Virus genome (UHGV): UHGV-2031204 | Length of the DNA stretch: 64,000 bases | Source: a virus | Reading direction: 5' to 3' (one strand) | Part shown: positions 1-64,000 of the stretch, piece after piece | Numbering within the stretch: position 1 is the first letter of the stretch | Layout: each line of letters starts with the position of its first letter | The notes under the pieces: model-generated | Databases searched by the model: none | The model's input: the letters and a program-made list of their open reading frames with translations, nothing else | What the model was told of the DNA's origin: nothing | Translations under genes and position numbers: made by a program

Positions 1-262
1 GAATGTCTTGACCTGCAGCTTTAACGTTTTGATAGCCTTCGTAGGCTTCTGCCGCAGGTTTAGGCATCCCTTTTAAAATAACCTGATCACGTTTGTTTTC
101 GGGCCAGATAGTCGACAACGCCGACTTACGGGCAGCACGAAATGTGTCCATGACCGGGTTACGCGATTGGTCTTGTTGACGAGGGGGCTCATCAAAATCG
201 TCCCAGTCGTCCATGTTATCAAGATCGATTTCATCGAAATCATCTTTACCTTTTTTAGCCAT
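1..262 (-). CDS. hypothetical acidic protein, 3' end truncated by window start
   Basis: Minus-strand ATG at 262, open to the window edge; translation begins MAKKGKDDFDEIDLDNMDDWDDFDEPP; divergent from the gene at 292. Confidence 0.6.
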   Translation of the reverse strand, partial: MAKKGKDDFDEIDLDNMDDWDDFDEPPRQQDQSRNPVMDTFRAARKSALSTIWPENKRDQVILKGMPKPAAEAYEGYQNVKAAGQDI

Positions 263-291
263 AACGTTTAATCCGTATCAGGAGATTTAGC

Positions 292-1911
292 GTGAATAAA
301 CTTAATTGGGTTGACTTTTATCTGCTCAATGTAAACAAGTCTCTTGTGTCGCGATTACGACCCGTCACGACCACGGATACTTTCCAGGGGTTAACAAAAA
401 ACTTTCACCCCGAAGGTCTTTACTCTACAGAGATTTTTGGACTCACGGGTAGTGAAGCGCGAGACTCTACATTCTCTTATATCGATATTAAGCTCGATAT
501 CATTTCGCCGACAGTGTGTTTGGCGTTATTCCAACTCAAACAACTCTACGAAGAAATTTGTTCTGGAAAACGCTACGCAACGTGGAGCGAAAAAGAAAAA
601 GATTTCGAACCGGCCTTGCCGGGAGACCCAGGCGCAGATACCGGTTTTAACTTCTTCCTCAGTCACTATAACGATTTAAAACCTAAGCGTAACGAGTCTC
701 TACAACGTGACGAAACCGTGGATTTCTTTTTGAAATTCCGTCCCGTTAGTCTTAGTCGATACGTTCTCGTGTTACCCGCGGGTTTACGCGATTTAGTAAT
801 TCGACAAGATGGTAGAGAGCAAGAAGAAGAAATCGGCGGGATGTATCGTCGGTTGGTATCTCTCGCCAGAGCGATCCCTGACCGGGCAACCCGTGTCGAG
901 TTAACTAACCCCGTACGCTGGAAACTTCAACAAACCTTCAATGATATCTGGATGTATTTCTTTAACATCCAGGACGGTAAAGGGGGTTTCCAACGTCGTA
1001 AAGTGACGTCTCGTAAGTTAATGAACGGGACACGTAACGTACTGTCCTCGTTCTCGACGGGGTCTAAATGCATGGGTCGTGAAGACGCTATTCGTCCCAC
1101 CGACACCAAAATTGGTTTATACCAGGGTTTAAAAGCATTACTCCCCGTTGCGCAGTACCAGATACGAGAACGTTACCTCGGTAACATCCGTGCCGGTGAT
1201 GGCAACCTTTACGGCGTAAACACCAAAACCCTTAAACGTGAATTCTTGGAAGTAGGTGGTCGTGTATACGACACCTTTACCACCGACGATGGGATTGAAT
1301 CCTTAATCAACCGAATGGAAGCTCGCGAGCTTCGCCATCAACCGATTATGTTGGACGACACCCACTACGTTGCGTTGGTTTACCAAGACACCAAACATTT
1401 TAAGGTGTTCTACGATATTGAAGAACTTCCTAAAACGTTTGACCGAAAATTCGTCCACGGTATGACGCTCGTCGAATTGCTTTATTTGTCGGGCTACGAA
1501 CTTTGGAACGATTATTTCGGTTTCGTTACACGTTATCCCGTTACAGGCCGAGGCTCGACGTATTCATCGACCATAAGATTGGAGACCACCACGTCATCTT
1601 TATACTTAAAAGAACTGGAAGATGACTGGGAAACTGAAAAACCCCGAGGGGCTATCAGCTACCCTGACCGGTCGGTTCCTACCTTCGTTGAGTCTATGGC
1701 ACCACACCCTTCACGCCTAGGTGGGTTAGGGGGTGACTACGACGGCGATACCGGGTCGTTTAACGCGCCTATGTCCCAGGAAGCGCTCGAGGAAAACCGG
1801 AACTGGATACACTCGAAAAACTACTGGTTCGATTCTGATGGGAACTTTAAAATCAATCCTATCAACAACGTGATTAAACGTGCAACGCAAGCGTTATTAA
1901 AGAACCCATAA
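292..1911 (+). CDS. multisubunit RNA polymerase beta-prime-like subunit, N-terminal module (DYDGD variant of the catalytic motif)
   Basis: GTG start 7 nt after GGAG; PEGLYSTEIFG resembles beta-prime PERDGLFCARIFGP; VLVLPAGLRDLV..DG..YRRLV resembles VLPVLPPDLRPLV..DG..YRRVI; GDYDGDTGSFNAPMSQEA aligns with NADFDGDQMAVHVPLTLEA. Confidence 0.75.
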   Translation: MNKLNWVDFYLLNVNKSLVSRLRPVTTTDTFQGLTKNFHPEGLYSTEIFGLTGSEARDSTFSYIDIKLDIISPTVCLALFQLKQLYEEICSGKRYATWSEKEKDFEPALPGDPGADTGFNFFLSHYNDLKPKRNESLQRDETVDFFLKFRPVSLSRYVLVLPAGLRDLVIRQDGREQEEEIGGMYRRLVSLARAIPDRATRVELTNPVRWKLQQTFNDIWMYFFNIQDGKGGFQRRKVTSRKLMNGTRNVLSSFSTGSKCMGREDAIRPTDTKIGLYQGLKALLPVAQYQIRERYLGNIRAGDGNLYGVNTKTLKREFLEVGGRVYDTFTTDDGIESLINRMEARELRHQPIMLDDTHYVALVYQDTKHFKVFYDIEELPKTFDRKFVHGMTLVELLYLSGYELWNDYFGFVTRYPVTGRGSTYSSTIRLETTTSSLYLKELEDDWETEKPRGAISYPDRSVPTFVESMAPHPSRLGGLGGDYDGDTGSFNAPMSQEALEENRNWIHSKNYWFDSDGNFKINPINNVIKRATQALLKNP

Positions 1912-1920
1912 GGCTAAGCA

Positions 1921-4900
1921 ATGCTGCTCATTAAACAGTTTAACCAACGCTTCTCGGTGCGTAAAACCGATGAGTTTGGTAATCCGAGGATTATCCCGCT
2001 CGAGAAGCTACAGATACCGCGAGGTTCTGTACTCCATGTCATTGATCTCGACCAGGTGGTGTTAGCGCCGCCTGCAACACTCGAGATTATTCAACCGTTA
2101 GAAAAACCTGCACAGGTTCGTCACCACTTTAAATTACCGGAAGACGGTATTAGCGGACATCCGCGCAACAAACCTGTTCAGGGGCAAGAACGTGCTATCT
2201 TTGCCTACCACCGTGCAAACCGCCCGATGCGTCGTCTTACCTCAGACGAACTGGTTCGCAAAGACTTAAAAGTTCTCCTGATCGAGAACTACACGCCGAT
2301 GCTATCGCACTACTACTATCCTGATACCCAGTTAGCCTGGTACGATAGATTGCGTAACATCCAACTGCTGATGATTAACCAGTTCAAATACAACACGCAA
2401 GAATACATGCGTCAGAACTATTTCGTTATTGAACTGGGTTCGGCATTACCTTCGTTCCAGAAGTTTCAAACAACTTATAACGACCGTGTTAAGAGCAAGA
2501 TTGAGAAGTTCCAGGACTTCAACTTGCTGTGGTTATTAGAACTGTTTGCTTGGGCTTATGGAAAACAATCCGATTCCTTATTCGCGGGAATGGATTTAAC
2601 TCAGCTGTCACGAATGAACTTTATCTTCACCCACAACACGGGCTTTACGTCCATGAACATGGGTGTTGTAGAGAAAATGCGTAAGTCCTCCGGCGGTCGT
2701 TTAAGTGACGACCAAATGGCCAGGATGTTCTACCGTACGCTGGTGCGTGTAATGACACAAGCACCGTCTAACGCGTACGAAGCGGAATTCCTAACGCCTG
2801 AAGGTGACGAACGTGTTTTCCTTAAAGACGTCGAAGAAGAAACCGTTGATGTTGTCGATGATGACGACGTTGTTAATGACGCTGTGGTCGAATCCGATAA
2901 CACCTTCGATGAAAAAGAAGACGTCGTTATTGAAGAACCGAAGGAAGACGTCAAACCGACGACAATTGTTGTCGAGAAAGTCATTCCGCACGACGAGATT
3001 ATTAAACAGGAAGCACAACGCTTAGCTGAAGCGGGCCGCTTAAGTTCTAAAGCTTATCAGTTCCTGTCAGAATCGTCTAAACGTTTCGTTCAGCTGCCTA
3101 ACCCGTATAACCCGAAAGAAACCTACGGGGAAGCGCTTACTGTTCACGAGAAAGACGTCGTCGTTAAAGCCGAGCCGAAAAAGGTTCAGCGACTTGTTAC
3201 CGACGAAGGGTGGGCCGAGAACGTCACCGACCAGATGGTGAAACAATACAACCAGACCATGATGACCAAAGACGTGCTGGCGGCGGTCGCCAGTTCACAA
3301 CGTTTGGGTCTGGCGATTCACAATCACACGGTGGAAAAAGAAGTTTCTGTTACAGGGACTATCGAGCACCACACTTTACGTGTTCAACCAGTCGGTGGTG
3401 AGCCGACAACCGTTCGCTTCTCTATCCCAGGCTTGACCGAGGACGGTACTTGGGTAGCTAATGGTGTCGAATACACCATGCGCCGACAACGTGTGGACTT
3501 ACCGATTCGTAAGGTTGCACCGGATACTGTCGCACTGACTACCGCATACGGTAAAAACTTTGTCCGTCGTAGTGATAAGGTCGCAAACGACTACGGTCGT
3601 TGGTTAACCAACGCGATTATCACACGCGCTGTTGACCCGACAAACACCGAAGTCACCGATGCACGTTTAGCAAATGTGTTCGATCCTACGCAACATCTGC
3701 CTCGTCAGTATACGGAGATTGCACGTCGTATTGCCAGCTTTAATGCGAATGGCTATATGTGGAACTTCGACTACAAAGAAGCCGTTAACTTCTTTAATGA
3801 CGAGCAACTCAGAGACGCCGATGCTGCCAAACTTTTGCCAGTGGCGAAACGTCCGCGTAGTGAAACAATCCTGGCAATGGATGACAAATCCATGCTTTAC
3901 GGTGTGAACGGAAACAAAGTTGAGCCGGTGGGAACTATCGCAGAGGTACTGGGCTTTAATAACCAGAAAGTGCCTCGCGAAATGACCGAGCTGTCTTTGA
4001 TGGGTAAATCTTTGTCGCTTGGTTTTATCTTCTCGTTCTACCTTGGACTCCAGGGAATGTTGAAACATTTCGGTATCCAGTACGAGTTGGTTCCCGCAGG
4101 GCAGCGTGTTGATAAGAATGCCTACGACAGTATTATTCGGCTACAAGACTGTAAACTTTTAGTTACATGCGATAACGATCAGCAGAAGATGATTCTGCAT
4201 GGTTTGGATCGCTATCTCAAACACCTGGTTGCTTATACCGAATCAGAAGCAGACCGCGAAGACATTTACCTGAACTTATTACGTGATGCAGATGGCCTAA
4301 CACCACGGTACATCAACGAGCTGAAACAGATGCGGTCCGCGTTTGTTGACGACATGCACGCACGTATCCTCAGGAAAATGGGTGAACCGGAAACCTTTAT
4401 TGGCTTGTTGGAACGTTCTAACGAACTGTTACAAACTGACCACTCTTTACCAGAGATTAACGGCGATGAAATGATGTTCTTAGGCAATCAGAGGATTGCC
4501 TACCACATCTATACTGCGATGGTCAGAGCGATGCGTAACTACAATAACGCACCGGGCAGTAACCGTAAGTTCGAACTGACGCAAGACATGGTTTGGGGTG
4601 CAATTAACTCCGACCCGTCGGTACTTTTGGCACCAGGCGCTAACCCTATCCAGTCAATTAAAGAAAAAGACGTTATTACGATGGGGGGTACAGGTGGCCG
4701 TAATCGTAAAACGATGGTCTACCACACGCGTGAATTCCAACCCAGTGATATCGGGATAGTCTCGGGTAACACCGTAGATAACGGTGACGTAGGTATTACA
4801 GCTTTCGTCACCAATAACCCACGTTTTGACACCGTTGACGGTACTACATTTAAACGTGAAGAGAAACCCCCGAAACCAAGCGATACCCTTTCGTTTATTG

Positions 4901-6087
4901 ACGGGTTAGTACCAGATACGTTAATGGACGACGCAAAGCGTCAAAACTTCGTTGGGATTCAGTTAGGTTCTGCCACCAGTTGTAATGGGGCAACCACAAC
5001 CCCGTATCGTACTGAACAGGAGAAATTCGTCGCACACCGTACGTCGGTGAAACATGCACGCGTTATTGATAAAGCAGGTAAGATTACTGGTCTGTCGAAA
5101 GACCACATTGAAATTACGTACGAAGATGGAAGTAAAGAAGCCTTTCCTCTAGGGCGCTGGTTCGGCCCCCACGAAGGTACCTTCTATCCGCACACCTTGG
5201 TAACACGCTGGAAAGCCGGTGACAAGCTCCCGGCCGGAGCAGTGATTACGTACAACGAGCAACACTTTGAACCTGATATTTACGATCCTACTCAGGTTTC
5301 CTGGAAAAACGGGGTGCTGGCTACCGTTGCTTTATTAGAAGCTGAAGAAGTTATCGAAGACTCCAATGCAATTTCTGAACGGTTCGCGAAGAAAATGGTA
5401 GGGCAGGTAACAAAGCTGAAAGAAGTAACGATTAACAGCAACCAAATGCTTTTGGAAATCGTGAATGAGGGCGACCACGTAGACGTCGATACAATCCTAT
5501 GCACGTTTACTGACGACTTGACAGGCGATATGAGTGCCTTTAGTCAGGAAGCAGCCGCAACGTTGCAAAGTTTAAGTTCGTACGCACCTCGTGCAGGGGT
5601 ACGTGGTATCGTGGATAAAATCGAAGTGGTGTATCACGGTGAAACCGAAGACATGACACCAAGCCTTGCTGAACTGGTGCGTAAATACGACAGAATTCGT
5701 CGTAAAGCCGCACTAGCAGTCGGACGAGGTGATCCGGTTTCAGGCAGTGTAAACGGCGACTACCGTGTCGAAGGTGTACCATTAGCCTTTAACTCACTTT
5801 GTGTTCGATTCTTTATTACACACGACGTTGAGATGGCCGCTGCGGATAAGATGGTTATTGCTAACCAGCTAAAAACCACCGTACAAGAAGTCATGTACGG
5901 CGACAACAAAACAGAGGATGGTGATGACCTGGACGTGTTGTTCGGTCGTGATTCTGTCGATGCGCGTATCGTAGGTTCAATCCAACGTATCGGTACCGCG
6001 AATGCTGTAGGTGAACAAGCCGGGATTCTCATCGGGCGTATACTCGATGGGGAAGCTGTGCCTGATTTACCCGCGACACTTAAATAA
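1921..6087 (+). CDS. RNA polymerase beta-like subunit (N-region homolog), 1388 aa with an acidic insertion
   Basis: [40 protein letters not shown] resembles beta [47 protein letters not shown] resembles HDDANRAL; poly-acidic stretch near 2820..2990; immediately follows the beta-prime-like gene. Confidence 0.5.
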   Translation: [1388 protein letters not shown]

Positions 6088-6093
6088 TCTCGA

Positions 6094-6113
6094 GGGGTGG
6101 GTCGCTCCCACCC
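6094..6113 (+). terminator. GC-rich hairpin after the RNAP gene (possible terminator or RNA structure; no U-tract)
   Basis: GGGGTGGGTCGCTCCCACCC perfect stem, not followed by T-run. Confidence 0.3.
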
Positions 6114-6134
6114 TGATAAACTCCGGAGAAGAGA

Positions 6135-6428
6135 ATGTCTATTCTAGATAAAATCAAACAGCGGCACGGTATTCCGACTGGGAAAAATATTACCCAGCAA
6201 AACGTGGAGGGATACAGTCCCATTCAACGTACCAACTACGTGTCTTTAGGTAATACCGTTGAATTAGCAACGGAGATTGTACATGGACTGATTCGCGGTA
6301 ACTCAGGAATGTCTGACCGTATCGGTGATCAGAAACTGCTGAAACGTGATATCGCAGATCTGGTGGGCGCGCGTTTGTACGCGATGCTTCGGGCGAACAT
6401 CAGCACGAATAAAGAGGTTAAACAATGA
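6135..6428 (+). CDS. hypothetical protein
   Basis: 97-aa ORF with GGAG-type RBS; stop overlaps next start (ATGA). Confidence 0.6.
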   Translation: MSILDKIKQRHGIPTGKNITQQNVEGYSPIQRTNYVSLGNTVELATEIVHGLIRGNSGMSDRIGDQKLLKRDIADLVGARLYAMLRANISTNKEVKQ

Positions 6429-7885
6429 TCAGTTTATACTCGCTGAATGCGGTTACTAACGCCATGAAACTGTGCAAGCAGCATAATGTTCAGCTTGGCA
6501 CAGACGTTGACTCTCCGGTTGATTTACTCAACCGTGCGGTCGACCCTACGCGCGTTTTCGATACCACAATCACCGACGAACAGTTCTTCCAGGAACTGCC
6601 TGCGATTACGCAGCTTAAACGTCCTGTAGACGGTACGGCGGAAGCTTCGATTATTCGTGACGGCGCTGTTGAAGTTGAAGCACTGCGTGTTGACGATCAC
6701 GAAACCACGCTATTCGAACTGAAGAACATGGCCATTCAGCGTTGTAACGGGATGCTGGACTTTGCCCGTAACGTTGTTCAACCATTTGTGCAGCTGGTTA
6801 TCCAAAATAACACGATTGAAGATGTCAAACCGTTGGTCGAAGACTGGAACCTGATTCCGGTAGGTATCGATCCGTGTGTGGATTCCCCAGTTGTCCAGGC
6901 GCTGATTCAAGAAATCGCCAACCCGATGGGTAACGGTACGACTTACGACCCAATCAAGTTCGATGTACCGACCGACATCGAGATTCCGGAAACAGGTGTA
7001 AAAGCGTACGATGAGATGGTGCGTAAATTACTGAACGACCTGAACCTCAGCATGTACGATGCAGCAAAACTGCTGCTGGCAGGTAACTACACCGTACCTG
7101 TTGCAGATAAAGCACCGGAGATGGTAAAAGAACGTGTTCTGGTGCTGCTGTTGTCTTCGTTCTTCATTGAACGTCCGTGGCCTGACTCAGGTGTTGACGC
7201 CCTGAAATGGAAAGCGGAAATGGGTCGTGCCTATTACACGTCTATCGGTTGGGTATACGGCTTTGAAAAAGCGGTGGCTAACCGTGTCGCCACAGGTAAC
7301 ATCGTTTACTCTTACGATACCAACGAGAAAAACGTCTATATCTGTCAGGAAACGATGGATGACTACCTGGAAAAAGGTGGTATCGTTGAAGCCCTGTTGG
7401 GTGCCATTTACCTGATGGACGAAGGCGACTATAACGTTTCCGCACGCGTGGCGTCTCTGCTGGAAAACCAGAAAGCCTACGTTGAAGCTTACAATCGTCG
7501 TGCGATTATCGTTCAGAAACGAAATGAACTCGATTGGGTAAGTCGTAACCGTCAGGCGTTGAAAACAGCGTTCTCGATTGCAATCGACCAACTCGACCAG
7601 GGCTACCTGACTGTTGGCGAACTGACGCGTACTCGCGAAGAAGTCAAGCAGGTTGTTATGGGTATTTGTGATGATTTCTTTGTCAACGCAGACGAAGACA
7701 TTACGTTGTTTATCATCCGGACTGCATGTAACTCCGTATTCTGCGCCTACGAAATTGATCCGCTGATGCGTACGATTCATACAGCAATGATTGAGAACAC
7801 CGACCCGGCAGAAGCCGCAACCAGTTGGATGATTGACTATGTACTGAACTGGATCGCAGGTTCAGTATTTGTCGATAAACTTTAA
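6425..7885 (+). CDS. hypothetical protein
   Basis: 486-aa ORF translationally coupled to the upstream gene. Confidence 0.7.
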   Translation: MISLYSLNAVTNAMKLCKQHNVQLGTDVDSPVDLLNRAVDPTRVFDTTITDEQFFQELPAITQLKRPVDGTAEASIIRDGAVEVEALRVDDHETTLFELKNMAIQRCNGMLDFARNVVQPFVQLVIQNNTIEDVKPLVEDWNLIPVGIDPCVDSPVVQALIQEIANPMGNGTTYDPIKFDVPTDIEIPETGVKAYDEMVRKLLNDLNLSMYDAAKLLLAGNYTVPVADKAPEMVKERVLVLLLSSFFIERPWPDSGVDALKWKAEMGRAYYTSIGWVYGFEKAVANRVATGNIVYSYDTNEKNVYICQETMDDYLEKGGIVEALLGAIYLMDEGDYNVSARVASLLENQKAYVEAYNRRAIIVQKRNELDWVSRNRQALKTAFSIAIDQLDQGYLTVGELTRTREEVKQVVMGICDDFFVNADEDITLFIIRTACNSVFCAYEIDPLMRTIHTAMIENTDPAEAATSWMIDYVLNWIAGSVFVDKL

Positions 7886-7903
7886 CGCGCTTAGGAGGTG
7901 ATC

Positions 7904-8632
7904 GTGAGTGCGATTGAAACAGCCCGTCGTGACCCTACTAAGGTTCATGCGGACTTGGTAAATAACGGCACGGTCACCACTACCAAAGGGGGATGTTACA
8001 TTTACATCCCCGTTGGGTTTGTGGCGAAAGAGTTGGCGGTTATTTCTTCTACGGTAACAATTGTAGGTATCTTTGCGATTTCTACCGACCGTAAAACATA
8101 TGGGGTGTCCAGCGTTACAACGCTTATGGAAATTACCCCAACGGCGTTTGAAGAGATCGACGTCTTTGGTGTTCCTTACTACGAATTTCGTTTTGATCCC
8201 GGTACAGTGGTTTTCCCCAACCGCAATTTACAGGTGTTGTCTCACCCTATTTACAACATTGCGTCGTATATTTACGACTTTGGTAATCGTCCTTTCTGGT
8301 TTACTGCGGCGGATGATGCTGAACTCTTGGCACCTGATAAAGTCAAGAAATGGAACGGTTTTACTGTATTTGCCGATCAGATTACCGCTGACGTTTACGC
8401 AGCACACACGCAGCGTAAAGTAGGTGATCCGAGAACGTTCTTCCGTTATACGCTGAAGAAAGATAGCGATCTTAACAACCCTGTGCAGTTTATTCCGTTG
8501 CGCAGTGGTTCACTTAACAAAACGTCGAGACTGGCGAAACTTGCGGACGTAGAACTTAAACGTGGTATTCGTTCTGCGTTACAGGTTGACCCGGTGCGTG
8601 CCGAACCGCTCGAAGATTTGTTTATGAGGTAA
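7904..8632 (+). CDS. hypothetical protein
   Basis: ORF with AGGAGG RBS at 7893-7898; start taken as GTG 7904 (ORF track begins at 7898). Confidence 0.65.
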   Translation: MSAIETARRDPTKVHADLVNNGTVTTTKGGCYIYIPVGFVAKELAVISSTVTIVGIFAISTDRKTYGVSSVTTLMEITPTAFEEIDVFGVPYYEFRFDPGTVVFPNRNLQVLSHPIYNIASYIYDFGNRPFWFTAADDAELLAPDKVKKWNGFTVFADQITADVYAAHTQRKVGDPRTFFRYTLKKDSDLNNPVQFIPLRSGSLNKTSRLAKLADVELKRGIRSALQVDPVRAEPLEDLFMR

Positions 8633-8663
8633 TCCTACCTTTTACTTTTACTCGGGGAAAACA

Positions 8664-9467
8664 ATGGATAATTTAACACTGCGTTACAACTGTGTAGCGT
8701 TAGCCGGTGTTAACGCTCCAGCCACACTGGAGAAAGACGCGGATGGTTATTACCGCGTACTATTGGGCGCTTTGAATATCTTTAACTCGGAAGGGATTTT
8801 TTACGCCTATAACGAGTCCAAACACGTATTCGAACGCTCGAACATTTTTATGCGTAAAGTGAAAGCAGGGAATCTGTTCGGGGAAGAAGATCACCCAGCA
8901 CCAGAACCCGGTATGACCGAAGCGCAATGGATTGATCGCAACGAATGGATTGAGACGAAAAACGTCTGTATGCACATTCGCGAAGTTGAAGTGATTCCAA
9001 CCGACCAAACCTGTAACGGCTTGCCGGTCATGGAAATCTGGGGCTGGGTTAAGCCGAACCGTGAACGTGGTCCGTACTTAGCAGAAGCGCTCGAAAACCC
9101 ACACCAGAATGTGTGTTTCTCTCTGCGCGCAATCGTACGTGAAGGCTATGTGGGCGGTGTGAAAACACGTCGCTTAGATCGCCTGGTGACGTTCGACTGG
9201 GTTATCGAAGACGGGTTGCAGATTTGTAACAAATACTCTGCAATTCAACGCGGTAGTAAAGTGGCGCAAGAATCCACTCGTGTACTGCTGGACCGTCGTG
9301 TTTCTCTCCAGGCGCTGGAGGACATTCTGCGAAATCCTAACACTACGTCTGCCATCGCGACAGAATCTCGTCGTGGTGAAGTTCGTGCGTTAGCGCAGGA
9401 GTACCTGGCCATCGCTAATAAGAAAACTAACCTACGTGTTATGGGTTTAGGTAACGGGAAGTGGTAA
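8664..9467 (+). CDS. hypothetical protein
   Basis: 267-aa ORF; stop adjacent to next start. Confidence 0.7.
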   Translation: MDNLTLRYNCVALAGVNAPATLEKDADGYYRVLLGALNIFNSEGIFYAYNESKHVFERSNIFMRKVKAGNLFGEEDHPAPEPGMTEAQWIDRNEWIETKNVCMHIREVEVIPTDQTCNGLPVMEIWGWVKPNRERGPYLAEALENPHQNVCFSLRAIVREGYVGGVKTRRLDRLVTFDWVIEDGLQICNKYSAIQRGSKVAQESTRVLLDRRVSLQALEDILRNPNTTSAIATESRRGEVRALAQEYLAIANKKTNLRVMGLGNGKW

Positions 9468-10106
9468 ATGGCTGATACTGTTGAACCTTCGTTGGTGAAG
9501 TGGTTAGAGCAACAACTGCCACGCACCGCAAAGAAAGTTTCTTTGAAAAAGTTAGATAGCGCCCCGTTACATATCAGCGATCGAAAGATTTCGGTTTTCA
9601 CGCCTCGGATTCCTTATAGCGTTTACAGAGACGAAGACAAAACGGTACCCCGTATTTGTTGTTCTGTCGATTTAGAACGTTGCCTGCGTGGTGTCCGTCG
9701 TTACTTTACACCTGCGGAAACCGCAAACGTTGTGCCACGTTTTTATCTGTATGGGTTCGACGAACGTGATGTCGTGCAACCCTCGATAGAACTGTCTGCT
9801 GAACCCTACCGCGCTAATGAAGTGTGGATTGTTCCTCACCGCTTATCAAACTGGGAAATTAAACCTAGTATGATTGGTGAACTGCGTTTAGTTCGACTGG
9901 CAAATAACGGATACACTCACACGTTAGCAGTAGCGCTTAACCAAGACGTTCGTTTGAATGCTAACCAGTTATTAAAGAGTGGTTCATTCTACGAACTTAC
10001 TGTAACGTGTAGTGAACGGGAACCTCAGATTACGATTTCTGATGCAAAGGAAATCTCTCGGGGTATTTTTGACGCTGCGTTAAACGAATACACTGTAACT
10101 CCATAA
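9468..10106 (+). CDS. hypothetical protein
   Basis: 212-aa ORF directly abutting the upstream gene. Confidence 0.7.
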   Translation: MADTVEPSLVKWLEQQLPRTAKKVSLKKLDSAPLHISDRKISVFTPRIPYSVYRDEDKTVPRICCSVDLERCLRGVRRYFTPAETANVVPRFYLYGFDERDVVQPSIELSAEPYRANEVWIVPHRLSNWEIKPSMIGELRLVRLANNGYTHTLAVALNQDVRLNANQLLKSGSFYELTVTCSEREPQITISDAKEISRGIFDAALNEYTVTP

Positions 10107-10155
10107 TCGCCCAGTTCATGGTCTGCAACCCGAATTTGTCGATTGTGAGGGAAGC

Positions 10156-10455
10156 ATGAAAGTGGTTAACATTGCCATACCTCCGACTTTGCAAACTTTA
10201 ACGCCTGAGGAATTGAAAGCACTAACAATCTATGCCGTTCAAGAACGTGCTGGAAAGGAAGTGCTTTCTTCGATACTCGCTGAACGTTTTGACACCAAAC
10301 GTAAAGTCAACAACATTGTCGCAGGTATTTCACAACAAGATATCGCGAAATTTTATTGCGATGTACGTCAAGCAGGTACCGAAATCGATTTTACACGTAC
10401 TTACCTCTTGTTAACTGAACCGTTTCGGTTCATTCTTTCGATTAAGCAGTCCTAA
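10156..10455 (+). CDS. hypothetical protein
   Basis: 99-aa ORF, GAGGGAAG upstream of ATG, T-rich tract downstream. Confidence 0.6.
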   Translation: MKVVNIAIPPTLQTLTPEELKALTIYAVQERAGKEVLSSILAERFDTKRKVNNIVAGISQQDIAKFYCDVRQAGTEIDFTRTYLLLTEPFRFILSIKQS

Positions 10456-10522
10456 TTTTTTATTTTTACGATTTCTACCGTTATTGTGTCGGAGGAACCT
10501 CTACAAAAAAGGATAATCAAAA

Positions 10523-11074
10523 ATGTTCAATTTAGATAGTGACGGCGTGTTCGCGAGTTGGCGTAAATACGTTCTGACTCACCACTTCCAAGGAATGTCC
10601 ATACAAGAATTTCATGGAATGCCGGAATTGCACCGCCGTGCACTGGTCCGGGAAATGTATTTAAAGGACCCGGATCTTTTTTATAAACTGGACCCTATAC
10701 CCGAGGCTGCAAAAATCCTCGAAACGGTAGAAAGTCTGGGGGAATGTTGGGCGATATTAACGTCGGGTTCGGAAGACCATTTCGATCACGACCGTGTTGT
10801 TGAGTGTAAAAAATTATTCTTCGAGAAACACTTTGGTGTGCCTGGTCACAAAGTTATCGTGACTACAAACTCTGCGGAAAAAGCGACTTACGCTGATAAA
10901 GGGAGATTGTTAGTGGATGACTATGGCCGGAATTGCCGTGAGTGGGTGTTAAAGAACGGGACCGCGATTTATACGCGAACGGATGAACCTGACGTCGATG
11001 TGGTTTGTCGACAACTCAGAACATTCGCAGAAAATCCCTTCGAATACTCAGGTCAAATTTTGTGCGTGCAGTAA
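10523..11074 (+). CDS. HAD-superfamily phosphatase, 5'(3')-deoxyribonucleotidase-like
   Basis: N-terminal MFNLDSDGVFASW matches HAD motif I (DxDGV) as seen in NT5C-type phage nucleotidases; AAAAGGA RBS. Confidence 0.55.
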   Translation: MFNLDSDGVFASWRKYVLTHHFQGMSIQEFHGMPELHRRALVREMYLKDPDLFYKLDPIPEAAKILETVESLGECWAILTSGSEDHFDHDRVVECKKLFFEKHFGVPGHKVIVTTNSAEKATYADKGRLLVDDYGRNCREWVLKNGTAIYTRTDEPDVDVVCRQLRTFAENPFEYSGQILCVQ

Positions 11075-11083
11075 AACCTTTTC

Positions 11084-11124
11084 GGCTAGTCTATTCGATG
11101 AATAGACTAGCCCACTTATATTTT
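11084..11124 (+). terminator. intrinsic terminator candidate
   Basis: Long hairpin GGCTAGTCTATTCGATGAATAGACTAGCC followed by T-rich sequence. Confidence 0.55.
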
Positions 11125-11131
11125 AACCCTA

Positions 11132-11166
11132 TTGAAAATTATCTTAGATATATTTTACTTAGGTGA
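11132..11166 (+). promoter_or_regulatory. conserved promoter-like element, variant copy
   Basis: TTGAAAATTATCTTAGATATATTTTACTTAGGTGA, 52 nt upstream of ATG 11219. Confidence 0.45.
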
Positions 11167-11218
11167 GCGTTGTAGAATTACACGCTATTCGACTGTTTAA
11201 CCTAAAGGAGTATTAAAA

Positions 11219-11608
11219 ATGAAAAACGAATTATTTAAAGACCCGTTTGTTGTATTAATGATTTCTACTCGTGCTATCACGCGTCAAGATGACCTGGAAC
11301 GATTAATTACAGATGAAACTTATCTGTGCGAGCAACGTGACAAACTACTGAACAAAGAATGTCCTTATGAAGATATCGGTCCTCTAGTGACTATCGTCCG
11401 TAACCCAGAGTGGCGTAGAAACAACGAATTGTCTGATATCTTGAGTGTTTCGCTTGCAAAACTGGCAATGTTGTTCTCTCTCGATAAAGACCTTAAACAA
11501 TGTCTTACTACGCCAGACCGCATCAAAATGTTTGAAGGCATTCGGGAATCAGTTAAACAGATTAATGCTATCAAAAGCAATTGGATGCTCTCTAGCGTAG
11601 GTAGCTAA
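11219..11608 (+). CDS. hypothetical protein (early-promoter-motif gene)
   Basis: 129-aa ORF preceded by conserved CCTAAAGGAG leader and the promoter-like motif. Confidence 0.65.
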   Translation: MKNELFKDPFVVLMISTRAITRQDDLERLITDETYLCEQRDKLLNKECPYEDIGPLVTIVRNPEWRRNNELSDILSVSLAKLAMLFSLDKDLKQCLTTPDRIKMFEGIRESVKQINAIKSNWMLSSVGS

Positions 11609-11609
11609 G

Positions 11610-11999
11610 ATGAAATGGTCAAAAGAACTTATCAATGCCTGTCGTGATCCCTTTACATTATGGATTCTGTGTAGCTTACGTCGCGATGACAGATTCTATA
11701 CTTTCGTAACAGACCCTCAAGCGCTCGAACTCCACGTAAAACGCGTTGAGGCGCATTTAGAGACGTTAAAAGAGGAAAGCAATACCATCGTACCTAAAGA
11801 TGCGTTTCTGTGCCGTATGGCGTCTCCTAAGTGGCGTGAAGCGCATCGGCTAAAAGCACCTACTCTCCCGGATATGGTGCAAGAGCTTGCAAGGGTAGTA
11901 AGCGCTGACCATATCCTCTATCGAAACATCATCCAAGAACCTGACGATTGGAAAAACCATCGTATTCTGTTGGCACGCTGTCAGTTCACATTCTCTTAA
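11610..11999 (+). CDS. hypothetical protein
   Basis: 129-aa ORF starting 2 nt after the upstream stop. Confidence 0.65.
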   Translation: MKWSKELINACRDPFTLWILCSLRRDDRFYTFVTDPQALELHVKRVEAHLETLKEESNTIVPKDAFLCRMASPKWREAHRLKAPTLPDMVQELARVVSADHILYRNIIQEPDDWKNHRILLARCQFTFS

Positions 12000-12020
12000 T
12001 CGACTTGTAAGGTATTATCA

Positions 12021-12692
12021 ATGGAAGCTACTGAAATTAATAAATTCTGGGAACGTGTACTTAGCCACTTCCGCGATTTCTATCGCTATACCGATAGCGC
12101 GCACCGACTAGACCACATTCTTTCTGTGAAGTCGAACGCTGTTCGTATCGCTTACCTGTTGAATGAAACGCAGCACTTAAAGAATGTTCTGGTTGCCGTG
12201 GCAGCGCACGATATTTTCTCCACACCTGCTGACCGTGCTTCACACCACATCAAGGCATTCAATTACGTGCTTGATTCTGCACCTATACTCAAGCGTCGTT
12301 TTAAACTTAGTTCCGACGATGTGACCGAGGTAGCGTATGCAGTATTAGAACATCGGAGTTCCCACAAAGGTGGTTATAATTCCATTGTTTCTGAAATTGT
12401 CGCTGCCGCCGATCGCGGCATCCCTACCGTCGAGGAAGTTAAAAATTACATGCACCGCTCTTACTTATACGCACGTGACCATGGAAAATCTGTTACTGAT
12501 TCAAAATTCCATGCAATCAGTCACGTGCAAAATAAGTTCGGTCGTAATGGTAAATCTCGTGTTCCTGATTGGTATAACGCATTGTTTGCGAAAGAAATCT
12601 TGGAACGCCAAGAGTACGTTGAAATGCTCGACTTAGCGTATTTCACCGACGAAATCATCACTGGCTTAGAAAGCCGTCTTCAACAACAGTAA
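12021..12692 (+). CDS. HD-domain phosphohydrolase-like protein
   Basis: H..H then VAVAAHDI (HD dyad) and downstream His/Asp residues typical of HD metal sites; motif-level only. Confidence 0.45.
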   Translation: MEATEINKFWERVLSHFRDFYRYTDSAHRLDHILSVKSNAVRIAYLLNETQHLKNVLVAVAAHDIFSTPADRASHHIKAFNYVLDSAPILKRRFKLSSDDVTEVAYAVLEHRSSHKGGYNSIVSEIVAAADRGIPTVEEVKNYMHRSYLYARDHGKSVTDSKFHAISHVQNKFGRNGKSRVPDWYNALFAKEILERQEYVEMLDLAYFTDEIITGLESRLQQQ

Positions 12693-12711
12693 ACCTTAAG
12701 GAATAAATCAA

Positions 12712-13194
12712 ATGGCACAAGTAATGTCTACTAAAGAACTGGCTGCAATGATCGATGCGCTGGAAACTCCGGCAATGACTATGGACGAAAGCGCGGTACT
12801 TAACGCAGACCCGTTAATCAAAATCTACGAAGAATCACTTCCGGTCATCAAAGTGAACGACACCGATTATCGTCTGACGCTACAGGATGCGGATGCGGTT
12901 CGCCAACACGATGCAAACTTCCTGGAAGTCTACGGTAAGGTTGCATCAGAACTTATCGTTGAGAAAGCGAAAGCAGACGACGAATTGGTCGCACTGGACC
13001 TTACCACGAATATTGGTAACGCGTCGTTCTCTACGGTGTTCTCACGTCCAACTGGGGAAACAGTAGGGGCGTCTGAATGGGCAGCTTCTATCGGCTTTGG
13101 TTACGGTGTACCTAAGTCAAAAGAGCTGGAAGGGAAAATGCGCAAAGTGTTTGCCGATGCGATGATGGCGGGCGATGACGAAGACGACGAATAA
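12712..13194 (+). CDS. hypothetical protein with acidic C-terminus
   Basis: 160-aa ORF, AAGGAA RBS, C-terminal GDDEDDE; followed by two intrinsic terminators. Confidence 0.65.
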   Translation: MAQVMSTKELAAMIDALETPAMTMDESAVLNADPLIKIYEESLPVIKVNDTDYRLTLQDADAVRQHDANFLEVYGKVASELIVEKAKADDELVALDLTTNIGNASFSTVFSRPTGETVGASEWAASIGFGYGVPKSKELEGKMRKVFADAMMAGDDEDDE

Positions 13195-13212
13195 GATCGG
13201 TATTATTTCAGG

Positions 13213-13235
13213 AGCCCGACTATATCGGGCTTTTG
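13213..13235 (+). terminator. intrinsic terminator
   Basis: AGCCCGACTATATCGGGCT hairpin followed by TTTTG. Confidence 0.6.
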
Positions 13236-13353
13236 TTCCTGAAGAGAAAATCAATCCTACGAAATGGCAACAACCTCTTTCTCGGAAGCCAGGGCCACCT
13301 AGACCGATTGATGGTCTGGTTTACCTGAGCCACCGACGGAGAAAATAAAATCT

Positions 13354-13384
13354 AGGGCGGTCTTATGACCGCCCTATTTTTTTT
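13354..13384 (+). terminator. intrinsic terminator
   Basis: AGGGCGGTCTTATGACCGCCCT hairpin followed by T8. Confidence 0.75.
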
Positions 13385-13403
13385 GATTTCAGGAGATAAA
13401 ACA

Positions 13404-13961
13404 ATGCAAAACTTATTCGATGGTTATCCCATGGCTCAAGAAAAGCCGAATACAGAACGGCCCGTACCGCTTCCTAACGTCATGAACCGTACAGAAGTCA
13501 TTAGTCATCTTAACCAGATCGGTGAAATCTTTACGTTGTCTATGCAAGCCACTTTAGGTGATGCGTTTCCACACATCGCGGGCTGGCCTGCTGAAACGAT
13601 CCCACACACTATCAACGGCTACCAGCGTTTCTTAACCGAAATACGTAGCAGTTCTGTCGGTAATGTCGTCGCCGGTTACGTTATCCGTTTCAAACAACTC
13701 TTACGGATTGAGTTCGGTGAAGATGTATTAGAAGCGTTAGAATCTGAATTGGTTAGCTTGCACAACAACGAAATTATACGTAACGAAAAAGGAAATGGCG
13801 ACACAGAACTAACACTGTGGCGTGTTGCTTATCCCAGCGACACCACCAACACACCACCCACCACGTTCGATTTACTCTCTACGTTCCTGCTGCTAATGCA
13901 GATGAAAAACTTAATTATTCGTTCTTCTGCCCGTAAACAACTGGCGCAAGAAGAAAAATAA
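13404..13961 (+). CDS. hypothetical protein
   Basis: Start chosen at ATG 13404 after AGGAGA RBS (ORF track begins at 13365 inside the terminator). Confidence 0.65.
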   Translation: MQNLFDGYPMAQEKPNTERPVPLPNVMNRTEVISHLNQIGEIFTLSMQATLGDAFPHIAGWPAETIPHTINGYQRFLTEIRSSSVGNVVAGYVIRFKQLLRIEFGEDVLEALESELVSLHNNEIIRNEKGNGDTELTLWRVAYPSDTTNTPPTTFDLLSTFLLLMQMKNLIIRSSARKQLAQEEK

Positions 13962-13967
13962 AAGCTA

Positions 13968-14008
13968 CCTACCTCCATGACGGAGGTAGGTAAACTTATT
14001 TTTTTTTG
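13968..14008. terminator. bidirectional intrinsic terminator between convergent genes
   Basis: CCTACCTCCATGACGGAGGTAGG hairpin flanked by A-run upstream and T9 downstream. Confidence 0.75.
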
Positions 14009-14009
14009 C

Positions 14010-14885
14010 TTAACGAAGCTGATTTGCCATCTGCTCGTCGGACACAGAACGATAACCGCCAGCCGTAGCATCGACGTCTGGGTTGATGCCGTTGGTCTGT
14101 TGAGACGGAGTAAGCCACAGTTTGCGTTCGTAAGGACGCAGGCCGTAAAGCTTCATGCGCTCCAGTTCTTTCTGAGCTGCCTGCATCGGACCCCAACCTG
14201 TCCATTGCTGGGAGGTGAAGGTGATAGACAGTTCGTTGGTCTGAGGACCGGTGTTCGGGTCACGTTCACCGATATCCTGACCGTTAGACTCAGGAGCCAT
14301 GTTCGTCAGCCACCAAGCGTTCTGCGGTTTACGCTGATACGCATCCGGTTCGAAATACAGCACGGTCATGCTGTACATATCCGGCAGGTGGTCAGGAACG
14401 TTCGGGTTGATTGCCGCCAGACCAGGGTGGCCTGTGTGCGGGTCACAAACACCGTATACCAGCCACGCCCAGAGCATGTTCTGATACACTTTACCCAGTT
14501 TATCCGGGGTCGTGTGCGTAACCGAAGACAGTGCTTCGGTTACCAGACCAGCTTCGTACTGAACGCGGTTGTTACGTCCCTGCTGAGTCTGTACGTACTC
14601 AGCACTCAGGGATTTGTCCAGGCCGGTAATCGTGGTGTGAACCTCGATGAACGATTTGATTGCCTGACGCCACAGTTGTGGGTTCGGCATGTAATCAACC
14701 CAACGAGGGAACTCCATCACACGTGCGATTACGTTACGACGCAGACGGTGGGCGTTGGTAACGAACTTACCAACCTGACCGACCGGACCGTTTTGACCAG
14801 ACGAGAAGGGGTTAACCATATCGTACTGGCCGCCGTCGACGTGGAGGCCCTGGTCAGGTAAAATCATGCGTTCTTTGATAGACAT
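14010..14885 (-). CDS. hypothetical protein, probable abundant virion structural component
   Basis: 291-aa minus-strand ORF; GGAGG RBS and TAATAGATG stop-start coupling with the upstream 685-aa gene; opposite-strand ORF 13977..14861 is Arg-rich antisense-like. Confidence 0.7.
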   Translation of the reverse strand: MSIKERMILPDQGLHVDGGQYDMVNPFSSGQNGPVGQVGKFVTNAHRLRRNVIARVMEFPRWVDYMPNPQLWRQAIKSFIEVHTTITGLDKSLSAEYVQTQQGRNNRVQYEAGLVTEALSSVTHTTPDKLGKVYQNMLWAWLVYGVCDPHTGHPGLAAINPNVPDHLPDMYSMTVLYFEPDAYQRKPQNAWWLTNMAPESNGQDIGERDPNTGPQTNELSITFTSQQWTGWGPMQAAQKELERMKLYGLRPYERKLWLTPSQQTNGINPDVDATAGGYRSVSDEQMANQLR

Positions 14886-14888
14886 CTA

Positions 14889-16946
14889 TTAGACCTCCGT
14901 ACTGTTGCGACGATAAACTTTGATCGTCGTGTTGAACTGCGACAACAGTACACCGCCTTCAGCTTTAATGTCCAGCGTGATAGAGTAGCCATTGGCTTTA
15001 TCGTCCGCTGTCATATACGCACTCGGGGTAATGTCGGCAATATTATCCAGGCGACCTTCCAAACGCTCGGTGATTTTGTTTTCAATCATTTTCGCGCGTT
15101 CGTCGTCCGTCATACGGCTTTCACCGGACATATCTGCCCAAACCTGATCACTGACACGATAAACGTAAGTCAGGATAAAGTTAAACAGTGCATTGTTCAG
15201 CACTGAACGTTCTTCGCTATAGATGGACTGGATAGCTGGGATGAACAAACGATAGTAGTCGCGGGAACGTGCGGTAACCAGAGACACATCCCAGTCGGAT
15301 GCGTAAATCTCGTTACCTTTCCACGGCATACTCAAATCGTACAGATCTTCGATGATCGTCTCTTCACCACGGCTGAAACGATACGCCGGTTTTGCACGTC
15401 CTTCACCGGAACCGAGATACTTCGAGAAGAAGTTCGCAATGCTATAACACATCGGAACCGGTTTCTTGTAGCTCGAGTTACGGATGAATGCAGACTGGCC
15501 AGTAATCATCCCACGGCACGCCGGGGTACCGTAATAGGACGACTCAGGCACGGACGTAATCATTTCGATCAGCGCTGTCTTCACGTTCTCTTCGGTTTGT
15601 AAGTCATTACGACCTTCGTTATAAACGTGAGTACAGAGTGTCAAGAACGTGTTACGAGAACGGCCAATGAAATTGGTCAGCACTTTCTTGGTATCCATGC
15701 TAAAACCGGAGTCCCAGAAGCAGCCTAACGAATATTTCAGTTCGTTATCGTAACGGACTTTACCGCCGTCCGGGAACAGGCTCATCTCACGACGCACGAG
15801 TTTGTCGTAAGCATCGTTACCCATCGTCCCGTCACTACCGCCCTGCAGATAGTGAATATTAGAAGCAGAAAAGACAACTTTACCCACTTCATCAGATGGG
15901 CTAACTTGCAGACCATCGTACATTTGACCGGTTAAATCCAGACCGCCGAAGATATCGACCATATACGGATCGGTAATCGCTGGTTTCGCATTCTGAATTT
16001 TAGACTGTGCCAGTTTCAGAACAGTTTCCAGGTTTTCACGGTAAATGTAGAACTCTTCGAAAGGACCGTAGTCCGGCAGACCGCCGATGTCTGGCATCGT
16101 CTGACGATAGGCATCTGGAACAACGACTTCGAAGTCCAGTTGAGTAGCCATCGGCTGATAGTATGCATCGGGCTTGAAGCTAACATTGATGCTGCTAAGA
16201 CCTTTAATGGTCTTCCAAATTACCGGCGATGTAACCCCTGCTAAGGTTTCAAACCATTGCAGTGCGTACATACGTCCACCTACGTTGGTCTGATAAGCAG
16301 ACGCGATAGATGGGCTGGATTTTTCGTTCAGCGGAACCAGTTTAAAACCGAAACCGTTGACATCAGCACCCGCATACGGGCCTTTAATGTCGAAGATCGG
16401 ATAAAGCTTTGATTTCGCGCTGGTGGTTTCGTCGGTCATTGTCCCTTCAGTAACCACACCTTTTTTCAGGGTGCTTACATCTTCGACAACTTGCAGACGG
16501 AAAACCACTTTCAAGCCATCAACGTCTTCTTTCTTCTTCGGCTTACCGTTAGTTTCATACTGGATAATGCCGTTCACACGCTCGTATGAAGGAACTTTGG
16601 TTTCGAGGACGTCAGCCACCAGACGGACAGCTGCGACTTTCGCATCGTCCGGCACCAGACGCTGATACATACACTCGTTACCATTGGCATTAAACATCGC
16701 CTGGAAGGGTGTGTTGAACGTCGCGTAATCGCCACGCAGGTCGAACAAATCACGACCAAGCAGAGACAATGCATTATCCCCGGATAACGGGAACGCCTCG
16801 TCGTCTACCCCGCGTGATGCAAAGGTGAAGATCAGCGGCTTATGAATCGGATCACCCGTGGGGGTCCGGACAAGCTCAGGGACAGAGTTATCCTGCCACC
16901 CTTGCTTGTTATTCAATGGCGCGCCGTTTCGTGGAATAAAACTCAT
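14889..16946 (-). CDS. hypothetical large protein, probable virion structural component (sheath or capsid class; unresolved)
   Basis: 685-aa minus-strand ORF co-oriented and coupled with 14010..14885; size fits myovirus sheath or major capsid proteins; no diagnostic motif seen. Confidence 0.65.
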   Translation of the reverse strand: MSFIPRNGAPLNNKQGWQDNSVPELVRTPTGDPIHKPLIFTFASRGVDDEAFPLSGDNALSLLGRDLFDLRGDYATFNTPFQAMFNANGNECMYQRLVPDDAKVAAVRLVADVLETKVPSYERVNGIIQYETNGKPKKKEDVDGLKVVFRLQVVEDVSTLKKGVVTEGTMTDETTSAKSKLYPIFDIKGPYAGADVNGFGFKLVPLNEKSSPSIASAYQTNVGGRMYALQWFETLAGVTSPVIWKTIKGLSSINVSFKPDAYYQPMATQLDFEVVVPDAYRQTMPDIGGLPDYGPFEEFYIYRENLETVLKLAQSKIQNAKPAITDPYMVDIFGGLDLTGQMYDGLQVSPSDEVGKVVFSASNIHYLQGGSDGTMGNDAYDKLVRREMSLFPDGGKVRYDNELKYSLGCFWDSGFSMDTKKVLTNFIGRSRNTFLTLCTHVYNEGRNDLQTEENVKTALIEMITSVPESSYYGTPACRGMITGQSAFIRNSSYKKPVPMCYSIANFFSKYLGSGEGRAKPAYRFSRGEETIIEDLYDLSMPWKGNEIYASDWDVSLVTARSRDYYRLFIPAIQSIYSEERSVLNNALFNFILTYVYRVSDQVWADMSGESRMTDDERAKMIENKITERLEGRLDNIADITPSAYMTADDKANGYSITLDIKAEGGVLLSQFNTTIKVYRRNSTEV

Positions 16947-17008
16947 GGAACGTCTCCATATTCAGTCTTTAAGACCTTGAAAAAGGGTCATACTAAGGTA
17001 TCATACTC

Positions 17009-17917
17009 ATGGCACTCAAAAACGCTTACAACGGTACTCCGTTTAATACCATAGACCTTACCCGCTTACATGCGGATTTGGAACTGGCGCGTAAAGTCAA
17101 TCAGACTGTTGCACAGTCTGACGAAGTACATTACGTTATCGAAACCGCCGATGTAAAACCGTTCCCGTTACCGATCGTCATCGGTGATGACGTGTACGTT
17201 GACGCACGAACTTTCACTACGCTCGATAAAAACGGCGTACTGAAAATCCGTAACCCCATTGAGCACCAATTACGTCTCGACGAAGCACGTTGGGAATTAG
17301 TGTGGAAACGGAACAATGATAAGCTCGGTACATTAATGTCACGTATGTCTTATCACCATGAGATCTTCAGCAGGTGGATTAGCGATGCAATTGAACACAC
17401 CTACGCACTTGCTCCATATCAAAGTGGTCAAGTCAAGGCACTCGCTGCCCTGTTCTCCGTAGGACAGTTCTACAACAACTTCGAAGATGAAGTTAAAATG
17501 TTAAGAATGCAGCAGCAGTTAGAACGTGAACTTCGCCTCGGACCACAGATTTTTGAAACTGTTACCGGAAACACAGAGTTCCTGTTCCCACGCAATATCG
17601 GTGAATTTGTCGAGATGGTAAAAGCTGCAGACATTACCGCACGCTTAAAAGATCTCAGCGTAGTAAGTTTGCAAGGTATGCTGGCAACGAGCTTGGGTAG
17701 CTTTATTAGCTACGATCGTCAACTTGTTACCAGCGCCATCGAATATCCGCCGTCTCTCTTTGTTATTACCCGCACTTGCTTAGAGAACGTGATATTTAAC
17801 CGCTCCCGTTTAGGTGGACTAATTAAGAAATGTGACGTGGCAAAACGTAAAGACGCTTTTATCATGGCATACGACACATTACTTAACCAAAACACCAAAC
17901 CGATAAACAACCAGTAA
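17009..17917 (+). CDS. hypothetical protein
   Basis: 302-aa ORF divergent from the 14889..16946 gene. Confidence 0.7.
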   Translation: MALKNAYNGTPFNTIDLTRLHADLELARKVNQTVAQSDEVHYVIETADVKPFPLPIVIGDDVYVDARTFTTLDKNGVLKIRNPIEHQLRLDEARWELVWKRNNDKLGTLMSRMSYHHEIFSRWISDAIEHTYALAPYQSGQVKALAALFSVGQFYNNFEDEVKMLRMQQQLERELRLGPQIFETVTGNTEFLFPRNIGEFVEMVKAADITARLKDLSVVSLQGMLATSLGSFISYDRQLVTSAIEYPPSLFVITRTCLENVIFNRSRLGGLIKKCDVAKRKDAFIMAYDTLLNQNTKPINNQ

Positions 17918-17927
17918 GAGGTCCACT

Positions 17928-20444
17928 ATGGAGAACTGGCTGGTCGCCCACGCCATCCAAAAAGCGTGGCAGCGTCCATATCTTGACGGGGTGCTCAACA
18001 TCGCACCCTTCCGTCTTTCACCCAAGACCGGGGCGATCGGCTTTTTCAAACACGGTCGGATTCCGGTCGCTTTACCGAAAGAGAATTCGTGGTGGCACGC
18101 CTATGCGGTGGACAAACTTCACGTAAACTGGGGGAATCTTGCTATCCCCCTAAACCGTTGGAAGAAACTGTCCACTTGCGTAAACGGCTTTAGCACCTGG
18201 ATTCAGGTCTACAACGAAAACGGAACGACGATTCCTTCCGAATACGTTTATTTCTACCGTAACAGTGCGGGAATGGTTTACATGGCTATTCCGCAATCCG
18301 ATCGGTATGCCTGGTTGGACAACGATCCTTGTTACCTGCGAATTTATCCTGGTTACAACGGGGGTGAAAACGCGCCGTACATCAACCCGACGACCGTCGA
18401 GTTTTATTCACCGCCGAATCGTGAACAGGTCCAAAGGGTCATCGATCGGTTTAATTACCTGAAACAACAAAACAAAGGGTACGTTGAGTTCTGGTTAAAC
18501 GGTGAACTTATCGACTCCCCGAAACCTGCGGATATTAAAACGTGGGATGATATCGACATCCGCGTCGACGGTCGTGTTCGTCGTGTTGTAGAGTTTCGCT
18601 GTGGCGACTTACAAACGTTTATGTCCAAACTGGATAGCAAACGAAAATACTTACTCCATATCCCGAAAAAAGATGGCATCTGGATTTTTAACAACGATGC
18701 GGAGATCCAGCTTTATTGGAAAGGTCGGGGACGTTATTACCATCGTCACCGCCACCAGGCGTTACGCCAGCTAACATGGAACGACTTATCAATCCCGACT
18801 GAACGCATTGCAAAATATCGCAACGTTTTTACCGGTTCAATCACCGACCTAGACGATCTGGTCATCAGGCTGATTATTCGCGATGACTATCTGGATATTG
18901 CGCCGTTGTTTAACTCATCGCACATACACGATTTATACCGATTATCAGATGACCTGATTATCGACGCGATGATCGGTGCGAATGCGAACGTAACAGAGTG
19001 GCAGGCTGCTAATCTGGAACAAGCTGCTTTTAACCGACTGGCAGCGGCTAAGCTTGAGAATATTACGCGCGATTTGTGTACTGATGCCTACGGTTACAAC
19101 GCTGTAAGTCGTTATGCTGCAGATACCCCTCAGCGTCTTACGTTAACGGAAGGAGGGTACCGCGCCACCTTACCTGCGTTATTGGCAACCAACTCGACTG
19201 TGTACGAGTACGACGGCGATGGTTTGCTGTTAGAGGCGCATCAAAACCGTGGTTACGACGTATACCAAGCACGCAACCCCAACACCAGAATTATCGAGGC
19301 GATTGAAGGCGACAAAGCCGAGACAGTAACTATCGTTGATAACGCCGACGATTTCGAGATTCAGGAAGGTCAAAACGTTAACTTGTGGCTGCGTAAGGTT
19401 ATTGATGATATTCCACGAGACGAATATCTGAAGGCAGTGGAAGGGACGGATTACACCCGTGAAGGTAATAGCATTACCTGGACTGTGGACCGTACTCGTC
19501 GTCACCCTACGGTGATTTACGACGATCGCCATCTGTATTTCGAAATCGATGTGGCAGTCAGAGAAGGGGAGATTCGTATTCCTATTCTGGCCCGAAACCA
19601 AGAAGGTAAACAACGCACACTCTGGATTCCGATGGAAACCGTCGAAGTGTGGTTAAACGGGCACCCTCTGGTACACGGTATCGATTATCATGTCATTTGG
19701 CCAGAAATCGTTGTAGTCTGTAAAGCGTGGATGAGTGATTCCGATGAAAACCGCATCGCAGTGCGTTGTCGTGGGGTCACTGGTGAACTTCGTATTCCGA
19801 AACACGGTTTCGTCTCGAGTGGCCTGTTATCAAATAACAACCAATTTGATTGTCGCGACGACAAAGTTATTCGTGTCGTTGCTGGCGGTTCCTTGCTATT
19901 GCGCGACGAGGTAGTGTTCCGCGAGGACAACACGGTAGGTGTCAAAATTGTTGATGATGGTTATCCCTACTCTGTCGACGACCCTACAATACCGTTGCGT
20001 ACACTGGTAACGGGGAACACGTATGCGCTCAGGGACGTAGCTCGTGACCTGGATAGCCGTGTAGAAAATTACATGACTAACTGGTTCCCGACACCGCCTC
20101 CACAGAACCCGGTGCCTTTACCGCACTTGTATCACCTTTATTCACCTACGTTGAATAAAATCCTGTGGGACTACTTACAGGGTGTTCTCACCCTCGTGGA
20201 AGACGATCCAGATTATCGTATTTCAACAACACAGTTGGATGAGATTATGGAGCGGTATAAAGACCTGCTTCCGTTCGACCCCGCGTACATCGGTTACGAT
20301 AAAGCGTTTGTCAAGCTCCATCCGCATGTGAAATACCAAACCGTGGAAGTTAACGAACTCGGGTTCGCGTTTTTGGATCGCGTTAACGAGCGGTATCTGA
20401 ATGGTGAAGTTCAGCTGAACCAGTATCTGAAAATCAAGGGTTAA
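17928..20444 (+). CDS. hypothetical large protein (morphogenesis module upstream of terminase)
   Basis: 838-aa ORF with GAGG RBS, tightly packed with neighbours. Confidence 0.7.
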   Translation: MENWLVAHAIQKAWQRPYLDGVLNIAPFRLSPKTGAIGFFKHGRIPVALPKENSWWHAYAVDKLHVNWGNLAIPLNRWKKLSTCVNGFSTWIQVYNENGTTIPSEYVYFYRNSAGMVYMAIPQSDRYAWLDNDPCYLRIYPGYNGGENAPYINPTTVEFYSPPNREQVQRVIDRFNYLKQQNKGYVEFWLNGELIDSPKPADIKTWDDIDIRVDGRVRRVVEFRCGDLQTFMSKLDSKRKYLLHIPKKDGIWIFNNDAEIQLYWKGRGRYYHRHRHQALRQLTWNDLSIPTERIAKYRNVFTGSITDLDDLVIRLIIRDDYLDIAPLFNSSHIHDLYRLSDDLIIDAMIGANANVTEWQAANLEQAAFNRLAAAKLENITRDLCTDAYGYNAVSRYAADTPQRLTLTEGGYRATLPALLATNSTVYEYDGDGLLLEAHQNRGYDVYQARNPNTRIIEAIEGDKAETVTIVDNADDFEIQEGQNVNLWLRKVIDDIPRDEYLKAVEGTDYTREGNSITWTVDRTRRHPTVIYDDRHLYFEIDVAVREGEIRIPILARNQEGKQRTLWIPMETVEVWLNGHPLVHGIDYHVIWPEIVVVCKAWMSDSDENRIAVRCRGVTGELRIPKHGFVSSGLLSNNNQFDCRDDKVIRVVAGGSLLLRDEVVFREDNTVGVKIVDDGYPYSVDDPTIPLRTLVTGNTYALRDVARDLDSRVENYMTNWFPTPPPQNPVPLPHLYHLYSPTLNKILWDYLQGVLTLVEDDPDYRISTTQLDEIMERYKDLLPFDPAYIGYDKAFVKLHPHVKYQTVEVNELGFAFLDRVNERYLNGEVQLNQYLKIKG

Positions 20445-20446
20445 TC

Positions 20447-22087
20447 ATGGCCTTAACAACCGACATTATTAATAAGGATCGCGGGTTCCGTGTATGGCGT
20501 CCTGAAGAACTCTATGCGCCGGAACGCCCAACCGGATACGTACCGAACCCGAAAGATCTGATCGTTAACGATATCACCTCCGGTTTCGATATCGTCATAA
20601 GCGTTAACTACGCCAAACCATCGTGGGAAACCGAACCGTGGGGCGGTGTAGGGGTGGCTAATCAAGACGGTCGTCTGAACGGGCACTACCCACTGCGTAG
20701 CGATAAATATCGCGTCTACGTGGATTCTACGAAGCTCCCGGCAACGATGGTGTTAGATAACGCCCTCACCTTTGAAGGACCGGATGTGGACGGGGTGCGC
20801 ATTTTCCGAGGCAGTAAAGTTGACGACAGTGCGGAAATACTCTCCGGCTACTACAAAGACGGTAAATTGAAATACACTTACTTACCGGTCCAGACGATTT
20901 CTGTCGAAGGTGCAGAGCGTGTCGTTAAACAAACGTTACCTGGCGCTTGCTTAGCTGAGGTCGAGAACGGTGAAGAATGTATGTTCGCTGTTTACTCCGA
21001 CGTCGGTAACGTGGTACAAATCGGTCACGCGCACATTATCAAAACGAACCTGGTAATGCCGCAAGAAACACCAGCTCGTACTGTGTTGGGTATTAAGTTA
21101 GTGTCGCCGTTCTTGGTAGACAACGACGGCACCACACTGACGCTGCCGATCAACATGCCAATCGAATCTATACCGCTTTGGTGTGATGTTGTTTACAGCG
21201 ATGGCACAAAACGTCTACCTATCGACCAAGCTCGTGTGAAATTCAACGGATTACGTAACGCAGGTTCACACGACACGTTCTACATCGCTTCTAACTCAGG
21301 CAACACGCTGCCATGCGTACTGAGCTATAAGTTATCCAGAGGTGAAACTTACGGGGGTACCGATGTCGTAGGTGACACCATTGTGAAAAACTATACGGCG
21401 GTAACAGAGCAGGTCGACGGTGCCTACAGCATGAAACTTTTCGTTGTGCCGAGATGGCTGGATGCCACACGCGGTTATCGTCTGGACTTCTTGCTGTATA
21501 ACCTGACACGCGGTAAAGTTTACGATGCAACCGCGCACGTTAACTACACCACGGGCACGACCTTCGATCCGTTACTGATGGGTGTTAAACAACGCCTTAA
21601 CGTTCAGGTCGATATCAGTAAAGTAGACAGTAAATTCCGTGCGTTTATTCAGTCTCAGTCATTCGCTATTACGCTTGTGAACCCAGGTAACGAACTGAAC
21701 TCGAACTTCATTCTGGAATACCTCCCAGACGGTATGAAGTATGGGGAAAACGTGTGGGCGGAATTTAAATACTCCAACGTCAATTATTCTGAAATCGACG
21801 TCAGTAACAAAGTGGCCTCTAAGGCAGAATGGTTGAAGCTGTTGTACGAACCGATTTATCCGTTGTACGACCGCCGTAATGAATCAGAGCCACCTGAACC
21901 AACACACTTCGAAATCCACGTCGGGGGTAAAGTTTACACCTATAGCGTAGATGAGTGGTTGGATAAAAAGGTTATCGACTACCGCGTACCGCTGGACGCT
22001 CCGCTAGTGATTCGTTGGATACGTCGCACACCAACAGATACGTTAAACTTAGCCGCGTCGCCAATGTTGGCGCACCACATCGAATAA
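20447..22087 (+). CDS. hypothetical protein
   Basis: 546-aa ORF starting 3 nt after the upstream stop. Confidence 0.7.
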   Translation: MALTTDIINKDRGFRVWRPEELYAPERPTGYVPNPKDLIVNDITSGFDIVISVNYAKPSWETEPWGGVGVANQDGRLNGHYPLRSDKYRVYVDSTKLPATMVLDNALTFEGPDVDGVRIFRGSKVDDSAEILSGYYKDGKLKYTYLPVQTISVEGAERVVKQTLPGACLAEVENGEECMFAVYSDVGNVVQIGHAHIIKTNLVMPQETPARTVLGIKLVSPFLVDNDGTTLTLPINMPIESIPLWCDVVYSDGTKRLPIDQARVKFNGLRNAGSHDTFYIASNSGNTLPCVLSYKLSRGETYGGTDVVGDTIVKNYTAVTEQVDGAYSMKLFVVPRWLDATRGYRLDFLLYNLTRGKVYDATAHVNYTTGTTFDPLLMGVKQRLNVQVDISKVDSKFRAFIQSQSFAITLVNPGNELNSNFILEYLPDGMKYGENVWAEFKYSNVNYSEIDVSNKVASKAEWLKLLYEPIYPLYDRRNESEPPEPTHFEIHVGGKVYTYSVDEWLDKKVIDYRVPLDAPLVIRWIRRTPTDTLNLAASPMLAHHIE

Positions 22088-22097
22088 ATATAACAAG

Positions 22098-22121
22098 CCT
22101 CCTACCCGAAAGGGTAGGAGG
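22098..22121 (+). terminator. hairpin upstream of terminase gene (weak terminator or attenuator)
   Basis: CCTCCTACCCGAAAGGGTAGGAGG hairpin, no U-tract, overlaps terminase RBS. Confidence 0.3.
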
Positions 22122-22133
22122 TGAGGAGTCTGT

Positions 22134-24242
22134 ATGATACTACGTGAATCGGACTGGCGTTATTATCCAGGCGCTATTGTTGACGATAAAACCACAAACA
22201 AATCGTTTATCAAGTTTGCAAATATCCTAAAAAAGCTGGGTGTAAAGCACTATTATATTCATCTCGCCTTACATAACCCTTTACTGCAAGGGGTCGATCC
22301 TTTTGACGAAAACCTAACGGACGAACAGAAAGCGTACATCGCCATCGAGTGTGCTGAAAACCCTTGGTACTGGTTTCGAGAGTGCGTCAGGGTACCTGCG
22401 GACGGTATGAAATACGGGTCGCCGTTCCGTATCGACCGTGGTAACTTTTCGATGTATTGGATTTTCTTCAACAACATCGACGCCGCCGTCGAATTCCTCC
22501 GTCAGCACGGTAAAACCGTCGGGATGAGCGGATTACTGCTGTGGTTAATTCGGTTTCTGGAAAACTCTCGTACGATTCTTATCACAAAAGGACCGGCACT
22601 GCGTGAAGAAACCATTAACAAACTTAAGCAACTACGTAACGGTCTACCGTCGTACTTGTGGCCAGCACATCCAGACGATCCAGATAACCGCGAAACTTTT
22701 GCGTGTTTAGCCCAGGGTAACAAACTGATTACGGGCATCGGCCAAAACGACCCAGAATCAGCTAACGGTATCGGTCGTGGACTCACCGCTGGTCGTCTGT
22801 TCTCGGACGAAGGACCCTTTACCAAAAACGTACACCACATTCTACCGGCAGCGCTGGCATCCGGTACAGCTGCACGTCGTATTAACGAAGCGGAAGGTGT
22901 TCCTTACGGCAACGTATTCGCAACAACCCCGGGTGACTTAGCGACGGAAGAAGGCAAGTACATGTACGAGCTGATGACGTCAGGGATTATGTGGGATGAG
23001 CGCTATATCGACATTCCAACCCGTAAACAGCTCATTGACATCATCCGTTCTAACTCCACGGCAGAAGTCCCACGTATCATGTTCTACGTGAAGTACAACC
23101 ACCGCCAGCTCGGTACCAGCGATGAGCAATTAGCGGCAATGATTGCGAACGCCAAAGGTACTCCTGACCAGATCCGTCGTGACTTCGGGGGTGAATGGAC
23201 GACCGGTGGCTTGAACAAGCCGTTCTCAGCGGAAGATGCAGATCGTATGAATGCTTCCCGTATGCGTGCTGTGTTTAAAGATATTTCACCACAAAACTAC
23301 GTTACCGACTGGTACTACACCGAAGAGGAGATGATGACGAAGCTCAAAGACCGACACGTCATCGGGTTGGATACCTCTGAGGCTGTGGGTCGAGACGCGA
23401 TCGCCATGTCTATTGTTAACTCTGTGACCGCAGAGTACGCAGGTAAATTAACCGTTAACGAATCTAACGTTATCTCTTTCGCGATTCATTTAGCGGATTT
23501 TATGGTGCGATATCCTAACACGGTACTAATCCTGGAACGGCGGTCTACTGGCTCGTCTGTGGCTGATGCGATTATCCTGCAGTTACAGTCTCGTGTCACG
23601 GACTTACATCGTCGTTTATTTGTGAGAATCACTCAGGACTACTCACGTACGGACGATCTCTACAAAGAGTATCACCGTGGGCCTATTGGTAACGCTGAGA
23701 AGTTCTGGAATAAATTCCGTAAATATATCGGTTTCTCAACCGACCAGGAAAAACGTCGTAAACTGTACGGTGAGGTATTCACCACGGCGTTGCGCTTATC
23801 CGCGGATAAACTCCGTTGCGGAGAACTCATCGACCAGATACTTAACCTCGTGGAGAAAAATGGTCGTATTGACCACAAAGCTTCAGGTCATGACGACCTC
23901 GTGATTTCTTGGTTACTTGCGATGTGGTTATTGCTGCTTGGGAATAACCTGGGGCATTATGAAATCAACAACAGTCGATTGATGATGCGCAATCGTAATT
24001 TAGTCGAAAATCGTGAAGGGGTGGATGAGGAATTACAACTCGAGGAGGAGGCGCGACAGCAGGAACTGATGGGGGAAATTGAGCGTCTTGTGCGAACCAC
24101 AAACGGGTTATTAGACCCGGTTCAAGCAATGGCTGCTCGTAACCGTCTCCAGTCCCTCATTGCTCAACTTAACACTGATACACAAAACGTGGCGTCAATG
24201 GAAAGCTTGAGAGAGCTTATCCAACGCCAGAGGATGAAGTGA
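22134..24242 (+). CDS. terminase large subunit (ATPase plus RNase-H-like nuclease)
   Basis: LRQHGKTVGMSG resembles the T4 gp17-type Walker A (RQLGKT); HVIGLDTSEAVG and GHDDLVISWLLAMW resemble terminase nuclease acidic motifs; GGAGGTGAGGAG RBS. Confidence 0.7.
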   Translation: MILRESDWRYYPGAIVDDKTTNKSFIKFANILKKLGVKHYYIHLALHNPLLQGVDPFDENLTDEQKAYIAIECAENPWYWFRECVRVPADGMKYGSPFRIDRGNFSMYWIFFNNIDAAVEFLRQHGKTVGMSGLLLWLIRFLENSRTILITKGPALREETINKLKQLRNGLPSYLWPAHPDDPDNRETFACLAQGNKLITGIGQNDPESANGIGRGLTAGRLFSDEGPFTKNVHHILPAALASGTAARRINEAEGVPYGNVFATTPGDLATEEGKYMYELMTSGIMWDERYIDIPTRKQLIDIIRSNSTAEVPRIMFYVKYNHRQLGTSDEQLAAMIANAKGTPDQIRRDFGGEWTTGGLNKPFSAEDADRMNASRMRAVFKDISPQNYVTDWYYTEEEMMTKLKDRHVIGLDTSEAVGRDAIAMSIVNSVTAEYAGKLTVNESNVISFAIHLADFMVRYPNTVLILERRSTGSSVADAIILQLQSRVTDLHRRLFVRITQDYSRTDDLYKEYHRGPIGNAEKFWNKFRKYIGFSTDQEKRRKLYGEVFTTALRLSADKLRCGELIDQILNLVEKNGRIDHKASGHDDLVISWLLAMWLLLLGNNLGHYEINNSRLMMRNRNLVENREGVDEELQLEEEARQQELMGEIERLVRTTNGLLDPVQAMAARNRLQSLIAQLNTDTQNVASMESLRELIQRQRMK

Positions 24243-24478
24243 TGGCTCCAATTTACTATTTACTTGTGTTCTTTTCGTGGATAGCGACGTATAAAATGAT
24301 CCGCGAGAGTTACCAAGCGATAAAACAATACGGACGTTCGCAAGGTTTCCCACTACGAAAAACACGGTATGTACAGGCATTTGCAGTATTTGGCCTGATG
24401 GTAGCAGGTTCGTCAGCTACCTATGCGCTAAATATGGTCTACTCTATACACCTCGTGGTAATGTCAGGGCCCCATTGA
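24242..24478 (+). CDS. small membrane protein (two predicted hydrophobic helices)
   Basis: ATG overlaps the terminase stop (TGATG); hydrophobic segments IYYLLVFFSWIATY and AFAVFGLMVAGSSATYAL. Confidence 0.5.
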   Translation: MAPIYYLLVFFSWIATYKMIRESYQAIKQYGRSQGFPLRKTRYVQAFAVFGLMVAGSSATYALNMVYSIHLVVMSGPH

Positions 24479-24496
24479 ACCCAGCTAAAATAAACT

Positions 24497-24537
24497 AGCC
24501 AGTAACCCTAACGGGTTACTGGCTAACTCTTTTTTAT
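24497..24537. terminator. bidirectional intrinsic terminator
   Basis: AGCCAGTAACCCTAACGGGTTACTGGCT hairpin followed by T-run; lies between convergent genes. Confidence 0.75.
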
Positions 24538-25910
24538 TTCTGTAACGACCGGATTAAGAAATATAACAGCAACGCATTACGCAAAGCTGCTAACGCGGAT
24601 TCGTGACGGATGTGTGTTTCCTTCGCCGCCAGTTTCTCAATTCTCGACCGCAAGGATAACACGTACGGGTTCGGTGATTTCGATGCCTGATACAACGCAC
24701 GCATACGCTGCAACACCGTCACCGCATCGTTGAAGTTGATACGGTTGGTAACAATCTCATCAAAAGCGTGTGAGAGTGTATCCTCCATAATGCTATTGAT
24801 TTCATCACGCTTCTTACCGATTGGTAAACTGGCGATATAGGTCAGTAACGTTTTCAGCGCAGCAGGAGATGCTTTGGGCACCATTTCTAGCACCACACGA
24901 GCCAACTCTTCCTTGTACAGATTGTTAATGTCGTAAGACGCATCAAACAGATTCTGTTTTGCAATCTCTAGTGCACCGACTTTATCACGAATCACAGACT
25001 GCCCATCTAACTCGATGCGTGCAGACTGACTAACCACGCGAGTATTCTCACGACGTACACGATCGAGCACCGCGTAGTAGTCTTTCACGGTTTGTTTCGT
25101 ACGTGTATTTAAATCGGTGATATAACGCAGTACCAAGTCGGGAGTATCGAAACGTTTTACGGCGTCGTAGTTCGGGTATTCGGGCGAGCAGAAATACGTT
25201 GCACGTTCTGCCATGTGCAGCCCCCAGTTACCCAAACGACGAATATCGAATTTCATTGAGAGCATCGAATACGCCGCTTCTGCTGCGGGAAGATCAACCG
25301 GTTTCGGAAAGAAGTGATAGTAAATACTCGAGTAGAATTTAAACTGGAGTATCGTCACCAGATCGATGGCTGCAGCGAGGATTTCTTTGTCGCCAAACTT
25401 TGGAATCATCAGGTGCAGCAAATACACGATGGTCAGGTTATACGTATCACCCGCGACCTGCCAATCGGTATTAATCGACTGAGACTCTTTAATCAGTTCC
25501 GACAGATAATCTTCGTCAACGTTAATAACTTCATCGAACAGACGATTACGGTCTGAATCGAAAAAACGGATGCTGTGAACACCGAGGAGGTTCGACCCTA
25601 ACCACTCCACGTTACCTTCACGAGAGAGTATTCCGCTTACGTAGTGGCGCAACTTAGACGCCAATTTGCGATCAATCACGAGTTTATTAAACACGCCGTC
25701 AAACGCTTTACGTAAACGGTCGTCGCGACGGGCTTCGTGTGCAACAGAGAATCCCATCGGGACGTAGCCACCAAAACCGTAGTCGTAGTACAAACCCGAT
25801 GAGGTTTCCGCGCCATCGAAGAACGGATCACGGCCGAACGATTCCTGAGCGACGCGAGTTCCAGCTTTCTGGTAGCAGCCGGATGTAAAATCATAAACCA
25901 GTTCAGCCAT
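24534..25910 (-). CDS. hypothetical protein
   Basis: 458-aa minus-strand ORF, convergent with terminase operon, divergent from the 25984 gene. Confidence 0.7.
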   Translation of the reverse strand: MAELVYDFTSGCYQKAGTRVAQESFGRDPFFDGAETSSGLYYDYGFGGYVPMGFSVAHEARRDDRLRKAFDGVFNKLVIDRKLASKLRHYVSGILSREGNVEWLGSNLLGVHSIRFFDSDRNRLFDEVINVDEDYLSELIKESQSINTDWQVAGDTYNLTIVYLLHLMIPKFGDKEILAAAIDLVTILQFKFYSSIYYHFFPKPVDLPAAEAAYSMLSMKFDIRRLGNWGLHMAERATYFCSPEYPNYDAVKRFDTPDLVLRYITDLNTRTKQTVKDYYAVLDRVRRENTRVVSQSARIELDGQSVIRDKVGALEIAKQNLFDASYDINNLYKEELARVVLEMVPKASPAALKTLLTYIASLPIGKKRDEINSIMEDTLSHAFDEIVTNRINFNDAVTVLQRMRALYQASKSPNPYVLSLRSRIEKLAAKETHIRHESALAALRNALLLYFLIRSLQK

Positions 25911-25930
25911 TAGTGAACCTCGAAATAATT

Positions 25931-25953
25931 ACGGATAGATATTATCCTAGTGA
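25931..25953 (+). promoter_or_regulatory. conserved promoter-like element (GATA/TATC inverted-repeat core)
   Basis: ACGGATAGATATTATCCTAGTGA in divergent intergenic region, 30 nt upstream of ATG 25984. Confidence 0.55.
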
Positions 25954-25983
25954 GAGTCTTATTCTACCTAAAGGAGTTTTAAA

Positions 25984-27108
25984 ATGAGAAATTACTTACG
26001 TAAACCCGTTTGGCACAGAATGCTGCGCGAAGGTACCATCGACCGAAATCAAAACGTCAAAATGTGGGTTCTTCCACACGGCGTAATTTGTGATTTAGTT
26101 CGTGTCGGTGGTATGGACATTTTGCGCAACGGTACCTACGATGCGGTCAACTCGTTTCTTGCACGCGAATTGGCAGAGGCAGGTTTACATGGCGAAATTC
26201 TGTTTTACACCACACGCGTTATTCCACAAACCCTGTCGAAATGGTTAACGTACTGGTTGTCTGGTGATCCTGACGCATCGGACCCAGAACTCAACTCAGT
26301 AACAATTACAACGTTGGGACAATACCCAACGAAACCGCTACCATTTCAGGTAAACGTAGTAGAGCCGTTAATTGTAAAAGCAGGTGACGTCTTCGACACG
26401 ATTAAAGCTAAATCCAGAAACCAAGCGGTTTCACAGTTCCTCGTAGAAACTGAAAATGAGGTGTTTCGCCTGGAACCCGTCCGTAAAACGGATGCCACGT
26501 TACTGGCAGTCACCGACTACGGTGTGGTGTGCCGTTCTACAGAAGGTCACACTTTCCTGTGTACAATTTTGTCTCGTCGTATACAAGCCCAGTTAGCGCA
26601 CTACAAACTGAGTTTGAACGACATCATCGGTACTACGTTACGCATCGAATACACGATGTACACCGATGGCAACAGGTTGTGTAACTACAAGTCACCTATC
26701 GCGTATCGAGCACTGGCGTTAGACAGTCTCGGTGATTGGGTTTCAACGACATACGATGGGCCTTCACCGTTTAAAACAATCCCGACACAACGGCCTGCGT
26801 TGCTGACGGTTACACGCTGCAATCGTGCTGAAATCTACGAGGAAAATGGGGTGATTTATGGCTTAGAACGTGAGACAGGATTAACGCTGTTTCGTTTCCG
26901 CCGAGGCCCAGAATACGGGCGTTACGCTGCCGTTTTCGAACGGGAAGGGGAACAAGAAACCTGGCTATTCGATTCCGATTTCTCGGTTGACGTTATCGAC
27001 CCTGAAGGGTTTATTGCTTCGGTCGGAAATCAGGTGTTCTACGCCACCGGTTACAGTTTGGTCGATGTGAAACTGTACTATCCGTCAAAAGAACTGACGA
27101 CTCTGTAA
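25984..27108 (+). CDS. hypothetical protein (early-promoter-motif gene)
   Basis: 374-aa ORF with CCTAAAGGAG leader and upstream promoter-like motif; strong terminator follows. Confidence 0.7.
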   Translation: MRNYLRKPVWHRMLREGTIDRNQNVKMWVLPHGVICDLVRVGGMDILRNGTYDAVNSFLARELAEAGLHGEILFYTTRVIPQTLSKWLTYWLSGDPDASDPELNSVTITTLGQYPTKPLPFQVNVVEPLIVKAGDVFDTIKAKSRNQAVSQFLVETENEVFRLEPVRKTDATLLAVTDYGVVCRSTEGHTFLCTILSRRIQAQLAHYKLSLNDIIGTTLRIEYTMYTDGNRLCNYKSPIAYRALALDSLGDWVSTTYDGPSPFKTIPTQRPALLTVTRCNRAEIYEENGVIYGLERETGLTLFRFRRGPEYGRYAAVFEREGEQETWLFDSDFSVDVIDPEGFIASVGNQVFYATGYSLVDVKLYYPSKELTTL

Positions 27109-27118
27109 AAAATATTCT

Positions 27119-27156
27119 GGGGAGACTTCGGTCTCCCCCGTTTTTATTTTTTTTTG
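27119..27156 (+). terminator. intrinsic terminator
   Basis: GGGGAGACTTCGGTCTCCCC hairpin with TTCG loop followed by long T-run. Confidence 0.8.
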
Positions 27157-27659
27157 CCCAAAATCAAAAAACGCGATGAGAGCGATTCTAACGCATTTTT
27201 CTTCCAGGTGGTACGTTCGTACCCCTTACCCACGTTTATCTCTCCAGAGAGCTTCCTACGAAGAATTTGAGGGTGTTTTGGTTGTGGGTTTTGAATTTAT
27301 TTTCACTCAACGCCATGAAACCGCGATTTTGTCGTTCGTGCTGTCACGCCAACCCCTATCCCTGGGTGGGACGAAAACCCACCCCATCGTAAAACGCTCT
27401 AAAACGCTTTTTGACGCAAAAATCTTCTCAAGGGGTACACTTGGGTACCCGAACCCCGTTTAATTCGTTACAGCTCGATTGAGAGCGTCTGAGGGGCATT
27501 CCCCTCGACCAGTTCCACCCCACCCTCGGGTCGGCGAACCGGCCGCCGCGACGATCAAAAAAACATTCACGCTTCGCGTACTAGCGGATCAGCTGGATTG
27601 ATCAACTTACTGAATCTTCACACACTGAAGATTCAGGTTGAGTAGTTCTCTAGCTTTGG

Positions 27660-27940
27660 TTTTTTGATCTTTTAAAATTTTTAATACTCTTCGAGAGACT
27701 TAGTGTCTCTCGAATCGATCTTAAATTTTTAACTCTTTCAAAAATCTGATCTCAAGATCTCTTCCTTATACGCGTGTGCGCACGCACACGTATAGTATAA
27801 TATATTTATTTATAAATATATTATTCCTTTAGGATCAAAATAATAATACCTTTAGGTATTATTTAATTATATATTTTAATATATATTATATATAAATATA
27901 TATAAAACGCGCGCGATCCTTATTATGAGATCTGATCTCG
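27660..27940. other. candidate replication origin or DNA-unwinding element: AT-rich core with palindromes, flanked by a GATC cluster
   Basis: Eight GATC sites between 27666 and 27937; ~115-bp almost pure A/T core with palindrome AATAATACCTTTAGGTATTATT; no credible ORF. Confidence 0.3.
27767..27794. repeat. alternating pyrimidine-purine tract (Z-DNA-prone)
   Basis: TATACGCGTGTGCGCACGCACACGTATA at the edge of the AT-rich core; a second CGCGCGCG tract at 27908..27915. Confidence 0.8.
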
Positions 27941-28802
27941 CTATGACCCCCCTGAGGGGGTAGGGATCGGTGAGCGGTATTTTCCAGAAAAAACCGAAAA
28001 TCGTACCCGGGGTAATTCGCCAGGGTAAAATCCCCACCTGGGGGATCGGGTAGGGGTCTACCCCGAACACCTGACCGAGGGGTGTAAAACCCATTCCCCT
28101 TTTTCGAACGTTAAAACCCTATGGTATGTTCGGAGGATTTGCGTGGGATGATTTACAAATCCAACCACGAAGATTTTTCGGAGTTCAGGAGTTTACTGCT
28201 CACAGCTCAAACACGATTTCTGTCTGCGAAGATTCAGCAGAGCTCGAAGCCCCCTGACCGGATGTTGGTTTGGGGGTTGTTTTTTCGAGTGCATGGAATT
28301 TATTTCGCCGTGTACTGGGAAAAACAAAACGTTCAGCCTAACACTGGAGTTTGTTTTACTATGGGGTTTGAAAATCGATTTGCCAATCGAACTTACCCCG
28401 AGGGATTTTTGGAATCCCCAGAGTTCAGGTGCTCGGTACCGTTTCCCCGACTTACGAGTGTTGGGGAGCCCGCGCTATCAGTGACGCGTGGACCACATGA
28501 GAAAATCCGAGGGAACCGTGGCAGCCTCTGGGAGCGACGTTGGCGAAAGGTCCGTAGAACTTACCTGCGGGCAGCCGACGGTGGGATACGCTCCCAGAGG
28601 TGCGGCCAGAATGCGAATTACGACGTTGCGTCGAATGACCCTGCTCCAGGTAGCGCTGGCAGTGTGATGTCCTCTAGCTTGACGGCTCGCAAAGACGAGA
28701 GGGGTGCGTACTCCCGTTGAGAAACGCCGGTACGCAGCTGAATTATTTTTTTTTACAGCGTTTCCTGTTGGTGTGACACAAACCACGGCAGGAGATTTTA
28801 AT
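27940..28802 (+). other. hairpin-dense non-coding segment (candidate structured RNA or array of protein-binding palindromes)
   Basis: Stacked inverted repeats: CCCCCTGAGGGGG, AAAACAAA/TTTGTTTT, GGGATTTTTGGAATCCC, and a perfect 12-bp repeat CCTCTGGGAGCG/CGCTCCCAGAGG (28525..28536 and 28589..28600); only SD-less, Arg-rich ORFs. Confidence 0.3.
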
Positions 28803-29165
28803 ATGGATTCCAAAAACACCACTAACGTGGAATTGGATGTTCAGTACAGGCTCGATGAGTTGGCAGCTCTGTTAAAAGCCCCGGAGGACTGGGGATGCAC
28901 GGAGCCAGCGTTACTTGATTTGATCAAGAGCGTGCGGATTTACCAACCCGTCGAGATTTACATCACGGTAGTTGTGGAAGTTCACGATGGTTATTGCGTG
29001 GAACACATCCCTAGCCCTATTGCGCATTATCCGAGCTATCGAGAGTGTCTCCTGGTAGCCGTTCGTGAAGGCTTGGCTCGTGCGATTCGTGAACATGTTA
29101 CGCGATGCACGAACCCGATGGCAGCTGTTGATCAGGTGGACAGCAATGAGTTAGGAATTCTGTGA
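28803..29165 (+). CDS. hypothetical protein
   Basis: ATG 28803 after GGAG at 28791; stop overlaps the HslV-like start; ORF track 5' extension lacks an RBS. Confidence 0.6.
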   Translation: MDSKNTTNVELDVQYRLDELAALLKAPEDWGCTEPALLDLIKSVRIYQPVEIYITVVVEVHDGYCVEHIPSPIAHYPSYRECLLVAVREGLARAIREHVTRCTNPMAAVDQVDSNELGIL

Positions 29166-29665
29166 TGACCACGATTGTTTTTGACGGAAAGACGTTAGCT
29201 TGCGACGGTCAAGTCACCGTGGAAGAGCGTAGTGCTGCCACGCAATACCGTAAGATCCACACGCCGCCCGAGGGTACGACGTGGAATCTTTTGGGTGAAG
29301 ACGTAAAAGCGTTTGGTTTGGCAGGCGATGTCGCCGCATTGCAATCTGTGCGTCAAGAACTCACGCTTGAACGTTTCGGTGGTATCGAACGGGGTGGGGT
29401 TCGTTTTGAAACGACGTATCCCGAACAGATTGATTTTATCGTACTTGCTGTTTTGACAGACGGGCGCGTTATCGACGCCTCGAAATGCAAAGACAACAAA
29501 TACGCCAGTTACGTGTTTGTAGAGCCACCGTATGCGATAGGCTCAGGTGCACACTATGCCCTGGGTGCGTTAGGCGCAGGCGTTGACGCCCCCACTGCGG
29601 TGGAAGTGGCGAAACGTTACGACCTGTACAGCGGTGGACAAACGCAATCACTTAAGCTGTTTTGA
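29165..29665 (+). CDS. hslV: HslV-like Ntn-hydrolase peptidase (proteasome beta-type)
   Basis: MTTIVFDGKTLACDGQVT matches HslV [22 protein letters not shown] including the Thr nucleophile after Met; AFGLAGDVAA resembles AGFAGGTADA; YAIGSGAHYALGALGAG resembles IAIGSGGPYAQAAARAL; ~166 aa. Confidence 0.75.
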   Translation: MTTIVFDGKTLACDGQVTVEERSAATQYRKIHTPPEGTTWNLLGEDVKAFGLAGDVAALQSVRQELTLERFGGIERGGVRFETTYPEQIDFIVLAVLTDGRVIDASKCKDNKYASYVFVEPPYAIGSGAHYALGALGAGVDAPTAVEVAKRYDLYSGGQTQSLKLF

Positions 29666-29672
29666 TGTATTA

Positions 29673-29748
29673 GGGGGTGTAGCACAATTGGTAGTGCAGC
29701 GGTCTCCAAAACCGAAGGTTGGGAGTTCGAAACTTCCCGCCCCCGCCA
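29673..29748 (+). tRNA. tRNA-Trp (anticodon CCA)
   Basis: 76-nt cloverleaf read by hand: acceptor GGGGGTG/CGCCCCC, D-arm GCAC-AATTGGTA-GTGC, anticodon loop CTCCAAA, T-arm GGGAG-TTCGAAA-CTTCC, discriminator G, encoded CCA; very similar to E. coli tRNA-Trp. Confidence 0.85.
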
Positions 29749-29812
29749 GATTTTAGCCACTAAGTTCATTCTCAACACAGAAAACGATATGTGTTATCTG
29801 TGGGAGAAAATT

Positions 29813-30049
29813 ATGAACTTGTATCTAGTAGAAAGAACCGACAGCGTTGGTTGGGATGAATGTTCCGCAATGATTGTTGCAGCCCCTACGGAAGAAGCTG
29901 CATGTGCAATTCTTCCTTGCGAGTCTGGCTGGACTGGTGAGTTGTTATTGGATGGAGATGTGGAAGAGGTTACCCTCAAAGCCACACTCCTCGGTACGAC
30001 ACACTACCCAGAGGGGGAGGTTCTTTACACTGATTACCTATACGGCTAA
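29813..30049 (+). CDS. hypothetical small protein
   Basis: ATG 29813 after GGGAG; 78 aa; followed by hairpin GTGGGCTTCGGCCCAC. Confidence 0.5.
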   Translation: MNLYLVERTDSVGWDECSAMIVAAPTEEAACAILPCESGWTGELLLDGDVEEVTLKATLLGTTHYPEGEVLYTDYLYG

Positions 30050-30219
30050 AACAGTGGGCTTCGGCCCACTAACCTAATTAGAACAATCGAACAAGAGTCA
30101 CAAACTCGTCAGCCTTCAACTGAGGGTCGGTTGTTCTGATAACTTCTGCTCTTGCTCACGGGTAGAAAGCTCCTTAAAAACGTGTAAACACCTACCGATT
30201 AAGTTCGGACTTACGTTAG

Positions 30220-30285
30220 GGTCGTGAGACCCTGGTGGTTAGACCACCTAAACGGTTGTACGGTGGGAGGATAAAACCTCCCACC
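30220..30285 (+). other. three consecutive perfect hairpins in a non-coding leader
   Basis: GGGTCGTGAGACCC, GGTGGTTAGACCACC and GGTGGGAGGATAAAACCTCCCACC in tandem. Confidence 0.4.
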
Positions 30286-30588
30286 TGCACCCACCAAGAA
30301 TTTAATTATTGGGTATTTCCCCTAAGTGTAACGTGAATACCCTGTAATGTGAATTGAGAGTTACGTGTTAACTCGACGGTACTGGTCGATGATCACCTGT
30401 AAACCTTCATCGTCCCATGTCATGCTGTGTTTGACCAGTACCGAACTTTGTCGCTATGCCTGGTGACGTGGCTACACACCGAGGCTGGGGCTCGACACCC
30501 GTTAGCGACACCCTTTTTGCGTTATTGTCAGTATTCTGAAGCTGTGTTCAGTGACAGTAGCGTTTTTTATTCGCGTTGGCGTTTGTAC

Positions 30589-30630
30589 CATTGCTGCCCT
30601 TGCTGTCATTGCTGCCACTGCCTGCTGCGC
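30589..30630 (+). repeat. short tandem repeat of a TTGCTGYCM nonamer (about four units)
   Basis: CATTGCTGCCCTTGCTGTCATTGCTGCCACTGCCTGCTGCGCC. Confidence 0.7.
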
Positions 30631-30724
30631 CTCAACAGACGTTCAACGCGTCCCATTAACCCACACGTCGGGGTATAGCGACGTACAACAGAACGAGTAG
30701 TAGTAACAGAACGAGGTAACAGAA

Positions 30725-31372
30725 ATGCTTACAGTAAAACGCATTATTAACGGTGACCGTGTCATCACTGTGCACGAACGTGTACGTTTAGGTGACAAAA
30801 TGTCCCGTGTTTACAAAGAAGCACTTAAAGTCGCCAATGGCGAAGATAATGAATTGTGTTTTGATAACGCGATTGATTTGCCGAGAAAACCGAAATCGGT
30901 GGGTTATACAGCTTTAACTGATATGTCCGTAGAGGAACAGAAAAGCACCTTAGCCAACCTGCATCCGTTTTTGCACAATGTGTCAGATTGGACCGTTGTC
31001 ATTGGTGGTCGACCTATTCCAGAGGATGTACCACGTGTGGTGATCGTTAACCCGCGTATGCCGTCCTTCGAAGAAAAGAATTCGCCAGTCGACGAAATTT
31101 ATATCCCTGGCAATAATTTCTATTGCCGGTTTTGTGGCTTTACACAGCGTGAAATGACGTATGTGATGCCACCTCAAGAAATCCAATTAGTCCGCGAGTT
31201 GATTAACGAAGATGGTGATACCTTCTATCAGAATCAGCTCCGTAGCGGTAAGCACTCAGTTGACGAGGCTATCGGCGTTTTACTCGTCGATGATGCTTAC
31301 GAATTTTTCTATCCAGGGGATGTGGTTTACATCATGAACAATGAAGGTAAAACCATTGATACCCTGCGATAA
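30725..31372 (+). CDS. hypothetical protein
   Basis: 215-aa ORF; terminator at 31478..31516. Confidence 0.65.
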   Translation: MLTVKRIINGDRVITVHERVRLGDKMSRVYKEALKVANGEDNELCFDNAIDLPRKPKSVGYTALTDMSVEEQKSTLANLHPFLHNVSDWTVVIGGRPIPEDVPRVVIVNPRMPSFEEKNSPVDEIYIPGNNFYCRFCGFTQREMTYVMPPQEIQLVRELINEDGDTFYQNQLRSGKHSVDEAIGVLLVDDAYEFFYPGDVVYIMNNEGKTIDTLR

Positions 31373-31477
31373 CCAGTTTAGCTCCGCCGAAAGCTAAAAG
31401 CCCACCCTTCGAGAACGCCCATTCTCATGCCCTGAAGGGTTTTAATCCTGTAGTTTCATTGCCGATGACAGGGAACG

Positions 31478-31516
31478 TACCTACCTCCGAAAGGGGGTAG
31501 GTATATTCTTTTTTAT
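31478..31516 (+). terminator. intrinsic terminator
   Basis: TACCTACCTCCGAAAGGGGGTAGGTA hairpin followed by T-run. Confidence 0.75.
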
Positions 31517-31520
31517 CGCA

Positions 31521-31550
31521 AATTTTTAGAGATAGATGTTACCTGTATGA
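31521..31550 (+). promoter_or_regulatory. conserved promoter-like element, variant copy
   Basis: AAATTTTTAGAGATAGATGTTACCTGTATGA upstream of 31597. Confidence 0.4.
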
Positions 31551-31596
31551 ACGTTGGTACTAAGCGTTTTAATTCGACTTTTTAGGAGCAGGTAAA

Positions 31597-32037
31597 ATGA
31601 AAATAGATGCCATTGAAGGTTTGATGTGTTTGGGGTATACGTTTGATGAAGCGGCTGTTATTCGACCGTTTTTGTCACGCCGTTTCTCAGTGTGGCAAGC
31701 ACTACCCAAAGATGGACCGACTGGTAAGTTAGTAGAACGATTTGTTGAGCGGGTGCTGAATCGTAATCGGAATGAATTTAGTTTACGGTGGGCGGATGGG
31801 AAAGAACGCAAACACTTAAACCCAAGCCCGTGGTGTATGTTGGTGTTTCGTTGTGATGGCGAAGAATTTACGTTCCCAGCTATTGAATTTGTAAGGCGGT
31901 ACGGGTTAGCAATTTACACAGAGTTAGGAACAAACGGCGCAGGTCGAGTATTAGTTTACGACCGGGGCGAGTTACGGATTAAAACGAAACAGTTGGCGGA
32001 GCTTTACCACGAGCGTCACGCCGTAGAATTAGTATAA
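31597..32037 (+). CDS. hypothetical protein
   Basis: 146-aa ORF with AGGAGCAGG RBS and a variant promoter-like motif upstream. Confidence 0.65.
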   Translation: MKIDAIEGLMCLGYTFDEAAVIRPFLSRRFSVWQALPKDGPTGKLVERFVERVLNRNRNEFSLRWADGKERKHLNPSPWCMLVFRCDGEEFTFPAIEFVRRYGLAIYTELGTNGAGRVLVYDRGELRIKTKQLAELYHERHAVELV

Positions 32038-32053
32038 CTATAGAGGGTGATTA

Positions 32054-32078
32054 GGGGACTATACGTCCCCTTTTTTTT
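32054..32078 (+). terminator. intrinsic terminator
   Basis: GGGGACTATACGTCCCC hairpin followed by T8. Confidence 0.8.
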
Positions 32079-32119
32079 GATTTTTACGGTACTGGTATGT
32101 ATTTATAGGAGGTGGTACC

Positions 32120-32524
32120 GTGAACGTCGAAGAACCACATTACGATTTTTATAGTTTGTTAGAGAACAACATCTTTCCAGAACGGATTTTAGTTCGCAGT
32201 CGTTTAGACGATTTGATTCTGTATACGCTCTTGCCTATATTGGCAAATCACCCTGAGTTTAAAGCATGGCTTAGTGAAATGAAATCCATTGACGAACCTG
32301 CTTTGCTACTAAACGATGAGGTTCCGGTAATACGCACGAATTACCACCTTACGAGAACGGAGGTCCATGCGATTACCCCGAAACTAGTTAATTCGTTTAT
32401 GTGTGAATTAGCCAACGGGATAAAACGTCAACAGATACCGTTAGTTGAAGCTTTCTCTGTGTTATTGGATGCGGTATATAGTTTCCAGTACCAGGCAACC
32501 AATAAGCTGTCAAATATCCATTGA
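32120..32524 (+). CDS. hypothetical protein
   Basis: GTG start after AGGAGGTGG RBS; 134 aa. Confidence 0.6.
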   Translation: MNVEEPHYDFYSLLENNIFPERILVRSRLDDLILYTLLPILANHPEFKAWLSEMKSIDEPALLLNDEVPVIRTNYHLTRTEVHAITPKLVNSFMCELANGIKRQQIPLVEAFSVLLDAVYSFQYQATNKLSNIH

Positions 32525-32543
32525 GTTATAGTGGGAGAGAAAA

Positions 32544-32924
32544 ATGAATACTACACTGCGTCCACTGGACGTGATTTTGGTGCATCCGGACGCATTGAGT
32601 AAAATTAAGATTCGGAGCCAGCTCGACGAGAAGCTGCTTTCGTCTCTGGAATGGGGTTTTGTGATGCACCCCGGTGAGTATAAAAACACACGATACAATG
32701 ATGTTCCAGAAGGTAGTGTGATTGATTGGTCTGTGCCGGAAGGGTTTGAAGATGTCGTTCAGTACATGGCTGAAATGACGGTGCCCTACACGTTACCGAT
32801 TGCGGGACCTGCGGAGAATATCATTAGCCTACGCAGATTGGTGAATGCACAACCTGAAAACATCCGTAATGGGGTGGCGTGGACGACAGGAACGGCATGT
32901 CATTTGAAGAATATGTTGCAGTGA
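32544..32924 (+). CDS. hypothetical protein
   Basis: 126-aa ORF with GGGAGAGAAAA RBS; terminator follows. Confidence 0.65.
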   Translation: MNTTLRPLDVILVHPDALSKIKIRSQLDEKLLSSLEWGFVMHPGEYKNTRYNDVPEGSVIDWSVPEGFEDVVQYMAEMTVPYTLPIAGPAENIISLRRLVNAQPENIRNGVAWTTGTACHLKNMLQ

Positions 32925-32934
32925 AAGAATAGTA

Positions 32935-32978
32935 CCCACTACTCGTTTCTGAGTAGTGGGTAGGTTTTCTTTTTTTTG
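32935..32978 (+). terminator. intrinsic terminator
   Basis: CCCACTACTCGTTTCTGAGTAGTGGG hairpin followed by T-rich run. Confidence 0.7.
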
Positions 32979-33791
32979 TTACGATTTGAAACGACCGCCT
33001 GACATGTAGTTGTAACGGTTGCCCGAGTCGTCGTTGTGCACCATCGCGCGTTGTAGACGTGGTAAATTGTCGTTGAACATTTCACCCGCATCGGAATAGC
33101 CTTCGATGACATTTTTAAACGCACCGAACTCCATACCGTTTTCGAGACGACCAGAATCCATATCGAAAATCATTTTGTTGTAGATATACTGTTTTGTGGC
33201 GTAAAGTGCCATATCTGCAACAACCGGATAGAAGGCCGGTTTGATTTCGTTTAAGTCTTCAGACATTTCGAATTTAACCTGGAGTTTGGTCGCATAAACG
33301 AACATGCCAGGGTCTTTGATTTTAATCGTGTTAGGTCCAAGCTTTTTCACCTCAGGTGAAGAAATGCGTGGCATTGCAGATTGACTATCCACAACAAATT
33401 GGGTAGAGGCTAGTACACCGGACGTTGCACCATCTAAATAAGACCCAGCAGGCGGTAAAGTATAGGCTTGCCCTGCTACGGGTGTGACGGCCATATGGAC
33501 ATCAAGTATTGGACGTCCACCAGTTTTCATGTCGTCCAGGTAATAGATGCGTGAGTAGTAATCCTGGGTGTCGTTTTCAAAAGGGAGACCCTGTAAATCG
33601 ATCTCTGTGTACTGACCTAAACGAGAGACTTCAGGAATTAAGTATTCCCGAAAAACCTTTTGAGTGATTTCATTGTCCAGCGAACTGGCAACACCAAAGT
33701 TGCGAAGATTTTGAGGTACAAAAGCCGCACGAAGAATCGGTTCGGGAATTTCGCGACGTATTCTCCGTAGACAGTAGTCGATGACGCTCAT
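32979..33791 (-). CDS. hypothetical protein
   Basis: 270-aa minus-strand ORF, divergent from the 33958 gene. Confidence 0.65.
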   Translation of the reverse strand: MSVIDYCLRRIRREIPEPILRAAFVPQNLRNFGVASSLDNEITQKVFREYLIPEVSRLGQYTEIDLQGLPFENDTQDYYSRIYYLDDMKTGGRPILDVHMAVTPVAGQAYTLPPAGSYLDGATSGVLASTQFVVDSQSAMPRISSPEVKKLGPNTIKIKDPGMFVYATKLQVKFEMSEDLNEIKPAFYPVVADMALYATKQYIYNKMIFDMDSGRLENGMEFGAFKNVIEGYSDAGEMFNDNLPRLQRAMVHNDDSGNRYNYMSGGRFKS

Positions 33792-33910
33792 TGCGTGCTC
33801 CTAATAGGCTCTGTAAAACGGTTCATAGGATCGGGTAATAGTCCAACCCTGCCTTACTAAAAAATACACTCTGTGCCCTTCCTGTGCGCACTATACTCGA
33901 ATAATTTTTG

Positions 33911-33930
33911 TATAGATATTATCTTAATGA
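33911..33930 (+). promoter_or_regulatory. conserved promoter-like element
   Basis: TATAGATATTATCTTAATGA in divergent intergenic region, 27 nt upstream of ATG 33958. Confidence 0.55.
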
Positions 33931-33957
33931 TGTTCCCTTAAAGGAGTATTAACGTTA

Positions 33958-34281
33958 ATGACGCGCGTGCTATTTGGTTTTCTGCTAGACTCTAGCCATT
34001 CAGTTCGCTATCGTCCTGAGGAGATTTTAGAAGCGATACAAGAACTGATTTTTCCGGGTGTTCACAATTTACCTGGAGATCGGTTGAAGGTGGCAGAAAG
34101 ATATTTTGGTTCGGATGCGTGGTTTATGATCAGTGCGTTGGGTCGTGACCACAGTAGTCCTTTCTCTTATAAAAATGGAGTTGTGCAAACGTGGTCAAAA
34201 TACACTTCAATCCAGCTACAGTTTATCATAACTTCTGGGCAGCGATGGAAAAAACATCCTACGCTTCCGCTTTGCGGATGA
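33958..34281 (+). CDS. hypothetical small protein, first gene of a small-gene cluster
   Basis: CTTAAAGGAG leader plus promoter-like motif; 107 aa. Confidence 0.55.
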   Translation: MTRVLFGFLLDSSHSVRYRPEEILEAIQELIFPGVHNLPGDRLKVAERYFGSDAWFMISALGRDHSSPFSYKNGVVQTWSKYTSIQLQFIITSGQRWKKHPTLPLCG

Positions 34282-34817
34282 CAGTAAAAGAAAAACAGGC
34301 CGTTACTGTACAACTGATACACACAGCATTAGAGGATATTTTTCACTCAATCCCCAGAATGCCGAATAGTCGGCTGCCGGATTTTTTAGACCAGTTCACG
34401 GATGCTTACACCCTAACGAATTTACTGGTTGCAGATGGTCGTGTAAAACCACCTAAAACCATGAAGTGTCGTCAGGTTCTTGTCCATCGTTCAGCGTTTG
34501 GTGAAGTTGCAACAGAACAAGAACGTGAGGTTTGTGTCCTACGTTCGAAGACATATCTCCTGGGGTTGGCGTTTGATGACTGTTACGACGGTTTGTTGTG
34601 TGATGTCGAATCTTTAGTTAGGGAAGGGTTTGAGGCTGTCGGGGAAGTTTTCAATCCTTATTTAACGGTTGAGATTGAACCACACCTTACACCGAGAGGT
34701 CAAATTGCGATGATGGAGCTTCGTCTTGGAGAAGATATCCGATTTATCCACTACCGGAACTGTTTCCCGGATAAAAGATACGATCCGGATTACCTTACTC
34801 GATCACGTGACGTATAA
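34278..34817 (+). CDS. hypothetical protein
   Basis: Start taken at the ATGA overlap with the upstream stop (ORF track starts at 34191). Confidence 0.5.
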   Translation: MTVKEKQAVTVQLIHTALEDIFHSIPRMPNSRLPDFLDQFTDAYTLTNLLVADGRVKPPKTMKCRQVLVHRSAFGEVATEQEREVCVLRSKTYLLGLAFDDCYDGLLCDVESLVREGFEAVGEVFNPYLTVEIEPHLTPRGQIAMMELRLGEDIRFIHYRNCFPDKRYDPDYLTRSRDV

Positions 34818-35157
34818 GGCGTACCAGCGTATACTCGCGGACGAAAGGTTGTCATCGTATTCAGGGACAGATGCTGAACAGTTAAAATATGTCATACTGT
34901 CCCTACTGGAGTATCTCATTCCTAATTTTACGGAATCGGGAATGTGGGATGCTAACTGTGCTGCAACGATAGTACGGTCTTATCGACCTCGGTCTACAGA
35001 GGAAGATGTTCGTCTGATAACATCTTACGTCCGTGGTGCACTATGTGAGGAAATGGGCATTCCTCCCAAAGGGTGGCGTTTTTATTATCGGATAGACGGA
35101 CATTTTCTTCGTTTTATTCCAAAGAAGGTAACGGATGTTTATGACGATCTTTATTGA
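34726..35157 (+). CDS. hypothetical protein (start uncertain)
   Basis: ORF overlaps the previous gene by 92 nt in another frame; in-frame GTG at 34807 is an alternative start. Confidence 0.4.
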   Translation: MEKISDLSTTGTVSRIKDTIRITLLDHVTYKAYQRILADERLSSYSGTDAEQLKYVILSLLEYLIPNFTESGMWDANCAATIVRSYRPRSTEEDVRLITSYVRGALCEEMGIPPKGWRFYYRIDGHFLRFIPKKVTDVYDDLY

Positions 35158-35542
35158 GTTTCCGTGGACAACTGCAGAAATTCTGAAGGTAATAAAACGC
35201 GCCGCGTATCTTCAATACCTGGATGTTTCGGATACAGTAGATTATTACGTAGAACAGCTCGTTAGGCTGGAGGTATTACGTCGAAAGTATTGCATCGACG
35301 AACTTACAGTACGTGAGCTGTTTGCGGACATTATTCGGCGGTATCCGATTGTAGAATCGGAGAGTCCGAACAGTTACTGTATTAATCATGTTATTGAAGT
35401 TGAGCTTCTGAATTCAGTGTCGTTATGGGCGCGACTTGAAGAAGAAGTGGTGGTTTTACCGAATGAAGGTTTTCTTCTGTTCCACACAGGTTCTGGCGTT
35501 TGGCGAATGTTTACAACAGGAGGGGTAGCGTATGGTGCGTGA
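35135..35542 (+). CDS. hypothetical protein
   Basis: 135-aa ORF, 23-nt overlap with upstream gene. Confidence 0.5.
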   Translation: MFMTIFIEFPWTTAEILKVIKRAAYLQYLDVSDTVDYYVEQLVRLEVLRRKYCIDELTVRELFADIIRRYPIVESESPNSYCINHVIEVELLNSVSLWARLEEEVVVLPNEGFLLFHTGSGVWRMFTTGGVAYGA

Positions 35543-36041
35543 GAGTTATTTTATCATACCTGACTATCAATTTATTTGCGGACCGCTGACGGAGTTTGAT
35601 CCGAACGCGATATTGCGCGAAGTCTGTACCGATTTAAATACGGTACTGAATTATGTTTGGGAGTATGCGTTAACGGGGCACTTCCCGAAGTTAAATCGTT
35701 ACGCGTTACAAGGAACGTTTGATTTTATTGGACGGGAACTTAACAGCCACGGCGTCTTGTTGGAGGGTGAGCGTGCGTTAGAGTATGTAAGAGCGACGCA
35801 GGAGGTAGCGAAGGCTTTTGTGACAGCGGTGTCGACAGAGCCGTACTGGTTTACACGATACGGCCAGTGGATAGGTGCACGTTATTGTGCACAAAAGCCT
35901 GGCGCGGTAGAGTTCCTTGTAAGGTACGAAGAGGTGAAGTATCCTGAATACGAGGAACCCGCTTTGTTACAACAACTCACCCCAAAAATACAAACGCTTA
36001 CAGAAATGTTGCTGGGTAATCTGGCTGGGAAGGTCTTATAA
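35532..36041 (+). CDS. hypothetical protein
   Basis: 169-aa ORF with GGAGGGG RBS, 11-nt overlap. Confidence 0.55.
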   Translation: MVRESYFIIPDYQFICGPLTEFDPNAILREVCTDLNTVLNYVWEYALTGHFPKLNRYALQGTFDFIGRELNSHGVLLEGERALEYVRATQEVAKAFVTAVSTEPYWFTRYGQWIGARYCAQKPGAVEFLVRYEEVKYPEYEEPALLQQLTPKIQTLTEMLLGNLAGKVL

Positions 36042-36547
36042 TGCAGTATGTTTATTACGTCGCGCAAGAGGTACAAAGTTACGGTAGAACCCGTTTTTAC
36101 GAAGCAGTACGTGATGTGTTGGTGGACGTTTTAGAAACGAATCGTTTAGACGTTTTCGAACACGATATTCGTCGACTCTATGAAGACTTCGGTACCGCAT
36201 ACATTATCGCGGCGAAGTCCCATAATCCCGAGTTGTTAAAAGAACTGCTTACTGTTACTGCATACGACGAAAATGCTATTCCTGGCGAAACCGTAGAAAG
36301 TATCACCTTCCTTTCTACGATAGGTGATGAAGACAGTCATCTTGCGGCAATTTGTCACGCGGCGGATATTCTACAGCGTGAGCTCCAGTCGCAGACAGGA
36401 TTGGCTGCGTTAATTAATTCTATGTTTCCTGGTTCATTGACGCGTTGGATTGGGGAAACATTCAGCGATCTGGTGTTGGTCTGCTATGAAACTGTTTATG
36501 GAAATTTCGGAAGTGTATCTCCCGGAACGCCTACATTCGCGGGTTGA
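36041..36547 (+). CDS. hypothetical protein
   Basis: 168-aa ORF, TAATG stop-start overlap. Confidence 0.5.
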   Translation: MQYVYYVAQEVQSYGRTRFYEAVRDVLVDVLETNRLDVFEHDIRRLYEDFGTAYIIAAKSHNPELLKELLTVTAYDENAIPGETVESITFLSTIGDEDSHLAAICHAADILQRELQSQTGLAALINSMFPGSLTRWIGETFSDLVLVCYETVYGNFGSVSPGTPTFAG

Positions 36548-36917
36548 GAATGCGGATATTGGTTCGGTAGCACCGTATATGGCGTACTGGTTCCTGGCGA
36601 AGTATGCAGAAGAATCTGTACGTTCAGTGGTACGTCGTTTGGGTGAGGGTGAAACGTTTCTGACGTTCATCCCACCCAACCATCAATTTATTTTCACACA
36701 ACTAGCACAACTGTTCTCAGTCGATGAAGTGCGTATATTCTCCCATTCTTTGTTGCAGTTTGAAATAGAAAAGGATGTGGACTATTTTCGTATCCGTAAT
36801 TTGGTGGAAACACTCTGGCGACAGTCTGGGTTAACGCCGGAAGAAGGATCGAAGAAAACCAAAGTATCTTTGTTTATGAATGAGATTGGGAGTGGTTTTA
36901 TTTGCATAGAGGTTTGA
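36450..36917 (+). CDS. hypothetical protein (start uncertain)
   Basis: ORF overlaps the previous gene by 98 nt; a later in-frame ATG near 36579 is possible. Confidence 0.4.
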   Translation: MGKHSAIWCWSAMKLFMEISEVYLPERLHSRVENADIGSVAPYMAYWFLAKYAEESVRSVVRRLGEGETFLTFIPPNHQFIFTQLAQLFSVDEVRIFSHSLLQFEIEKDVDYFRIRNLVETLWRQSGLTPEEGSKKTKVSLFMNEIGSGFICIEV

Positions 36918-37532
36918 ATGTACAAAGTACGGGGTGATCATTTCATCCGTCCGAACTTAGGGTTACTGGAATACGCCACAGGTGGCGATTTCTATAAAGA
37001 TAAGTTAGTAAGAACCCTAATGCGCTTTCGCTGTATGCGAGTGTCTTTTCCTGCAACGATAGAGACGACGGATGAAGCAACGCGATATATCAATACCGCG
37101 ATTAGCGAGTTATCGAAAGCGTGTAACTTTCCTGGCAATAAAAGGGAACTGAAAGAGTTAGACAGTTACCTGAAACGGTTAAACGATGAATACCGGCAGT
37201 GGGAATTTAACTCAATGATGGAAACCAGTTATACGGAAGACATGATTGAGGATATGCGACCCCTCCTGGAAATCTATGAGTTATGTAAAATACAAGGCGG
37301 GTCTTCTTGGGATGTGTTGCGTGAACACGCGATAGAAATTCTTCGCGATAATATTCTCCAGATTTACGAGAATGATTGCGAACCCGTTATCCAGCTCTTT
37401 CGTACCGCACACAAATGTGGTATTGAGGGCCTGTGTTTAAACTTATCGTTACACGATGACTTAGGTACCGTTTCAGGTGTTTACGCTACGTTCCATCTGG
37501 ACATCACAATGTTGAGGAGTGATAATGTTTGA
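36918..37532 (+). CDS. hypothetical protein
   Basis: 204-aa ORF, TGAATG junction with upstream gene. Confidence 0.55.
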   Translation: MYKVRGDHFIRPNLGLLEYATGGDFYKDKLVRTLMRFRCMRVSFPATIETTDEATRYINTAISELSKACNFPGNKRELKELDSYLKRLNDEYRQWEFNSMMETSYTEDMIEDMRPLLEIYELCKIQGGSSWDVLREHAIEILRDNILQIYENDCEPVIQLFRTAHKCGIEGLCLNLSLHDDLGTVSGVYATFHLDITMLRSDNV

Positions 37533-37938
37533 TTTTAGTAACATTGAACCAGGGTCTATCGTAAATATTGTTTACGATACCCCGTTAAAAGGTAATGAAA
37601 CGCGAGTGCGTGTACTCGCGTCTAAAGTCGGCTATGAGTTTGCAAAAACCGCAGGCGAAGATCTGGCTGCTATCCAGAAGAACATTTATTCGTCGTTAGT
37701 AGCACAACCTTCAAATGACCTCACTGCGTATAACTATATGCTGTTCCGCGATTCTACAGGTAAAGTAGGCGTTGCGGCAGATGCATGGGTACGCGAAGTA
37801 AGGGTAATTACCAGTTTGACAGCACGTTTTGTTGTACAGCTCGATAACAAGCAGGAGAAAGAAGACCTGGAAGCTGCGTTGGCAGCACGTGGGTTTAATG
37901 ATGTGGAAATCGAGATCATTGAAAACGCGGCAGGTTAA
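37519..37938 (+). CDS. hypothetical protein
   Basis: 139-aa ORF with GAGGAG RBS; strong terminator follows. Confidence 0.6.
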   Translation: MIMFDFSNIEPGSIVNIVYDTPLKGNETRVRVLASKVGYEFAKTAGEDLAAIQKNIYSSLVAQPSNDLTAYNYMLFRDSTGKVGVAADAWVREVRVITSLTARFVVQLDNKQEKEDLEAALAARGFNDVEIEIIENAAG

Positions 37939-37943
37939 TCGAA

Positions 37944-37985
37944 AATGTCCTCTCTTCGGAGAGGACATTCTTCTTTCTTTTTTTT
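37944..37985 (+). terminator. intrinsic terminator
   Basis: AATGTCCTCTCTTCGGAGAGGACATT hairpin followed by T-rich run. Confidence 0.75.
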
Positions 37986-38039
37986 CACGTTACCCACCCT
38001 CCTTATAGCCGAGTTAAACTGCCTTTTTAGAGGACAGCC

Positions 38040-40352
38040 GTGGAATACATTTCTCCTTTTCGTTTAACGGTAGATGAATACCATCGTGATATCGATGTCA
38101 ACGATGCCTACCGCGAACAAGTCGCGTTATACATTCATAACGTGACAGCACAAAAATACCCTTTAGAGTTTTGTCGTCAGGAAGTTGATGCTCTTATTGC
38201 ACCTGGCGGTGAGTTAGCAACTGAATCTCCTGTGTGTAAGATGTGGGTGCGTAATCAGAAAACGGGCGATCGTGAGGAAAAATACACAACCGTCGATAAG
38301 TTATTTAAAACCGTCATTGACAAACAGATTATCTCCGCACCTTCGTTAACTTTTTATTTGCCCGAACACGTCAAACGTTCTAAGTTATCTGAATTCACAG
38401 CAGCTAACGTAGCGAAACGTGCCGCGGTAAAAAAGGAAATGTTTGCTGCTGCAGCAGCAGGCAATGAAGTATTAAAGATCAACAAAAAGAACGAACAGAA
38501 CGCGGTCAAGACGCTGAATAACGGAATGTCGGGTGCATTTTCCTCTCCGTACACGATTATTTTCAACCAGTCTTCACACTCCGTACTAACGTCCACTTGT
38601 CGTACTGCAACTTCGTTCGGCAATGCTGGTAATGAACGTTTATTAGGCGGTAATCGGCATTACGATACCCCGTCGCGTATTATCGATCATTTCTTATCTA
38701 TCGGTACCTTAACCGATTGGAATAGCTTTAAGAAATGTATGGAGACGTATGAGCTTCATTACCCGTCGGTAGAAGAGGTGATGGAAGTTATTCATTATTC
38801 TGCCGATTTCTACTTTAAGAGCGAAGCGGGGATGGAGTTCGTTGAGCATTACGTTAGTAATGTATCGCCGTTGACGCGTGCCGCGTTTGTTTACATGGGT
38901 GATTTTTTCCACCTGGCGAAATACAACGATAAGTTCATGCGCGACTTTATTGGCGCATTGATTACCCCTGATGTGCGTGTTGATACTGAGGGCTGGACTG
39001 ATACGGACTGGGTTGCTGCTGAGAAGACCATCGATGGTGATATGCAGATTATTATCTCACAGTTCCGTACCGACGTAGTACCGATGGGTAAGGCGTTCAG
39101 TGACGTTAAGAAATTTGACGGTAATAAAAAACCCTTGCCGTGGGATCAGCAGGACGGTTATAAAGAACTAATTCGTTCCGCGTTGTTCTTACAGAAAACG
39201 ATCGGTAAATACGCACTACTGATTCGCAATATTCTTACCACGAAAAATTTACCGATCAATATTGCCCGAATGCCGGATGTGGTTCGTCGTGTAGGTGTAG
39301 TGTCTGATACTGACTCTACAATGATGACTGCGCAATGGTGGGCAATCTGGTACACCGGTAAACATTACGGTGAAGTAGCGACCCGTGTTTCCAATGCGAT
39401 GATCTATATTGCGACACAGCACTTACGACATTTGATGGCGAGCATGTCAGCAAACATCGGTGTGGCGAAGGAGCGTTTGTTCCTGTATGCAATGAAGAAC
39501 GAATTTAAGTTTGATTCGTTTGCACTGACTACCAAAGCAAAACATTACTTCTCGTTGATTACCGGACAGGAAGGCCAGCTGAAAAAAGATCCCGAGCTGG
39601 AAGTAAAAGGTGTGTCTTTACGTACATCTAACATTCCTCCGATTATCATGAAGGAGTTTAAGAACACCATCAAAGGGTTATGTGAAGTTGTTGCCCGTGG
39701 TGATCAGATCGAAATCATTCCGTTGCTGGAAAAGGTTGCCCAAATCGAACACACGATTATGGATTCTATTCGTTCTGGGAATCCAGGGTATTTGAAAACG
39801 ACTAACATTAAGGAACGTAGCGCTTATAACGAGAAGGATGAAAAGAACTACCATTACCACCGAATGTATAATGCTATCTTTGGTCCGAAGTTTGGTTATT
39901 TGGAAGAACCGCCCTACGATGCTGTGAAACTTCCGGTAACGTTGGAAAACAAAACGAAGATTAAAGAATGGATTGACAGTATCGAAGATCCGATTATCAA
40001 GAACGGTGCATCGGCGTGGTTTGAGGAGACAAATTTCCGTAAATATAAAACGTTGATTCTACCAGAGCATTTGGTGGAAAACTACGGTATTCCTAAAGAA
40101 CTGATCGATATCGCAGATATCCGTCGTACTGCTTTCTCTACGGTTGAACCGTATTATCACATTCTTGAATGCTTAGGTGTGTTCATGATGGATAAGAATA
40201 GGATGAGACTGTTATCAGATTTCTACGATAGAGTCGAGGAAGAAGACGAGCTGTACAAGGAATTAGCAGAAGTACAATACGTTAAGAAATCGGAGAGGGC
40301 AGGAGATGACGAAGAAGATGAAGACGAAGAAGAGGTTTTTGACGACGAGTGA
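38040..40352 (+). CDS. hypothetical large protein with poly-acidic C-terminal tail
   Basis: GTG start after GAGGA; 770 aa; VGVVSDTDSTMM segment; C-terminus AGDDEEDEDEEEVFDDE. Confidence 0.7.
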   Translation: MEYISPFRLTVDEYHRDIDVNDAYREQVALYIHNVTAQKYPLEFCRQEVDALIAPGGELATESPVCKMWVRNQKTGDREEKYTTVDKLFKTVIDKQIISAPSLTFYLPEHVKRSKLSEFTAANVAKRAAVKKEMFAAAAAGNEVLKINKKNEQNAVKTLNNGMSGAFSSPYTIIFNQSSHSVLTSTCRTATSFGNAGNERLLGGNRHYDTPSRIIDHFLSIGTLTDWNSFKKCMETYELHYPSVEEVMEVIHYSADFYFKSEAGMEFVEHYVSNVSPLTRAAFVYMGDFFHLAKYNDKFMRDFIGALITPDVRVDTEGWTDTDWVAAEKTIDGDMQIIISQFRTDVVPMGKAFSDVKKFDGNKKPLPWDQQDGYKELIRSALFLQKTIGKYALLIRNILTTKNLPINIARMPDVVRRVGVVSDTDSTMMTAQWWAIWYTGKHYGEVATRVSNAMIYIATQHLRHLMASMSANIGVAKERLFLYAMKNEFKFDSFALTTKAKHYFSLITGQEGQLKKDPELEVKGVSLRTSNIPPIIMKEFKNTIKGLCEVVARGDQIEIIPLLEKVAQIEHTIMDSIRSGNPGYLKTTNIKERSAYNEKDEKNYHYHRMYNAIFGPKFGYLEEPPYDAVKLPVTLENKTKIKEWIDSIEDPIIKNGASAWFEETNFRKYKTLILPEHLVENYGIPKELIDIADIRRTAFSTVEPYYHILECLGVFMMDKNRMRLLSDFYDRVEEEDELYKELAEVQYVKKSERAGDDEEDEDEEEVFDDE

Positions 40353-40507
40353 GATTAATTCGATCCCGTGTAACGAACGTTGGTTCCGACTAAAGCCTGT
40401 TGTCAGTTTCGAAATCTACTACGACGATCCGTTAAACGGGTGGTTAGCACACGTAACCGGGCAGAATGTTTTTGTCATGGGATACGGATTACGGTAAAAA
40501 GAAAGTA

Positions 40508-40534
40508 AACGTTGCACCAAAGTGCAACGTTTTA
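40508..40534. terminator. hairpin terminator between convergent genes
   Basis: AACGTTGCACCAAAGTGCAACGTT hairpin followed by TTT. Confidence 0.5.
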
Positions 40535-40584
40535 ACTCTATTATATGGGGATTCGAAAGAATCCTCAGCGGGGGAGAGTAAGTC

Positions 40585-41646
40585 TTAATTTTCTAATGCC
40601 TGATATAATGGTAAAATTAACTCGTGTCGATAGTAATTTCTAGCCGACCGTGTAAGTTTTTCCAATATCTTCGCATCTTCGAATCTGGCTATACGCACCA
40701 TTAAATTGGATTTGTATTTGCTCATACTCGAGTTGTCGAACTGTAAGCAGAACAACGCCCAATACCAGTTCACGATGTTTCGATGCCAACTACCCTGAAT
40801 GGTTGAGCCTGGGTCTTTAAAAAGGATGCGGTCTACCGCAGTGGTAGGGTGTGCCGGATCATCAAAGAACTGTGGAATGTGTGCCATGACCACACCAGGT
40901 AAAGGTTTACCTGCACGAAGTGCTTTACACACTTGCGTTGCGTGTTTAATTGAAAGTTCACGTAAAGGCGGTGTAGGGACAACACGAAGTGGTGTTTCGG
41001 GTTCGACTTCTTTACCTGTTGCGACAGCGCGATGAATATTTAAAAATGCGATATTCATGTAGCTGGGTAGCATACGGTAAATGATGTGTCGCTGCGCGTA
41101 AACTACACGGTTAATCGGTTCGGATTGCGTTCGGTAATATTGTTCTGCAAGAACGTATTGCCATAGCAGTGCAACCAGATTAATTTCAATAATACTGATG
41201 CCACGGGGTTTGCCGTTCCCGAGACTCCAGTTAAGATTCGTGTACTCGTGATAAAGATAAACTGCAGGTGTGTAGTCACGAAAAGACAGTTCAGGATCAA
41301 TAGGACGTGCGACGAGTGAAATAATCTCATCTTGCCCTTCGATAAAGATCCCATTGAAAACTTGACCATACTCCCCCACAGAAGTTAGGTGTAGTGCATT
41401 ACCGATATCGGAAAGTTTGCGTCGACATGCCCACTCGATCTCTTCGTAGCTGGGTTCACCCGCATATCCGATAGCCGCTAAGATTTTGAGTACCAGATGG
41501 CCTGAAACAACACGGGTTTGAATGGACTCTAAATAGTTGCGAATGCGCTGATTATTATTTTTTACGGCACTGACCAATTGTATAGCGGAAGGGTCTTCGA
41601 ATTTACCCTTTATGGCTGCTTGGTTTAACTCGGCTTGACTGAACAT
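40585..41646 (-). CDS. hypothetical protein
   Basis: 353-aa minus-strand ORF, divergent from the 41855 gene across a region holding two promoter-like motifs. Confidence 0.7.
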   Translation of the reverse strand: MFSQAELNQAAIKGKFEDPSAIQLVSAVKNNNQRIRNYLESIQTRVVSGHLVLKILAAIGYAGEPSYEEIEWACRRKLSDIGNALHLTSVGEYGQVFNGIFIEGQDEIISLVARPIDPELSFRDYTPAVYLYHEYTNLNWSLGNGKPRGISIIEINLVALLWQYVLAEQYYRTQSEPINRVVYAQRHIIYRMLPSYMNIAFLNIHRAVATGKEVEPETPLRVVPTPPLRELSIKHATQVCKALRAGKPLPGVVMAHIPQFFDDPAHPTTAVDRILFKDPGSTIQGSWHRNIVNWYWALFCLQFDNSSMSKYKSNLMVRIARFEDAKILEKLTRSARNYYRHELILPLYQALEN

Positions 41647-41696
41647 GACTTACTCCTTGGGGTTACACATAGGAAACGGTCACAGTCTCACTCACA

Positions 41697-41731
41697 TTGA
41701 AAAATATCTGAGAAAGATATTATCTATGTGA
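41697..41731 (+). promoter_or_regulatory. conserved promoter-like element, extended copy 1 of 2
   Basis: TTGAAAAATATCTGAGAAAGATATTATCTATGTGA in divergent intergenic region. Confidence 0.55.
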
Positions 41732-41776
41732 TGGTTCGGTAGTTAATCATTTTAAGCTATGTGTGTTTTACGTGTA

Positions 41777-41811
41777 TTCTAAAATATCTTAGCTAGATAT
41801 TATCTACGTGA
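41777..41811 (+). promoter_or_regulatory. conserved promoter-like element, extended copy 2 of 2
   Basis: TTCTAAAATATCTTAGCTAGATATTATCTACGTGA, 43 nt upstream of ATG 41855. Confidence 0.55.
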
Positions 41812-41854
41812 ACCAACACTACAATTGTATTAAACCTTATAAGGATTAAGTAAA

Positions 41855-43702
41855 ATGGCTAAAGAGTTTATTGACAATCAAAACGACGTTGTGACTGGTG
41901 CTGCTGGTTCCGCTGCAGATCCAATTCCGTCTTTCGGTGGCGCGGGAGCTGCTACTGTGGATAATACCAATGCGGCCAACGCTTTTGGTGGGATGTCTAA
42001 AAACATCTCTACTTTCGATAAAGCTTTCGGATACATGTCTTTCGTGTCCACTGCTTCTCAGTTCACCAGCCTGATTGAGAAGATGGCGGAGAAGAATACA
42101 TACCTGCGTAACTTCCGTTGGGGTGTTATTGACGGCATCAACTCTGAAATGGGTTCTGCTGCATACGTGGCTGGTCCGTCTGGCGATAACCATAACGAAT
42201 GGCTCTACGGCATCCTGTTCTTTGAACATGGCCAGTCCATCCGTTTCTACGAAATCAACGGTAAAGAAAACTACTACACCCTGGCGCAGCTGTTCAGCCA
42301 AGAAGGTGTGATGAACAACATCACTAACCAGATTGCAACTCAGCACAACCTGCCAAGCGTACAGTTCATGGTAATGAACTGCGTACCGGAACTGGGTAAA
42401 ACCATGAACGAAGAATGGGCTAACCAGCTCATGGGCCAGATTGCACTGGGTATCTTCGGTCGTCATTCCGGCTACCTGGGCTACCTGAAAATGACCCGTT
42501 CTGATCGCTTCACCGCGCAAGTCAGCGTAGTTGAAGAAGGTTCTGTAACTGATGTTAACGGTTCTGCACAACGTGCTGACCTGATGGTTGTGGTTGACCA
42601 TACTCGCACCGGCAACAACGATAATAACCCGACGCTGTTCTCTTCTGAACGCCTCCAGAATTATCCGAGCGTTGCAGGTGTTGGTTACATCAACCTCCGC
42701 CATAAAGGTAAACCTCAGACCCTGACTAACGGTACTCAGGACCTGCGTCAGCTGGAAGCCGAAGTGGTTGTTTCCCTGATGGATTCTCAGTCCTCTGGGG
42801 CAATGGCACCTATCGAGCGTCAGCTGATTGAACTGGCCGCGTTCGCACAAATCGCCACTATCGGTGGCTGGCGTGAACGTTTCATGCAGTCGCTGAACAA
42901 AACCGATCGCCGCTTCTCCCGCGTTCTGGAGTATGTAGAATGGGGCAGCGAAAAACCTGACCTGAGCAAAATCGACGGTAACCGTGAAGTTATCGAGAAA
43001 TGCCTGGACACCTTCGCTAACCCGACTGCGGCCCTGGTGGTGAACCATCGTGCAGGTAACGGTATCGGTGGTCTGTCTACTCTCCTGAGCGAAATCGGGA
43101 TGGGTAACACCAACGCACTGTACACCCTGTTCAATATCCTGGATAACATGGCCAGCAACGGCGCGACTAAGTTCAGCACTCGCTTCAAAGCACTGCTGGG
43201 CAATGTCACCAACTTCGAGTGCAAACACGTTGTTATTGCCGGTTGCCCGACCATCTCTGGCCAGTATTTCAGCAACAGCCAGAAACGCAGCTTCCAGGAT
43301 ATGGACTTGGTTTCCGCTCTGACTAAAGTGGGTGATAACCAACGCGATGCGATCGACTACATCAGTGCACAGTCCTACTCTCACCGCTATCTGAATGCGC
43401 GTGACCAGCGTCTGTACCTGCTGAAAATGGCTGCGTCCATGTTCGGTAGCAAACAGCCGCAGGTAACGGGTGAAGCGTCTGACCTGGCGATCAATCCGCT
43501 GTTTGGTAAAGCACTGGTGGAATACATTACTGAAAACTGCAACTTCCAGGTGAATGGTGTTACCGCAGCGAACAGCCTCACTCACTCTGTGTTTGTTAAC
43601 ACGGGTAATGAGAACTTCGCGCTGTCTGGTAGCGGTCCTAACGCATTTGGTAGCGATTTCGGTATGTCCTTCGCTGCAACTGACTGGCGTCCGACTTTCT
43701 AA
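41855..43702 (+). CDS. highly expressed protein; candidate chimallin-like phage-nucleus shell protein (alternative: another abundant major protein)
   Basis: 615 aa; markedly host-optimal codon usage (CTG, CGT, GGT, AAC, TTC, ATC) unlike neighbours; two promoter-like motifs upstream; strongest terminator in window downstream; Gly/Ala-rich flexible N- and C-termini; no alignment possible. Confidence 0.35.
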   Translation: MAKEFIDNQNDVVTGAAGSAADPIPSFGGAGAATVDNTNAANAFGGMSKNISTFDKAFGYMSFVSTASQFTSLIEKMAEKNTYLRNFRWGVIDGINSEMGSAAYVAGPSGDNHNEWLYGILFFEHGQSIRFYEINGKENYYTLAQLFSQEGVMNNITNQIATQHNLPSVQFMVMNCVPELGKTMNEEWANQLMGQIALGIFGRHSGYLGYLKMTRSDRFTAQVSVVEEGSVTDVNGSAQRADLMVVVDHTRTGNNDNNPTLFSSERLQNYPSVAGVGYINLRHKGKPQTLTNGTQDLRQLEAEVVVSLMDSQSSGAMAPIERQLIELAAFAQIATIGGWRERFMQSLNKTDRRFSRVLEYVEWGSEKPDLSKIDGNREVIEKCLDTFANPTAALVVNHRAGNGIGGLSTLLSEIGMGNTNALYTLFNILDNMASNGATKFSTRFKALLGNVTNFECKHVVIAGCPTISGQYFSNSQKRSFQDMDLVSALTKVGDNQRDAIDYISAQSYSHRYLNARDQRLYLLKMAASMFGSKQPQVTGEASDLAINPLFGKALVEYITENCNFQVNGVTAANSLTHSVFVNTGNENFALSGSGPNAFGSDFGMSFAATDWRPTF

Positions 43703-43731
43703 TAAGTTGGTAAGTAGTAAGCAGTAGTTGA

Positions 43732-43774
43732 GGGACAGGGGAAAACCCCCTGTCCCTTCCCTCTCTTTTTTTGT
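43732..43774 (+). terminator. strong intrinsic terminator after the codon-optimised 615-aa gene
   Basis: GGGACAGGGGGAAAACCCCCTGTCCC hairpin followed by TTCCCTCTCTTTTTTTG. Confidence 0.85.
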
Positions 43775-43786
43775 TGAGGATTCGGC

Positions 43787-45394
43787 GTGGAACATAAACT
43801 AGAATATTACGGGATTTCGGGGCGACTAATTAGTCACGACAAGATGTTACGTGACTGTATACAAGAAGCGGAGGAAAAAGGCTACAAACCACCGATTATT
43901 ATCAATGACGTTGCTGCAACGATGGATACCATCGAAGCGTCGGAGATGATTAACCAAATACTCCAAAACCGAATCGTTGATGAAACACTCAACTCGGCTC
44001 CTATTTGCAGTCTGACCTGCGAATCACCTATTACCCATCGTTATAATCTTGGGCTACGTTGCCCACATTGCGGACATGTTGTTTCTGAACATCGGATTAC
44101 GTCCGATGTCTGGTTACGCGCCCCCGATGAGATGGGTAACTTTATCAATCCACGTTTTTGGTCTCTCTTTAATGCCTTCTTTGGCTCTAAGCTGAAAAAA
44201 TTTAATCGTAACAAAGTGACGGTAGAGCGCGGGTCTGATTTACTGCTGTGGCTAATCGATCCGTACTACCATCCAGAAAAGGACGAAGGAACACGTGCTC
44301 GCGTGGTGAAAAGAATACTCGGCGAACATGGCTTCGAACGGGGAATTCGAAACTTTATCGACCACCATCGAACCGTCTTTAATATCCTTACGTCCCCGGA
44401 AGCTTGGAAGGAGATTTATCCGCCAACGAAAAATAACCGTTATGAGAGTGAGCGCGTACGCTTAGAATGGCGTGAGTTCTTTCAGGAACAATCGTTCTCA
44501 TTCTTTCCAAGACACCTTCCGATTATTTCATCAAAACTGATCGTTACGGAGGAACGTCGACAAGGTATTTTTATCGATCCGGTTTATACCAGCGCTATCG
44601 ACGCAGTAAAAAATGTGGCGTTGTTGTACACGAATGCACGTCGTATCGAACCACGATTTATTATTCGTCGCGCAATCAAAGCGAATCGACAGCTTGCGTA
44701 TTTCTATATTGACCATCGTCAGGAAGTGATGGAAGGTAAACCTGGGTTCTATCGGGCAAAACTCGGGTCAACACACGTACCGTGGGGCGGACGTGTGACT
44801 ATCTCTCCTATCTCTGAACCTCACGATGCGTTGAAAGTTATTGCGCCTTGGCGTTGGTTGGTTCCGTTGGCGAGTGTTCACATCGAGAACAAGTTAGGTC
44901 GTCGTGATTATACACCTCGACAATGTGAGCGCATTATTGCATTTGCGGCAATGCAGTATGTACCGCTGGTACATGAAATTATTAATGAGTTGATTAAAGA
45001 ATCCCCCGGCGGATTCGGCTTAATGTTGGAAGTTCTGCGTAACCCAACATTGGTTCAACTTTCTATTCAGACATTGTTCATCTCAGCGGTACTGACAGAT
45101 GTAACACAATGTTCTCTGCGTATTTCTGATCGTGTCATCAAAGCGCCTAACGCTGATTTCGATGGCGACCAGTTACAATGCAGATTGGCAATCGACCAGA
45201 TTGAAATGGAACTGGGCATGGCTTATCGCCCAGACAACGGGTTTATGTCAAGCACGAATGTGGACGAGGTTTCGAGTTGTATGATTCTCCATAACGAGAA
45301 TATCAGCAACATAAACAGTTTCTTCCAGGATACTGAAGAGGACTTGGAAGCCGGTATCGCGCTTGACTCTGAATTATTAAAATTGGCGGGGTAA
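43787..45394 (+). CDS. multisubunit RNA polymerase beta-prime subunit, N-terminal module
   Basis: Canonical APNADFDGDQLQ catalytic motif near the C-terminus; Cys cluster CSLTCE...CPHCGH (zinc-binding-like); GTG start. Confidence 0.85.
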   Translation: MEHKLEYYGISGRLISHDKMLRDCIQEAEEKGYKPPIIINDVAATMDTIEASEMINQILQNRIVDETLNSAPICSLTCESPITHRYNLGLRCPHCGHVVSEHRITSDVWLRAPDEMGNFINPRFWSLFNAFFGSKLKKFNRNKVTVERGSDLLLWLIDPYYHPEKDEGTRARVVKRILGEHGFERGIRNFIDHHRTVFNILTSPEAWKEIYPPTKNNRYESERVRLEWREFFQEQSFSFFPRHLPIISSKLIVTEERRQGIFIDPVYTSAIDAVKNVALLYTNARRIEPRFIIRRAIKANRQLAYFYIDHRQEVMEGKPGFYRAKLGSTHVPWGGRVTISPISEPHDALKVIAPWRWLVPLASVHIENKLGRRDYTPRQCERIIAFAAMQYVPLVHEIINELIKESPGGFGLMLEVLRNPTLVQLSIQTLFISAVLTDVTQCSLRISDRVIKAPNADFDGDQLQCRLAIDQIEMELGMAYRPDNGFMSSTNVDEVSSCMILHNENISNINSFFQDTEEDLEAGIALDSELLKLAG

Positions 45395-45400
45395 TGAAAC

Positions 45401-45988
45401 ATGGGCATGTGGAACTTAGGCGGAACCATCTGGACGCGACAAACTGAAAATAGCGGGATGTATCGCTATTTCAGAGACAATTTCGATATTAACGCCTTTG
45501 CTCCCGACATGATCGAAAGCGTTAAACGAAAATGTAATGAGTTAATTTCATTAGAGCGTTTCCGTGAGATGTATGCAGCCGCACGCAAAGTACAGCACAG
45601 CGATGCGACTGACGTTGTACGACAATTGGAGAAGATAGGACAATTCCAGTTTGCAAACGCAACTTTACAGCCGTTGCTGATGGCATTGCCAGAATATCGA
45701 CAATTGTACAATAACAACATGGCGACCGGTTACGAGAACGGGTATTCGAAAATCGATAACTTCCGTGGTTCGGCGTATATGCATACGGACGATAACTTCC
45801 GCGAAGTAACGTCGGGTATGTCCAACGAGTACGATGAAGATCGTATTTGGAACTGGGTATCCAACGAAGATCGATCCAACAAACTCACGCGTGTAGAGCA
45901 AGTTGACATGCAAATCAACTGGGCACGTATGCGGAGTTTTGATTGGGAAGACGAAGATCCGTGTTCTGAACTCGGCGCTTCGTGTTAA
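45401..45988 (+). CDS. hypothetical protein
   Basis: 195-aa ORF starting 6 nt after the RNAP gene; terminator follows. Confidence 0.65.
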   Translation: MGMWNLGGTIWTRQTENSGMYRYFRDNFDINAFAPDMIESVKRKCNELISLERFREMYAAARKVQHSDATDVVRQLEKIGQFQFANATLQPLLMALPEYRQLYNNNMATGYENGYSKIDNFRGSAYMHTDDNFREVTSGMSNEYDEDRIWNWVSNEDRSNKLTRVEQVDMQINWARMRSFDWEDEDPCSELGASC

Positions 45989-45995
45989 TCGAAAA

Positions 45996-46026
45996 GAAGG
46001 GGATTGGGCACCCCCTTCTTTTTTCT
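45996..46026 (+). terminator. intrinsic terminator
   Basis: GAAGGGGATTGGGCACCCCCTTC hairpin followed by T-run. Confidence 0.8.
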
Positions 46027-46065
46027 TATTTACAGCAGCAGCTATCAATGTGATAGGAGTAGAGA

Positions 46066-46449
46066 ATGGCGATTGCAGTAGGCACGGTTTCTACACGCGG
46101 CTGGGCAAAAACTCCCCGTGAACGTATTCGTGAGATGATGAATCATTACACGGAAGCGGGGTATAGCCAATCGCAAATTTATCAAGGCAATGTCCGGTCA
46201 CTTGCGAAAGCAAAGCAAATGTTTGCTCAAGATCCCGACGGCTTAGCCAATCGGGTGAAAACAGACTTAACCACGCTTTACGAACATATTTTTCCTGAGG
46301 GGGTTGAAGTAGAGACAACCTGGGAATATTTGCCGGATACCGATGTACGCTACCGTATCATCATTCAAGCTCGCGTTATGTCGGGTGGGGTGTGGTATGA
46401 TGTGGAACGTTACGTTGAAACTGAATCATCAGTCATTGAGGATGAGTAA
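46066..46449 (+). CDS. hypothetical protein
   Basis: 127-aa ORF with AGGAGTAGAG RBS. Confidence 0.65.
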   Translation: MAIAVGTVSTRGWAKTPRERIREMMNHYTEAGYSQSQIYQGNVRSLAKAKQMFAQDPDGLANRVKTDLTTLYEHIFPEGVEVETTWEYLPDTDVRYRIIIQARVMSGGVWYDVERYVETESSVIEDE

Positions 46450-46451
46450 GG

Positions 46452-47120
46452 ATGGATCAAGAACCGGGAAAATTTAATGGTGTACCCATTGAAGAACTTT
46501 CTGGCCGTGCTAAGTTTGAGTTTGAGAAACTTCTTGAAATGGAAGAGATGCTTAAACAGGGCCAGGGTGTGTGCAGCGTGTTTACTGAATCGATGTTCCG
46601 TCGACAAGGTTTGCCGTTGTTGTCGGGGATGTTGGACGGTACGTTTAACGAAGATACCTGGACGGATTATGTAGGTAGTGCTTTCGTTCCGTTACAGATT
46701 GTTTCGGATTCGGATAATTCAAAACTACTCTTTACGATCCCGCCTCTGCTTAATACTGGTCGGTCACTCCAACACGTCGATGGCCAACCGTCGCTCACTG
46801 AAGAAACAGAGATGATTCGGCAACAAGCCGATATCATTTCCGAGGTCGGTGAACGGCAGATGTATCAGATGATCGACTATACGTTGGACGGTATCGAACA
46901 GTTGTCGTACGAAGAAAATGCACTTCGTGCGAAACAGACTATCGATCTGTTAAACTGGATCTTCCGTCGTTATAACGTGTCAGGACAATTACCTTATCCT
47001 GAAGGACTTGAAGAATTGTGCAATCGTATCCAGGGACAAAAGAAACCTATAACGGCGGCACAACCTGAACAGTCCTCCCCTGCTAAGGGAAGAAGAATCA
47101 TCGATGAAGAGGATTACTAA
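46452..47120 (+). CDS. hypothetical protein
   Basis: 222-aa ORF with AGGATGAGTAAGG upstream. Confidence 0.65.
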   Translation: MDQEPGKFNGVPIEELSGRAKFEFEKLLEMEEMLKQGQGVCSVFTESMFRRQGLPLLSGMLDGTFNEDTWTDYVGSAFVPLQIVSDSDNSKLLFTIPPLLNTGRSLQHVDGQPSLTEETEMIRQQADIISEVGERQMYQMIDYTLDGIEQLSYEENALRAKQTIDLLNWIFRRYNVSGQLPYPEGLEELCNRIQGQKKPITAAQPEQSSPAKGRRIIDEEDY

Positions 47121-48252
47121 TCCGCCACCGAAACCAGTTGGCGTTAAGCGCATTTTCTCAACGGGCGATGTACATTTATTGCACCGTCGTGTACCGACGT
47201 GGCATATTGTTAACGTGCTCAAGGAAACCTTAGAACGGTTCGATAATACGATTGACGCTATTTATATAGCTGGTGATTTATTTGATGATTCCCGGCATTT
47301 GCGGCAAGAAGATTCTCAGGAAGCCATAGGGTTTTTAACTTGGTTATTGCTCTGGGCCAAACAGACGAATACTGCTATTCGTGTCTTGGAAGGAACACCC
47401 TCCCACGATCACAAACAATCGAAAATCGTCGAAGAGTTAAATCAGGCGGTGGGTGCAGATTGTTTGTATCTGGATAAGATTGGCGTGTTTTACGACGAGG
47501 CGTTAGAAGCGACAGTCGGTTGGGTCCAGGACGAGTATAAAGCCCTGGGTTCCGAATCCATTGATGCTGCCGCAACAGAACAGGAAATGGCTGAATTATT
47601 AGCCACGCGTGGTATACAGCAGATGGATTTCTGCTTTATGCATGGCTGCTTTCAGTTCCAAGTTCCCGTTGAGTCTACCCGCTTTTTCCATACGGATTTT
47701 TGGGAACCGTTAGTCAAGCATTTGATTATCATCCATCACGATCATCGTAGGAAACAATTGGGTAAGATTCGTGTACCAGGCAGCCCTGATCGCCTGGCAA
47801 TGGGTGAAGAAGAGGACAAAGGCTTTGCTATTGTCGATTTCACTCCTGATTTAGCCAGAGATTATTTCTTGGTTAATGAACGCGCTTGCCCGCAGATTAA
47901 AATTGCTGCGGAGGAGGACTATGAATCGCAGTACGCGAAATGTCTCTCTGCGCTTGAGTACATCGATACTCATCCGTCCTCAGTGATAGGACGATTGGAA
48001 ATTGAATATTACCCTGATTCTCCATTGGCGGAAGCCATCACTCGTTGGAAATCACAATATTCATTCCATATTTCAGGTACGCGTATACGTACGCCTGAAG
48101 AGGAGCAAATTCTCGCAGCCGGTTTTGCCATCGACGCAGAGGTCGAGGAAACCATCTCTGAAGAGAATGTTGAAGCGATTTTGTTAGAAGCATTAGTGCC
48201 GTTTAAATACGATGCACAAATTGTCACTGACATTATCAGGAGCATCAAATGA
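47104..48252 (+). CDS. calcineurin-like metallophosphoesterase, Mre11/SbcD-type nuclease candidate
   Basis: Ordered phosphoesterase motifs: STGDVHL (D-x-H), YIAGDLFDD (GDxxD), GTPSHDH (GNHD-like), FMHGCF (His motif). Confidence 0.6.
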   Translation: MKRITNPPPKPVGVKRIFSTGDVHLLHRRVPTWHIVNVLKETLERFDNTIDAIYIAGDLFDDSRHLRQEDSQEAIGFLTWLLLWAKQTNTAIRVLEGTPSHDHKQSKIVEELNQAVGADCLYLDKIGVFYDEALEATVGWVQDEYKALGSESIDAAATEQEMAELLATRGIQQMDFCFMHGCFQFQVPVESTRFFHTDFWEPLVKHLIIIHHDHRRKQLGKIRVPGSPDRLAMGEEEDKGFAIVDFTPDLARDYFLVNERACPQIKIAAEEDYESQYAKCLSALEYIDTHPSSVIGRLEIEYYPDSPLAEAITRWKSQYSFHISGTRIRTPEEEQILAAGFAIDAEVEETISEENVEAILLEALVPFKYDAQIVTDIIRSIK

Positions 48253-49085
48253 CCCCAATCAGTGTTGATCGCACGTTTGGGTTTTATCAAATGTCAATTG
48301 CTACATCGTTGGCTTTTGAAGGGCTTCTCCATGAAGGAGAATATGCCGATTGGAAGGGTCCAGTCCCTATCCACAAGTATCAGGATATTTACCTGAATCT
48401 ACGGACGTTGTTCCGTAACGCGTTTTACGCGTTTGAAACGAATCGTGAACGATTAACACCTGAAGTGTTGCTGGCATCGATTGAAGAAGATATTGCTTCT
48501 ATTAACGCTACCGCGAAAGCGGTAGCGCCTTCGGTGCTATGTGTCCCCTATATCTGTACGTATAAAAGTGCGAACAGAATCTTCCCCGAAGCAGCGTTCC
48601 GTACGATTGCGGGAGGGCAGGAAAAGATGACACCTAACCAGCACCACTTTAATGCGTTAGAACATGATACGTTAAAGTTATACGGTGAAAAATACCCTGA
48701 GCAATTCAAAAGCTTTGATGTGTTTCCGAAAGGGCAGCATGACACATTGATTTTAACCCATTACCCCGCCGATCTGTTGGCCTACAAAGATTTCCCGCTG
48801 TTGAATCTGTTAGAATCACACACGGGCAAGATTAAAGGTCGGTTAGAATGGTACACGAAGCTTTACGGTAAACCCGAACAGATCCCGTTTAACAAGGCGT
48901 TTCTAACGCTATTTGGCGATGGGTATATGTTCTCCCCACTTGACAGAAAGGTTCGTAAGGTGGTGTTGAATACCGCCGAGAAATACCACTGGCGACAAGA
49001 TACGACCATGGATCGTATTTACAGTTGCTTGAAGTTGGTTAACGAGCCCTTTGTCATTGAGTTCCTTCGTAGATTGTCTCGCTAA
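48249..49085 (+). CDS. hypothetical protein
   Basis: 278-aa ORF, ATGA overlap with the upstream gene. Confidence 0.65.
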   Translation: MTPISVDRTFGFYQMSIATSLAFEGLLHEGEYADWKGPVPIHKYQDIYLNLRTLFRNAFYAFETNRERLTPEVLLASIEEDIASINATAKAVAPSVLCVPYICTYKSANRIFPEAAFRTIAGGQEKMTPNQHHFNALEHDTLKLYGEKYPEQFKSFDVFPKGQHDTLILTHYPADLLAYKDFPLLNLLESHTGKIKGRLEWYTKLYGKPEQIPFNKAFLTLFGDGYMFSPLDRKVRKVVLNTAEKYHWRQDTTMDRIYSCLKLVNEPFVIEFLRRLSR

Positions 49086-49143
49086 TTTTACAGATCGTTT
49101 TGTTAGTTTGAGCACTCCGAAAATGTAAAAATAGGATAAGTAA

Positions 49144-49788
49144 ATGGTCAATAAAAACTTCCTTAAAGAGAAATGGCTTTACCCGCAGACTGAGCCGGAT
49201 CAACAGGGCCGTACTCGTAAACTGGGCATTGAATTGAACGAGTTCAATGGTGATGTGGAACTGATGAAATTCCACTATTCCTTTGGTAAAGGCGAAGGTC
49301 TTTATTTCACCGCAGGCTATACTGTCTGTGTTGATATCTTTGAAACCCTGCGTACGGTGATGCAGAAACCCGAAAAAGTTGTTTTCAAATGGGAAGATAC
49401 AAAAGGTAAGAAGGCACCGGTTAGCTTACACGTAGGTCGTGATGAAAATCTGACACCGTTCTTTGCACTGAGCGGTGAGATCCCAGGGGTTGGTGCGCGT
49501 CAGAAGAAATTCTATTTCACCTATCCGAAAGGTTATCGTGTTTTCCGTAATGGACAACTGGTCTCCGATCTGGAACTGGCAGAGCGTCAGCTACGCGCGT
49601 TCCTGAAAAATGCAGATGTATTCCTGGAAGATTTCCGTGACAACTACAAACCGCGTGAGTTTAATAATGCGGCTGGTGGTAGTTACGGTCGCGGCGGTTA
49701 CAATAACGGCGGCAACGGCGGCGGTTATAACAACCAATCTGCCGCAAAAGCCCCAACACCAACTAACGATTTTGACGATATTATCTAA
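49144..49788 (+). CDS. single-stranded-DNA-binding-protein-like protein (Gly/Tyr/Asn-rich linker plus acidic tip)
   Basis: C-terminus GGSYGRGGYNNGGNGGGYNNQ...PTNDFDDII resembles the SSB glycine-rich linker and acidic DFDDDIPF tip; host-optimal codon usage; N-terminal fold not assessable. Confidence 0.45.
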   Translation: MVNKNFLKEKWLYPQTEPDQQGRTRKLGIELNEFNGDVELMKFHYSFGKGEGLYFTAGYTVCVDIFETLRTVMQKPEKVVFKWEDTKGKKAPVSLHVGRDENLTPFFALSGEIPGVGARQKKFYFTYPKGYRVFRNGQLVSDLELAERQLRAFLKNADVFLEDFRDNYKPREFNNAAGGSYGRGGYNNGGNGGGYNNQSAAKAPTPTNDFDDII

Positions 49789-49808
49789 ATAATGTAAAAC
49801 TATAACAT

Positions 49809-49837
49809 AGCCCCAGGATATCCTGGGGCTCTTTATC
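49809..49837 (+). terminator. intrinsic terminator candidate after the SSB-like gene
   Basis: AGCCCCAGGATATCCTGGGGCT hairpin followed by CTTTATC. Confidence 0.6.
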
Positions 49838-49860
49838 GTGTATGTGTGTAGAATACAGTC

Positions 49861-49893
49861 GAAGTTATCTGAGATAGATTTTATCTTAGTGGA
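49861..49893 (+). promoter_or_regulatory. conserved promoter-like element
   Basis: GAAGTTATCTGAGATAGATTTTATCTTAGTGGA, 28 nt upstream of ATG 49922. Confidence 0.5.
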
Positions 49894-49921
49894 CGACTAT
49901 GTTATTCCTGGAGATTTTAAA

Positions 49922-51550
49922 ATGCGCATTGAAAAGAATCGTGACCGTTTAGTGATAAAGTACGGCGAAAAAGAGGTCGCGTTTAATGGTTTCCGAAATG
50001 GACGTAAAGACGTGAATGTGCCAGACGTACGCGATAGTTTCGGACAGATCGTAACGCACGATAAAATTATGTTCATGGAAATCGAGCGTTATTGGTCAAC
50101 TTTAACACCCGAAGAGAAAAGCGAACTGTTTTCAGTTTACGAAGAATTAGAGTTGTTAGCTAATGAACCCCCAGAAGTTATTCGTGAACACGTCCCCACG
50201 CTCGTCGCGAGAATTGCTAAATTTCATCACGCAGATAGATTCCGCCAGCTTTATCCACACGGTTCGGTGTGGATTCCTCAAAACGTCCACGAAACGTACG
50301 AAGAGATGTCGTCGAATTATCCAAAAGAGATGACGTATATCGTACAAGATTATTACGAATTGGTGATTTTGTCTTTGATGACAAAACCGTTTATTCCCGT
50401 ATTCTTGATTTTGGACGCTTTTCCTGCAACACGTGCTTCTGTTGAGTCGAAGCGCAAAAGTGTTTATAACCTGACCTACTGCATGGAACTGTTGTCCGAT
50501 ACCGAGATTGCTACACTGCCAGCCATTACAAAGTTGCGTGAGTTTTTAGTGTCGGTGATTTCGAAAGTTCAGGACGGGGGGAGTAAAGGACCCAATACTG
50601 CAAACCTTACCGTCCTGGCATCTATCTGTGGCTACGGTACGGATATGGTAGAGGAATACATCATAGCGTTCGCTGTTATCCGATTAATTGCGATGAAGTT
50701 AATCGGTGCCGAACTACCACCAGGTACGATGGTTGAAAACAACATCGTGGCGGGGATGTATTTCAATATTCGACAAGAAATTGAAACGGGCTTCGCGGGA
50801 AAAATTTCCGGTCAAAACGTGATGCTAAAAGCGAATCCTGAGAAAATCATGTTCAACGGCGAGAAGGGGAAAACTTCGTCGATTGACCTGGTTCAAGCTC
50901 GGACTAAAGCACCAATGAAGGAATTCGTTCGTACTCAAGAATTCTTTAATGACTATCGTCGTGCGGTGCGTGCTTTGAATCTCGATATTGCTCCCGCTGA
51001 TGTGAAAGTGTTGATAGATTCCATCAACATTAACCATCAATATCCTTTCTACGAACTCTACGAATGGTTGGTGGCGGCAGTGATGCACCGATTTGCAGAT
51101 CGTCGTACATACAAGGAAATCGACGCAGAAGCGTTTAAGAATGCGATGGGTATATCCCAAGCCGTTTACATCTATTACGGAATGGCTGAGATTGCACAGT
51201 TGTTAAGTTGTGAAATGATCCGGGCACCGCTAAATGGCGGGTATCCCATCGAGCCAATCGATAATGAGATTAAAATAAAAACGGATAGATATTATCCACA
51301 AGCATACCGTAAGCATCGTAATACTTACGAACAATCAACATTGAAGGATTCTCTCAGCTTGTTGGTTCGTGAACATATCGCGCCGTTCAACTTCAATCTC
51401 AGGGCAACACCGGAAGCAGCCAGAATGTTACGGTGTGGGACAGTGATGTTGGACTATTCACCTCATCCGCGACTTCAGAACATGTTAGCAGAATTTCTGT
51501 TAATTCAAAACAGAAAGAAATGCGAAGAAGTAGCATGGTTTAATCAATAA
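49922..51550 (+). CDS. hypothetical protein (early-promoter-motif gene)
   Basis: Start taken at ATG 49922 after GGAG (ORF track starts at 49838 inside the terminator/promoter region); 542 aa. Confidence 0.65.
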   Translation: MRIEKNRDRLVIKYGEKEVAFNGFRNGRKDVNVPDVRDSFGQIVTHDKIMFMEIERYWSTLTPEEKSELFSVYEELELLANEPPEVIREHVPTLVARIAKFHHADRFRQLYPHGSVWIPQNVHETYEEMSSNYPKEMTYIVQDYYELVILSLMTKPFIPVFLILDAFPATRASVESKRKSVYNLTYCMELLSDTEIATLPAITKLREFLVSVISKVQDGGSKGPNTANLTVLASICGYGTDMVEEYIIAFAVIRLIAMKLIGAELPPGTMVENNIVAGMYFNIRQEIETGFAGKISGQNVMLKANPEKIMFNGEKGKTSSIDLVQARTKAPMKEFVRTQEFFNDYRRAVRALNLDIAPADVKVLIDSININHQYPFYELYEWLVAAVMHRFADRRTYKEIDAEAFKNAMGISQAVYIYYGMAEIAQLLSCEMIRAPLNGGYPIEPIDNEIKIKTDRYYPQAYRKHRNTYEQSTLKDSLSLLVREHIAPFNFNLRATPEAARMLRCGTVMLDYSPHPRLQNMLAEFLLIQNRKKCEEVAWFNQ

Positions 51551-51580
51551 TTTTCGGCTTGACCTAAAGGAGCATTTACA

Positions 51581-53287
51581 ATGGCAATGAAACTTTTGAA
51601 ACTACAAATGTATCCAGTGTACGAAATCCCAGAGCAGATTCGTCGTCGCATTGGGTTCTTTGAATCGCAGCACGCTTTGGATGAGTTAGTGGATGTGGTT
51701 GCAGAACACGGTGATAAAGCAACAGGTTCTCGGGCTTATCAAGAAGCCTTGGGGCAGATTGTGGGTTTCGACAACACCCCAACTGGCATTGAACGTCCAT
51801 TCATTAACGTGAGTGATAACGAATCGCAACCAATCCATTTTGCGTATAATTCTCGCGATACTGGTGTGTATAACTTCGTGGCGATTATTGTTTCGAACTC
51901 GTTAAATGACACACGGACTCAAGAAACACGTTATGTTGTTTCCGGGTATACGTCCCAGGCAGAACGATCCATGTTTAATCACCTGCCGGATGACATGGTT
52001 CTGTATATCAACGAAATATACGGGTTACAATGTACGTATATCACCGATGCGTTTGGTGGACGTCGTATCAACCCGGATTCCTTCCGTTTGATAGACAACT
52101 ATGTGTTGTCCAAGACATTAACCGCAGACAGTTATGTAGAGCACACCATTGACGTTATTTCTACCGCGAAAGCAGCTGATATGGTGCGTAAAGTGGTGAA
52201 AGCTGGTGAGCAGATTGAGCTGGATAACAACACTGTTATCTCTGCTAATTGCCAGCGTGCACCACAGTTGATGTCTAGTCAATTAACACGACCAGAATCT
52301 TTCGTGACAGCTATCTCCAATTCCTTCATTAATACCATGGGGATTGAAACGGAGTTGAGTGCAGTGGACAGTTTCTTCGCAGGAGATCATTCTCTTGGGG
52401 TAGAATCTGAACTTAGCCAGATCGGGGTGATGCGTAATTTCAATAGTTACGAATTGGTGAAGGCTTTTAGAACCGCCATATCCAACGCCACGTCCGATAT
52501 GACTAGCGGTTGGAACGTTGCGAACCGTGCAGCATTCAAACTGTGCGACCTGCGTAACGCGGTGATTAATCCCGAAGACGTAGATGCTGCAATTGCGCAC
52601 TCACTGGCTGTCGCAGCCCGTCGCGGTTTTGGTGAAATTGAACGCACCGATGATTGGGTAGGACGTAACAACTATTCTACTCAGGGTTCGTTGGTGGCAT
52701 TTGATTTAGCCATGTTACTGGGGCCTGTGGTCACTCGTAACCTTATCGGCGAAGTGACTTTCTTCTACGATAACCGTATGGCGGATATTGCAACACCTCC
52801 TCTGCTGCAAGTGTCAAAACACAACGTTGGGGCATTAACTGAAGACGGATTACCGGATGTGTTAGCACGTCGCTTCTTAAGTGACTTACAAGGCGTATTC
52901 TTGCAAGTGACTAAACACAACCGTATTCGTTGTAAGATGACCGTAACGTGTATCGTTGGGGTGGTTTCACGTATTGAAATCGAAATCGATGGTGAGCTGC
53001 CTGAGTATTATACTCATGCGTCGTTCATGAAAGCACGTCTGCATTGTGGTACAACGACTGACCTTCAGTACACGAACCAGTTAGCTGCAGAAACAGCGCA
53101 GCTGATGAACAAAGTGGAAGAAGGGTACCAAGAATTCAACCGTGGTCAGAACCGTTCGAATATCCTGTCGAATATTCCAACTGCCCCTGTGTCTGCACCT
53201 ACGAGCCTGGGTAGCTTCGGTAGCTTTGGTGGTGGCGATATGTCAACCTCTGCGCCAGTGTCTGGCTTTGGTGCATTCGGCGAGTAA
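51581..53287 (+). CDS. hypothetical protein with Gly/Phe/Ser-rich C-terminal tail
   Basis: CCTAAAGGAG leader; 568 aa; C-terminus SLGSFGSFGGGDMSTSAPVSGFGAFGE. Confidence 0.7.
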   Translation: MAMKLLKLQMYPVYEIPEQIRRRIGFFESQHALDELVDVVAEHGDKATGSRAYQEALGQIVGFDNTPTGIERPFINVSDNESQPIHFAYNSRDTGVYNFVAIIVSNSLNDTRTQETRYVVSGYTSQAERSMFNHLPDDMVLYINEIYGLQCTYITDAFGGRRINPDSFRLIDNYVLSKTLTADSYVEHTIDVISTAKAADMVRKVVKAGEQIELDNNTVISANCQRAPQLMSSQLTRPESFVTAISNSFINTMGIETELSAVDSFFAGDHSLGVESELSQIGVMRNFNSYELVKAFRTAISNATSDMTSGWNVANRAAFKLCDLRNAVINPEDVDAAIAHSLAVAARRGFGEIERTDDWVGRNNYSTQGSLVAFDLAMLLGPVVTRNLIGEVTFFYDNRMADIATPPLLQVSKHNVGALTEDGLPDVLARRFLSDLQGVFLQVTKHNRIRCKMTVTCIVGVVSRIEIEIDGELPEYYTHASFMKARLHCGTTTDLQYTNQLAAETAQLMNKVEEGYQEFNRGQNRSNILSNIPTAPVSAPTSLGSFGSFGGGDMSTSAPVSGFGAFGE

Positions 53288-53309
53288 AAGATTAATCAAG
53301 GACTCTTAA

Positions 53310-54689
53310 ATGAAAATTATTGAATTCTACAAATCGTTTCTTAAATCACAAGGATTCGATTTTGAAAACGATTTACTCACTCGTGACGGTGGTGAACCGG
53401 CAGAGTTTACGTATAACAAAGTGAAGCGCCGTTTGGCGCTTCCTACCCCAGCGATGATTAAGCGTGGCATGGAAGACGACGATGGTCGTGAATGTCAAGC
53501 ATTTCATCCACTGTGTGAATCGGTACTGGCAGGTGAATCAGGGACAATTCGTTTCCTGAAGAAATCCATTAATGCGAACCTGTTCATTCGTTCCTTTGCA
53601 TTAATCGACGCGATTCTGGAAACGGGGGCAAGTGGTAAAGCAGTACGTTCAGCTTCCTACAAGAAGTTCTTAACAGAACAGATTTGCGAAGGGATGAAAG
53701 ATCCGACGTTCGATGAGCGTTTGGTAAAATCCTGGGAAGCGGTTAAGGCGTTCGTTTACGCACAATTGGAAAAAGATAAAAAGCACAAGATCACCCAGCT
53801 TTTTATCGCATCTGATTTAGTTATCGATGGTGTGAAGTTTAACCGCGTAGCTAATTATCGGAATATGTTCGAAGAAGAATCGTTAGATGGTACCGCAATG
53901 TACTTCTCTGCGAAGCTTCAACGTAAACAAGACAAAATCATTATCCACCGTTTACTGACCACCGTGTTCGGTTGGTATCCGAGCGTAACGGGGTCTAATG
54001 ATTCGCGTCCGTATTTCGGTTGCTTAGCGCGTGGTTGGGCGCAGTACGTTGTGAATTATAACAACGTCGTTAAGGGATTGCGCGACCACACTTCTTTACG
54101 TCCGTTGGAAGATGAATGGATTTCTCAGCTGGACAATATGGATATTTACGATAACGTCATTCAGACCTTACCGTATAACACCGGCCCACGTTCTGACAGC
54201 CCTGAACGTGATACCACGGCGCATGACTTCCGTATTGATCGTGCACAGGCACCGCAGCAGATCCCACAAAAACGTGCATCGGATGCAGATAAAGCAGATA
54301 AGTCCGATCCGATGGAATTCTTCCGCGCTCGTGAACGTAACATGGCCGCGCATAGTCCTTATGGGAATTTGACGCCAGCGATGCAACGTTACGCTGAGCA
54401 GCACGGAACAACTAACCCCGCCAACGGTATGGTAAGTCGAATTTCTGTTGTGGATGCGTTTGGTGGTGAGCGCAAGGTTTCACCTTTCGGTGGTCAGAGT
54501 AACTTCGGTGTAGGGAATACTGGAGGTTCTTTGGCAAGCACCTTTGGCGGAGGGAATAATTCTTTCGGCGGGAATGTAGGGGGGACTAGCGCATTTAGCA
54601 CAAGTTCAGCATTTGCATCGAATAGCAGTTTTGGCGGGCAGCCGCAAAGCAGCTTCGGCGGATTTGCAACTTCGGCATTTACGCGTTAA
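53310..54689 (+). CDS. hypothetical protein with FG/SFGG-repeat C-terminal low-complexity domain
   Basis: 459 aa; last ~90 residues hold about nine xFGG/xFxS repeats (AFGG, PFGG, NFGV, TFGG, SFGG, SFGG, SFGG, GFAT); terminator follows. Confidence 0.7.
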   Translation: MKIIEFYKSFLKSQGFDFENDLLTRDGGEPAEFTYNKVKRRLALPTPAMIKRGMEDDDGRECQAFHPLCESVLAGESGTIRFLKKSINANLFIRSFALIDAILETGASGKAVRSASYKKFLTEQICEGMKDPTFDERLVKSWEAVKAFVYAQLEKDKKHKITQLFIASDLVIDGVKFNRVANYRNMFEEESLDGTAMYFSAKLQRKQDKIIIHRLLTTVFGWYPSVTGSNDSRPYFGCLARGWAQYVVNYNNVVKGLRDHTSLRPLEDEWISQLDNMDIYDNVIQTLPYNTGPRSDSPERDTTAHDFRIDRAQAPQQIPQKRASDADKADKSDPMEFFRARERNMAAHSPYGNLTPAMQRYAEQHGTTNPANGMVSRISVVDAFGGERKVSPFGGQSNFGVGNTGGSLASTFGGGNNSFGGNVGGTSAFSTSSAFASNSSFGGQPQSSFGGFATSAFTR

Positions 54690-54702
54690 GTGAAGTATAA
54701 AA

Positions 54703-54728
54703 GAAGGGACCGTGTCCCTTCTTTTTTT
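54703..54728. terminator. bidirectional intrinsic terminator
   Basis: GAAGGGACCGTGTCCCTTC hairpin followed by T7; between convergent genes. Confidence 0.75.
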
Positions 54729-55050
54729 AATCATTACCGATGGTGCTAATAATCTCACTGACCGTTCCGACGTCGGGTACGATTAGTTGCGTGATTTCAG
54801 GGGTGAAATTCATGGGGTCTTCTAGCCCGTTTAATAGCATCATCGGATAGATAATGATATCGGCGTAACCTTTGAGTTTACAGTAGGCGTAGAAATTGTG
54901 GACCTCAGGCCAACTGTAGCGTGGGTCAACATTTTCTATTTTAGTTTTCGGGTGTTTACGCAGATAGTCTGTGTAATCGTGCATCACTTTCCATGTCGTG
55001 GTGTAAGGCGCAGGTATGAATTCTTCTAGGGTAATAAAATTGTCTAACAT
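54727..55050 (-). CDS. hypothetical protein
   Basis: 107-aa minus-strand ORF between a terminator and a divergent promoter-like motif. Confidence 0.55.
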   Translation of the reverse strand: MLDNFITLEEFIPAPYTTTWKVMHDYTDYLRKHPKTKIENVDPRYSWPEVHNFYAYCKLKGYADIIIYPMMLLNGLEDPMNFTPEITQLIVPDVGTVSEIISTIGND

Positions 55051-55051
55051 A

Positions 55052-55082
55052 ATCGTTCCTAAAATAAGTGAGATAGATATTA
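55052..55082 (+). promoter_or_regulatory. conserved promoter-like element
   Basis: AAAATAAGTGAGATAGATATTATCCTACTGA in divergent intergenic region, 31 nt upstream of ATG 55114. Confidence 0.55.
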
Positions 55083-55113
55083 TCCTACTGAATCAACCTA
55101 AAGGAGCATTAAA

Positions 55114-57351
55114 ATGAAAACGCCAGTAGAGCTAATGAGCAGTGTGGCTGACCGTGAGATTAATATCACCGAAGTATCAGGTGCAAGGGCATCGATGGTA
55201 GGCAACCATATGAAGTCTGCGGTCCCTATCGACAATCCTGAACCATCGCCACATTTTACAGGGGCAGATATAAACTACCACGATTTTCTGTTCAATGACG
55301 TTGTAGAAGATCCCGGTAGCATCTGCCACTATATGACCAAAGACGGTCGTCAGCGCCGCGCGACGTTTACACGTTATGGTCGTCGTGGGGATTCTAAAGC
55401 GTTGGAACATGCTATCTTCTTCCGCCGTGCAGAAATGAAGGGCGGTAAAACCATGATAGATGTGCTGGAGATTAACTTCTATACTAACCACGACAACATC
55501 TTCTCATCTGAGAAACGTGAGTCGATGAAACTGCGTAGTATTTTACGTGGCGAAACCGATCAGTTGGAAAAGGATGAAATCCTTACAACGATGTCGTGTA
55601 TGGTGGAAGGCGAGTACGCCGATAGCGTCGTGTTACCAACCGTTACGATTTCGCATCCTGATATCATCGAGGATTCTTACACCATCTCTGAGTACGCCGC
55701 CCAAAAACTCCACGGTTATGGTTTGAAAATCGTTGAAAAGACGCTACGTGAAGACGAGTTTTTACTGGATACTTACGGTTATATCGATCCGAACGGTAAT
55801 CGCGTCCCACGGTATTTCCCGGATGTGGGGGAGGCTATTCGTGACGATGGGTTGGTCATTGCATCGCGTCGTTTCGATGAGCTTTACGGTGCAATTGATG
55901 CGTCGCTTGGGGAAACCCAACACGTCTCTCCGTTCTTTGATAGTTGCGAATATGTGGATGCCGATCCCGTCCATTATAAAGCACGTCTTGCAGGCGACAA
56001 AGAACTGATGGAACGTAGCGGTACACGTATCGTCGATATCCAGGTGTGGCGTGATGAAACGTCTTGCGCGAATGGTGCTAACAATATTTCTTGTACCGAA
56101 GAGAACAAACGAGAACTGGATAAATACGCATTAGCATTGAAAGACTATTACAATGCCATCGTACGATTCTATTTCTCAATGTCCCGTGACAAAAATATTA
56201 TCTGGTCGCCGAAAGCGTGCGTGTTGTTGGAAAAAGCGTTCGCTTCTGAAACATACGAGGTCTATCACGAGTTTCGTGAAGAGATACGCGTGGTGATTGA
56301 TGAAGCAATTCGTCGTGGTGAATACGGTAAAGAAAATGTCAGTCAGCAGATTCTTTCTAAGTTGACCTCGCCAGTACAACGTGGACTCAGCGATCCCATC
56401 AACACGTATACCATTCGTATTGCTGTTCGTTATCCGATCCCGGTAACGGTGTCGTCTAAGATTACCGACCGCTCGGGTACGAAAGGGATTGTTGGGCGTG
56501 TATTGCCCGTTGAGCAGATGCCGATTAACGAATTCGGTGAACGTGTTCACGTTTTACGTTCGATGAACGCTGTAATTCGTCGCTCGACTTATGCAGCATT
56601 ATTCCACATGTATTGGTCAGCTGCGTCTGAACAGTTGAAAATGCGTCTTAAACCATTGCTGGATGAAGGACGTATCAGCGAGAGCTGGGAAATCCTGATG
56701 GATTATCTATCACGCTATAATCCAGAATGGGCCAATACACTACAGGCAACGCATCCTACGGAGGATTTACAACGCGAACTTTTCAAAGAGATTTACGATT
56801 TTACAATCCGTATTTACTTACCACATGAACTTGACGACACGCCAGTCGATATCAGTGAACGGTTGGGTGAATTTAAACCGCGTAAATCCAAACTCCTGAT
56901 TACTAATTTCGATGGTAAACAGGAATGGACAAAAAATGAGTTTTACGTAGGTGGTGTGGAAACATTACGTCTGGATAAAACAGGTCGTGAGTTTTCCAGC
57001 ATCTCGTCAATGTATCTGAATTATCTGGGTACGATAGATGCGTCTAACCAAGGCCGTGGTTCGTATCCGATAAACTATAAAACGCTAAAATGGGCTGGTC
57101 CTTCGGAAGAACGACTGTTAGCGGGTTATGGTCCAGGTAACTACGAAGAAGTTCACGACAGGGCAAATAACCCTGCGGTGCATCGTGAGATTTTAGTAGG
57201 GCTTTATCGATCTCAAACCCCGTCTAATCCGGGTCCACTGGTAGACCGGAATAAATTCCCGTTAGGGGATTCACAGATTGACAGGATGATGAAAAACATC
57301 CACAGCTGTGAAGGGTTTGAATTGGTGAAAATGAAAAGGGGCGATGAATAA
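55114..57351 (+). CDS. multisubunit RNA polymerase beta subunit, C-terminal module
   Basis: DRSGTKGIVGRVLPVEQMPINEFGERVHVLRSMNAV aligns with beta [41 protein letters not shown]; downstream GRGSY...LLAGYGPG resembles RSTGSYS...EAYGAA; CCTAAAGGAG leader and promoter-like motif. Confidence 0.8.
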   Translation: MKTPVELMSSVADREINITEVSGARASMVGNHMKSAVPIDNPEPSPHFTGADINYHDFLFNDVVEDPGSICHYMTKDGRQRRATFTRYGRRGDSKALEHAIFFRRAEMKGGKTMIDVLEINFYTNHDNIFSSEKRESMKLRSILRGETDQLEKDEILTTMSCMVEGEYADSVVLPTVTISHPDIIEDSYTISEYAAQKLHGYGLKIVEKTLREDEFLLDTYGYIDPNGNRVPRYFPDVGEAIRDDGLVIASRRFDELYGAIDASLGETQHVSPFFDSCEYVDADPVHYKARLAGDKELMERSGTRIVDIQVWRDETSCANGANNISCTEENKRELDKYALALKDYYNAIVRFYFSMSRDKNIIWSPKACVLLEKAFASETYEVYHEFREEIRVVIDEAIRRGEYGKENVSQQILSKLTSPVQRGLSDPINTYTIRIAVRYPIPVTVSSKITDRSGTKGIVGRVLPVEQMPINEFGERVHVLRSMNAVIRRSTYAALFHMYWSAASEQLKMRLKPLLDEGRISESWEILMDYLSRYNPEWANTLQATHPTEDLQRELFKEIYDFTIRIYLPHELDDTPVDISERLGEFKPRKSKLLITNFDGKQEWTKNEFYVGGVETLRLDKTGREFSSISSMYLNYLGTIDASNQGRGSYPINYKTLKWAGPSEERLLAGYGPGNYEEVHDRANNPAVHREILVGLYRSQTPSNPGPLVDRNKFPLGDSQIDRMMKNIHSCEGFELVKMKRGDE

Positions 57352-59450
57352 TGAAGGGCACTCCAGTTCACGTGCGTGATCTGTGTAAACTGAACTCGGA
57401 TCAGGTGTGGCTATTGCGCGGCAGATATGAAGTGACGTTCGATGACGGGATAACCTTAAACATGTCAGGACGCCACATTAAAATCAGTTGGCCTTATTGG
57501 GGGCTAACACGATTTTATCCGCAGATCCCAATCAGTTCGCAAATGGCGTATAAACATGGCGACACCGCTACAGATGACGCACATCTGAAGTTTATGTCAT
57601 TGGCAGCTGTGGCAGCACGTAAAGCGGGTGTGGATTTAGCAGATACCCGCTATTTATTGCAGCAGCACGTCTATGCGGATGCGTTTAACTTATCGGTGAA
57701 AAATCTGTTGTCGTATTGTGTCACGATTGACTACGATACGATGATGGAAATTTACCAACACCGAAATTTTACGCAGATTCATCAGTGGGCACAAATGTAT
57801 CCTACTGGGTACGACGAAGAAGGTCGGGATATGATCGAAGAAGCGTATCTTCTTATCGAAGATATCTTCAAAGACCCACAACTTCGTTTAAACCCTGTGG
57901 TGATGTCGGTCTTGGATAAAACCATCAAAATGAACCAGGTTCTCCAGGCGTATATACGCGGGAAAACGTCAGAGATTGATTCTCGCGTTTATTCTAACCA
58001 GGTATGGGAAGGTTTCTTTACGGGCCTACATTCTGTAATTAGCCGTCTGAAAGAAGCGGGAGCGACGTCACGTTCTCACCTGTATAATACCGATAAAATC
58101 GCCGATGCGGAATATGCGTCACGTAAGCTACAGTTAGCAGCCAACGTGTTAATGTATTTCGAATACGACGATTGCGGTACGCATCATGTTCACCGCCACA
58201 CGTTTACAGAAAGTAAACTGGAGCGTAAGAAGTACGATGCGATGGTAGGGATGCGTTATCGTTTTGAAGGCGTGGGAGGCCCGTGGCTACGATTCGAGAA
58301 AGGGGAGTTTGAGAAAGTCTTAGGTAAACCTATTGAGTTTCGTACCGCGATGTGCTGTAAGGGGATGGCACGTCAAAGCATTTGTGCAACGTGCATGGGT
58401 GATTTGATTTATAACCTTTCGCCGGGAACGTCCCCAGGTCACTTGGCTTCAACCTCGATATCTGAAAAGGGTACGCAGGGGATTCTCTCAACGAAGCACT
58501 TGGACTTCTTACGTTATCTGCTGAATCTGGTACTGACTCCGAGAATGCGGGATTATCTTGGGGAGTATAAACACAACTCCGTAAAAGGGTTGAGTTTACG
58601 GGAGAAACCGCAGTACGGTAATTGGGATGAATACCAACTCGTTATTTCTGATGAAGTCTATTCTGAAATCAGCCAAATCGCGTATCATGACGATTTGGAA
58701 GTGATCGACGAAACGGCATTGCCGGAGATTAACGAACTGACCTTTTTGCGGTTGGATGAAGCTGGGAATGTGTTGGCTGAAGATCCCATTGACGTCCGTA
58801 TGGGGGTTTGTGGTAACTTCTCGAAAGCCTTCTTGCATTTCTTCCTGAAACAGCGCGATAACATTACCTTCCCGTCGAAGAAGCTGGTACGGATTCCCCT
58901 GAAAGGATGGAAACCGAGTTGGCCGATACTAATTTATACGAATCGGTCTGAATCTATGGCGGAGTTTGTAGCAGGGTTAGAATTGAAACTTCGTTCGGTT
59001 GCGTCTGATAAATCGGATACTTTCGAACAGTTCTCTGATGACTCAATGCGTTTGAGCAAGAAGTCGGGTAAGGTAAAACCAACGACTCTGGTTCAGATGC
59101 GCGGTGCTACGGAGAAACAATGTACGCACGCGTTATTTGATGTGTTTAAATATATCCAACGTAAGCTCGGTGGTATTCCGATGACACACATCGCGATTAT
59201 GCTGGCGATATCACGCGTTGAATCACCGACCAATCCTTTCCCGGCGGTTGGGTTTGATAGTGAAGATGCTGATGTGATGGATGGCAAACGTTTCGAGGAT
59301 CACAATACGTTGATTGCGATGCGTTCAGCTGTACCGATGTTGTTATTCGAAGGCCAACAGAAAAACCTGGACAACGTGCGTTTCTACACGTCGCGTAAAC
59401 GTCCGGCGTCGTTATACGACAATACGGTGGCCGCGACTATCATTGAGTAA
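57351..59450 (+). CDS. multisubunit RNA polymerase beta-prime subunit, C-terminal module
   Basis: CATCMGDLIYN...SISEKGTQGILSTKHL aligns with beta-prime CAHCYGRDLARG...SIGEPGTQLTMRTFH (trigger-loop region G); start overlaps upstream stop (ATAATG). Confidence 0.8.
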   Translation: MKGTPVHVRDLCKLNSDQVWLLRGRYEVTFDDGITLNMSGRHIKISWPYWGLTRFYPQIPISSQMAYKHGDTATDDAHLKFMSLAAVAARKAGVDLADTRYLLQQHVYADAFNLSVKNLLSYCVTIDYDTMMEIYQHRNFTQIHQWAQMYPTGYDEEGRDMIEEAYLLIEDIFKDPQLRLNPVVMSVLDKTIKMNQVLQAYIRGKTSEIDSRVYSNQVWEGFFTGLHSVISRLKEAGATSRSHLYNTDKIADAEYASRKLQLAANVLMYFEYDDCGTHHVHRHTFTESKLERKKYDAMVGMRYRFEGVGGPWLRFEKGEFEKVLGKPIEFRTAMCCKGMARQSICATCMGDLIYNLSPGTSPGHLASTSISEKGTQGILSTKHLDFLRYLLNLVLTPRMRDYLGEYKHNSVKGLSLREKPQYGNWDEYQLVISDEVYSEISQIAYHDDLEVIDETALPEINELTFLRLDEAGNVLAEDPIDVRMGVCGNFSKAFLHFFLKQRDNITFPSKKLVRIPLKGWKPSWPILIYTNRSESMAEFVAGLELKLRSVASDKSDTFEQFSDDSMRLSKKSGKVKPTTLVQMRGATEKQCTHALFDVFKYIQRKLGGIPMTHIAIMLAISRVESPTNPFPAVGFDSEDADVMDGKRFEDHNTLIAMRSAVPMLLFEGQQKNLDNVRFYTSRKRPASLYDNTVAATIIE

Positions 59451-59452
59451 AC

Positions 59453-59480
59453 GAGAGGGGCCTGCGCCCCTCTTTTTTTG
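59453..59480 (+). terminator. intrinsic terminator after the RNAP beta / beta-prime pair
   Basis: GAGGGGCCTGCGCCCCTC hairpin followed by T7. Confidence 0.8.
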
Positions 59481-59492
59481 TAAGAGGGGAGC

Positions 59493-61202
59493 ATGTACGA
59501 ATTCCACATGACCTTTACGAGTATGGGCGTGAGGGTCGAAGTCCCTTGTCGACCTATAGAGTCGGCGATCCTAAAGTGGGCAGAAGAGAATATGCACGCC
59601 CCGAAAATGGGTAAACAATACGGAAGAATCATCACCGAACGTGGCGATCCGTATTACGCGCATATACCTTCTATCCGTACCTTTATATTCCACCGGAATT
59701 TTTCCGAACGTTTACGAATCATTATTAACCGAACTGCCGCTGAGTTTGCGATTGACTTTAAACTCTACGAGCATCACTTAACCCAGGGAACACCTTACCG
59801 CTGTACGTTTGAAAACTACGGCTTTAACATGATAGAAGAAGATGAGTCGTCACGCTTCTTTTATCAGAATGGCGTTGTAGAAACAGCGTGCCAGCCTAAC
59901 CGCTTACAAACCATCTTTGAGATTGGTACAGGGATGGGTAAGTCGAAGACGAACATGAAAGTGATGGTTCGTAAAGGGGTAAGAACGTTATTGATTCATC
60001 GACCCACGTACATCTCTAAATGGTTATTCGACTTAACGGAAGACCCTACTGGACTTCGTGAATCGAAAGAGGACGTCTTGGTTATACAGGGCGTACAAGC
60101 GGTCTACGAAGCGCTAGAAATGGGTGAAAGTGGTGAGTTGGATAAACGTGGCATCAAAGTTATTATCGTCTCTACAGTGACGTTACAGCGGTTTTTGAAA
60201 GAATATATCAACACCGCTGCGACTAACCCGGTGAACATCGATGATTTCTATAACACGCTAGGTGTTGGGTTTTTATCGATGGATGAAGTGCACGAACATT
60301 TCCACTTGGTGTACATGGCTGGAATTATGTTGAATCCGCCGCCCTCTGTTGAAATGTCAGCCACACTCCAACCGGGTGAATCGAAAGCGTTCTTGGCAGA
60401 ACGGTATAAAGAACGTTTCCCACAAGAGGCACGCATCACCATTCCGATTATTCCTGCGGTACACGTGAAAGCGTTGTATTACCGAATTGAGAATAAACGG
60501 TTTGCGTGGTGGGCAACGAAGATGACCCCGTATAACCACAAACTGTTTGAAGGGAAGCTGATTAGCGAAAACCTTCATCAGTCGTACGCGGATATGGTCT
60601 GGGATGTAATAGAACGGACGTATCTGGCAGGTTATCAACCTGGTCAGAAAGTGTTGGTGTTGTTTGCAACCGTCGCAATGTGTGAGTTCTTTACGGATTA
60701 TGTGCGAGAGAAGCTTGCACAATCTGATAAGTTCCACGCTTTGATGGTTGCGAAATATAACGCAGGAGATTCGTATGACGACTTCATTCAAGCGGATTTC
60801 TCTATTTCAACACCAGGGAAAGCGGGTACTGCGGTTGACAAACCGGGGTTGGTTCACATGTACATTACCACCCCTGTGGAAGACCAGCAGTTAAACCGTC
60901 AGATGGCCGGACGCCCACGTAAGATCCTCCACAACGACTGGGGTGAACTCGATCCCGTTGTGTGGTTATTCCATTCTTATTCGATACCGAAGCATTGCAA
61001 TTACTTGAATGCGCGTCAAAAATCACTGAGTGATTCTGTGTTGTCGTTTAAGATAGCCACCTCACCGTATATTGTAAGGAAAGCTGATGTTACTACCGCC
61101 GCAGCCAACAGAGCCAACCGCGCCGTATGCCGGTCTGAACTTAGCAAGTTTTCTCGAAAAAGTTTTAAAGGCGTATCCCGACGTTTTAGACGTCGTAAAT
61201 AA
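59493..61202 (+). CDS. superfamily-2 helicase (DEVH box)
   Basis: Walker A GTGMGKSKT and Walker B/DExH LSMDEVHEHF in correct order and spacing; GAGGGGAGC upstream of ATG. Confidence 0.7.
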   Translation: MYEFHMTFTSMGVRVEVPCRPIESAILKWAEENMHAPKMGKQYGRIITERGDPYYAHIPSIRTFIFHRNFSERLRIIINRTAAEFAIDFKLYEHHLTQGTPYRCTFENYGFNMIEEDESSRFFYQNGVVETACQPNRLQTIFEIGTGMGKSKTNMKVMVRKGVRTLLIHRPTYISKWLFDLTEDPTGLRESKEDVLVIQGVQAVYEALEMGESGELDKRGIKVIIVSTVTLQRFLKEYINTAATNPVNIDDFYNTLGVGFLSMDEVHEHFHLVYMAGIMLNPPPSVEMSATLQPGESKAFLAERYKERFPQEARITIPIIPAVHVKALYYRIENKRFAWWATKMTPYNHKLFEGKLISENLHQSYADMVWDVIERTYLAGYQPGQKVLVLFATVAMCEFFTDYVREKLAQSDKFHALMVAKYNAGDSYDDFIQADFSISTPGKAGTAVDKPGLVHMYITTPVEDQQLNRQMAGRPRKILHNDWGELDPVVWLFHSYSIPKHCNYLNARQKSLSDSVLSFKIATSPYIVRKADVTTAAANRANRAVCRSELSKFSRKSFKGVSRRFRRRK

Positions 61203-61470
61203 ACTCTGTACCGATCCTGTGATGGGCGTTGCATTTCACTATTACATGGTGAATGAACACTATGCAGGAATGCAGATTTTCCAACGTGGTAAATGCTATT
61301 ATATCACACGTAACTCCAGTATTCGTAATACTTCGTCTTATGAATTGTACAGTTGGGTTCTGTGGTCTGAAAACCCCGCAGGTAATGTAGACCAAAACCC
61401 GAAAGTGGCCTATCGGTTATACTCCGAGAAATGGCACAGTTGGGTAACCGTTCCTCATGATAACGGTTAA
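61087..61470 (+). CDS. hypothetical protein (start uncertain, overlaps helicase 3' end)
   Basis: AGGAAAG RBS 4 nt upstream of ATG 61087; overlaps helicase ORF by 116 nt in another frame; alternative start ATG 61222. Confidence 0.45.
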   Translation: MLLPPQPTEPTAPYAGLNLASFLEKVLKAYPDVLDVVNKLCTDPVMGVAFHYYMVNEHYAGMQIFQRGKCYYITRNSSIRNTSSYELYSWVLWSENPAGNVDQNPKVAYRLYSEKWHSWVTVPHDNG

Positions 61471-61482
61471 AAAGAACAGAAC

Positions 61483-61515
61483 GGGTGTATATTGTGTACA
61501 CCCTTTCTTTTTTTG
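61483..61515 (+). terminator. intrinsic terminator
   Basis: GGGTGTATATTGTGTACACCC hairpin followed by TTTCTTTTTTTG. Confidence 0.8.
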
Positions 61516-61531
61516 CTAAAGGAATATAAAA

Positions 61532-62104
61532 ATGTCACGTCGTAAAAAGAAACCCGCTTATAATCCACGTGCTCTGGCGAAGAAAACCCTTCGTGATAGC
61601 GTGAAGAACGTGTATAAACTGGTCATTCTGTTCGAAGACCAAATGAAGATTTTGGCTGAGCGTATCGACAAAGAACGCGAGATTCTGGACGCGCTGCAAG
61701 AACCAGAATACAAAGAGTTTGCCATTAACGCGTTAGACGAAGCGAAAGCGGCTTTCGTGGGACTGATGGCAGAGGGGAAAGAAAAGCTGGGTGCTAAATT
61801 GATTGCGATCGATGAAGTGGCAACCAAAACCAAAACGATGTTGGAAAGCACAAATTGGGCCAATGTCAAAGAGCAATACGAGCTGGATACTCTGCTGGTG
61901 ACTAACCTGGAAACCGATGCGATCTTCCTGGGCAAAGATATTCAGGGTGCCGCGATTGAAATCTTGTCATTGTACAATAGTCGCGCGGATTTTGTAAAAC
62001 GTGCAATGCAGCAAGGCAGCACGTTCGCCGAAGCGTACGAACTTCTACAGCAGGCTGAGCAGGCTGTAAAACAACCAGACACCGTCGTTGAAGCAGAGGG
62101 TTAA
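61532..62104 (+). CDS. hypothetical protein with basic N-terminus and helical Glu/Lys/Ala-rich body
   Basis: 190-aa ORF, AAAGGAATATAAAAATG leader, N-terminal MSRRKKKP. Confidence 0.65.
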   Translation: MSRRKKKPAYNPRALAKKTLRDSVKNVYKLVILFEDQMKILAERIDKEREILDALQEPEYKEFAINALDEAKAAFVGLMAEGKEKLGAKLIAIDEVATKTKTMLESTNWANVKEQYELDTLLVTNLETDAIFLGKDIQGAAIEILSLYNSRADFVKRAMQQGSTFAEAYELLQQAEQAVKQPDTVVEAEG

Positions 62105-62107
62105 TTA

Positions 62108-64000
62108 ATGTCAGATACTTTAGACCAACGCCCAGGCAATGGGCGTCGTCGGGTTCAGGAAGACACACCTCATGTCGTCGTGCCTGAGGCTGACTTGTCT
62201 ACGATGTCCGCCGACGATGGGATTATGGCAATCAAACGCAGTAATCCCCATTTTTCATTTGCTCAAGCAGAAGAGATGTATCACAACCTCGTAAAAGCGA
62301 AACCTGCTGAAGAACCCGTTTTACCTAAACCGGTTTATGAGGAAGAACCTGCTCCGGTAGTAACGATTGCTGAGCCAGAACCCGTTGTCGTTGAGCCGGT
62401 TATTCAGCAACCTGATCCTGCCCCTGTCGCAGACAAACCTGCGCCGGTGGTAGAGAAGAAAGCCGAAGAACCTTACGTTCCTCAAGCGATCGAAGGTTCA
62501 CAGATTGCCGCTGATCATGAACCTGAAGCATCCCCGGCAGTGAAAGAACAACCAGCTGAGCACCATGTGAATTTTGGTACGCAAGCACCACATGAGGAAA
62601 TCAGCGAATTGCCCGAAGACGATCCAGGTCGAGTTCTGACGGAGTTCAACACACTGATTGGTTTACGTGAAGACCCGAACCTCATTGGTAGCGAACTGAA
62701 GAAATTCTTTTCCAGTGTTCCGCGCGGTAGTGACGGTCGGCTCCTGTTTAAATCGGAAGAACAGCGTGACCTGTACGAGCGTTTGTATCGTGCCCTGAAC
62801 ATGATGCCACCGCGTTTACAAAACCAGCAGCAAGCATTCGATGGTGCATTGTCTCGTGAAGATACCGCCTGGGAACAGCGTGTACAGTTGCCGGGAATGT
62901 CTAAGCCGGTTGGCTTCATTACACCACGTAACAGTCAGCACACCGGTGCTATTGCGGCACTTCGTCGTCGCCGTAAGTCAGGTATCCCTAACTGGGTATG
63001 GTTACCCGCAACGGGTATCTTTGTAGGCTTCCGTGCACCGTTAGAACGCGAAATCTGTGATTTTGATATTCAGCTGACCCTGGAAACTGCAAAAATCGGT
63101 ATGCAGACCTACGGTCTGATGTTATCCGCATCTTCGGGTATCTATTTAAGCCATATGGTTGAATTTGCGTTACGCTTCGTTACTGACTGCACGTTGGATT
63201 GCGAAGGGAACGACATGAAGACCGTGCTGTTGGATACTATCGATCTTGCGGATTATTGGCTGTTGCTGATTGGTGTGATGCAAGCGAAATATCCCGGCGG
63301 TTTGCCGTGGACGTTAATCTGTGGCCATGAGGGATGTGGTTATCAAGAAGATATTCGTCTGAACCTGGCCCGTTGTATCCGTATGGGGACGTCACTTTAC
63401 ACCGATATGCAGCGTAGCCTGTGGGCTCAGCAGCGTGGTAAAGAAGACGTTACGATCAGTCGTTTGGAACAACGTAAGTTTGTTGAAGAACACCTGAAAG
63501 ATCCGTCTGCGACATTCGTAAGCGACGGGATTACCGTTAAATTCGGTCGTTCGACGTTAGGTAAGTTCTTTGATAATACAGAACGTTGGGTGGAAGAGAA
63601 CAACACCGCGTCTACATCTGCGTTGGCTGAGAAAGGCACCGAGCGGGAGCGTGAAGATCACCTTCGTCTCATTACCGAAGCACGTCGCTTAACACGTTAT
63701 GCGTATATGGTGGAATCCATTACGGTAACTGAAGAAGTTATGCAGGACGATGAAATTCGTGAGGTAAGCACCACAGAAACGGATACCGATAAGATTATCC
63801 AGATTCTGGAGGAGCTGTCTTCCGATCGTCACTATGTGTACGAGTTTGAGGCGGCTGCGGCGAACTATAACGAACGTAGTCGTTTGGCGGTGTTCGGATA
63901 TATGGGTCAGAAATGTCCGTCTTGCGGTAAAACCCATGAGGGCGAAAAAGAAGGTACTTACCGTGGTATCGTGACGATCTCACCGGACCGCGTTTTTTTC
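62108..64000 (+). CDS. hypothetical protein, 3' end truncated by window end
   Basis: ATG 62108 four nt after the upstream stop; no in-frame stop read through to 64000 (at least 631 codons); Pro/Glu-rich linker near the N-terminus; not in the ORF track because it has no stop in the window. Confidence 0.65.
   Translation, partial: MSDTLDQRPGNGRRRVQEDTPHVVVPEADLSTMSADDGIMAIKRSNPHFSFAQAEEMYHNLVKAKPAEEPVLPKPVYEEEPAPVVTIAEPEPVVVEPVIQQPDPAPVADKPAPVVEKKAEEPYVPQAIEGSQIAADHEPEASPAVKEQPAEHHVNFGTQAPHEEISELPEDDPGRVLTEFNTLIGLREDPNLIGSELKKFFSSVPRGSDGRLLFKSEEQRDLYERLYRALNMMPPRLQNQQQAFDGALSREDTAWEQRVQLPGMSKPVGFITPRNSQHTGAIAALRRRRKSGIPNWVWLPATGIFVGFRAPLEREICDFDIQLTLETAKIGMQTYGLMLSASSGIYLSHMVEFALRFVTDCTLDCEGNDMKTVLLDTIDLADYWLLLIGVMQAKYPGGLPWTLICGHEGCGYQEDIRLNLARCIRMGTSLYTDMQRSLWAQQRGKEDVTISRLEQRKFVEEHLKDPSATFVSDGITVKFGRSTLGKFFDNTERWVEENNTASTSALAEKGTEREREDHLRLITEARRLTRYAYMVESITVTEEVMQDDEIREVSTTETDTDKIIQILEELSSDRHYVYEFEAAAANYNERSRLAVFGYMGQKCPSCGKTHEGEKEGTYRGIVTISPDRVFF

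Follow-up and report, generated by a model that had tools for sequence, protein, structure and literature searches.

In Pseudomonas phage phiKZ, the non-virion RNA polymerase (nvRNAP) is composed of gp55 (beta'-N), gp68 (sigma-like), gp71-73 (beta-C), gp74 (beta'-C) and gp123 (beta-N), with structures available as PDB 7OGP, 7OGR, 8QUE and 9RJS; the roles of the subunits, among them the sigma-like one of gp68, and the rifampicin independence of the enzyme have been reported (PMC4666361, PMC8287921). The virion RNA polymerase (vRNAP) comprises gp178/gp149/gp180/gp80 in phiKZ and gp240/241/218/42/244 in SPN3US, the latter as given in PMC5694885. It was still unpurified at the time of a 2020 review (PMC7598289), which also describes the early promoters that this enzyme reads as phage-specific, AT-rich and ~10 nt long, located near position -10. 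The nvRNAP of the Bacillus phage AR9 (PDB 7S00, 7S01 and 7UM0) follows the same five-polypeptide logic, with gp226 as a gp68-like promoter-specificity subunit, but it is much more distant and works on uracil-containing DNA with template-strand uracil promoters (PMC7598289). Cellular rpoB/rpoC products, including those with the cyanobacterial split beta', share with the phage enzymes the double-psi beta-barrel core, DFDGD, GxKG and the bridge and trigger elements, and the site of the beta' split coincides with the cyanobacterial one (PMC7598289); unlike them, the phage enzyme also has a split beta and no known alpha or omega partner, and the sequence similarity is confined to ~75-90 residues. 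Orthologues are also found in Salmonella phage SPN3US (Seoulvirus; e.g., YP_009153317, 324, 328 and 329) and in the Erwinia phages phiEaH2, Stratton and Asesino (Erskinevirus).

The DNA analyzed here (the window) is a stretch of 64,000 nucleotides from the UHGV virus genome UHGV-2031204, in which a first-pass annotation had proposed that a phiKZ-like jumbo phage encodes a second RNAP set with split beta and beta'. This proposal was borne out, with phage nvRNAP subunits as the closest homologues, and the three ORFs on which it was founded (43787..45394, 55114..57351 and 57351..59450) each carry the motif ascribed to them. It is very likely that the flagged genes encode the nvRNAP of a nucleus-forming Chimalliviridae jumbo phage of the SPN3US/phiEaH2 clade, with beta-N encoded outside the window. 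Four of the five nvRNAP genes lie inside it:

43787..45394, plus strand: nvRNAP beta'-N (phiKZ gp55 orthologue), GTG start, catalytic NADFDGDQ
49922..51550, plus strand: fifth, predicted sigma-like nvRNAP subunit (phiKZ gp68 orthologue), 542 aa from the ATG at 49922
55114..57351, plus strand: nvRNAP beta-C (phiKZ gp71-73 orthologue), uninterrupted, with the GxKG block and second DPBB
57351..59450, plus strand: nvRNAP beta'-C (phiKZ gp74 orthologue), with bridge helix, Zn-ligand Cys and trigger helix

In beta'-N, the catalytic, Mg-binding NADFDGDQ comprises residues 455-462 (nt 45149..45172), and NADFDGD occurs a single time across all six frames of the window. The protein falls into phrog_2987 (E=1.9e-163), a family common to phiKZ gp55, its best solved-structure match is PDB 7ogp_A PHIKZ055 (E=1.5e-38), its KTN4 match carries the annotation non-virion RNAP subunit, and it is 68% identical to SPN3US YP_009153317. 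The beta-C protein bears GTKGIVGRVLPVEQMPINEFGERVHVLRSMN at residues 455-485 (nt 56476..56568; GTKG…PVEQMP…SMN) and belongs to phrog_3295 (E=1.7e-251), a family common to phiKZ gp71 and gp73, which tblastn mapped to its two halves; among solved structures it matches PDB 7ogp_C (E=4.2e-29) and AR9 7s00_C (E=4.1e-14). The beta'-C protein (phrog_3015, E=1.1e-223, a family common to phiKZ gp74) matches PDB 7ogp_D PHIKZ074 over residues 8-684 (E=8.7e-32) and exhibits CATCMGDL (nt 58383..58406) and GTQGILSTKH (nt 58470..58499), the latter aligned with the gp74 trigger helix. Using the Zn-ligand and catalytic residues given for gp74 and the nvRNAP in PMC8287921 as reference, C275, C336, C345 and C348 were found to align with the four Zn ligands C288, C341, C350 and C353 of gp74. 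The nvRNAP of the window conserves the catalytic DFDGD, the GxKG block, these four cysteines and both the bridge and the trigger helix.

The product of 49922..51550 shares phrog_3209 with phiKZ gp68, which maps onto this gene by tblastn (E=1.7e-11), and its best solved structure is PDB 7ogp_B PHIKZ068 (E=4.6e-10); homology to gp68 suggests a sigma-like role. The AR9 nvRNAP is the second-best solved structure for beta'-N, beta-C and beta'-C, and no AR9 gp226 match was returned for the gp68-like protein in the solved-structure search. The ATG at 49922 is preceded by GGAG, and gene calling done independently on contigs of the same species likewise yields 542 aa; the GTG at 49838 in the ORF list is probably not the true start, and the start codon is corrected here. 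The first-pass annotation had predicted the remaining subunits outside the window, which holds for beta-N and fails for the gp68 homologue, located within the flagged span itself. Queries with phiKZ gp123 and Stratton gp96 detected no beta-N within the window (best E 0.05-0.27). A gp123 homologue matching 7ogp_E PHIKZ123 (E=2e-17) is encoded on the conspecific contig IMGVR_UViG_3300045988_113438 (96.6% nucleotide identity, beta'-C 100% identical), 40.8 kb downstream of beta'-C. By this evidence from a conspecific contig rather than from the window's own molecule, beta-N of the present phage is expected ~41 kb downstream of beta'-C, beyond the window. On that contig, beta-N adjoins the major capsid gene region, as does gp123 in phiKZ.

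Interspersed among the subunit genes are chmA and homologues of Imp3, Imp6 and Imp1:

41855..43702, plus strand: predicted ChmA/chimallin nuclear-shell orthologue, 50% identical to SPN3US YP_009153316.1
45401..45988, plus strand: homologue of phiKZ gp59 (Imp3, nuclear import co-factor), phmmer E=3.1e-9
49144..49788, plus strand: homologue of phiKZ gp67 (Imp6), phrog_3284 as gp67, phmmer E=4.6e-7
51581..53287, plus strand: homologue of phiKZ gp69 (Imp1/PicA, nuclear import factor), phrog_3141 as gp69
53310..54689, plus strand: homologue of phiKZ gp70, phrog_3520 for both, tblastn E=1.8e-9

At the sequence level, the product of 41855..43702 matched neither phiKZ gp54 nor any PDB chain directly, and its designation as ChmA is proposed by orthology to the SPN3US protein YP_009153316.1, named ChmA in PMC10643120; the gene sits between the DNA polymerase gene and beta'-N, the same place as phiKZ gp54. 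Imp3 corresponds to gp59 (10.1101/2024.03.27.586873), and Imp1 is needed for nvRNAP import in phiKZ (10.64898/2026.09.21.753271); the Imp1-like protein is 56% identical to SPN3US YP_009153325, listed as a gp69 homologue in PMC10643120.

Over a block of 16 genes (40585..61202), the gene order follows that of SPN3US, with amino-acid identities of 50-78%; from beta'-N (43787) up to its end at 61202, the block is in addition collinear with phiKZ gp55-gp75, matching the order gp55…gp65-gp66-gp67-gp68-gp69-gp70-gp71/73-gp74-gp75. The four window subunits and the fifth on the conspecific contig correspond one-to-one to those of phiKZ and carry the same motifs, although the window subunits are only 21-27% identical to their phiKZ counterparts. 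In phiKZ, the catalytic motifs are the exact points at which beta'-N and beta-C are interrupted, by inserts with gp56 (an HNH endonuclease) and gp72, whereas both genes are uninterrupted here, and an Rfam search turned up no intron family. Between the gp70-like gene and beta-C lies a minus-strand gene of 107 aa; at this place in phiKZ, a small ORF lies on the plus strand. SPN3US and Erskinevirus share the identical 16-gene layout, including this small minus-strand gene, an overlap of beta-C and beta'-C by 1 nt, a hairpin followed by the GTG-started beta'-N, and GATAGATATTATC at the same sites; they differ in sequence, with 50-78% amino-acid identity and megablast similarity restricted to 932 bases at 77%. 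Because of these two values, the phage, which did not occur in the GenBank phage set searched, is a distinct species and probably represents a distinct genus within the SPN3US/phiEaH2 clade.

The nvRNAP assignment was made because each best solved-structure match is the corresponding 7OGP chain (A, B, C and D), the PHROG families are those of phiKZ gp55/68/71/73/74, the catalytic, Zn, bridge and trigger signatures are conserved, the beta-N homologue lies downstream on a same-species contig, and a promoter motif is both enriched and kept at the corresponding positions of two further genera. The collinearity with SPN3US over 16 genes, and with phiKZ gp55-gp75 from beta'-N to 61202, and the restriction of virion-RNAP gp178/gp180 matches to 292..6087 led to the same assignment, against which no observation spoke. 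The earlier claim that two polymerase sets are carried is sustained and made more precise: the flagged set, whose type had been left unnamed, is the non-virion one, and a first set is encoded separately at 292..6087:

292..1911, plus strand: virion RNAP gene (phiKZ gp180 / SPN3US gp240-like), GGDYDGDT at 1735..1749
1921..6087, plus strand: virion RNAP gene (phiKZ gp178 / SPN3US gp241-like), tblastn E=0

Both enzymes are made of split beta/beta' homologues and the generic annotation "RNA polymerase beta subunit" is applied to all of them, which could suggest that the flagged genes encode the virion-packaged RNAP transcribing early genes. We regard this as highly improbable, given that phiKZ gp178 and gp180, annotated as structural head proteins, match just the gene pair 292..6087 (phrog_2986 and phrog_3148; gp180 onto 292..1911 by tblastn, E=5.5e-67), that gp149 and gp80 gave nothing above noise anywhere in the window, and that no phiKZ vRNAP query matched 43787..59450. 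The virion RNAP has no match among solved structures, and in the comparison with phiKZ-family subunits the flagged proteins matched the non-virion chains of 7OGP and AR9 7S00 and no vRNAP protein; their locus is collinear with the nvRNAP region gp55-gp75, and the orthologues in the relatives RAY and KTN4 are annotated nvRNAP. Slighter still is the chance that these are cellular rpoB/rpoC fragments on a misassembled or chimeric contig, the outcome that the first-pass annotation had named as fatal to its proposal. Weak Pfam matches to RNA_pol_Rpb1_2, Rpb2_6 and Rpb1_5 point in that direction, as do bacterial beta chains in the PDB search (E ~2e-5), but the latter cover residues ~430-514 of beta-C only (E >= 2.4e-5), no bacterial beta' chain matched beta'-N or beta'-C at E <= 1e-3 in that search, and the cellular similarity spans just ~75-90 residues around the catalytic block, whereas phage nvRNAP matches span whole proteins with E values at least 25 orders of magnitude better and are the best throughout. 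Moreover, several independent metagenome contigs of 222-225 kb display the same gene order at 97.5-98.6% nucleotide identity, and GC content and GC skew are unbroken across the region; homology, independent assemblies and GC continuity together refute a cellular origin.

Decay of genuine nvRNAP homologues into non-functional copies in this lineage is very unlikely as well. Nothing specific speaks for it beyond the high divergence from phiKZ (21-27% identity), and the ORFs are intact and full length with all catalytic and structural signature residues kept; 203 blocks of a public collection contain a beta'-C sequence identical to this one, orthologues are 53-75% identical across genera, and promoters, start codons and gene overlap are conserved. 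Assembly, activity and expression of the nvRNAP in this phage are proposed by analogy with phiKZ.

Several non-coding elements bear on how these genes may be expressed:

41715..41731 and 41795..41811, plus strand: two early-promoter-like motif copies, exact AGATATTATCYWNNTGA, upstream of chmA
43730..43772, plus strand: intrinsic-terminator-like hairpin and T-tract between chmA and beta'-N, 12-bp stem with 8 GC pairs
49809..49830, plus strand: hairpin ahead of the gp68-like gene, followed by a motif copy (whole element 49809..49892)
49876..49892, plus strand: promoter-like motif copy ahead of the gp68-like gene
54701..54728, no strand assigned: hairpin flanked by an A-run and a T-run, read from sequence
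59453..59479, plus strand: terminator-like hairpin and T-tract after beta'-C

The promoter-like motif that the first-pass annotation had placed upstream of the beta-C/beta'-C pair is present as an exact AGATATTATCCTACTGA at 55075..55091 (plus strand), 23 nt upstream of the beta-C ATG. With at most two mismatches, 10 occurrences of the pattern AGATATTATCYWNNTGA were counted in the window; shuffling gave an expectation of 0.37, and none of 100 shuffles yielded as many as 10. Its core GATAGATATTATC is kept upstream of beta-C in SPN3US and phiEaH2 with differing flanking sequence, and both phages likewise have two copies at the orthologous chmA positions. A scan of the window for sigma-70-type promoters yielded 24 sites versus 32.9 expected and none upstream of 55114; the motif there is not a sigma-70-type promoter. 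Enriched and conserved, the AT-rich motif agrees with the early promoters described in PMC7598289, and the conserved GATAGATATTATC is a specific candidate for a promoter read by the virion RNAP; sequence and conservation suggest a promoter role and early expression of the nvRNAP genes.

The hairpin, T-tract and TTGTTGAGG-N6-GTG start of beta'-N are conserved in SPN3US and phiEaH2, and so is the hairpin-then-motif layout before the gp68-like gene, features consistent with terminator roles of the hairpins; the one at 54701..54728 is suitably placed for terminating both the plus-strand operon and the convergent minus-strand gene. The stop codon TAA of beta-C (57349-57351) shares its last A with the ATG of beta'-C (57351-57353), producing the 1-nt overlap TAATG, with an AAAGGGG purine run ~10 nt upstream of this ATG and an equal overlap annotated in SPN3US at 31251. 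The overlap probably couples translation of the two genes, as claimed earlier for this pair.

Expression in this phage would, as in phiKZ, start with the injected virion RNAP (partly encoded at 292..6087) reading AT-rich early promoters of the GATAGATATTATC type, which would give hairpin-bounded early transcripts of chmA with beta'-N, of the gp68-like/Imp1/gp70 unit and of the beta-C/beta'-C pair. The five polypeptides would then assemble without alpha or omega, and the nvRNAP would be imported into the ChmA shell via the Imp1 pathway, where it would transcribe the middle and late genes of the phage without need of the rifampicin-sensitive host enzyme.

The nvRNAP described here is a well-known Chimalliviridae hallmark, an ordinary and well-characterized system in an undescribed SPN3US relative, and it leaves the understanding of how these enzymes work unchanged. 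The gain lies in the annotation of four nvRNAP subunit genes, one of which is annotated only as "hypothetical protein" in relatives, in the firm placement of the contig in the nucleus-forming Chimalliviridae beside SPN3US and Erskinevirus, and in a set of divergent sequences without introns that can serve comparisons of the nvRNAP and its sigma-like subunit, from a phage species that seems common in metagenomes.

More tentatively, and with some doubt on our part, the conserved non-coding architecture might constitute an undescribed stoichiometry programme of the SPN3US clade, combining a clade-specific vRNAP early-promoter consensus GATAGATATTATC, read-through of the chmA/beta'-N hairpin and an internal Imp1 promoter. 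The chmA gene is very highly codon-optimized, and with the hairpin and T-tract behind it, the promoterless, GTG-started beta'-N would be expressed by low-level read-through of the shell-protein transcript. A further motif copy lies inside the 3' part of the sigma-like coding sequence (51284..51296), where it would drive the import factor Imp1 separately; its codons GAT AGA TAT TAT are identical in three genera, AGA being a rare Arg codon in enterobacteria.

The three genes described by the first-pass annotation as parts of a split RNA polymerase (RNAP) were recovered in the ORF list at exactly the coordinates assigned to them, and the motifs on which that description relied were found in the translations of all three, as listed here.

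43787..45394, plus strand: beta'-N ORF, 535 aa, GTG start
45149..45172, plus strand: NADFDGDQ motif in the translation of beta'-N
55114..57351, plus strand: beta-C ORF, 745 aa
56476..56568, plus strand: GTKGIVGRVLPVEQMPINEFGERVHVLRSMN motif in the translation of beta-C
57351..59450, plus strand: beta'-C ORF, 699 aa
58383..58406, plus strand: CATCMGDL in the translation of beta'-C
58470..58499, plus strand: GTQGILSTKH in the translation of beta'-C

A six-frame translation of the entire window contained a single NADFDGD. The last base of the beta-C stop TAA (57349-57351) is also the first base of the beta'-C ATG (57351-57353), which has the purine-rich AAAGGGG ~10 nt upstream of it; this is the arrangement expected of the coupling that had been claimed, from which we infer that beta-C and beta'-C would be translationally coupled.

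Profile searches placed all three in PHROG families of the phage "RNA polymerase beta subunit" (E 1e-163 to 1e-251), and tblastn against 50,697 phage records matched 256-277 jumbo-phage genomes per protein. The nearest relatives were the SPN3US group (Salmonella/Escherichia) and the phiEaH2/Stratton/Asesino group (Erwinia), at 66-77% amino acid identity, while in phiKZ-like genomes the matches landed on the gp55, gp71-73 and gp74 loci (gp numbers are those of phiKZ unless another phage is named), and some matched records were explicitly labelled as non-virion RNAP (nvRNAP) subunits. The phiKZ nvRNAP consists of five polypeptides, namely gp55 (beta'-N), gp71-73 (beta-C), gp74 (beta'-C), gp123 (beta-N) and gp68, a sigma-like subunit on which both activity and the binding of promoters depend (Yakunina et al. 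2015, PMC4666361; de Martin Garrido et al. 2021, PMC8287921). A sequence search over all PDB chains returned, as the top match of each flagged protein, the corresponding chain of the phiKZ nvRNAP structure (7ogp_A for beta'-N, E=1.5e-38; 7ogp_C for beta-C, E=4.2e-29; 7ogp_D for beta'-C, E=8.7e-32), with AR9 nvRNAP chains in second place. All four Zn-ligand cysteines, the bridge-helix region and the trigger helix were conserved in the alignment of beta'-C with gp74. These nvRNAP matches, together with independent contigs, rule out the scenario in which the genes are cellular rpoB/rpoC fragments on a chimeric contig: bacterial beta appeared in the PDB search only at E ~2e-5 over ~75-90 residues, and several independently assembled, conspecific metagenome contigs of 222-225 kb shared an identical gene order with the window at 97.5-98.6% nucleotide identity. 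Pfam detected only marginal similarity of the RNAP subunits to cellular Rpb1/Rpb2 domains, two of the three falling under the curated cut-offs, and gave no match for the virion RNAP (vRNAP), gp68-like or nuclear import factor (Imp)-like proteins.

The proposal that two polymerase sets are carried also proved correct. By tblastn, gp180 matched 292..1911 (E=5.5e-67) and gp178 matched 1921..6087 (E=0), with no other match of either anywhere in the window; both are annotated in phiKZ as structural head proteins, and their SPN3US orthologues, gp240 and gp241 of that phage, are ejected head proteins of a five-subunit vRNAP (PMC5694885). As the vRNAP proteins match 292..6087 alone, the flagged genes constitute the non-virion set. 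The vRNAP beta'-N-like gene at 292..1911 carries the variant catalytic motif GGDYDGDT (1735..1749) in place of NADFDGD, and PDB sequence searches with both vRNAP proteins of the window gave no match. The core of the original reading, a split phiKZ-like RNAP, therefore stands, refined in that the set is non-virion and that a sigma-like subunit lies within its span. Such an nvRNAP is a textbook hallmark of Chimalliviridae, and the only novelty is the genome that hosts it, which belongs to an undescribed phage species or genus close to Seoulvirus/Erskinevirus, one often found in metagenomes.

The sigma-like subunit corresponds to ORF 49838..51550, which relatives annotate as hypothetical and which is, judging from its sequence, a gp68 homologue. 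It was matched by phiKZ gp68 (tblastn, E=1.7e-11), its sole PDB matches were both deposited PHIKZ068 chains (7ogp_B, E=4.6e-10; 9rjs_B, E=8e-10), and it shares phrog_3209 with phiKZ gp68 (E=1e-153 and 5e-183, respectively). The start given in the ORF list, GTG 49838, was rejected, as it lacks a ribosome-binding site and comes directly after a hairpin (49809..49830); the true start is most likely ATG 49922, giving 542 aa, which is preceded by GGAG and a promoter-motif copy, and gene calls made independently on conspecific contigs likewise yielded a protein of 542 aa. This homology places the fifth subunit (49922..51550) inside the flagged span, against the prediction that the remaining subunits would lie outside the window, a prediction that held for beta-N. 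Neither phiKZ gp123 nor Stratton gp96, a closer relative, matched anything in the window (best E 0.05-0.27); SPN3US-group genomes carry the beta-N gene ~45 kb downstream of beta-C, adjoining the major capsid gene. The IMG/VR contig UViG_3300045988_113438 (220,786 bp), whose beta'-C protein is 100% and DNA 96.6% identical to the window, encodes a beta-N homologue 40.8 kb downstream of beta'-C (match to 7ogp_E, PHIKZ123, E=2e-17), roughly equivalent to window coordinate 98 kb. A first beta-N candidate (P0004) was set aside as belonging to a sister lineage, its contig being 81% identical to the window at the nucleotide level; the conspecific copy, on IMG/VR contig L019, is 92% identical to P0004.

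The region 43787..61202 is collinear with phiKZ gp55 to gp75, and the gene of the nuclear-shell protein ChmA lies immediately upstream in both genomes (gp54 in phiKZ). From 40585 to 61202, the order and orientation of all 16 genes are those of their SPN3US orthologues (50-78% identity), and genes of the phage nucleus are interleaved with those of the nvRNAP subunits.

41855..43702, plus strand: ChmA orthologue, 50% identity to SPN3US YP_009153316.1
45401..45988, plus strand: resembles phiKZ gp59 (Imp3)
49144..49788, plus strand: resembles phiKZ gp67 (Imp6)
51581..53287, plus strand: resembles phiKZ gp69 (Imp1)
53310..54689, plus strand: resembles phiKZ gp70

YP_009153316.1 is the SPN3US ChmA (Enustun et al. 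2023, PMC10643120), and the Imp names of gp59, gp67 and gp69 follow 10.1101/2024.03.27.586873. Direct searches of the window with phiKZ gp54, gp69, gp123, gp149, gp80 and gp82 gave no match, and the ChmA-like protein had none in the PDB sequence search; the gp69 and gp54 equivalences were set through common PHROG families, synteny and those SPN3US orthologues that the literature names. The gp70-like gene and beta-C are separated by a minus-strand gene of 107 aa (54727..55050, phrog_3455) with its own AGGA ribosome-binding site, convergent on a hairpin with flanking A- and T-runs and kept in SPN3US (YP_009153327, 64% identity) and phiEaH2. A single tRNA-Trp (CCA) at 29673..29748, amid small ORFs, was the only Rfam match of the window.

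A 649-aa ORF (41846..43795, minus strand) spans the entire chmA-like gene as its in-phase complement, and it remains open because chmA lacks TTA, CTA and TCA codons (0 in 616 codons, against 20-31 in neighbouring genes of similar size). Being such a complement and having no PHROG match, it was rejected as a gene; most likely it is a side effect of codon usage optimised to an extreme for very high expression, and local GC reaches 50% at chmA.

The promoter-like motif reported ahead of beta-C/beta'-C was confirmed, with an exact copy at 55075. A sigma-70-type scan of 41.5-61.4 kb gave a site count below that of shuffled sequence, with no site upstream of beta-C, and the motif is therefore not of host type. 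The phage-specific motif AGATATTATC(C/T)TA..TGA had 10 matches against 0.37 expected, a count reached by none of 100 shuffles.

41715 and 41795: two exact motif copies, upstream of chmA
43730..43772: hairpin and T-tract, after chmA
49876: near motif copy, ahead of the gp68-like gene
54701..54728: hairpin and T-tract, after the gp70-like gene
55075: exact motif copy, upstream of beta-C
59453..59479: hairpin and T-tract, after beta'-C

The core GATAGATATTATC was conserved at orthologous positions in SPN3US and phiEaH2, in intergenic sequence that has otherwise diverged. According to a review (PMC7598289), jumbo phages that encode RNAPs each have a particular AT-rich motif, ~10 nt long and near -10 of their early operons, for the vRNAP to read; the enrichment and conservation seen here fit that description. 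Two transcription start sites are reported for phiKZ gp54 (PMC8244752). Further exact copies at 25937..25953 and 33914..33930 precede genes starting at 25984 (phrog_8136) and 34191, and presumably mark additional early transcription units. A perfect GATAGATATTATC copy also occurs inside the gp68-like coding sequence (51284..51296), ~290 nt ahead of the gene for the Imp1-like protein; SPN3US and phiEaH2 have these 13 nt (codons GAT AGA TAT TAT, including Arg AGA) at the corresponding place, the gp68-like protein being only ~53% identical between window and SPN3US, and this copy may be an internal early promoter for imp1. The beta'-N gene has no motif copy of its own, and its GTG start follows the putative chmA terminator by 15 nt in the window phage, SPN3US and phiEaH2 alike, which together suggest that it is expressed by read-through and less strongly than ChmA.

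What the analysis shows is the homology of each part, catalytic and structural residues that are conserved, the order of the genes, a motif that is both enriched and conserved, and the fifth polypeptide in a conspecific genome. The mechanism is outlined by analogy with work on phiKZ, AR9 and SPN3US. Early transcription would be carried out by the injected vRNAP; five polypeptides would assemble without alpha or omega, the gp68-like subunit recognising promoters; import into the ChmA shell would depend on Imp1; and middle and late transcription would be insensitive to rifampicin.

The nvRNAP subunits of the window are 21-27% identical to those of phiKZ, where the genes of gp55 and gp71-73 are broken up by inserts that bear gp56 (HNH) and gp72, whereas the window genes are continuous and Rfam detected no intron in the window. 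In phiKZ (47923..50761; 63275..66595), the annotated exon boundaries (gp55 …KAPNG|, gp71 …TDFHGG|) fall exactly inside DFDGD and GxKG, so that the inserts target the positions conserved best of all. Where the window and its clade have the 107-aa minus-strand gene, between the gp70-like gene and beta-C, a small plus-strand ORF is found in phiKZ. In phiEaH2 (198044..200149), the deposited beta'-C start is 198257, whereas the tblastn alignment runs from 198044, directly at the beta-C end; the deposited start is thus probably ~70 codons too short, and the 144-nt minus-strand ORF annotated in the 198044-198257 gap is probably spurious. Megablast against GenBank phages aligned only 932 bases of the window, at 77%; within the 15.7-kb span, such similarity was limited to 53310..54241, which makes up the 5' two-thirds of the gp70-like gene and where phiEaH2 and Stratton are 76.9% identical to the window. 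The exact beta'-C protein was indexed in 203 blocks of a public assembly collection, 45 of them with contigs >200 kb, and the contigs read (L008-L011 from ENA, 222-225 kb; L016/L019 from IMG/VR) were 96.6-98.6% identical to the window in nucleotides. The phage appears to represent a common jumbo-phage species, as yet undescribed, whose genome measures ~223 kb; sister lineages exist at ~81% nucleotide identity to the window.

Follow-up and report, generated by a model that had tools for sequence, protein, structure and literature searches.

The window (the whole 64,000-nucleotide stretch of viral DNA analyzed here, UHGV-2031204) derives from a nucleus-forming jumbo phage of the chimallivirus group, with phiEaH2 and Asesino as its closest isolates. 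The locus under study consists of two adjacent plus-strand open reading frames, 51581–53287 (568 aa) and 53310–54689 (459 aa), both as the first-pass annotation had described them, set in a run of genes whose order from chimallin to the RNA polymerase (RNAP) subunits is conserved across all chimalliviruses examined. On the plus strand of this region we find a homolog of Imp3, which provides import-system context (phiKZ gp59 family, 45401–45988; phrog_3254, matched also by phiKZ gp59), a 214-aa ChmC/Imp6 homolog (49144–49788; phrog_3284, E = 2.4e-50, with phiKZ gp67 matching the same profile at 6.1e-80), a gp68-like nonvirion RNAP subunit (49838–51550; phrog_3209, syntenic with phiKZ gp68), the real start of which is probably the ATG at 49922, and, directly downstream of the 459-aa gene, the nonvirion RNAP beta and beta' subunits (55114–57351 and 57351–59450; phrog_3295 and phrog_3015). 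Pfam-A returned no family at E ≤ 0.01 for either protein of interest, and none for any of the six neighboring proteins. A PDB sequence search gave no match at E ≤ 1 for these two proteins or for chimallin, and for ChmC a single nonsignificant one (8tvb_A, E = 0.66).

By profile match and gene position, the 568-aa protein is a member of the PicA/Imp1 family (phiKZ gp69, PhiPA3 gp63), the chimallivirus nuclear protein importer. It matches phrog_3141 with an E-value of 1.5e-127 (2.7e-179 for phiKZ gp69), the profile into which its RAY and Goslar homologs also fall, and its gene is flanked by gp68-like and gp70-like genes, as is likewise the case in PhiPA3, phiKZ, Goslar, and RAY. The import function of phiKZ gp69 has been published, and PicA is known to license cargo; residence at the nuclear periphery and a requirement in selective import are documented in three phages, phiKZ, PhiPA3, and 201phi2-1, and shell localization has been published for PhiPA3 gp63.

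The 459-aa protein is, on the same kinds of evidence, a member of the nuclear shell–associated phiKZ gp70/PhiPA3 gp64 family, for which our profile search retrieved 1,476 representatives. Its match to phrog_3520 (E = 3.3e-124) is comparable to that of phiKZ gp70 itself (4.1e-122), and tblastn links it to PhiPA3 gp064 (1e-11) and to proteins of Goslar and RAY. Within the family, the one member with demonstrated shell localization is PhiPA3 gp64, an early-expressed protein also recovered in ChmB pull-downs. In the papers searched, gp70 appears solely in a negative coimmunoprecipitation and in the PhiPA3 localization work, and neither its low-complexity tail nor the variation of that tail is described in them. 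phiKZ 070 is not among the essential hits listed for an antisense screen, of which it may not have been a target. The proposal of the first-pass annotation is supported to the extent that both families have been experimentally localized to the shell. The same body of work bears on whether these proteins could be virion fiber or tail components with structural Gly-rich repeats, which phage fibers can have and which had been named as the result that would overturn the proposal. Homologs are expressed early, are missing from virion proteomes, and are found at the nuclear shell, the main text of the phiKZ virion atlas paper (40 virion proteins identified) names neither gp69 nor gp70, and the genes reside within the chimallin and nonvirion RNAP block; on the strength of the localization and proteomics of the homologs we reject this reading as extremely improbable.

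The first-pass annotation also allowed that this phage may build a proteinaceous nucleus, and a chimallin (ChmA) gene encoding the 615-aa nuclear shell protein is indeed present at 41855–43702 on the plus strand, identified by fold match and synteny. Foldseek comparison of its AF2 model recovers 7SQQ (7.9e-20), 7SQV (1.1e-19), and 8FNE (3.4e-17) with probability 1.0 and a TM-score of ~0.6 (overall E-values from 1e-16 to 8e-20), and the ORF fills the ChmA slot, with DNA polymerase on one side and a gp55-like RNAP subunit on the other. It is a homolog of SPN3US gp244, a protein named chimallin despite being 10% identical to that of 201phi2-1 (PMC9365700). The Pfam chimallin model PF25677 does not match the window protein, whereas phiKZ gp54 scores 1121 bits; precomputed matches to PF25677 do include some homologs of the window chimallin as well as the genes at the syntenic position of L047 and L049. 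These comparisons indicate that the window chimallin is a divergent branch of the family.

Both proteins at the locus have a folded domain followed by a C-terminal tail that is predicted to be disordered and in which hydrophobic stickers are spaced by Gly, Ser, and Asn; in the lineage of the window the sticker is x-Phe-Gly-Gly. The gp70-like protein begins with a well-folded N-terminal domain without a solved relative (approximately residues 1–292, 53310–54185, plus strand), continues into a disordered linker (residues 293–382, 54186–54455, plus strand; pLDDT below 50–70) in which AF2 places helices at 334–343, 356–365, and 380–383, corresponding to three short segments, DPMEFFRARE, TPAMQRYAEQ, and ISVVDAF, conserved across SPN3US-like genera, and ends in the FG tail (residues 383–459, 54456–54686, plus strand). 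From residue 383, this tail reads AFGGERKVSPFGGQSNFGVGNTGGSLASTFGGGNNSFGGNVGGTSAFSTSSAFASNSSFGGQPQSSFGGFATSAFTR; its 77 residues include 11 Phe, 19 Gly, and 15 Ser, with successive Phe 3 to 13 residues apart, and the last 70 residues contain one charged residue and just four hydrophobic residues besides Phe. The earlier description of an FG-repeat tail on this protein is thus borne out, although its length is 77 residues and not ~90. The PicA tail (residues 535–568, 53183–53284, plus strand) follows a conserved SNIPT motif and includes SFGSFGGG and GFGAFGE, the terminal 34 residues being APVSAPTSLGSFGSFGGGDMSTSAPVSGFGAFGE. Shuffling of each tail gives 7 FG against 2.7 expected for the gp70-like protein (P = 0.004) and 4 against 0.95 for PicA (P = 0.0016), and the globular parts contain just 2 FG apiece (380 aa in gp70-like, 529 aa in PicA). 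Among the 106 window ORFs of at least 80 aa, these two proteins rank first and second in FG density, and third is the N terminus of the 615-aa chimallin ORF. Disorder, for which a check had been suggested, is predicted by AF2, with pLDDT values of ~35–40 over gp70-like residues 385–459.

The DNA encoding the gp70-like tail has no tandem repeat and no recurring 9-mer. A single tandem array was found, at 53210–53230, where 2.3 copies of a 9-nt unit (21 bp) encode SFGSFG in PicA. The longest DNA word common to both tails is 10 nt, no longer than in codon-shuffled controls. The protein repeats are therefore not a DNA artifact, and on these two tests we reject DNA slippage and gene conversion as an origin of the resemblance between the tails.

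Conservation of the FG spacing had been proposed as a check, and the outcome depends on the distance considered. In relatives with ~80–85% identical globular domains, 9–10 Phe are kept, nearly all before Gly, while the spacers differ; the L023 and L024 gp70-like tails thus retain 9 FG, and the corresponding PicA tails retain the motif as SFGSFGSFG..VFGAFGE, a pattern that points to selection on the motif. Beyond the window clade (L022–L024), FG is not kept, and sister genera have LGG, NSLL, NPF, Met/Gln/Pro-rich, or Arg/Asp-rich tails. At least four FG in the last 80 residues occur in 8 of 150 gp70-family representatives, many of the tails being Pro/Gln/Met-rich or highly charged; in phiKZ and PhiPA3, the PicA tails are Gln/Asn/Pro-rich and the gp70/gp64 tails Met/Gln/Pro-rich. 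Tails of the FG type arise again in separate lineages of the gp70 family, as SMFG/SLFG with Asn spacers (P0068), tandem MFGAPQQAS (P0069), and SLFG/GLFG (P0039), and the PicA tails of those phages carry LFG/GLFG. On this survey, FG is one flavor of a variable sticker–spacer tail and not a conserved property of either family, and lack of conservation in homologs was an outcome that the first-pass annotation had itself named as refuting its proposal.

What is maintained across this variation is a correspondence between the PicA tail and the gp70-like tail that a given phage encodes. The centered compositions of PicA and gp70-like tails match across 8 clades by exact permutation (P = 0.0006) and across 14 clades, where the observed value was never attained in 200,000 permutations; the permutation tests here treat clades as independent, so that the significance is overstated. 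Shared 4-mers over 19 lineages number 42 against 12.4 expected (P < 5e-6) and include SFGG/FGGG in the window, GLGG/LGGG in phiEaH2, NSLL/SLLD in Machinavirus, NPFG in L050, SLFG in L048, and RDDR in Xoo-sp14. The Phe:Leu counts for PicA and gp70-like tails, respectively, are 4:1 and 10:1 in the window, 0:11 and 3:12 in phiEaH2, and 0:7 and 1:15 in SPN3US, and the Phe-versus-Leu class is identical for the two tails in 8/8 clades; the rank correlation of the Phe fraction is weak (rho = 0.50, n = 8), since differences among L-type clades are only noise. In a tree built from the globular parts of gp68 and PicA, the window clade, which is F-type, groups as sister with the L-type Erskinevirus and is nested within other L-type clades, with the F-type Derbicusvirus as outgroup, a topology that implies at least two concerted switches. 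Sticker type therefore matches between the PicA and gp70-like tails of a given phage in the genomes compared, although the matching cannot be universal, since in the distant lineages RAY, Goslar, and L053 the PicA tail is little developed or absent.

The ChmC tail, whose gene lies 4 kb upstream in each of these genomes, serves as an internal control and shows no covariation with either the PicA or the gp70-like tail. This bears on two alternatives. Neutral low-complexity linkers or solubility bristles, resembling each other in neighboring genes through a shared mutational or compositional bias, would account for the hypervariability of the tails and for the very different compositions tolerated in the family, and a Leu-to-Phe change takes a single nucleotide. 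We nonetheless regard this account as quite improbable, given that the ChmC tail keeps a constant Tyr/Gly/Asn character, that the tail DNAs lack long common words, that Phe-Gly adjacency exceeds the composition-matched expectation, that the motif is kept as spacers change, that exact 4-mers are common to PicA and gp70-like tails in most lineages, and that an entropic bristle would have the reverse of uncharged hydrophobic stickers. The tails may instead be flexible recruitment linkers of the kind found on the neighboring SSB-like protein, which is ChmC, as the first-pass annotation allowed; the ChmC tail differs, however, in its Tyr/Gly/Asn chemistry and does not covary with the PicA and gp70-like tails.

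The third FG-rich segment of the window is the N-tail of chimallin (residues 1–51, 41855–42007, plus strand; pLDDT ~25, with values below 50 across residues 1–64), in which PSFGG and NAFGG provide 2 FG where 0.4 would be expected (P = 0.046). The corresponding position in L-type relatives is occupied by APLGG, GLGGLG, or GGLGGGLGG, and the Phe:Leu ratio, on small counts, is 2–3 Phe to zero Leu in the window, 0:4 in phiEaH2, and 0:2 in SPN3US. The F/(F+L) fraction of the N-tail follows that of PicA (Spearman 0.96, p = 0.001, n = 7), but whole composition does not correlate significantly with the PicA or gp70-like tails (P = 0.39 and 0.55), and the matching comes down to the choice of Phe or Leu in one or two short motifs. 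The comparisons thus indicate that the sticker changed together in PicA, the gp70-like protein, and, less securely given its smaller counts, chimallin.

Chimallin assembles by exchange of terminal segments (NTS, CTS1, and CTS2), and its disordered N-tail (residues 1–47 in 201phi2-1) is not resolved in the structure and is not needed for assembly. This architecture raises the alternative that the x-Phe-Gly-Gly motifs are short linear motifs that dock in the hydrophobic groove of a folded partner, in which case covariation would stem from coevolution with the groove and not from cohesion between tails. The most plausible receptor would be the chimallin sites that accept the N- and C-terminal segments of neighboring protomers, such that PicA and the gp70-like protein would insert into the lattice or open it locally. 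In keeping with this, members of the gp70 family nearly always have an aromatic residue within the last ~5 positions, and the chimallin C-terminal segment DFGLGVSL of L-type phages becomes DFGMSFAA in the window. The extreme C-terminal tips also resemble one another in L039 (SSFNF in chimallin, DSFNF in PicA, and GGFSF in gp70-like), and those of chimallin and PicA do so in Wellington (NSFTL and DNFKL) and L044 (NSFTL and DNFTL). L039 and the Wellington-like phages account for the chimallin–PicA tip similarity. By exact permutation it is suggestive only (P = 0.076), with P = 0.375 for chimallin versus gp70-like, and a single docking site would not require 7–12 copies of a motif; we judge docking unlikely, while assigning it an appreciable chance. 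The terminal segments of chimallin are flexible and mediate shell contacts, and the window N-tail bears the same FGG motif as the PicA and gp70-like tails; the NTS and CTS, unlike disordered sticker tails, dock as ordered peptides on neighboring protomers.

We somewhat favor, from the pattern of sticker matching, the reading that the PicA and gp70-like tails are multivalent, mutually matched (cohesive) tethers for shell-associated transport proteins, a function that for these proteins we infer from sequence. Matched tails would keep PicA and the gp70-like protein at the chimallin lattice or gather them there, as in the import puncta observed in phiKZ, to give one example. phiKZ gp70 did not copurify with Imp1 on coexpression in Escherichia coli, which argues against a stable direct complex; weak multivalent contacts would be lost in a pull-down. 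Against cohesion stands the shortness of the tails (77 and 34 aa), which puts their valency far below that of phase-forming FG domains.

A stronger form of cohesion would be a true FG-type permeability phase, in which the gp70-like and PicA tails, together with the chimallin N-tails, fill or cap an import opening of the shell and select the proteins that pass. The composition of the tails is that of cohesive FG sequences, with Phe-Gly in uncharged Gly/Ser/Asn/Thr spacers and predicted disorder, the independently recurring FG-type tails are in some cases very nucleoporin-like, and the pores of the chimallin lattice are too small for proteins. Yet most family members lack FG, the tails are short, cryo-ET reveals no pore structure, and in phiKZ the determinants of cargo choice lie on folded surfaces of Imp1 and not in its tail, so that such a phase appears improbable. 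The corresponding picture of a convergent, FG nucleoporin–like cohesive gate, with gp70-family and PicA/Imp1 tails on a brush of chimallin N-tails and a lineage-specific sticker dialect (FGG, LGG, NPF, or MFG) coevolving in all three, is in our estimation a low-probability outcome.

Matched and coevolving sticker tails are common to the importer, its neighbor, and, less firmly, the shell protein, and offer a clue to how proteins assemble at the chimallin lattice or cross it; the gp70 family gains a concrete and testable feature. The PicA, gp70/gp64, and ChmC families are themselves already known, whereas our literature search found no published description of matched sticker tails and no paper combining chimallin with FG-Nup terms. 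Cohesive tails would mean that phages had arrived convergently at the FG-repeat principle used by the nuclear pore, and docking motifs would reveal the way in which accessory proteins insert into the lattice; in both cases the result is relevant to the species specificity of import and to the engineering of nucleus-forming phages.

Among known systems, the nearest within the phage is ChmC, with which PicA and the gp70-like protein share a gene block, shell association, and a disordered low-complexity C-terminal tail; the Asn/Gly-rich disordered tail of ChmC drives RNA condensates in vitro, a precedent for the tethering reading. Its tail chemistry differs, being Tyr/Arg/Gly/Asn with an acidic tip (Tyr/Gly/Asn with the acidic-hydrophobic tip NDFDDII in the window), and is of a type conserved across genera. 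Published work on PicA/Imp1 describes no C-terminal sticker tail, whereas the window PicA has one. FG nucleoporins are disordered proteins with repeated Phe-Gly in uncharged polar spacers at the boundary of a selectively importing DNA compartment, and their FG domains typically span hundreds of residues and tens of motifs. The likeness to nucleoporins that had been noted holds in these physical respects, the tails resembling Nup98/Nup100/Nup116 (GLFG/xxFG) in predicted disorder, in FG within charge-poor spacers, and in belonging to proteins associated with a compartment boundary. It does not extend to homology (neither protein has a Pfam match) or to scale, with 4–7 motifs in 34–77 aa, and the FG motif is not conserved across PicA and gp70-like orthologs, sister phages using Leu-Gly-Gly or other stickers. 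The tails would thus have reached the physical principle of FG nucleoporins independently, without descent from them, and an FG-like gate, if true, would mean that the permeability principle of the nuclear pore had been invented a second time, independently, by a bacterial virus.

The window belongs to an SPN3US/phiEaH2-group jumbo phage. Among isolates, phiEaH2 and Asesino are closest to it, with 62-72% protein-level identity, and one IMG/VR contig is 99% identical. Two plus-strand ORFs lie side by side: that at 51581-53287 encodes a 568-aa member of the PicA/Imp1 family (phrog_3141, phiKZ gp69), and that at 53310-54689 a 459-aa member of the gp70/gp64 family (phrog_3520, phiKZ gp70). Nearby, the 214-aa protein encoded at 49144-49788 (phrog_3284) corresponds to phiKZ gp67, which is ChmC/Imp6, and that at 45401-45988 (phrog_3254) to gp59, which is Imp3; we verified each PHROG assignment by running the phiKZ counterpart through the library used for the window protein. 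The gene order (gp66-like, gp67, the RNA polymerase subunit gp68, gp69, gp70, a small reverse ORF, and the non-virion RNA polymerase (RNAP) beta and beta' subunits) is shared with all phages examined, PhiPA3, phiKZ, Goslar, RAY, and Xoo-sp14 among them. PicA is essential and licenses proteins for entry into the phage nucleus (PMC11087766; bioRxiv 10.1101/2024.03.27.586873). PhiPA3 gp64, the gp70 homologue, is made early, is not part of the virion, is conserved among jumbo phages, and locates to the nuclear shell (bioRxiv 10.1101/2023.05.18.541317). With relatives of this kind, a reading of the Gly-rich tails described below as parts of virion fibres has next to no probability.

Two features of this gene block concern annotation. 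The small reverse ORF (107 aa, 54727-55050, minus strand, phrog_3455) is the sole reverse-strand gene of the block. It is flanked by the gp70-like gene and RNAP beta in all chimallivirus loci fetched other than those of phiKZ and PhiPA3, whose records have no gene annotated at this position. The gp68-like ORF, as called mechanically, starts at a GTG (49838) and encodes 570 aa; since homology to relatives begins at about residue 29 and an ATG at 49922 yields a 542-aa product, as in related contigs, the GTG-initiated segment (49838-49921) is probably an over-extension.

The 615-aa ORF at 41855-43702, between DNA polymerase and a gp55-like RNAP subunit, is chimallin, the nuclear shell protein. 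Its SPN3US homologue, gp244, was named chimallin by Laughlin et al., and an AlphaFold model of the window protein matches the solved chimallins 7SQQ, 7SQV, and 8FNE with E-values of 8e-20 to 3e-17. The supposition of the first-pass annotation that this phage may build a proteinaceous nucleus is thus borne out, and its FG-tail proteins are the importer and a shell-associated neighbour. PHROGs places SPN3US-type chimallins in phrog_8316 ("unknown function"), apart from phrog_4795 ("nuclear shell protein"), and the copy of Pfam PF25677 that we searched missed the window chimallin, so routine annotation would not flag this phage as nucleus-forming. A 649-aa antisense ORF (41846-43795, minus strand) covers the entire chimallin gene, where the local G+C is 0.50 versus about 0.45, and is most likely a non-coding shadow ORF.

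The C-terminal tail of the gp70-like protein comprises residues 383-459 (77 residues, from AFGGERK to SAFTR) and contains 11 Phe, 19 Gly, and 15 Ser, with successive Phe spaced 3-13 residues apart and a single charged residue in the last 70. It harbors seven FG dipeptides versus 2.7 expected from shuffling the tail (P=0.004), and the last 34 residues of PicA (SFGSFGGG...GFGAFGE) harbor four versus 0.95 expected (P=0.0016). The globular part of each protein contains only two, and, of the 106 window ORFs that reach 80 aa, the two rank highest in FG density, which confirms the original observation of FG-rich tails on adjacent proteins. We found no tandem DNA repeat in the gp70-like tail; the sole array detected lies in the PicA tail, where a 9-nt unit occurs 2.3 times (53210-53230) and encodes SFGSFG. 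The longest DNA word common to both tails is 10 nt, not above codon-shuffled controls. Given the lack of a tandem repeat in the gp70-like tail and of long common words, the repeats are maintained at the protein level.

AlphaFold2, run with 37 homologues, confidently folds residues 1-290 of the gp70-like protein (pLDDT mostly >90) and assigns low confidence from residue 293 to the end, three short conserved helices excepted; the FG stretch, with a pLDDT of about 35-40, is predicted to be disordered. The predicted helices, DPMEFFRARE, TPAMQRYAEQ, and ISVVDAFGG, lie in the linker (residues 334-382; 54309-54455), are kept across SPN3US-like genera, and may be binding motifs. Searched with a profile, 1.84 billion representative proteins yielded 1,476 gp70-family members, in which similarity is confined to the N-terminal 290-340 residues. 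Among the 150 best representatives, the last 80 residues are low-complexity in 85, and a globular window is so in none. Whatever the tail type, an aromatic residue is almost always found within the last ~5 positions (P0001-P0049 of the family representatives; 54660-54686 in the window), as in ..SAFTR, ..SFKW, ..WGLGI, ..NFSF, ..FSGML, and ..KFGGR, suggesting that the C-terminus holds a conserved anchor separate from the repeats.

Conservation of the FG motif in related phages depends on how far one looks. Two IMG/VR relatives (L023 and L024), whose globular domains are ~80-85% identical to the window proteins, retain FG in both and differ in their spacers: the gp70-like tail has nine FG, and PicA reads SFGSFGSFG..VFGAFGE; retention of FG while spacers change points to selection on the motif and not on the exact sequence. 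On this evidence we consider it very unlikely that the tails are neutral linkers. Outside the window clade, sister genera and more distant phages carry other tails: (G)LGG repeats in Erskinevirus and Seoulvirus, NSLL(D)/LGG in Machinavirus, SLLGG in Wellingtonvirus, NPF repeats in Derbicusvirus, Met/Gln/Pro-rich tails in phiKZ, PhiPA3, and RAY, and Arg/Asp-rich tails in Xoo-sp14 and a Vibrio phage. At least four FG are found in only 8 of 150 gp70-family tails. Some metagenomic members are strikingly nucleoporin-like, namely, P0068 (SMFG/SLFG with Asn spacers), P0039 (SLFG/GLFG), P0069 (near-perfect MFGAPQQAS tandem units), and P0070 (NNPFG repeats), and LFG, GLFG, or NPFG is found in the PicA tails of their contigs (L048, L047, L049, and L050, respectively). 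The family-wide property is a sticker-spacer tail, and FG is one lineage-specific flavour of it.

Within a phage, the PicA and gp70-like tails use the same sticker. The F:L counts in PicA and gp70-like tails, respectively, are 4:1 and 10:1 in the window and 4:1 and 8:2 in CR5; they are 0:11 and 3:12 in phiEaH2, 0:7 and 1:15 in SPN3US, 0:5 and 1:9 in ChrisDB, 1:5 and 1:11 in Huxley, and 2:4 and 0:13 in Wellington. Centred amino-acid compositions of the two tails correlate across eight clades (exact permutation, P=0.0006), and over 14 clades, which take in phiKZ-like, Goslar, RAY, and Xanthomonas/Vibrio phages, 0 of 200,000 permutations are as high as observed; because these tests take clades as independent, the P values are optimistic. 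Exact 4-mers common to both tails of a phage number 42 versus 12.4 expected over 19 lineages (P<5e-6) and include SFGG/FGGG in the window, GLGG/LGGG in phiEaH2, NSLL/SLLD in Machinavirus, and RDDR in Xoo-sp14. The match is replicated in independent FG-type lineages fetched later: SMFG/SLFG in the gp70-like tail is paired with DNLFG..DSLFGGG..DLFGGG in PicA (L048), MFGAPQQ with SGLFGGG..NLFS (L049), and repeated NNPFG with GGNPFG..NNNPFGG (L050). In distant lineages whose PicA has little tail (RAY, Goslar, L051-L053), matching is weak or absent.

Encoded 4 kb upstream in these genomes, the ChmC tail does not correlate with the PicA tail or the gp70-like tail and is of Tyr/Gly/Asn type with an acidic-hydrophobic tip in all genomes compared, which argues against a genome-wide compositional bias. 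In the window, this tail (49654-49785) is rich in Tyr, Arg, Gly, and Asn and ends in the SSB-like tip NDFDDII; every SPN3US-like genus retains both this tail type and the tip ([FY]D[DE]..), whereas the PicA and gp70-like tails vary. A neighbour-joining tree from gp68 and the globular part of PicA places the F-type window clade as sister to L-type Erskinevirus, nested among other L-type clades, with F-type Derbicusvirus as outgroup; at least two sticker switches are thus needed. Each took place jointly in PicA and the gp70-like protein and, on smaller counts, in the chimallin N-tail.

The first ~50 residues of the window chimallin are predicted to be disordered in the AlphaFold model; in 201phi2-1 chimallin, the N-tail (residues 1-47) is not resolved and is dispensable for assembly. 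In the window, this segment (41855-42007) contains PSFGG and NAFGG (2 FG versus 0.4 expected, P=0.046), both kept in L023 and L024. At this place, among the loci compared (L023, L024, and L025-L031), L-type phages have APLGG, GLGGLG, GGLGGGLGG, or SLDFGSLG, and Derbicusvirus has GFSVG. In Phe fraction, the N-tail tracks the PicA tail (Spearman 0.96, p=0.001, n=7) and, more weakly, the gp70-like tail (0.73, p=0.06); overall composition correlates with neither. That the chimallin N-tail follows the sticker of the other two is suggestive, with one or two motifs per protein.

We think it somewhat probable that the tails act as tethers, multivalent and matched to each other, joining PicA and the gp70-like protein at the chimallin lattice, where the stickers would bring or hold the two proteins together on a principle akin to the physics of cohesive FG repeats. 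Against this reading stand the shortness of the tails (77 and 34 residues), the absence of matching in some lineages, and the report that phiKZ gp70 was not co-purified with Imp1 in E. coli. An unlikely alternative is that the tails present arrays of motifs that dock into a folded partner, for example, the tail-binding grooves of chimallin: the C-terminal tips of chimallin and PicA are suggestively alike in L039 and in Wellington-like phages, although overall tip similarity reaches only P=0.076. At this suggestive level, the PicA tip could mimic the CTS2 docking segment of chimallin. The L039 proteins (ChmA 2022-3827, PicA 11656-13335, gp70-like 13350-14660) end in SSFNF, DSFNF, and GGFSF, respectively, and the chimallin/PicA tips are NSFTL/DNFKL in Wellington and NSFTL/DNFTL in L044 (loci L043 and L044). 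The matched tails themselves offer a concrete handle on transport across the phage nuclear shell, and the uncharacterised gp70 family gains a testable feature. In the searchable literature, we found no description of the PicA or gp70-like tails, of their co-variation, or of a link between chimallin and FG repeats.

Finally, the first-pass annotation likened these tails to the cohesive FG domains of nucleoporins, an idea that proves partly right. These are indeed phage-nucleus proteins with disordered FG tails, which may work like cohesive FG repeats; however, FG is a lineage dialect, and the tails differ from FG nucleoporins in having no sequence-family match, low valency, and no conservation of FG among orthologues. 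PicA-like and gp70-like proteins are therefore not FG nucleoporins, and we regard a genuine FG-type permeability phase as quite improbable. The nearest precedent within the phage-nucleus system is ChmC: its disordered, Asn/Gly-rich tail drives condensate formation with RNA in vitro (PMC11077065).
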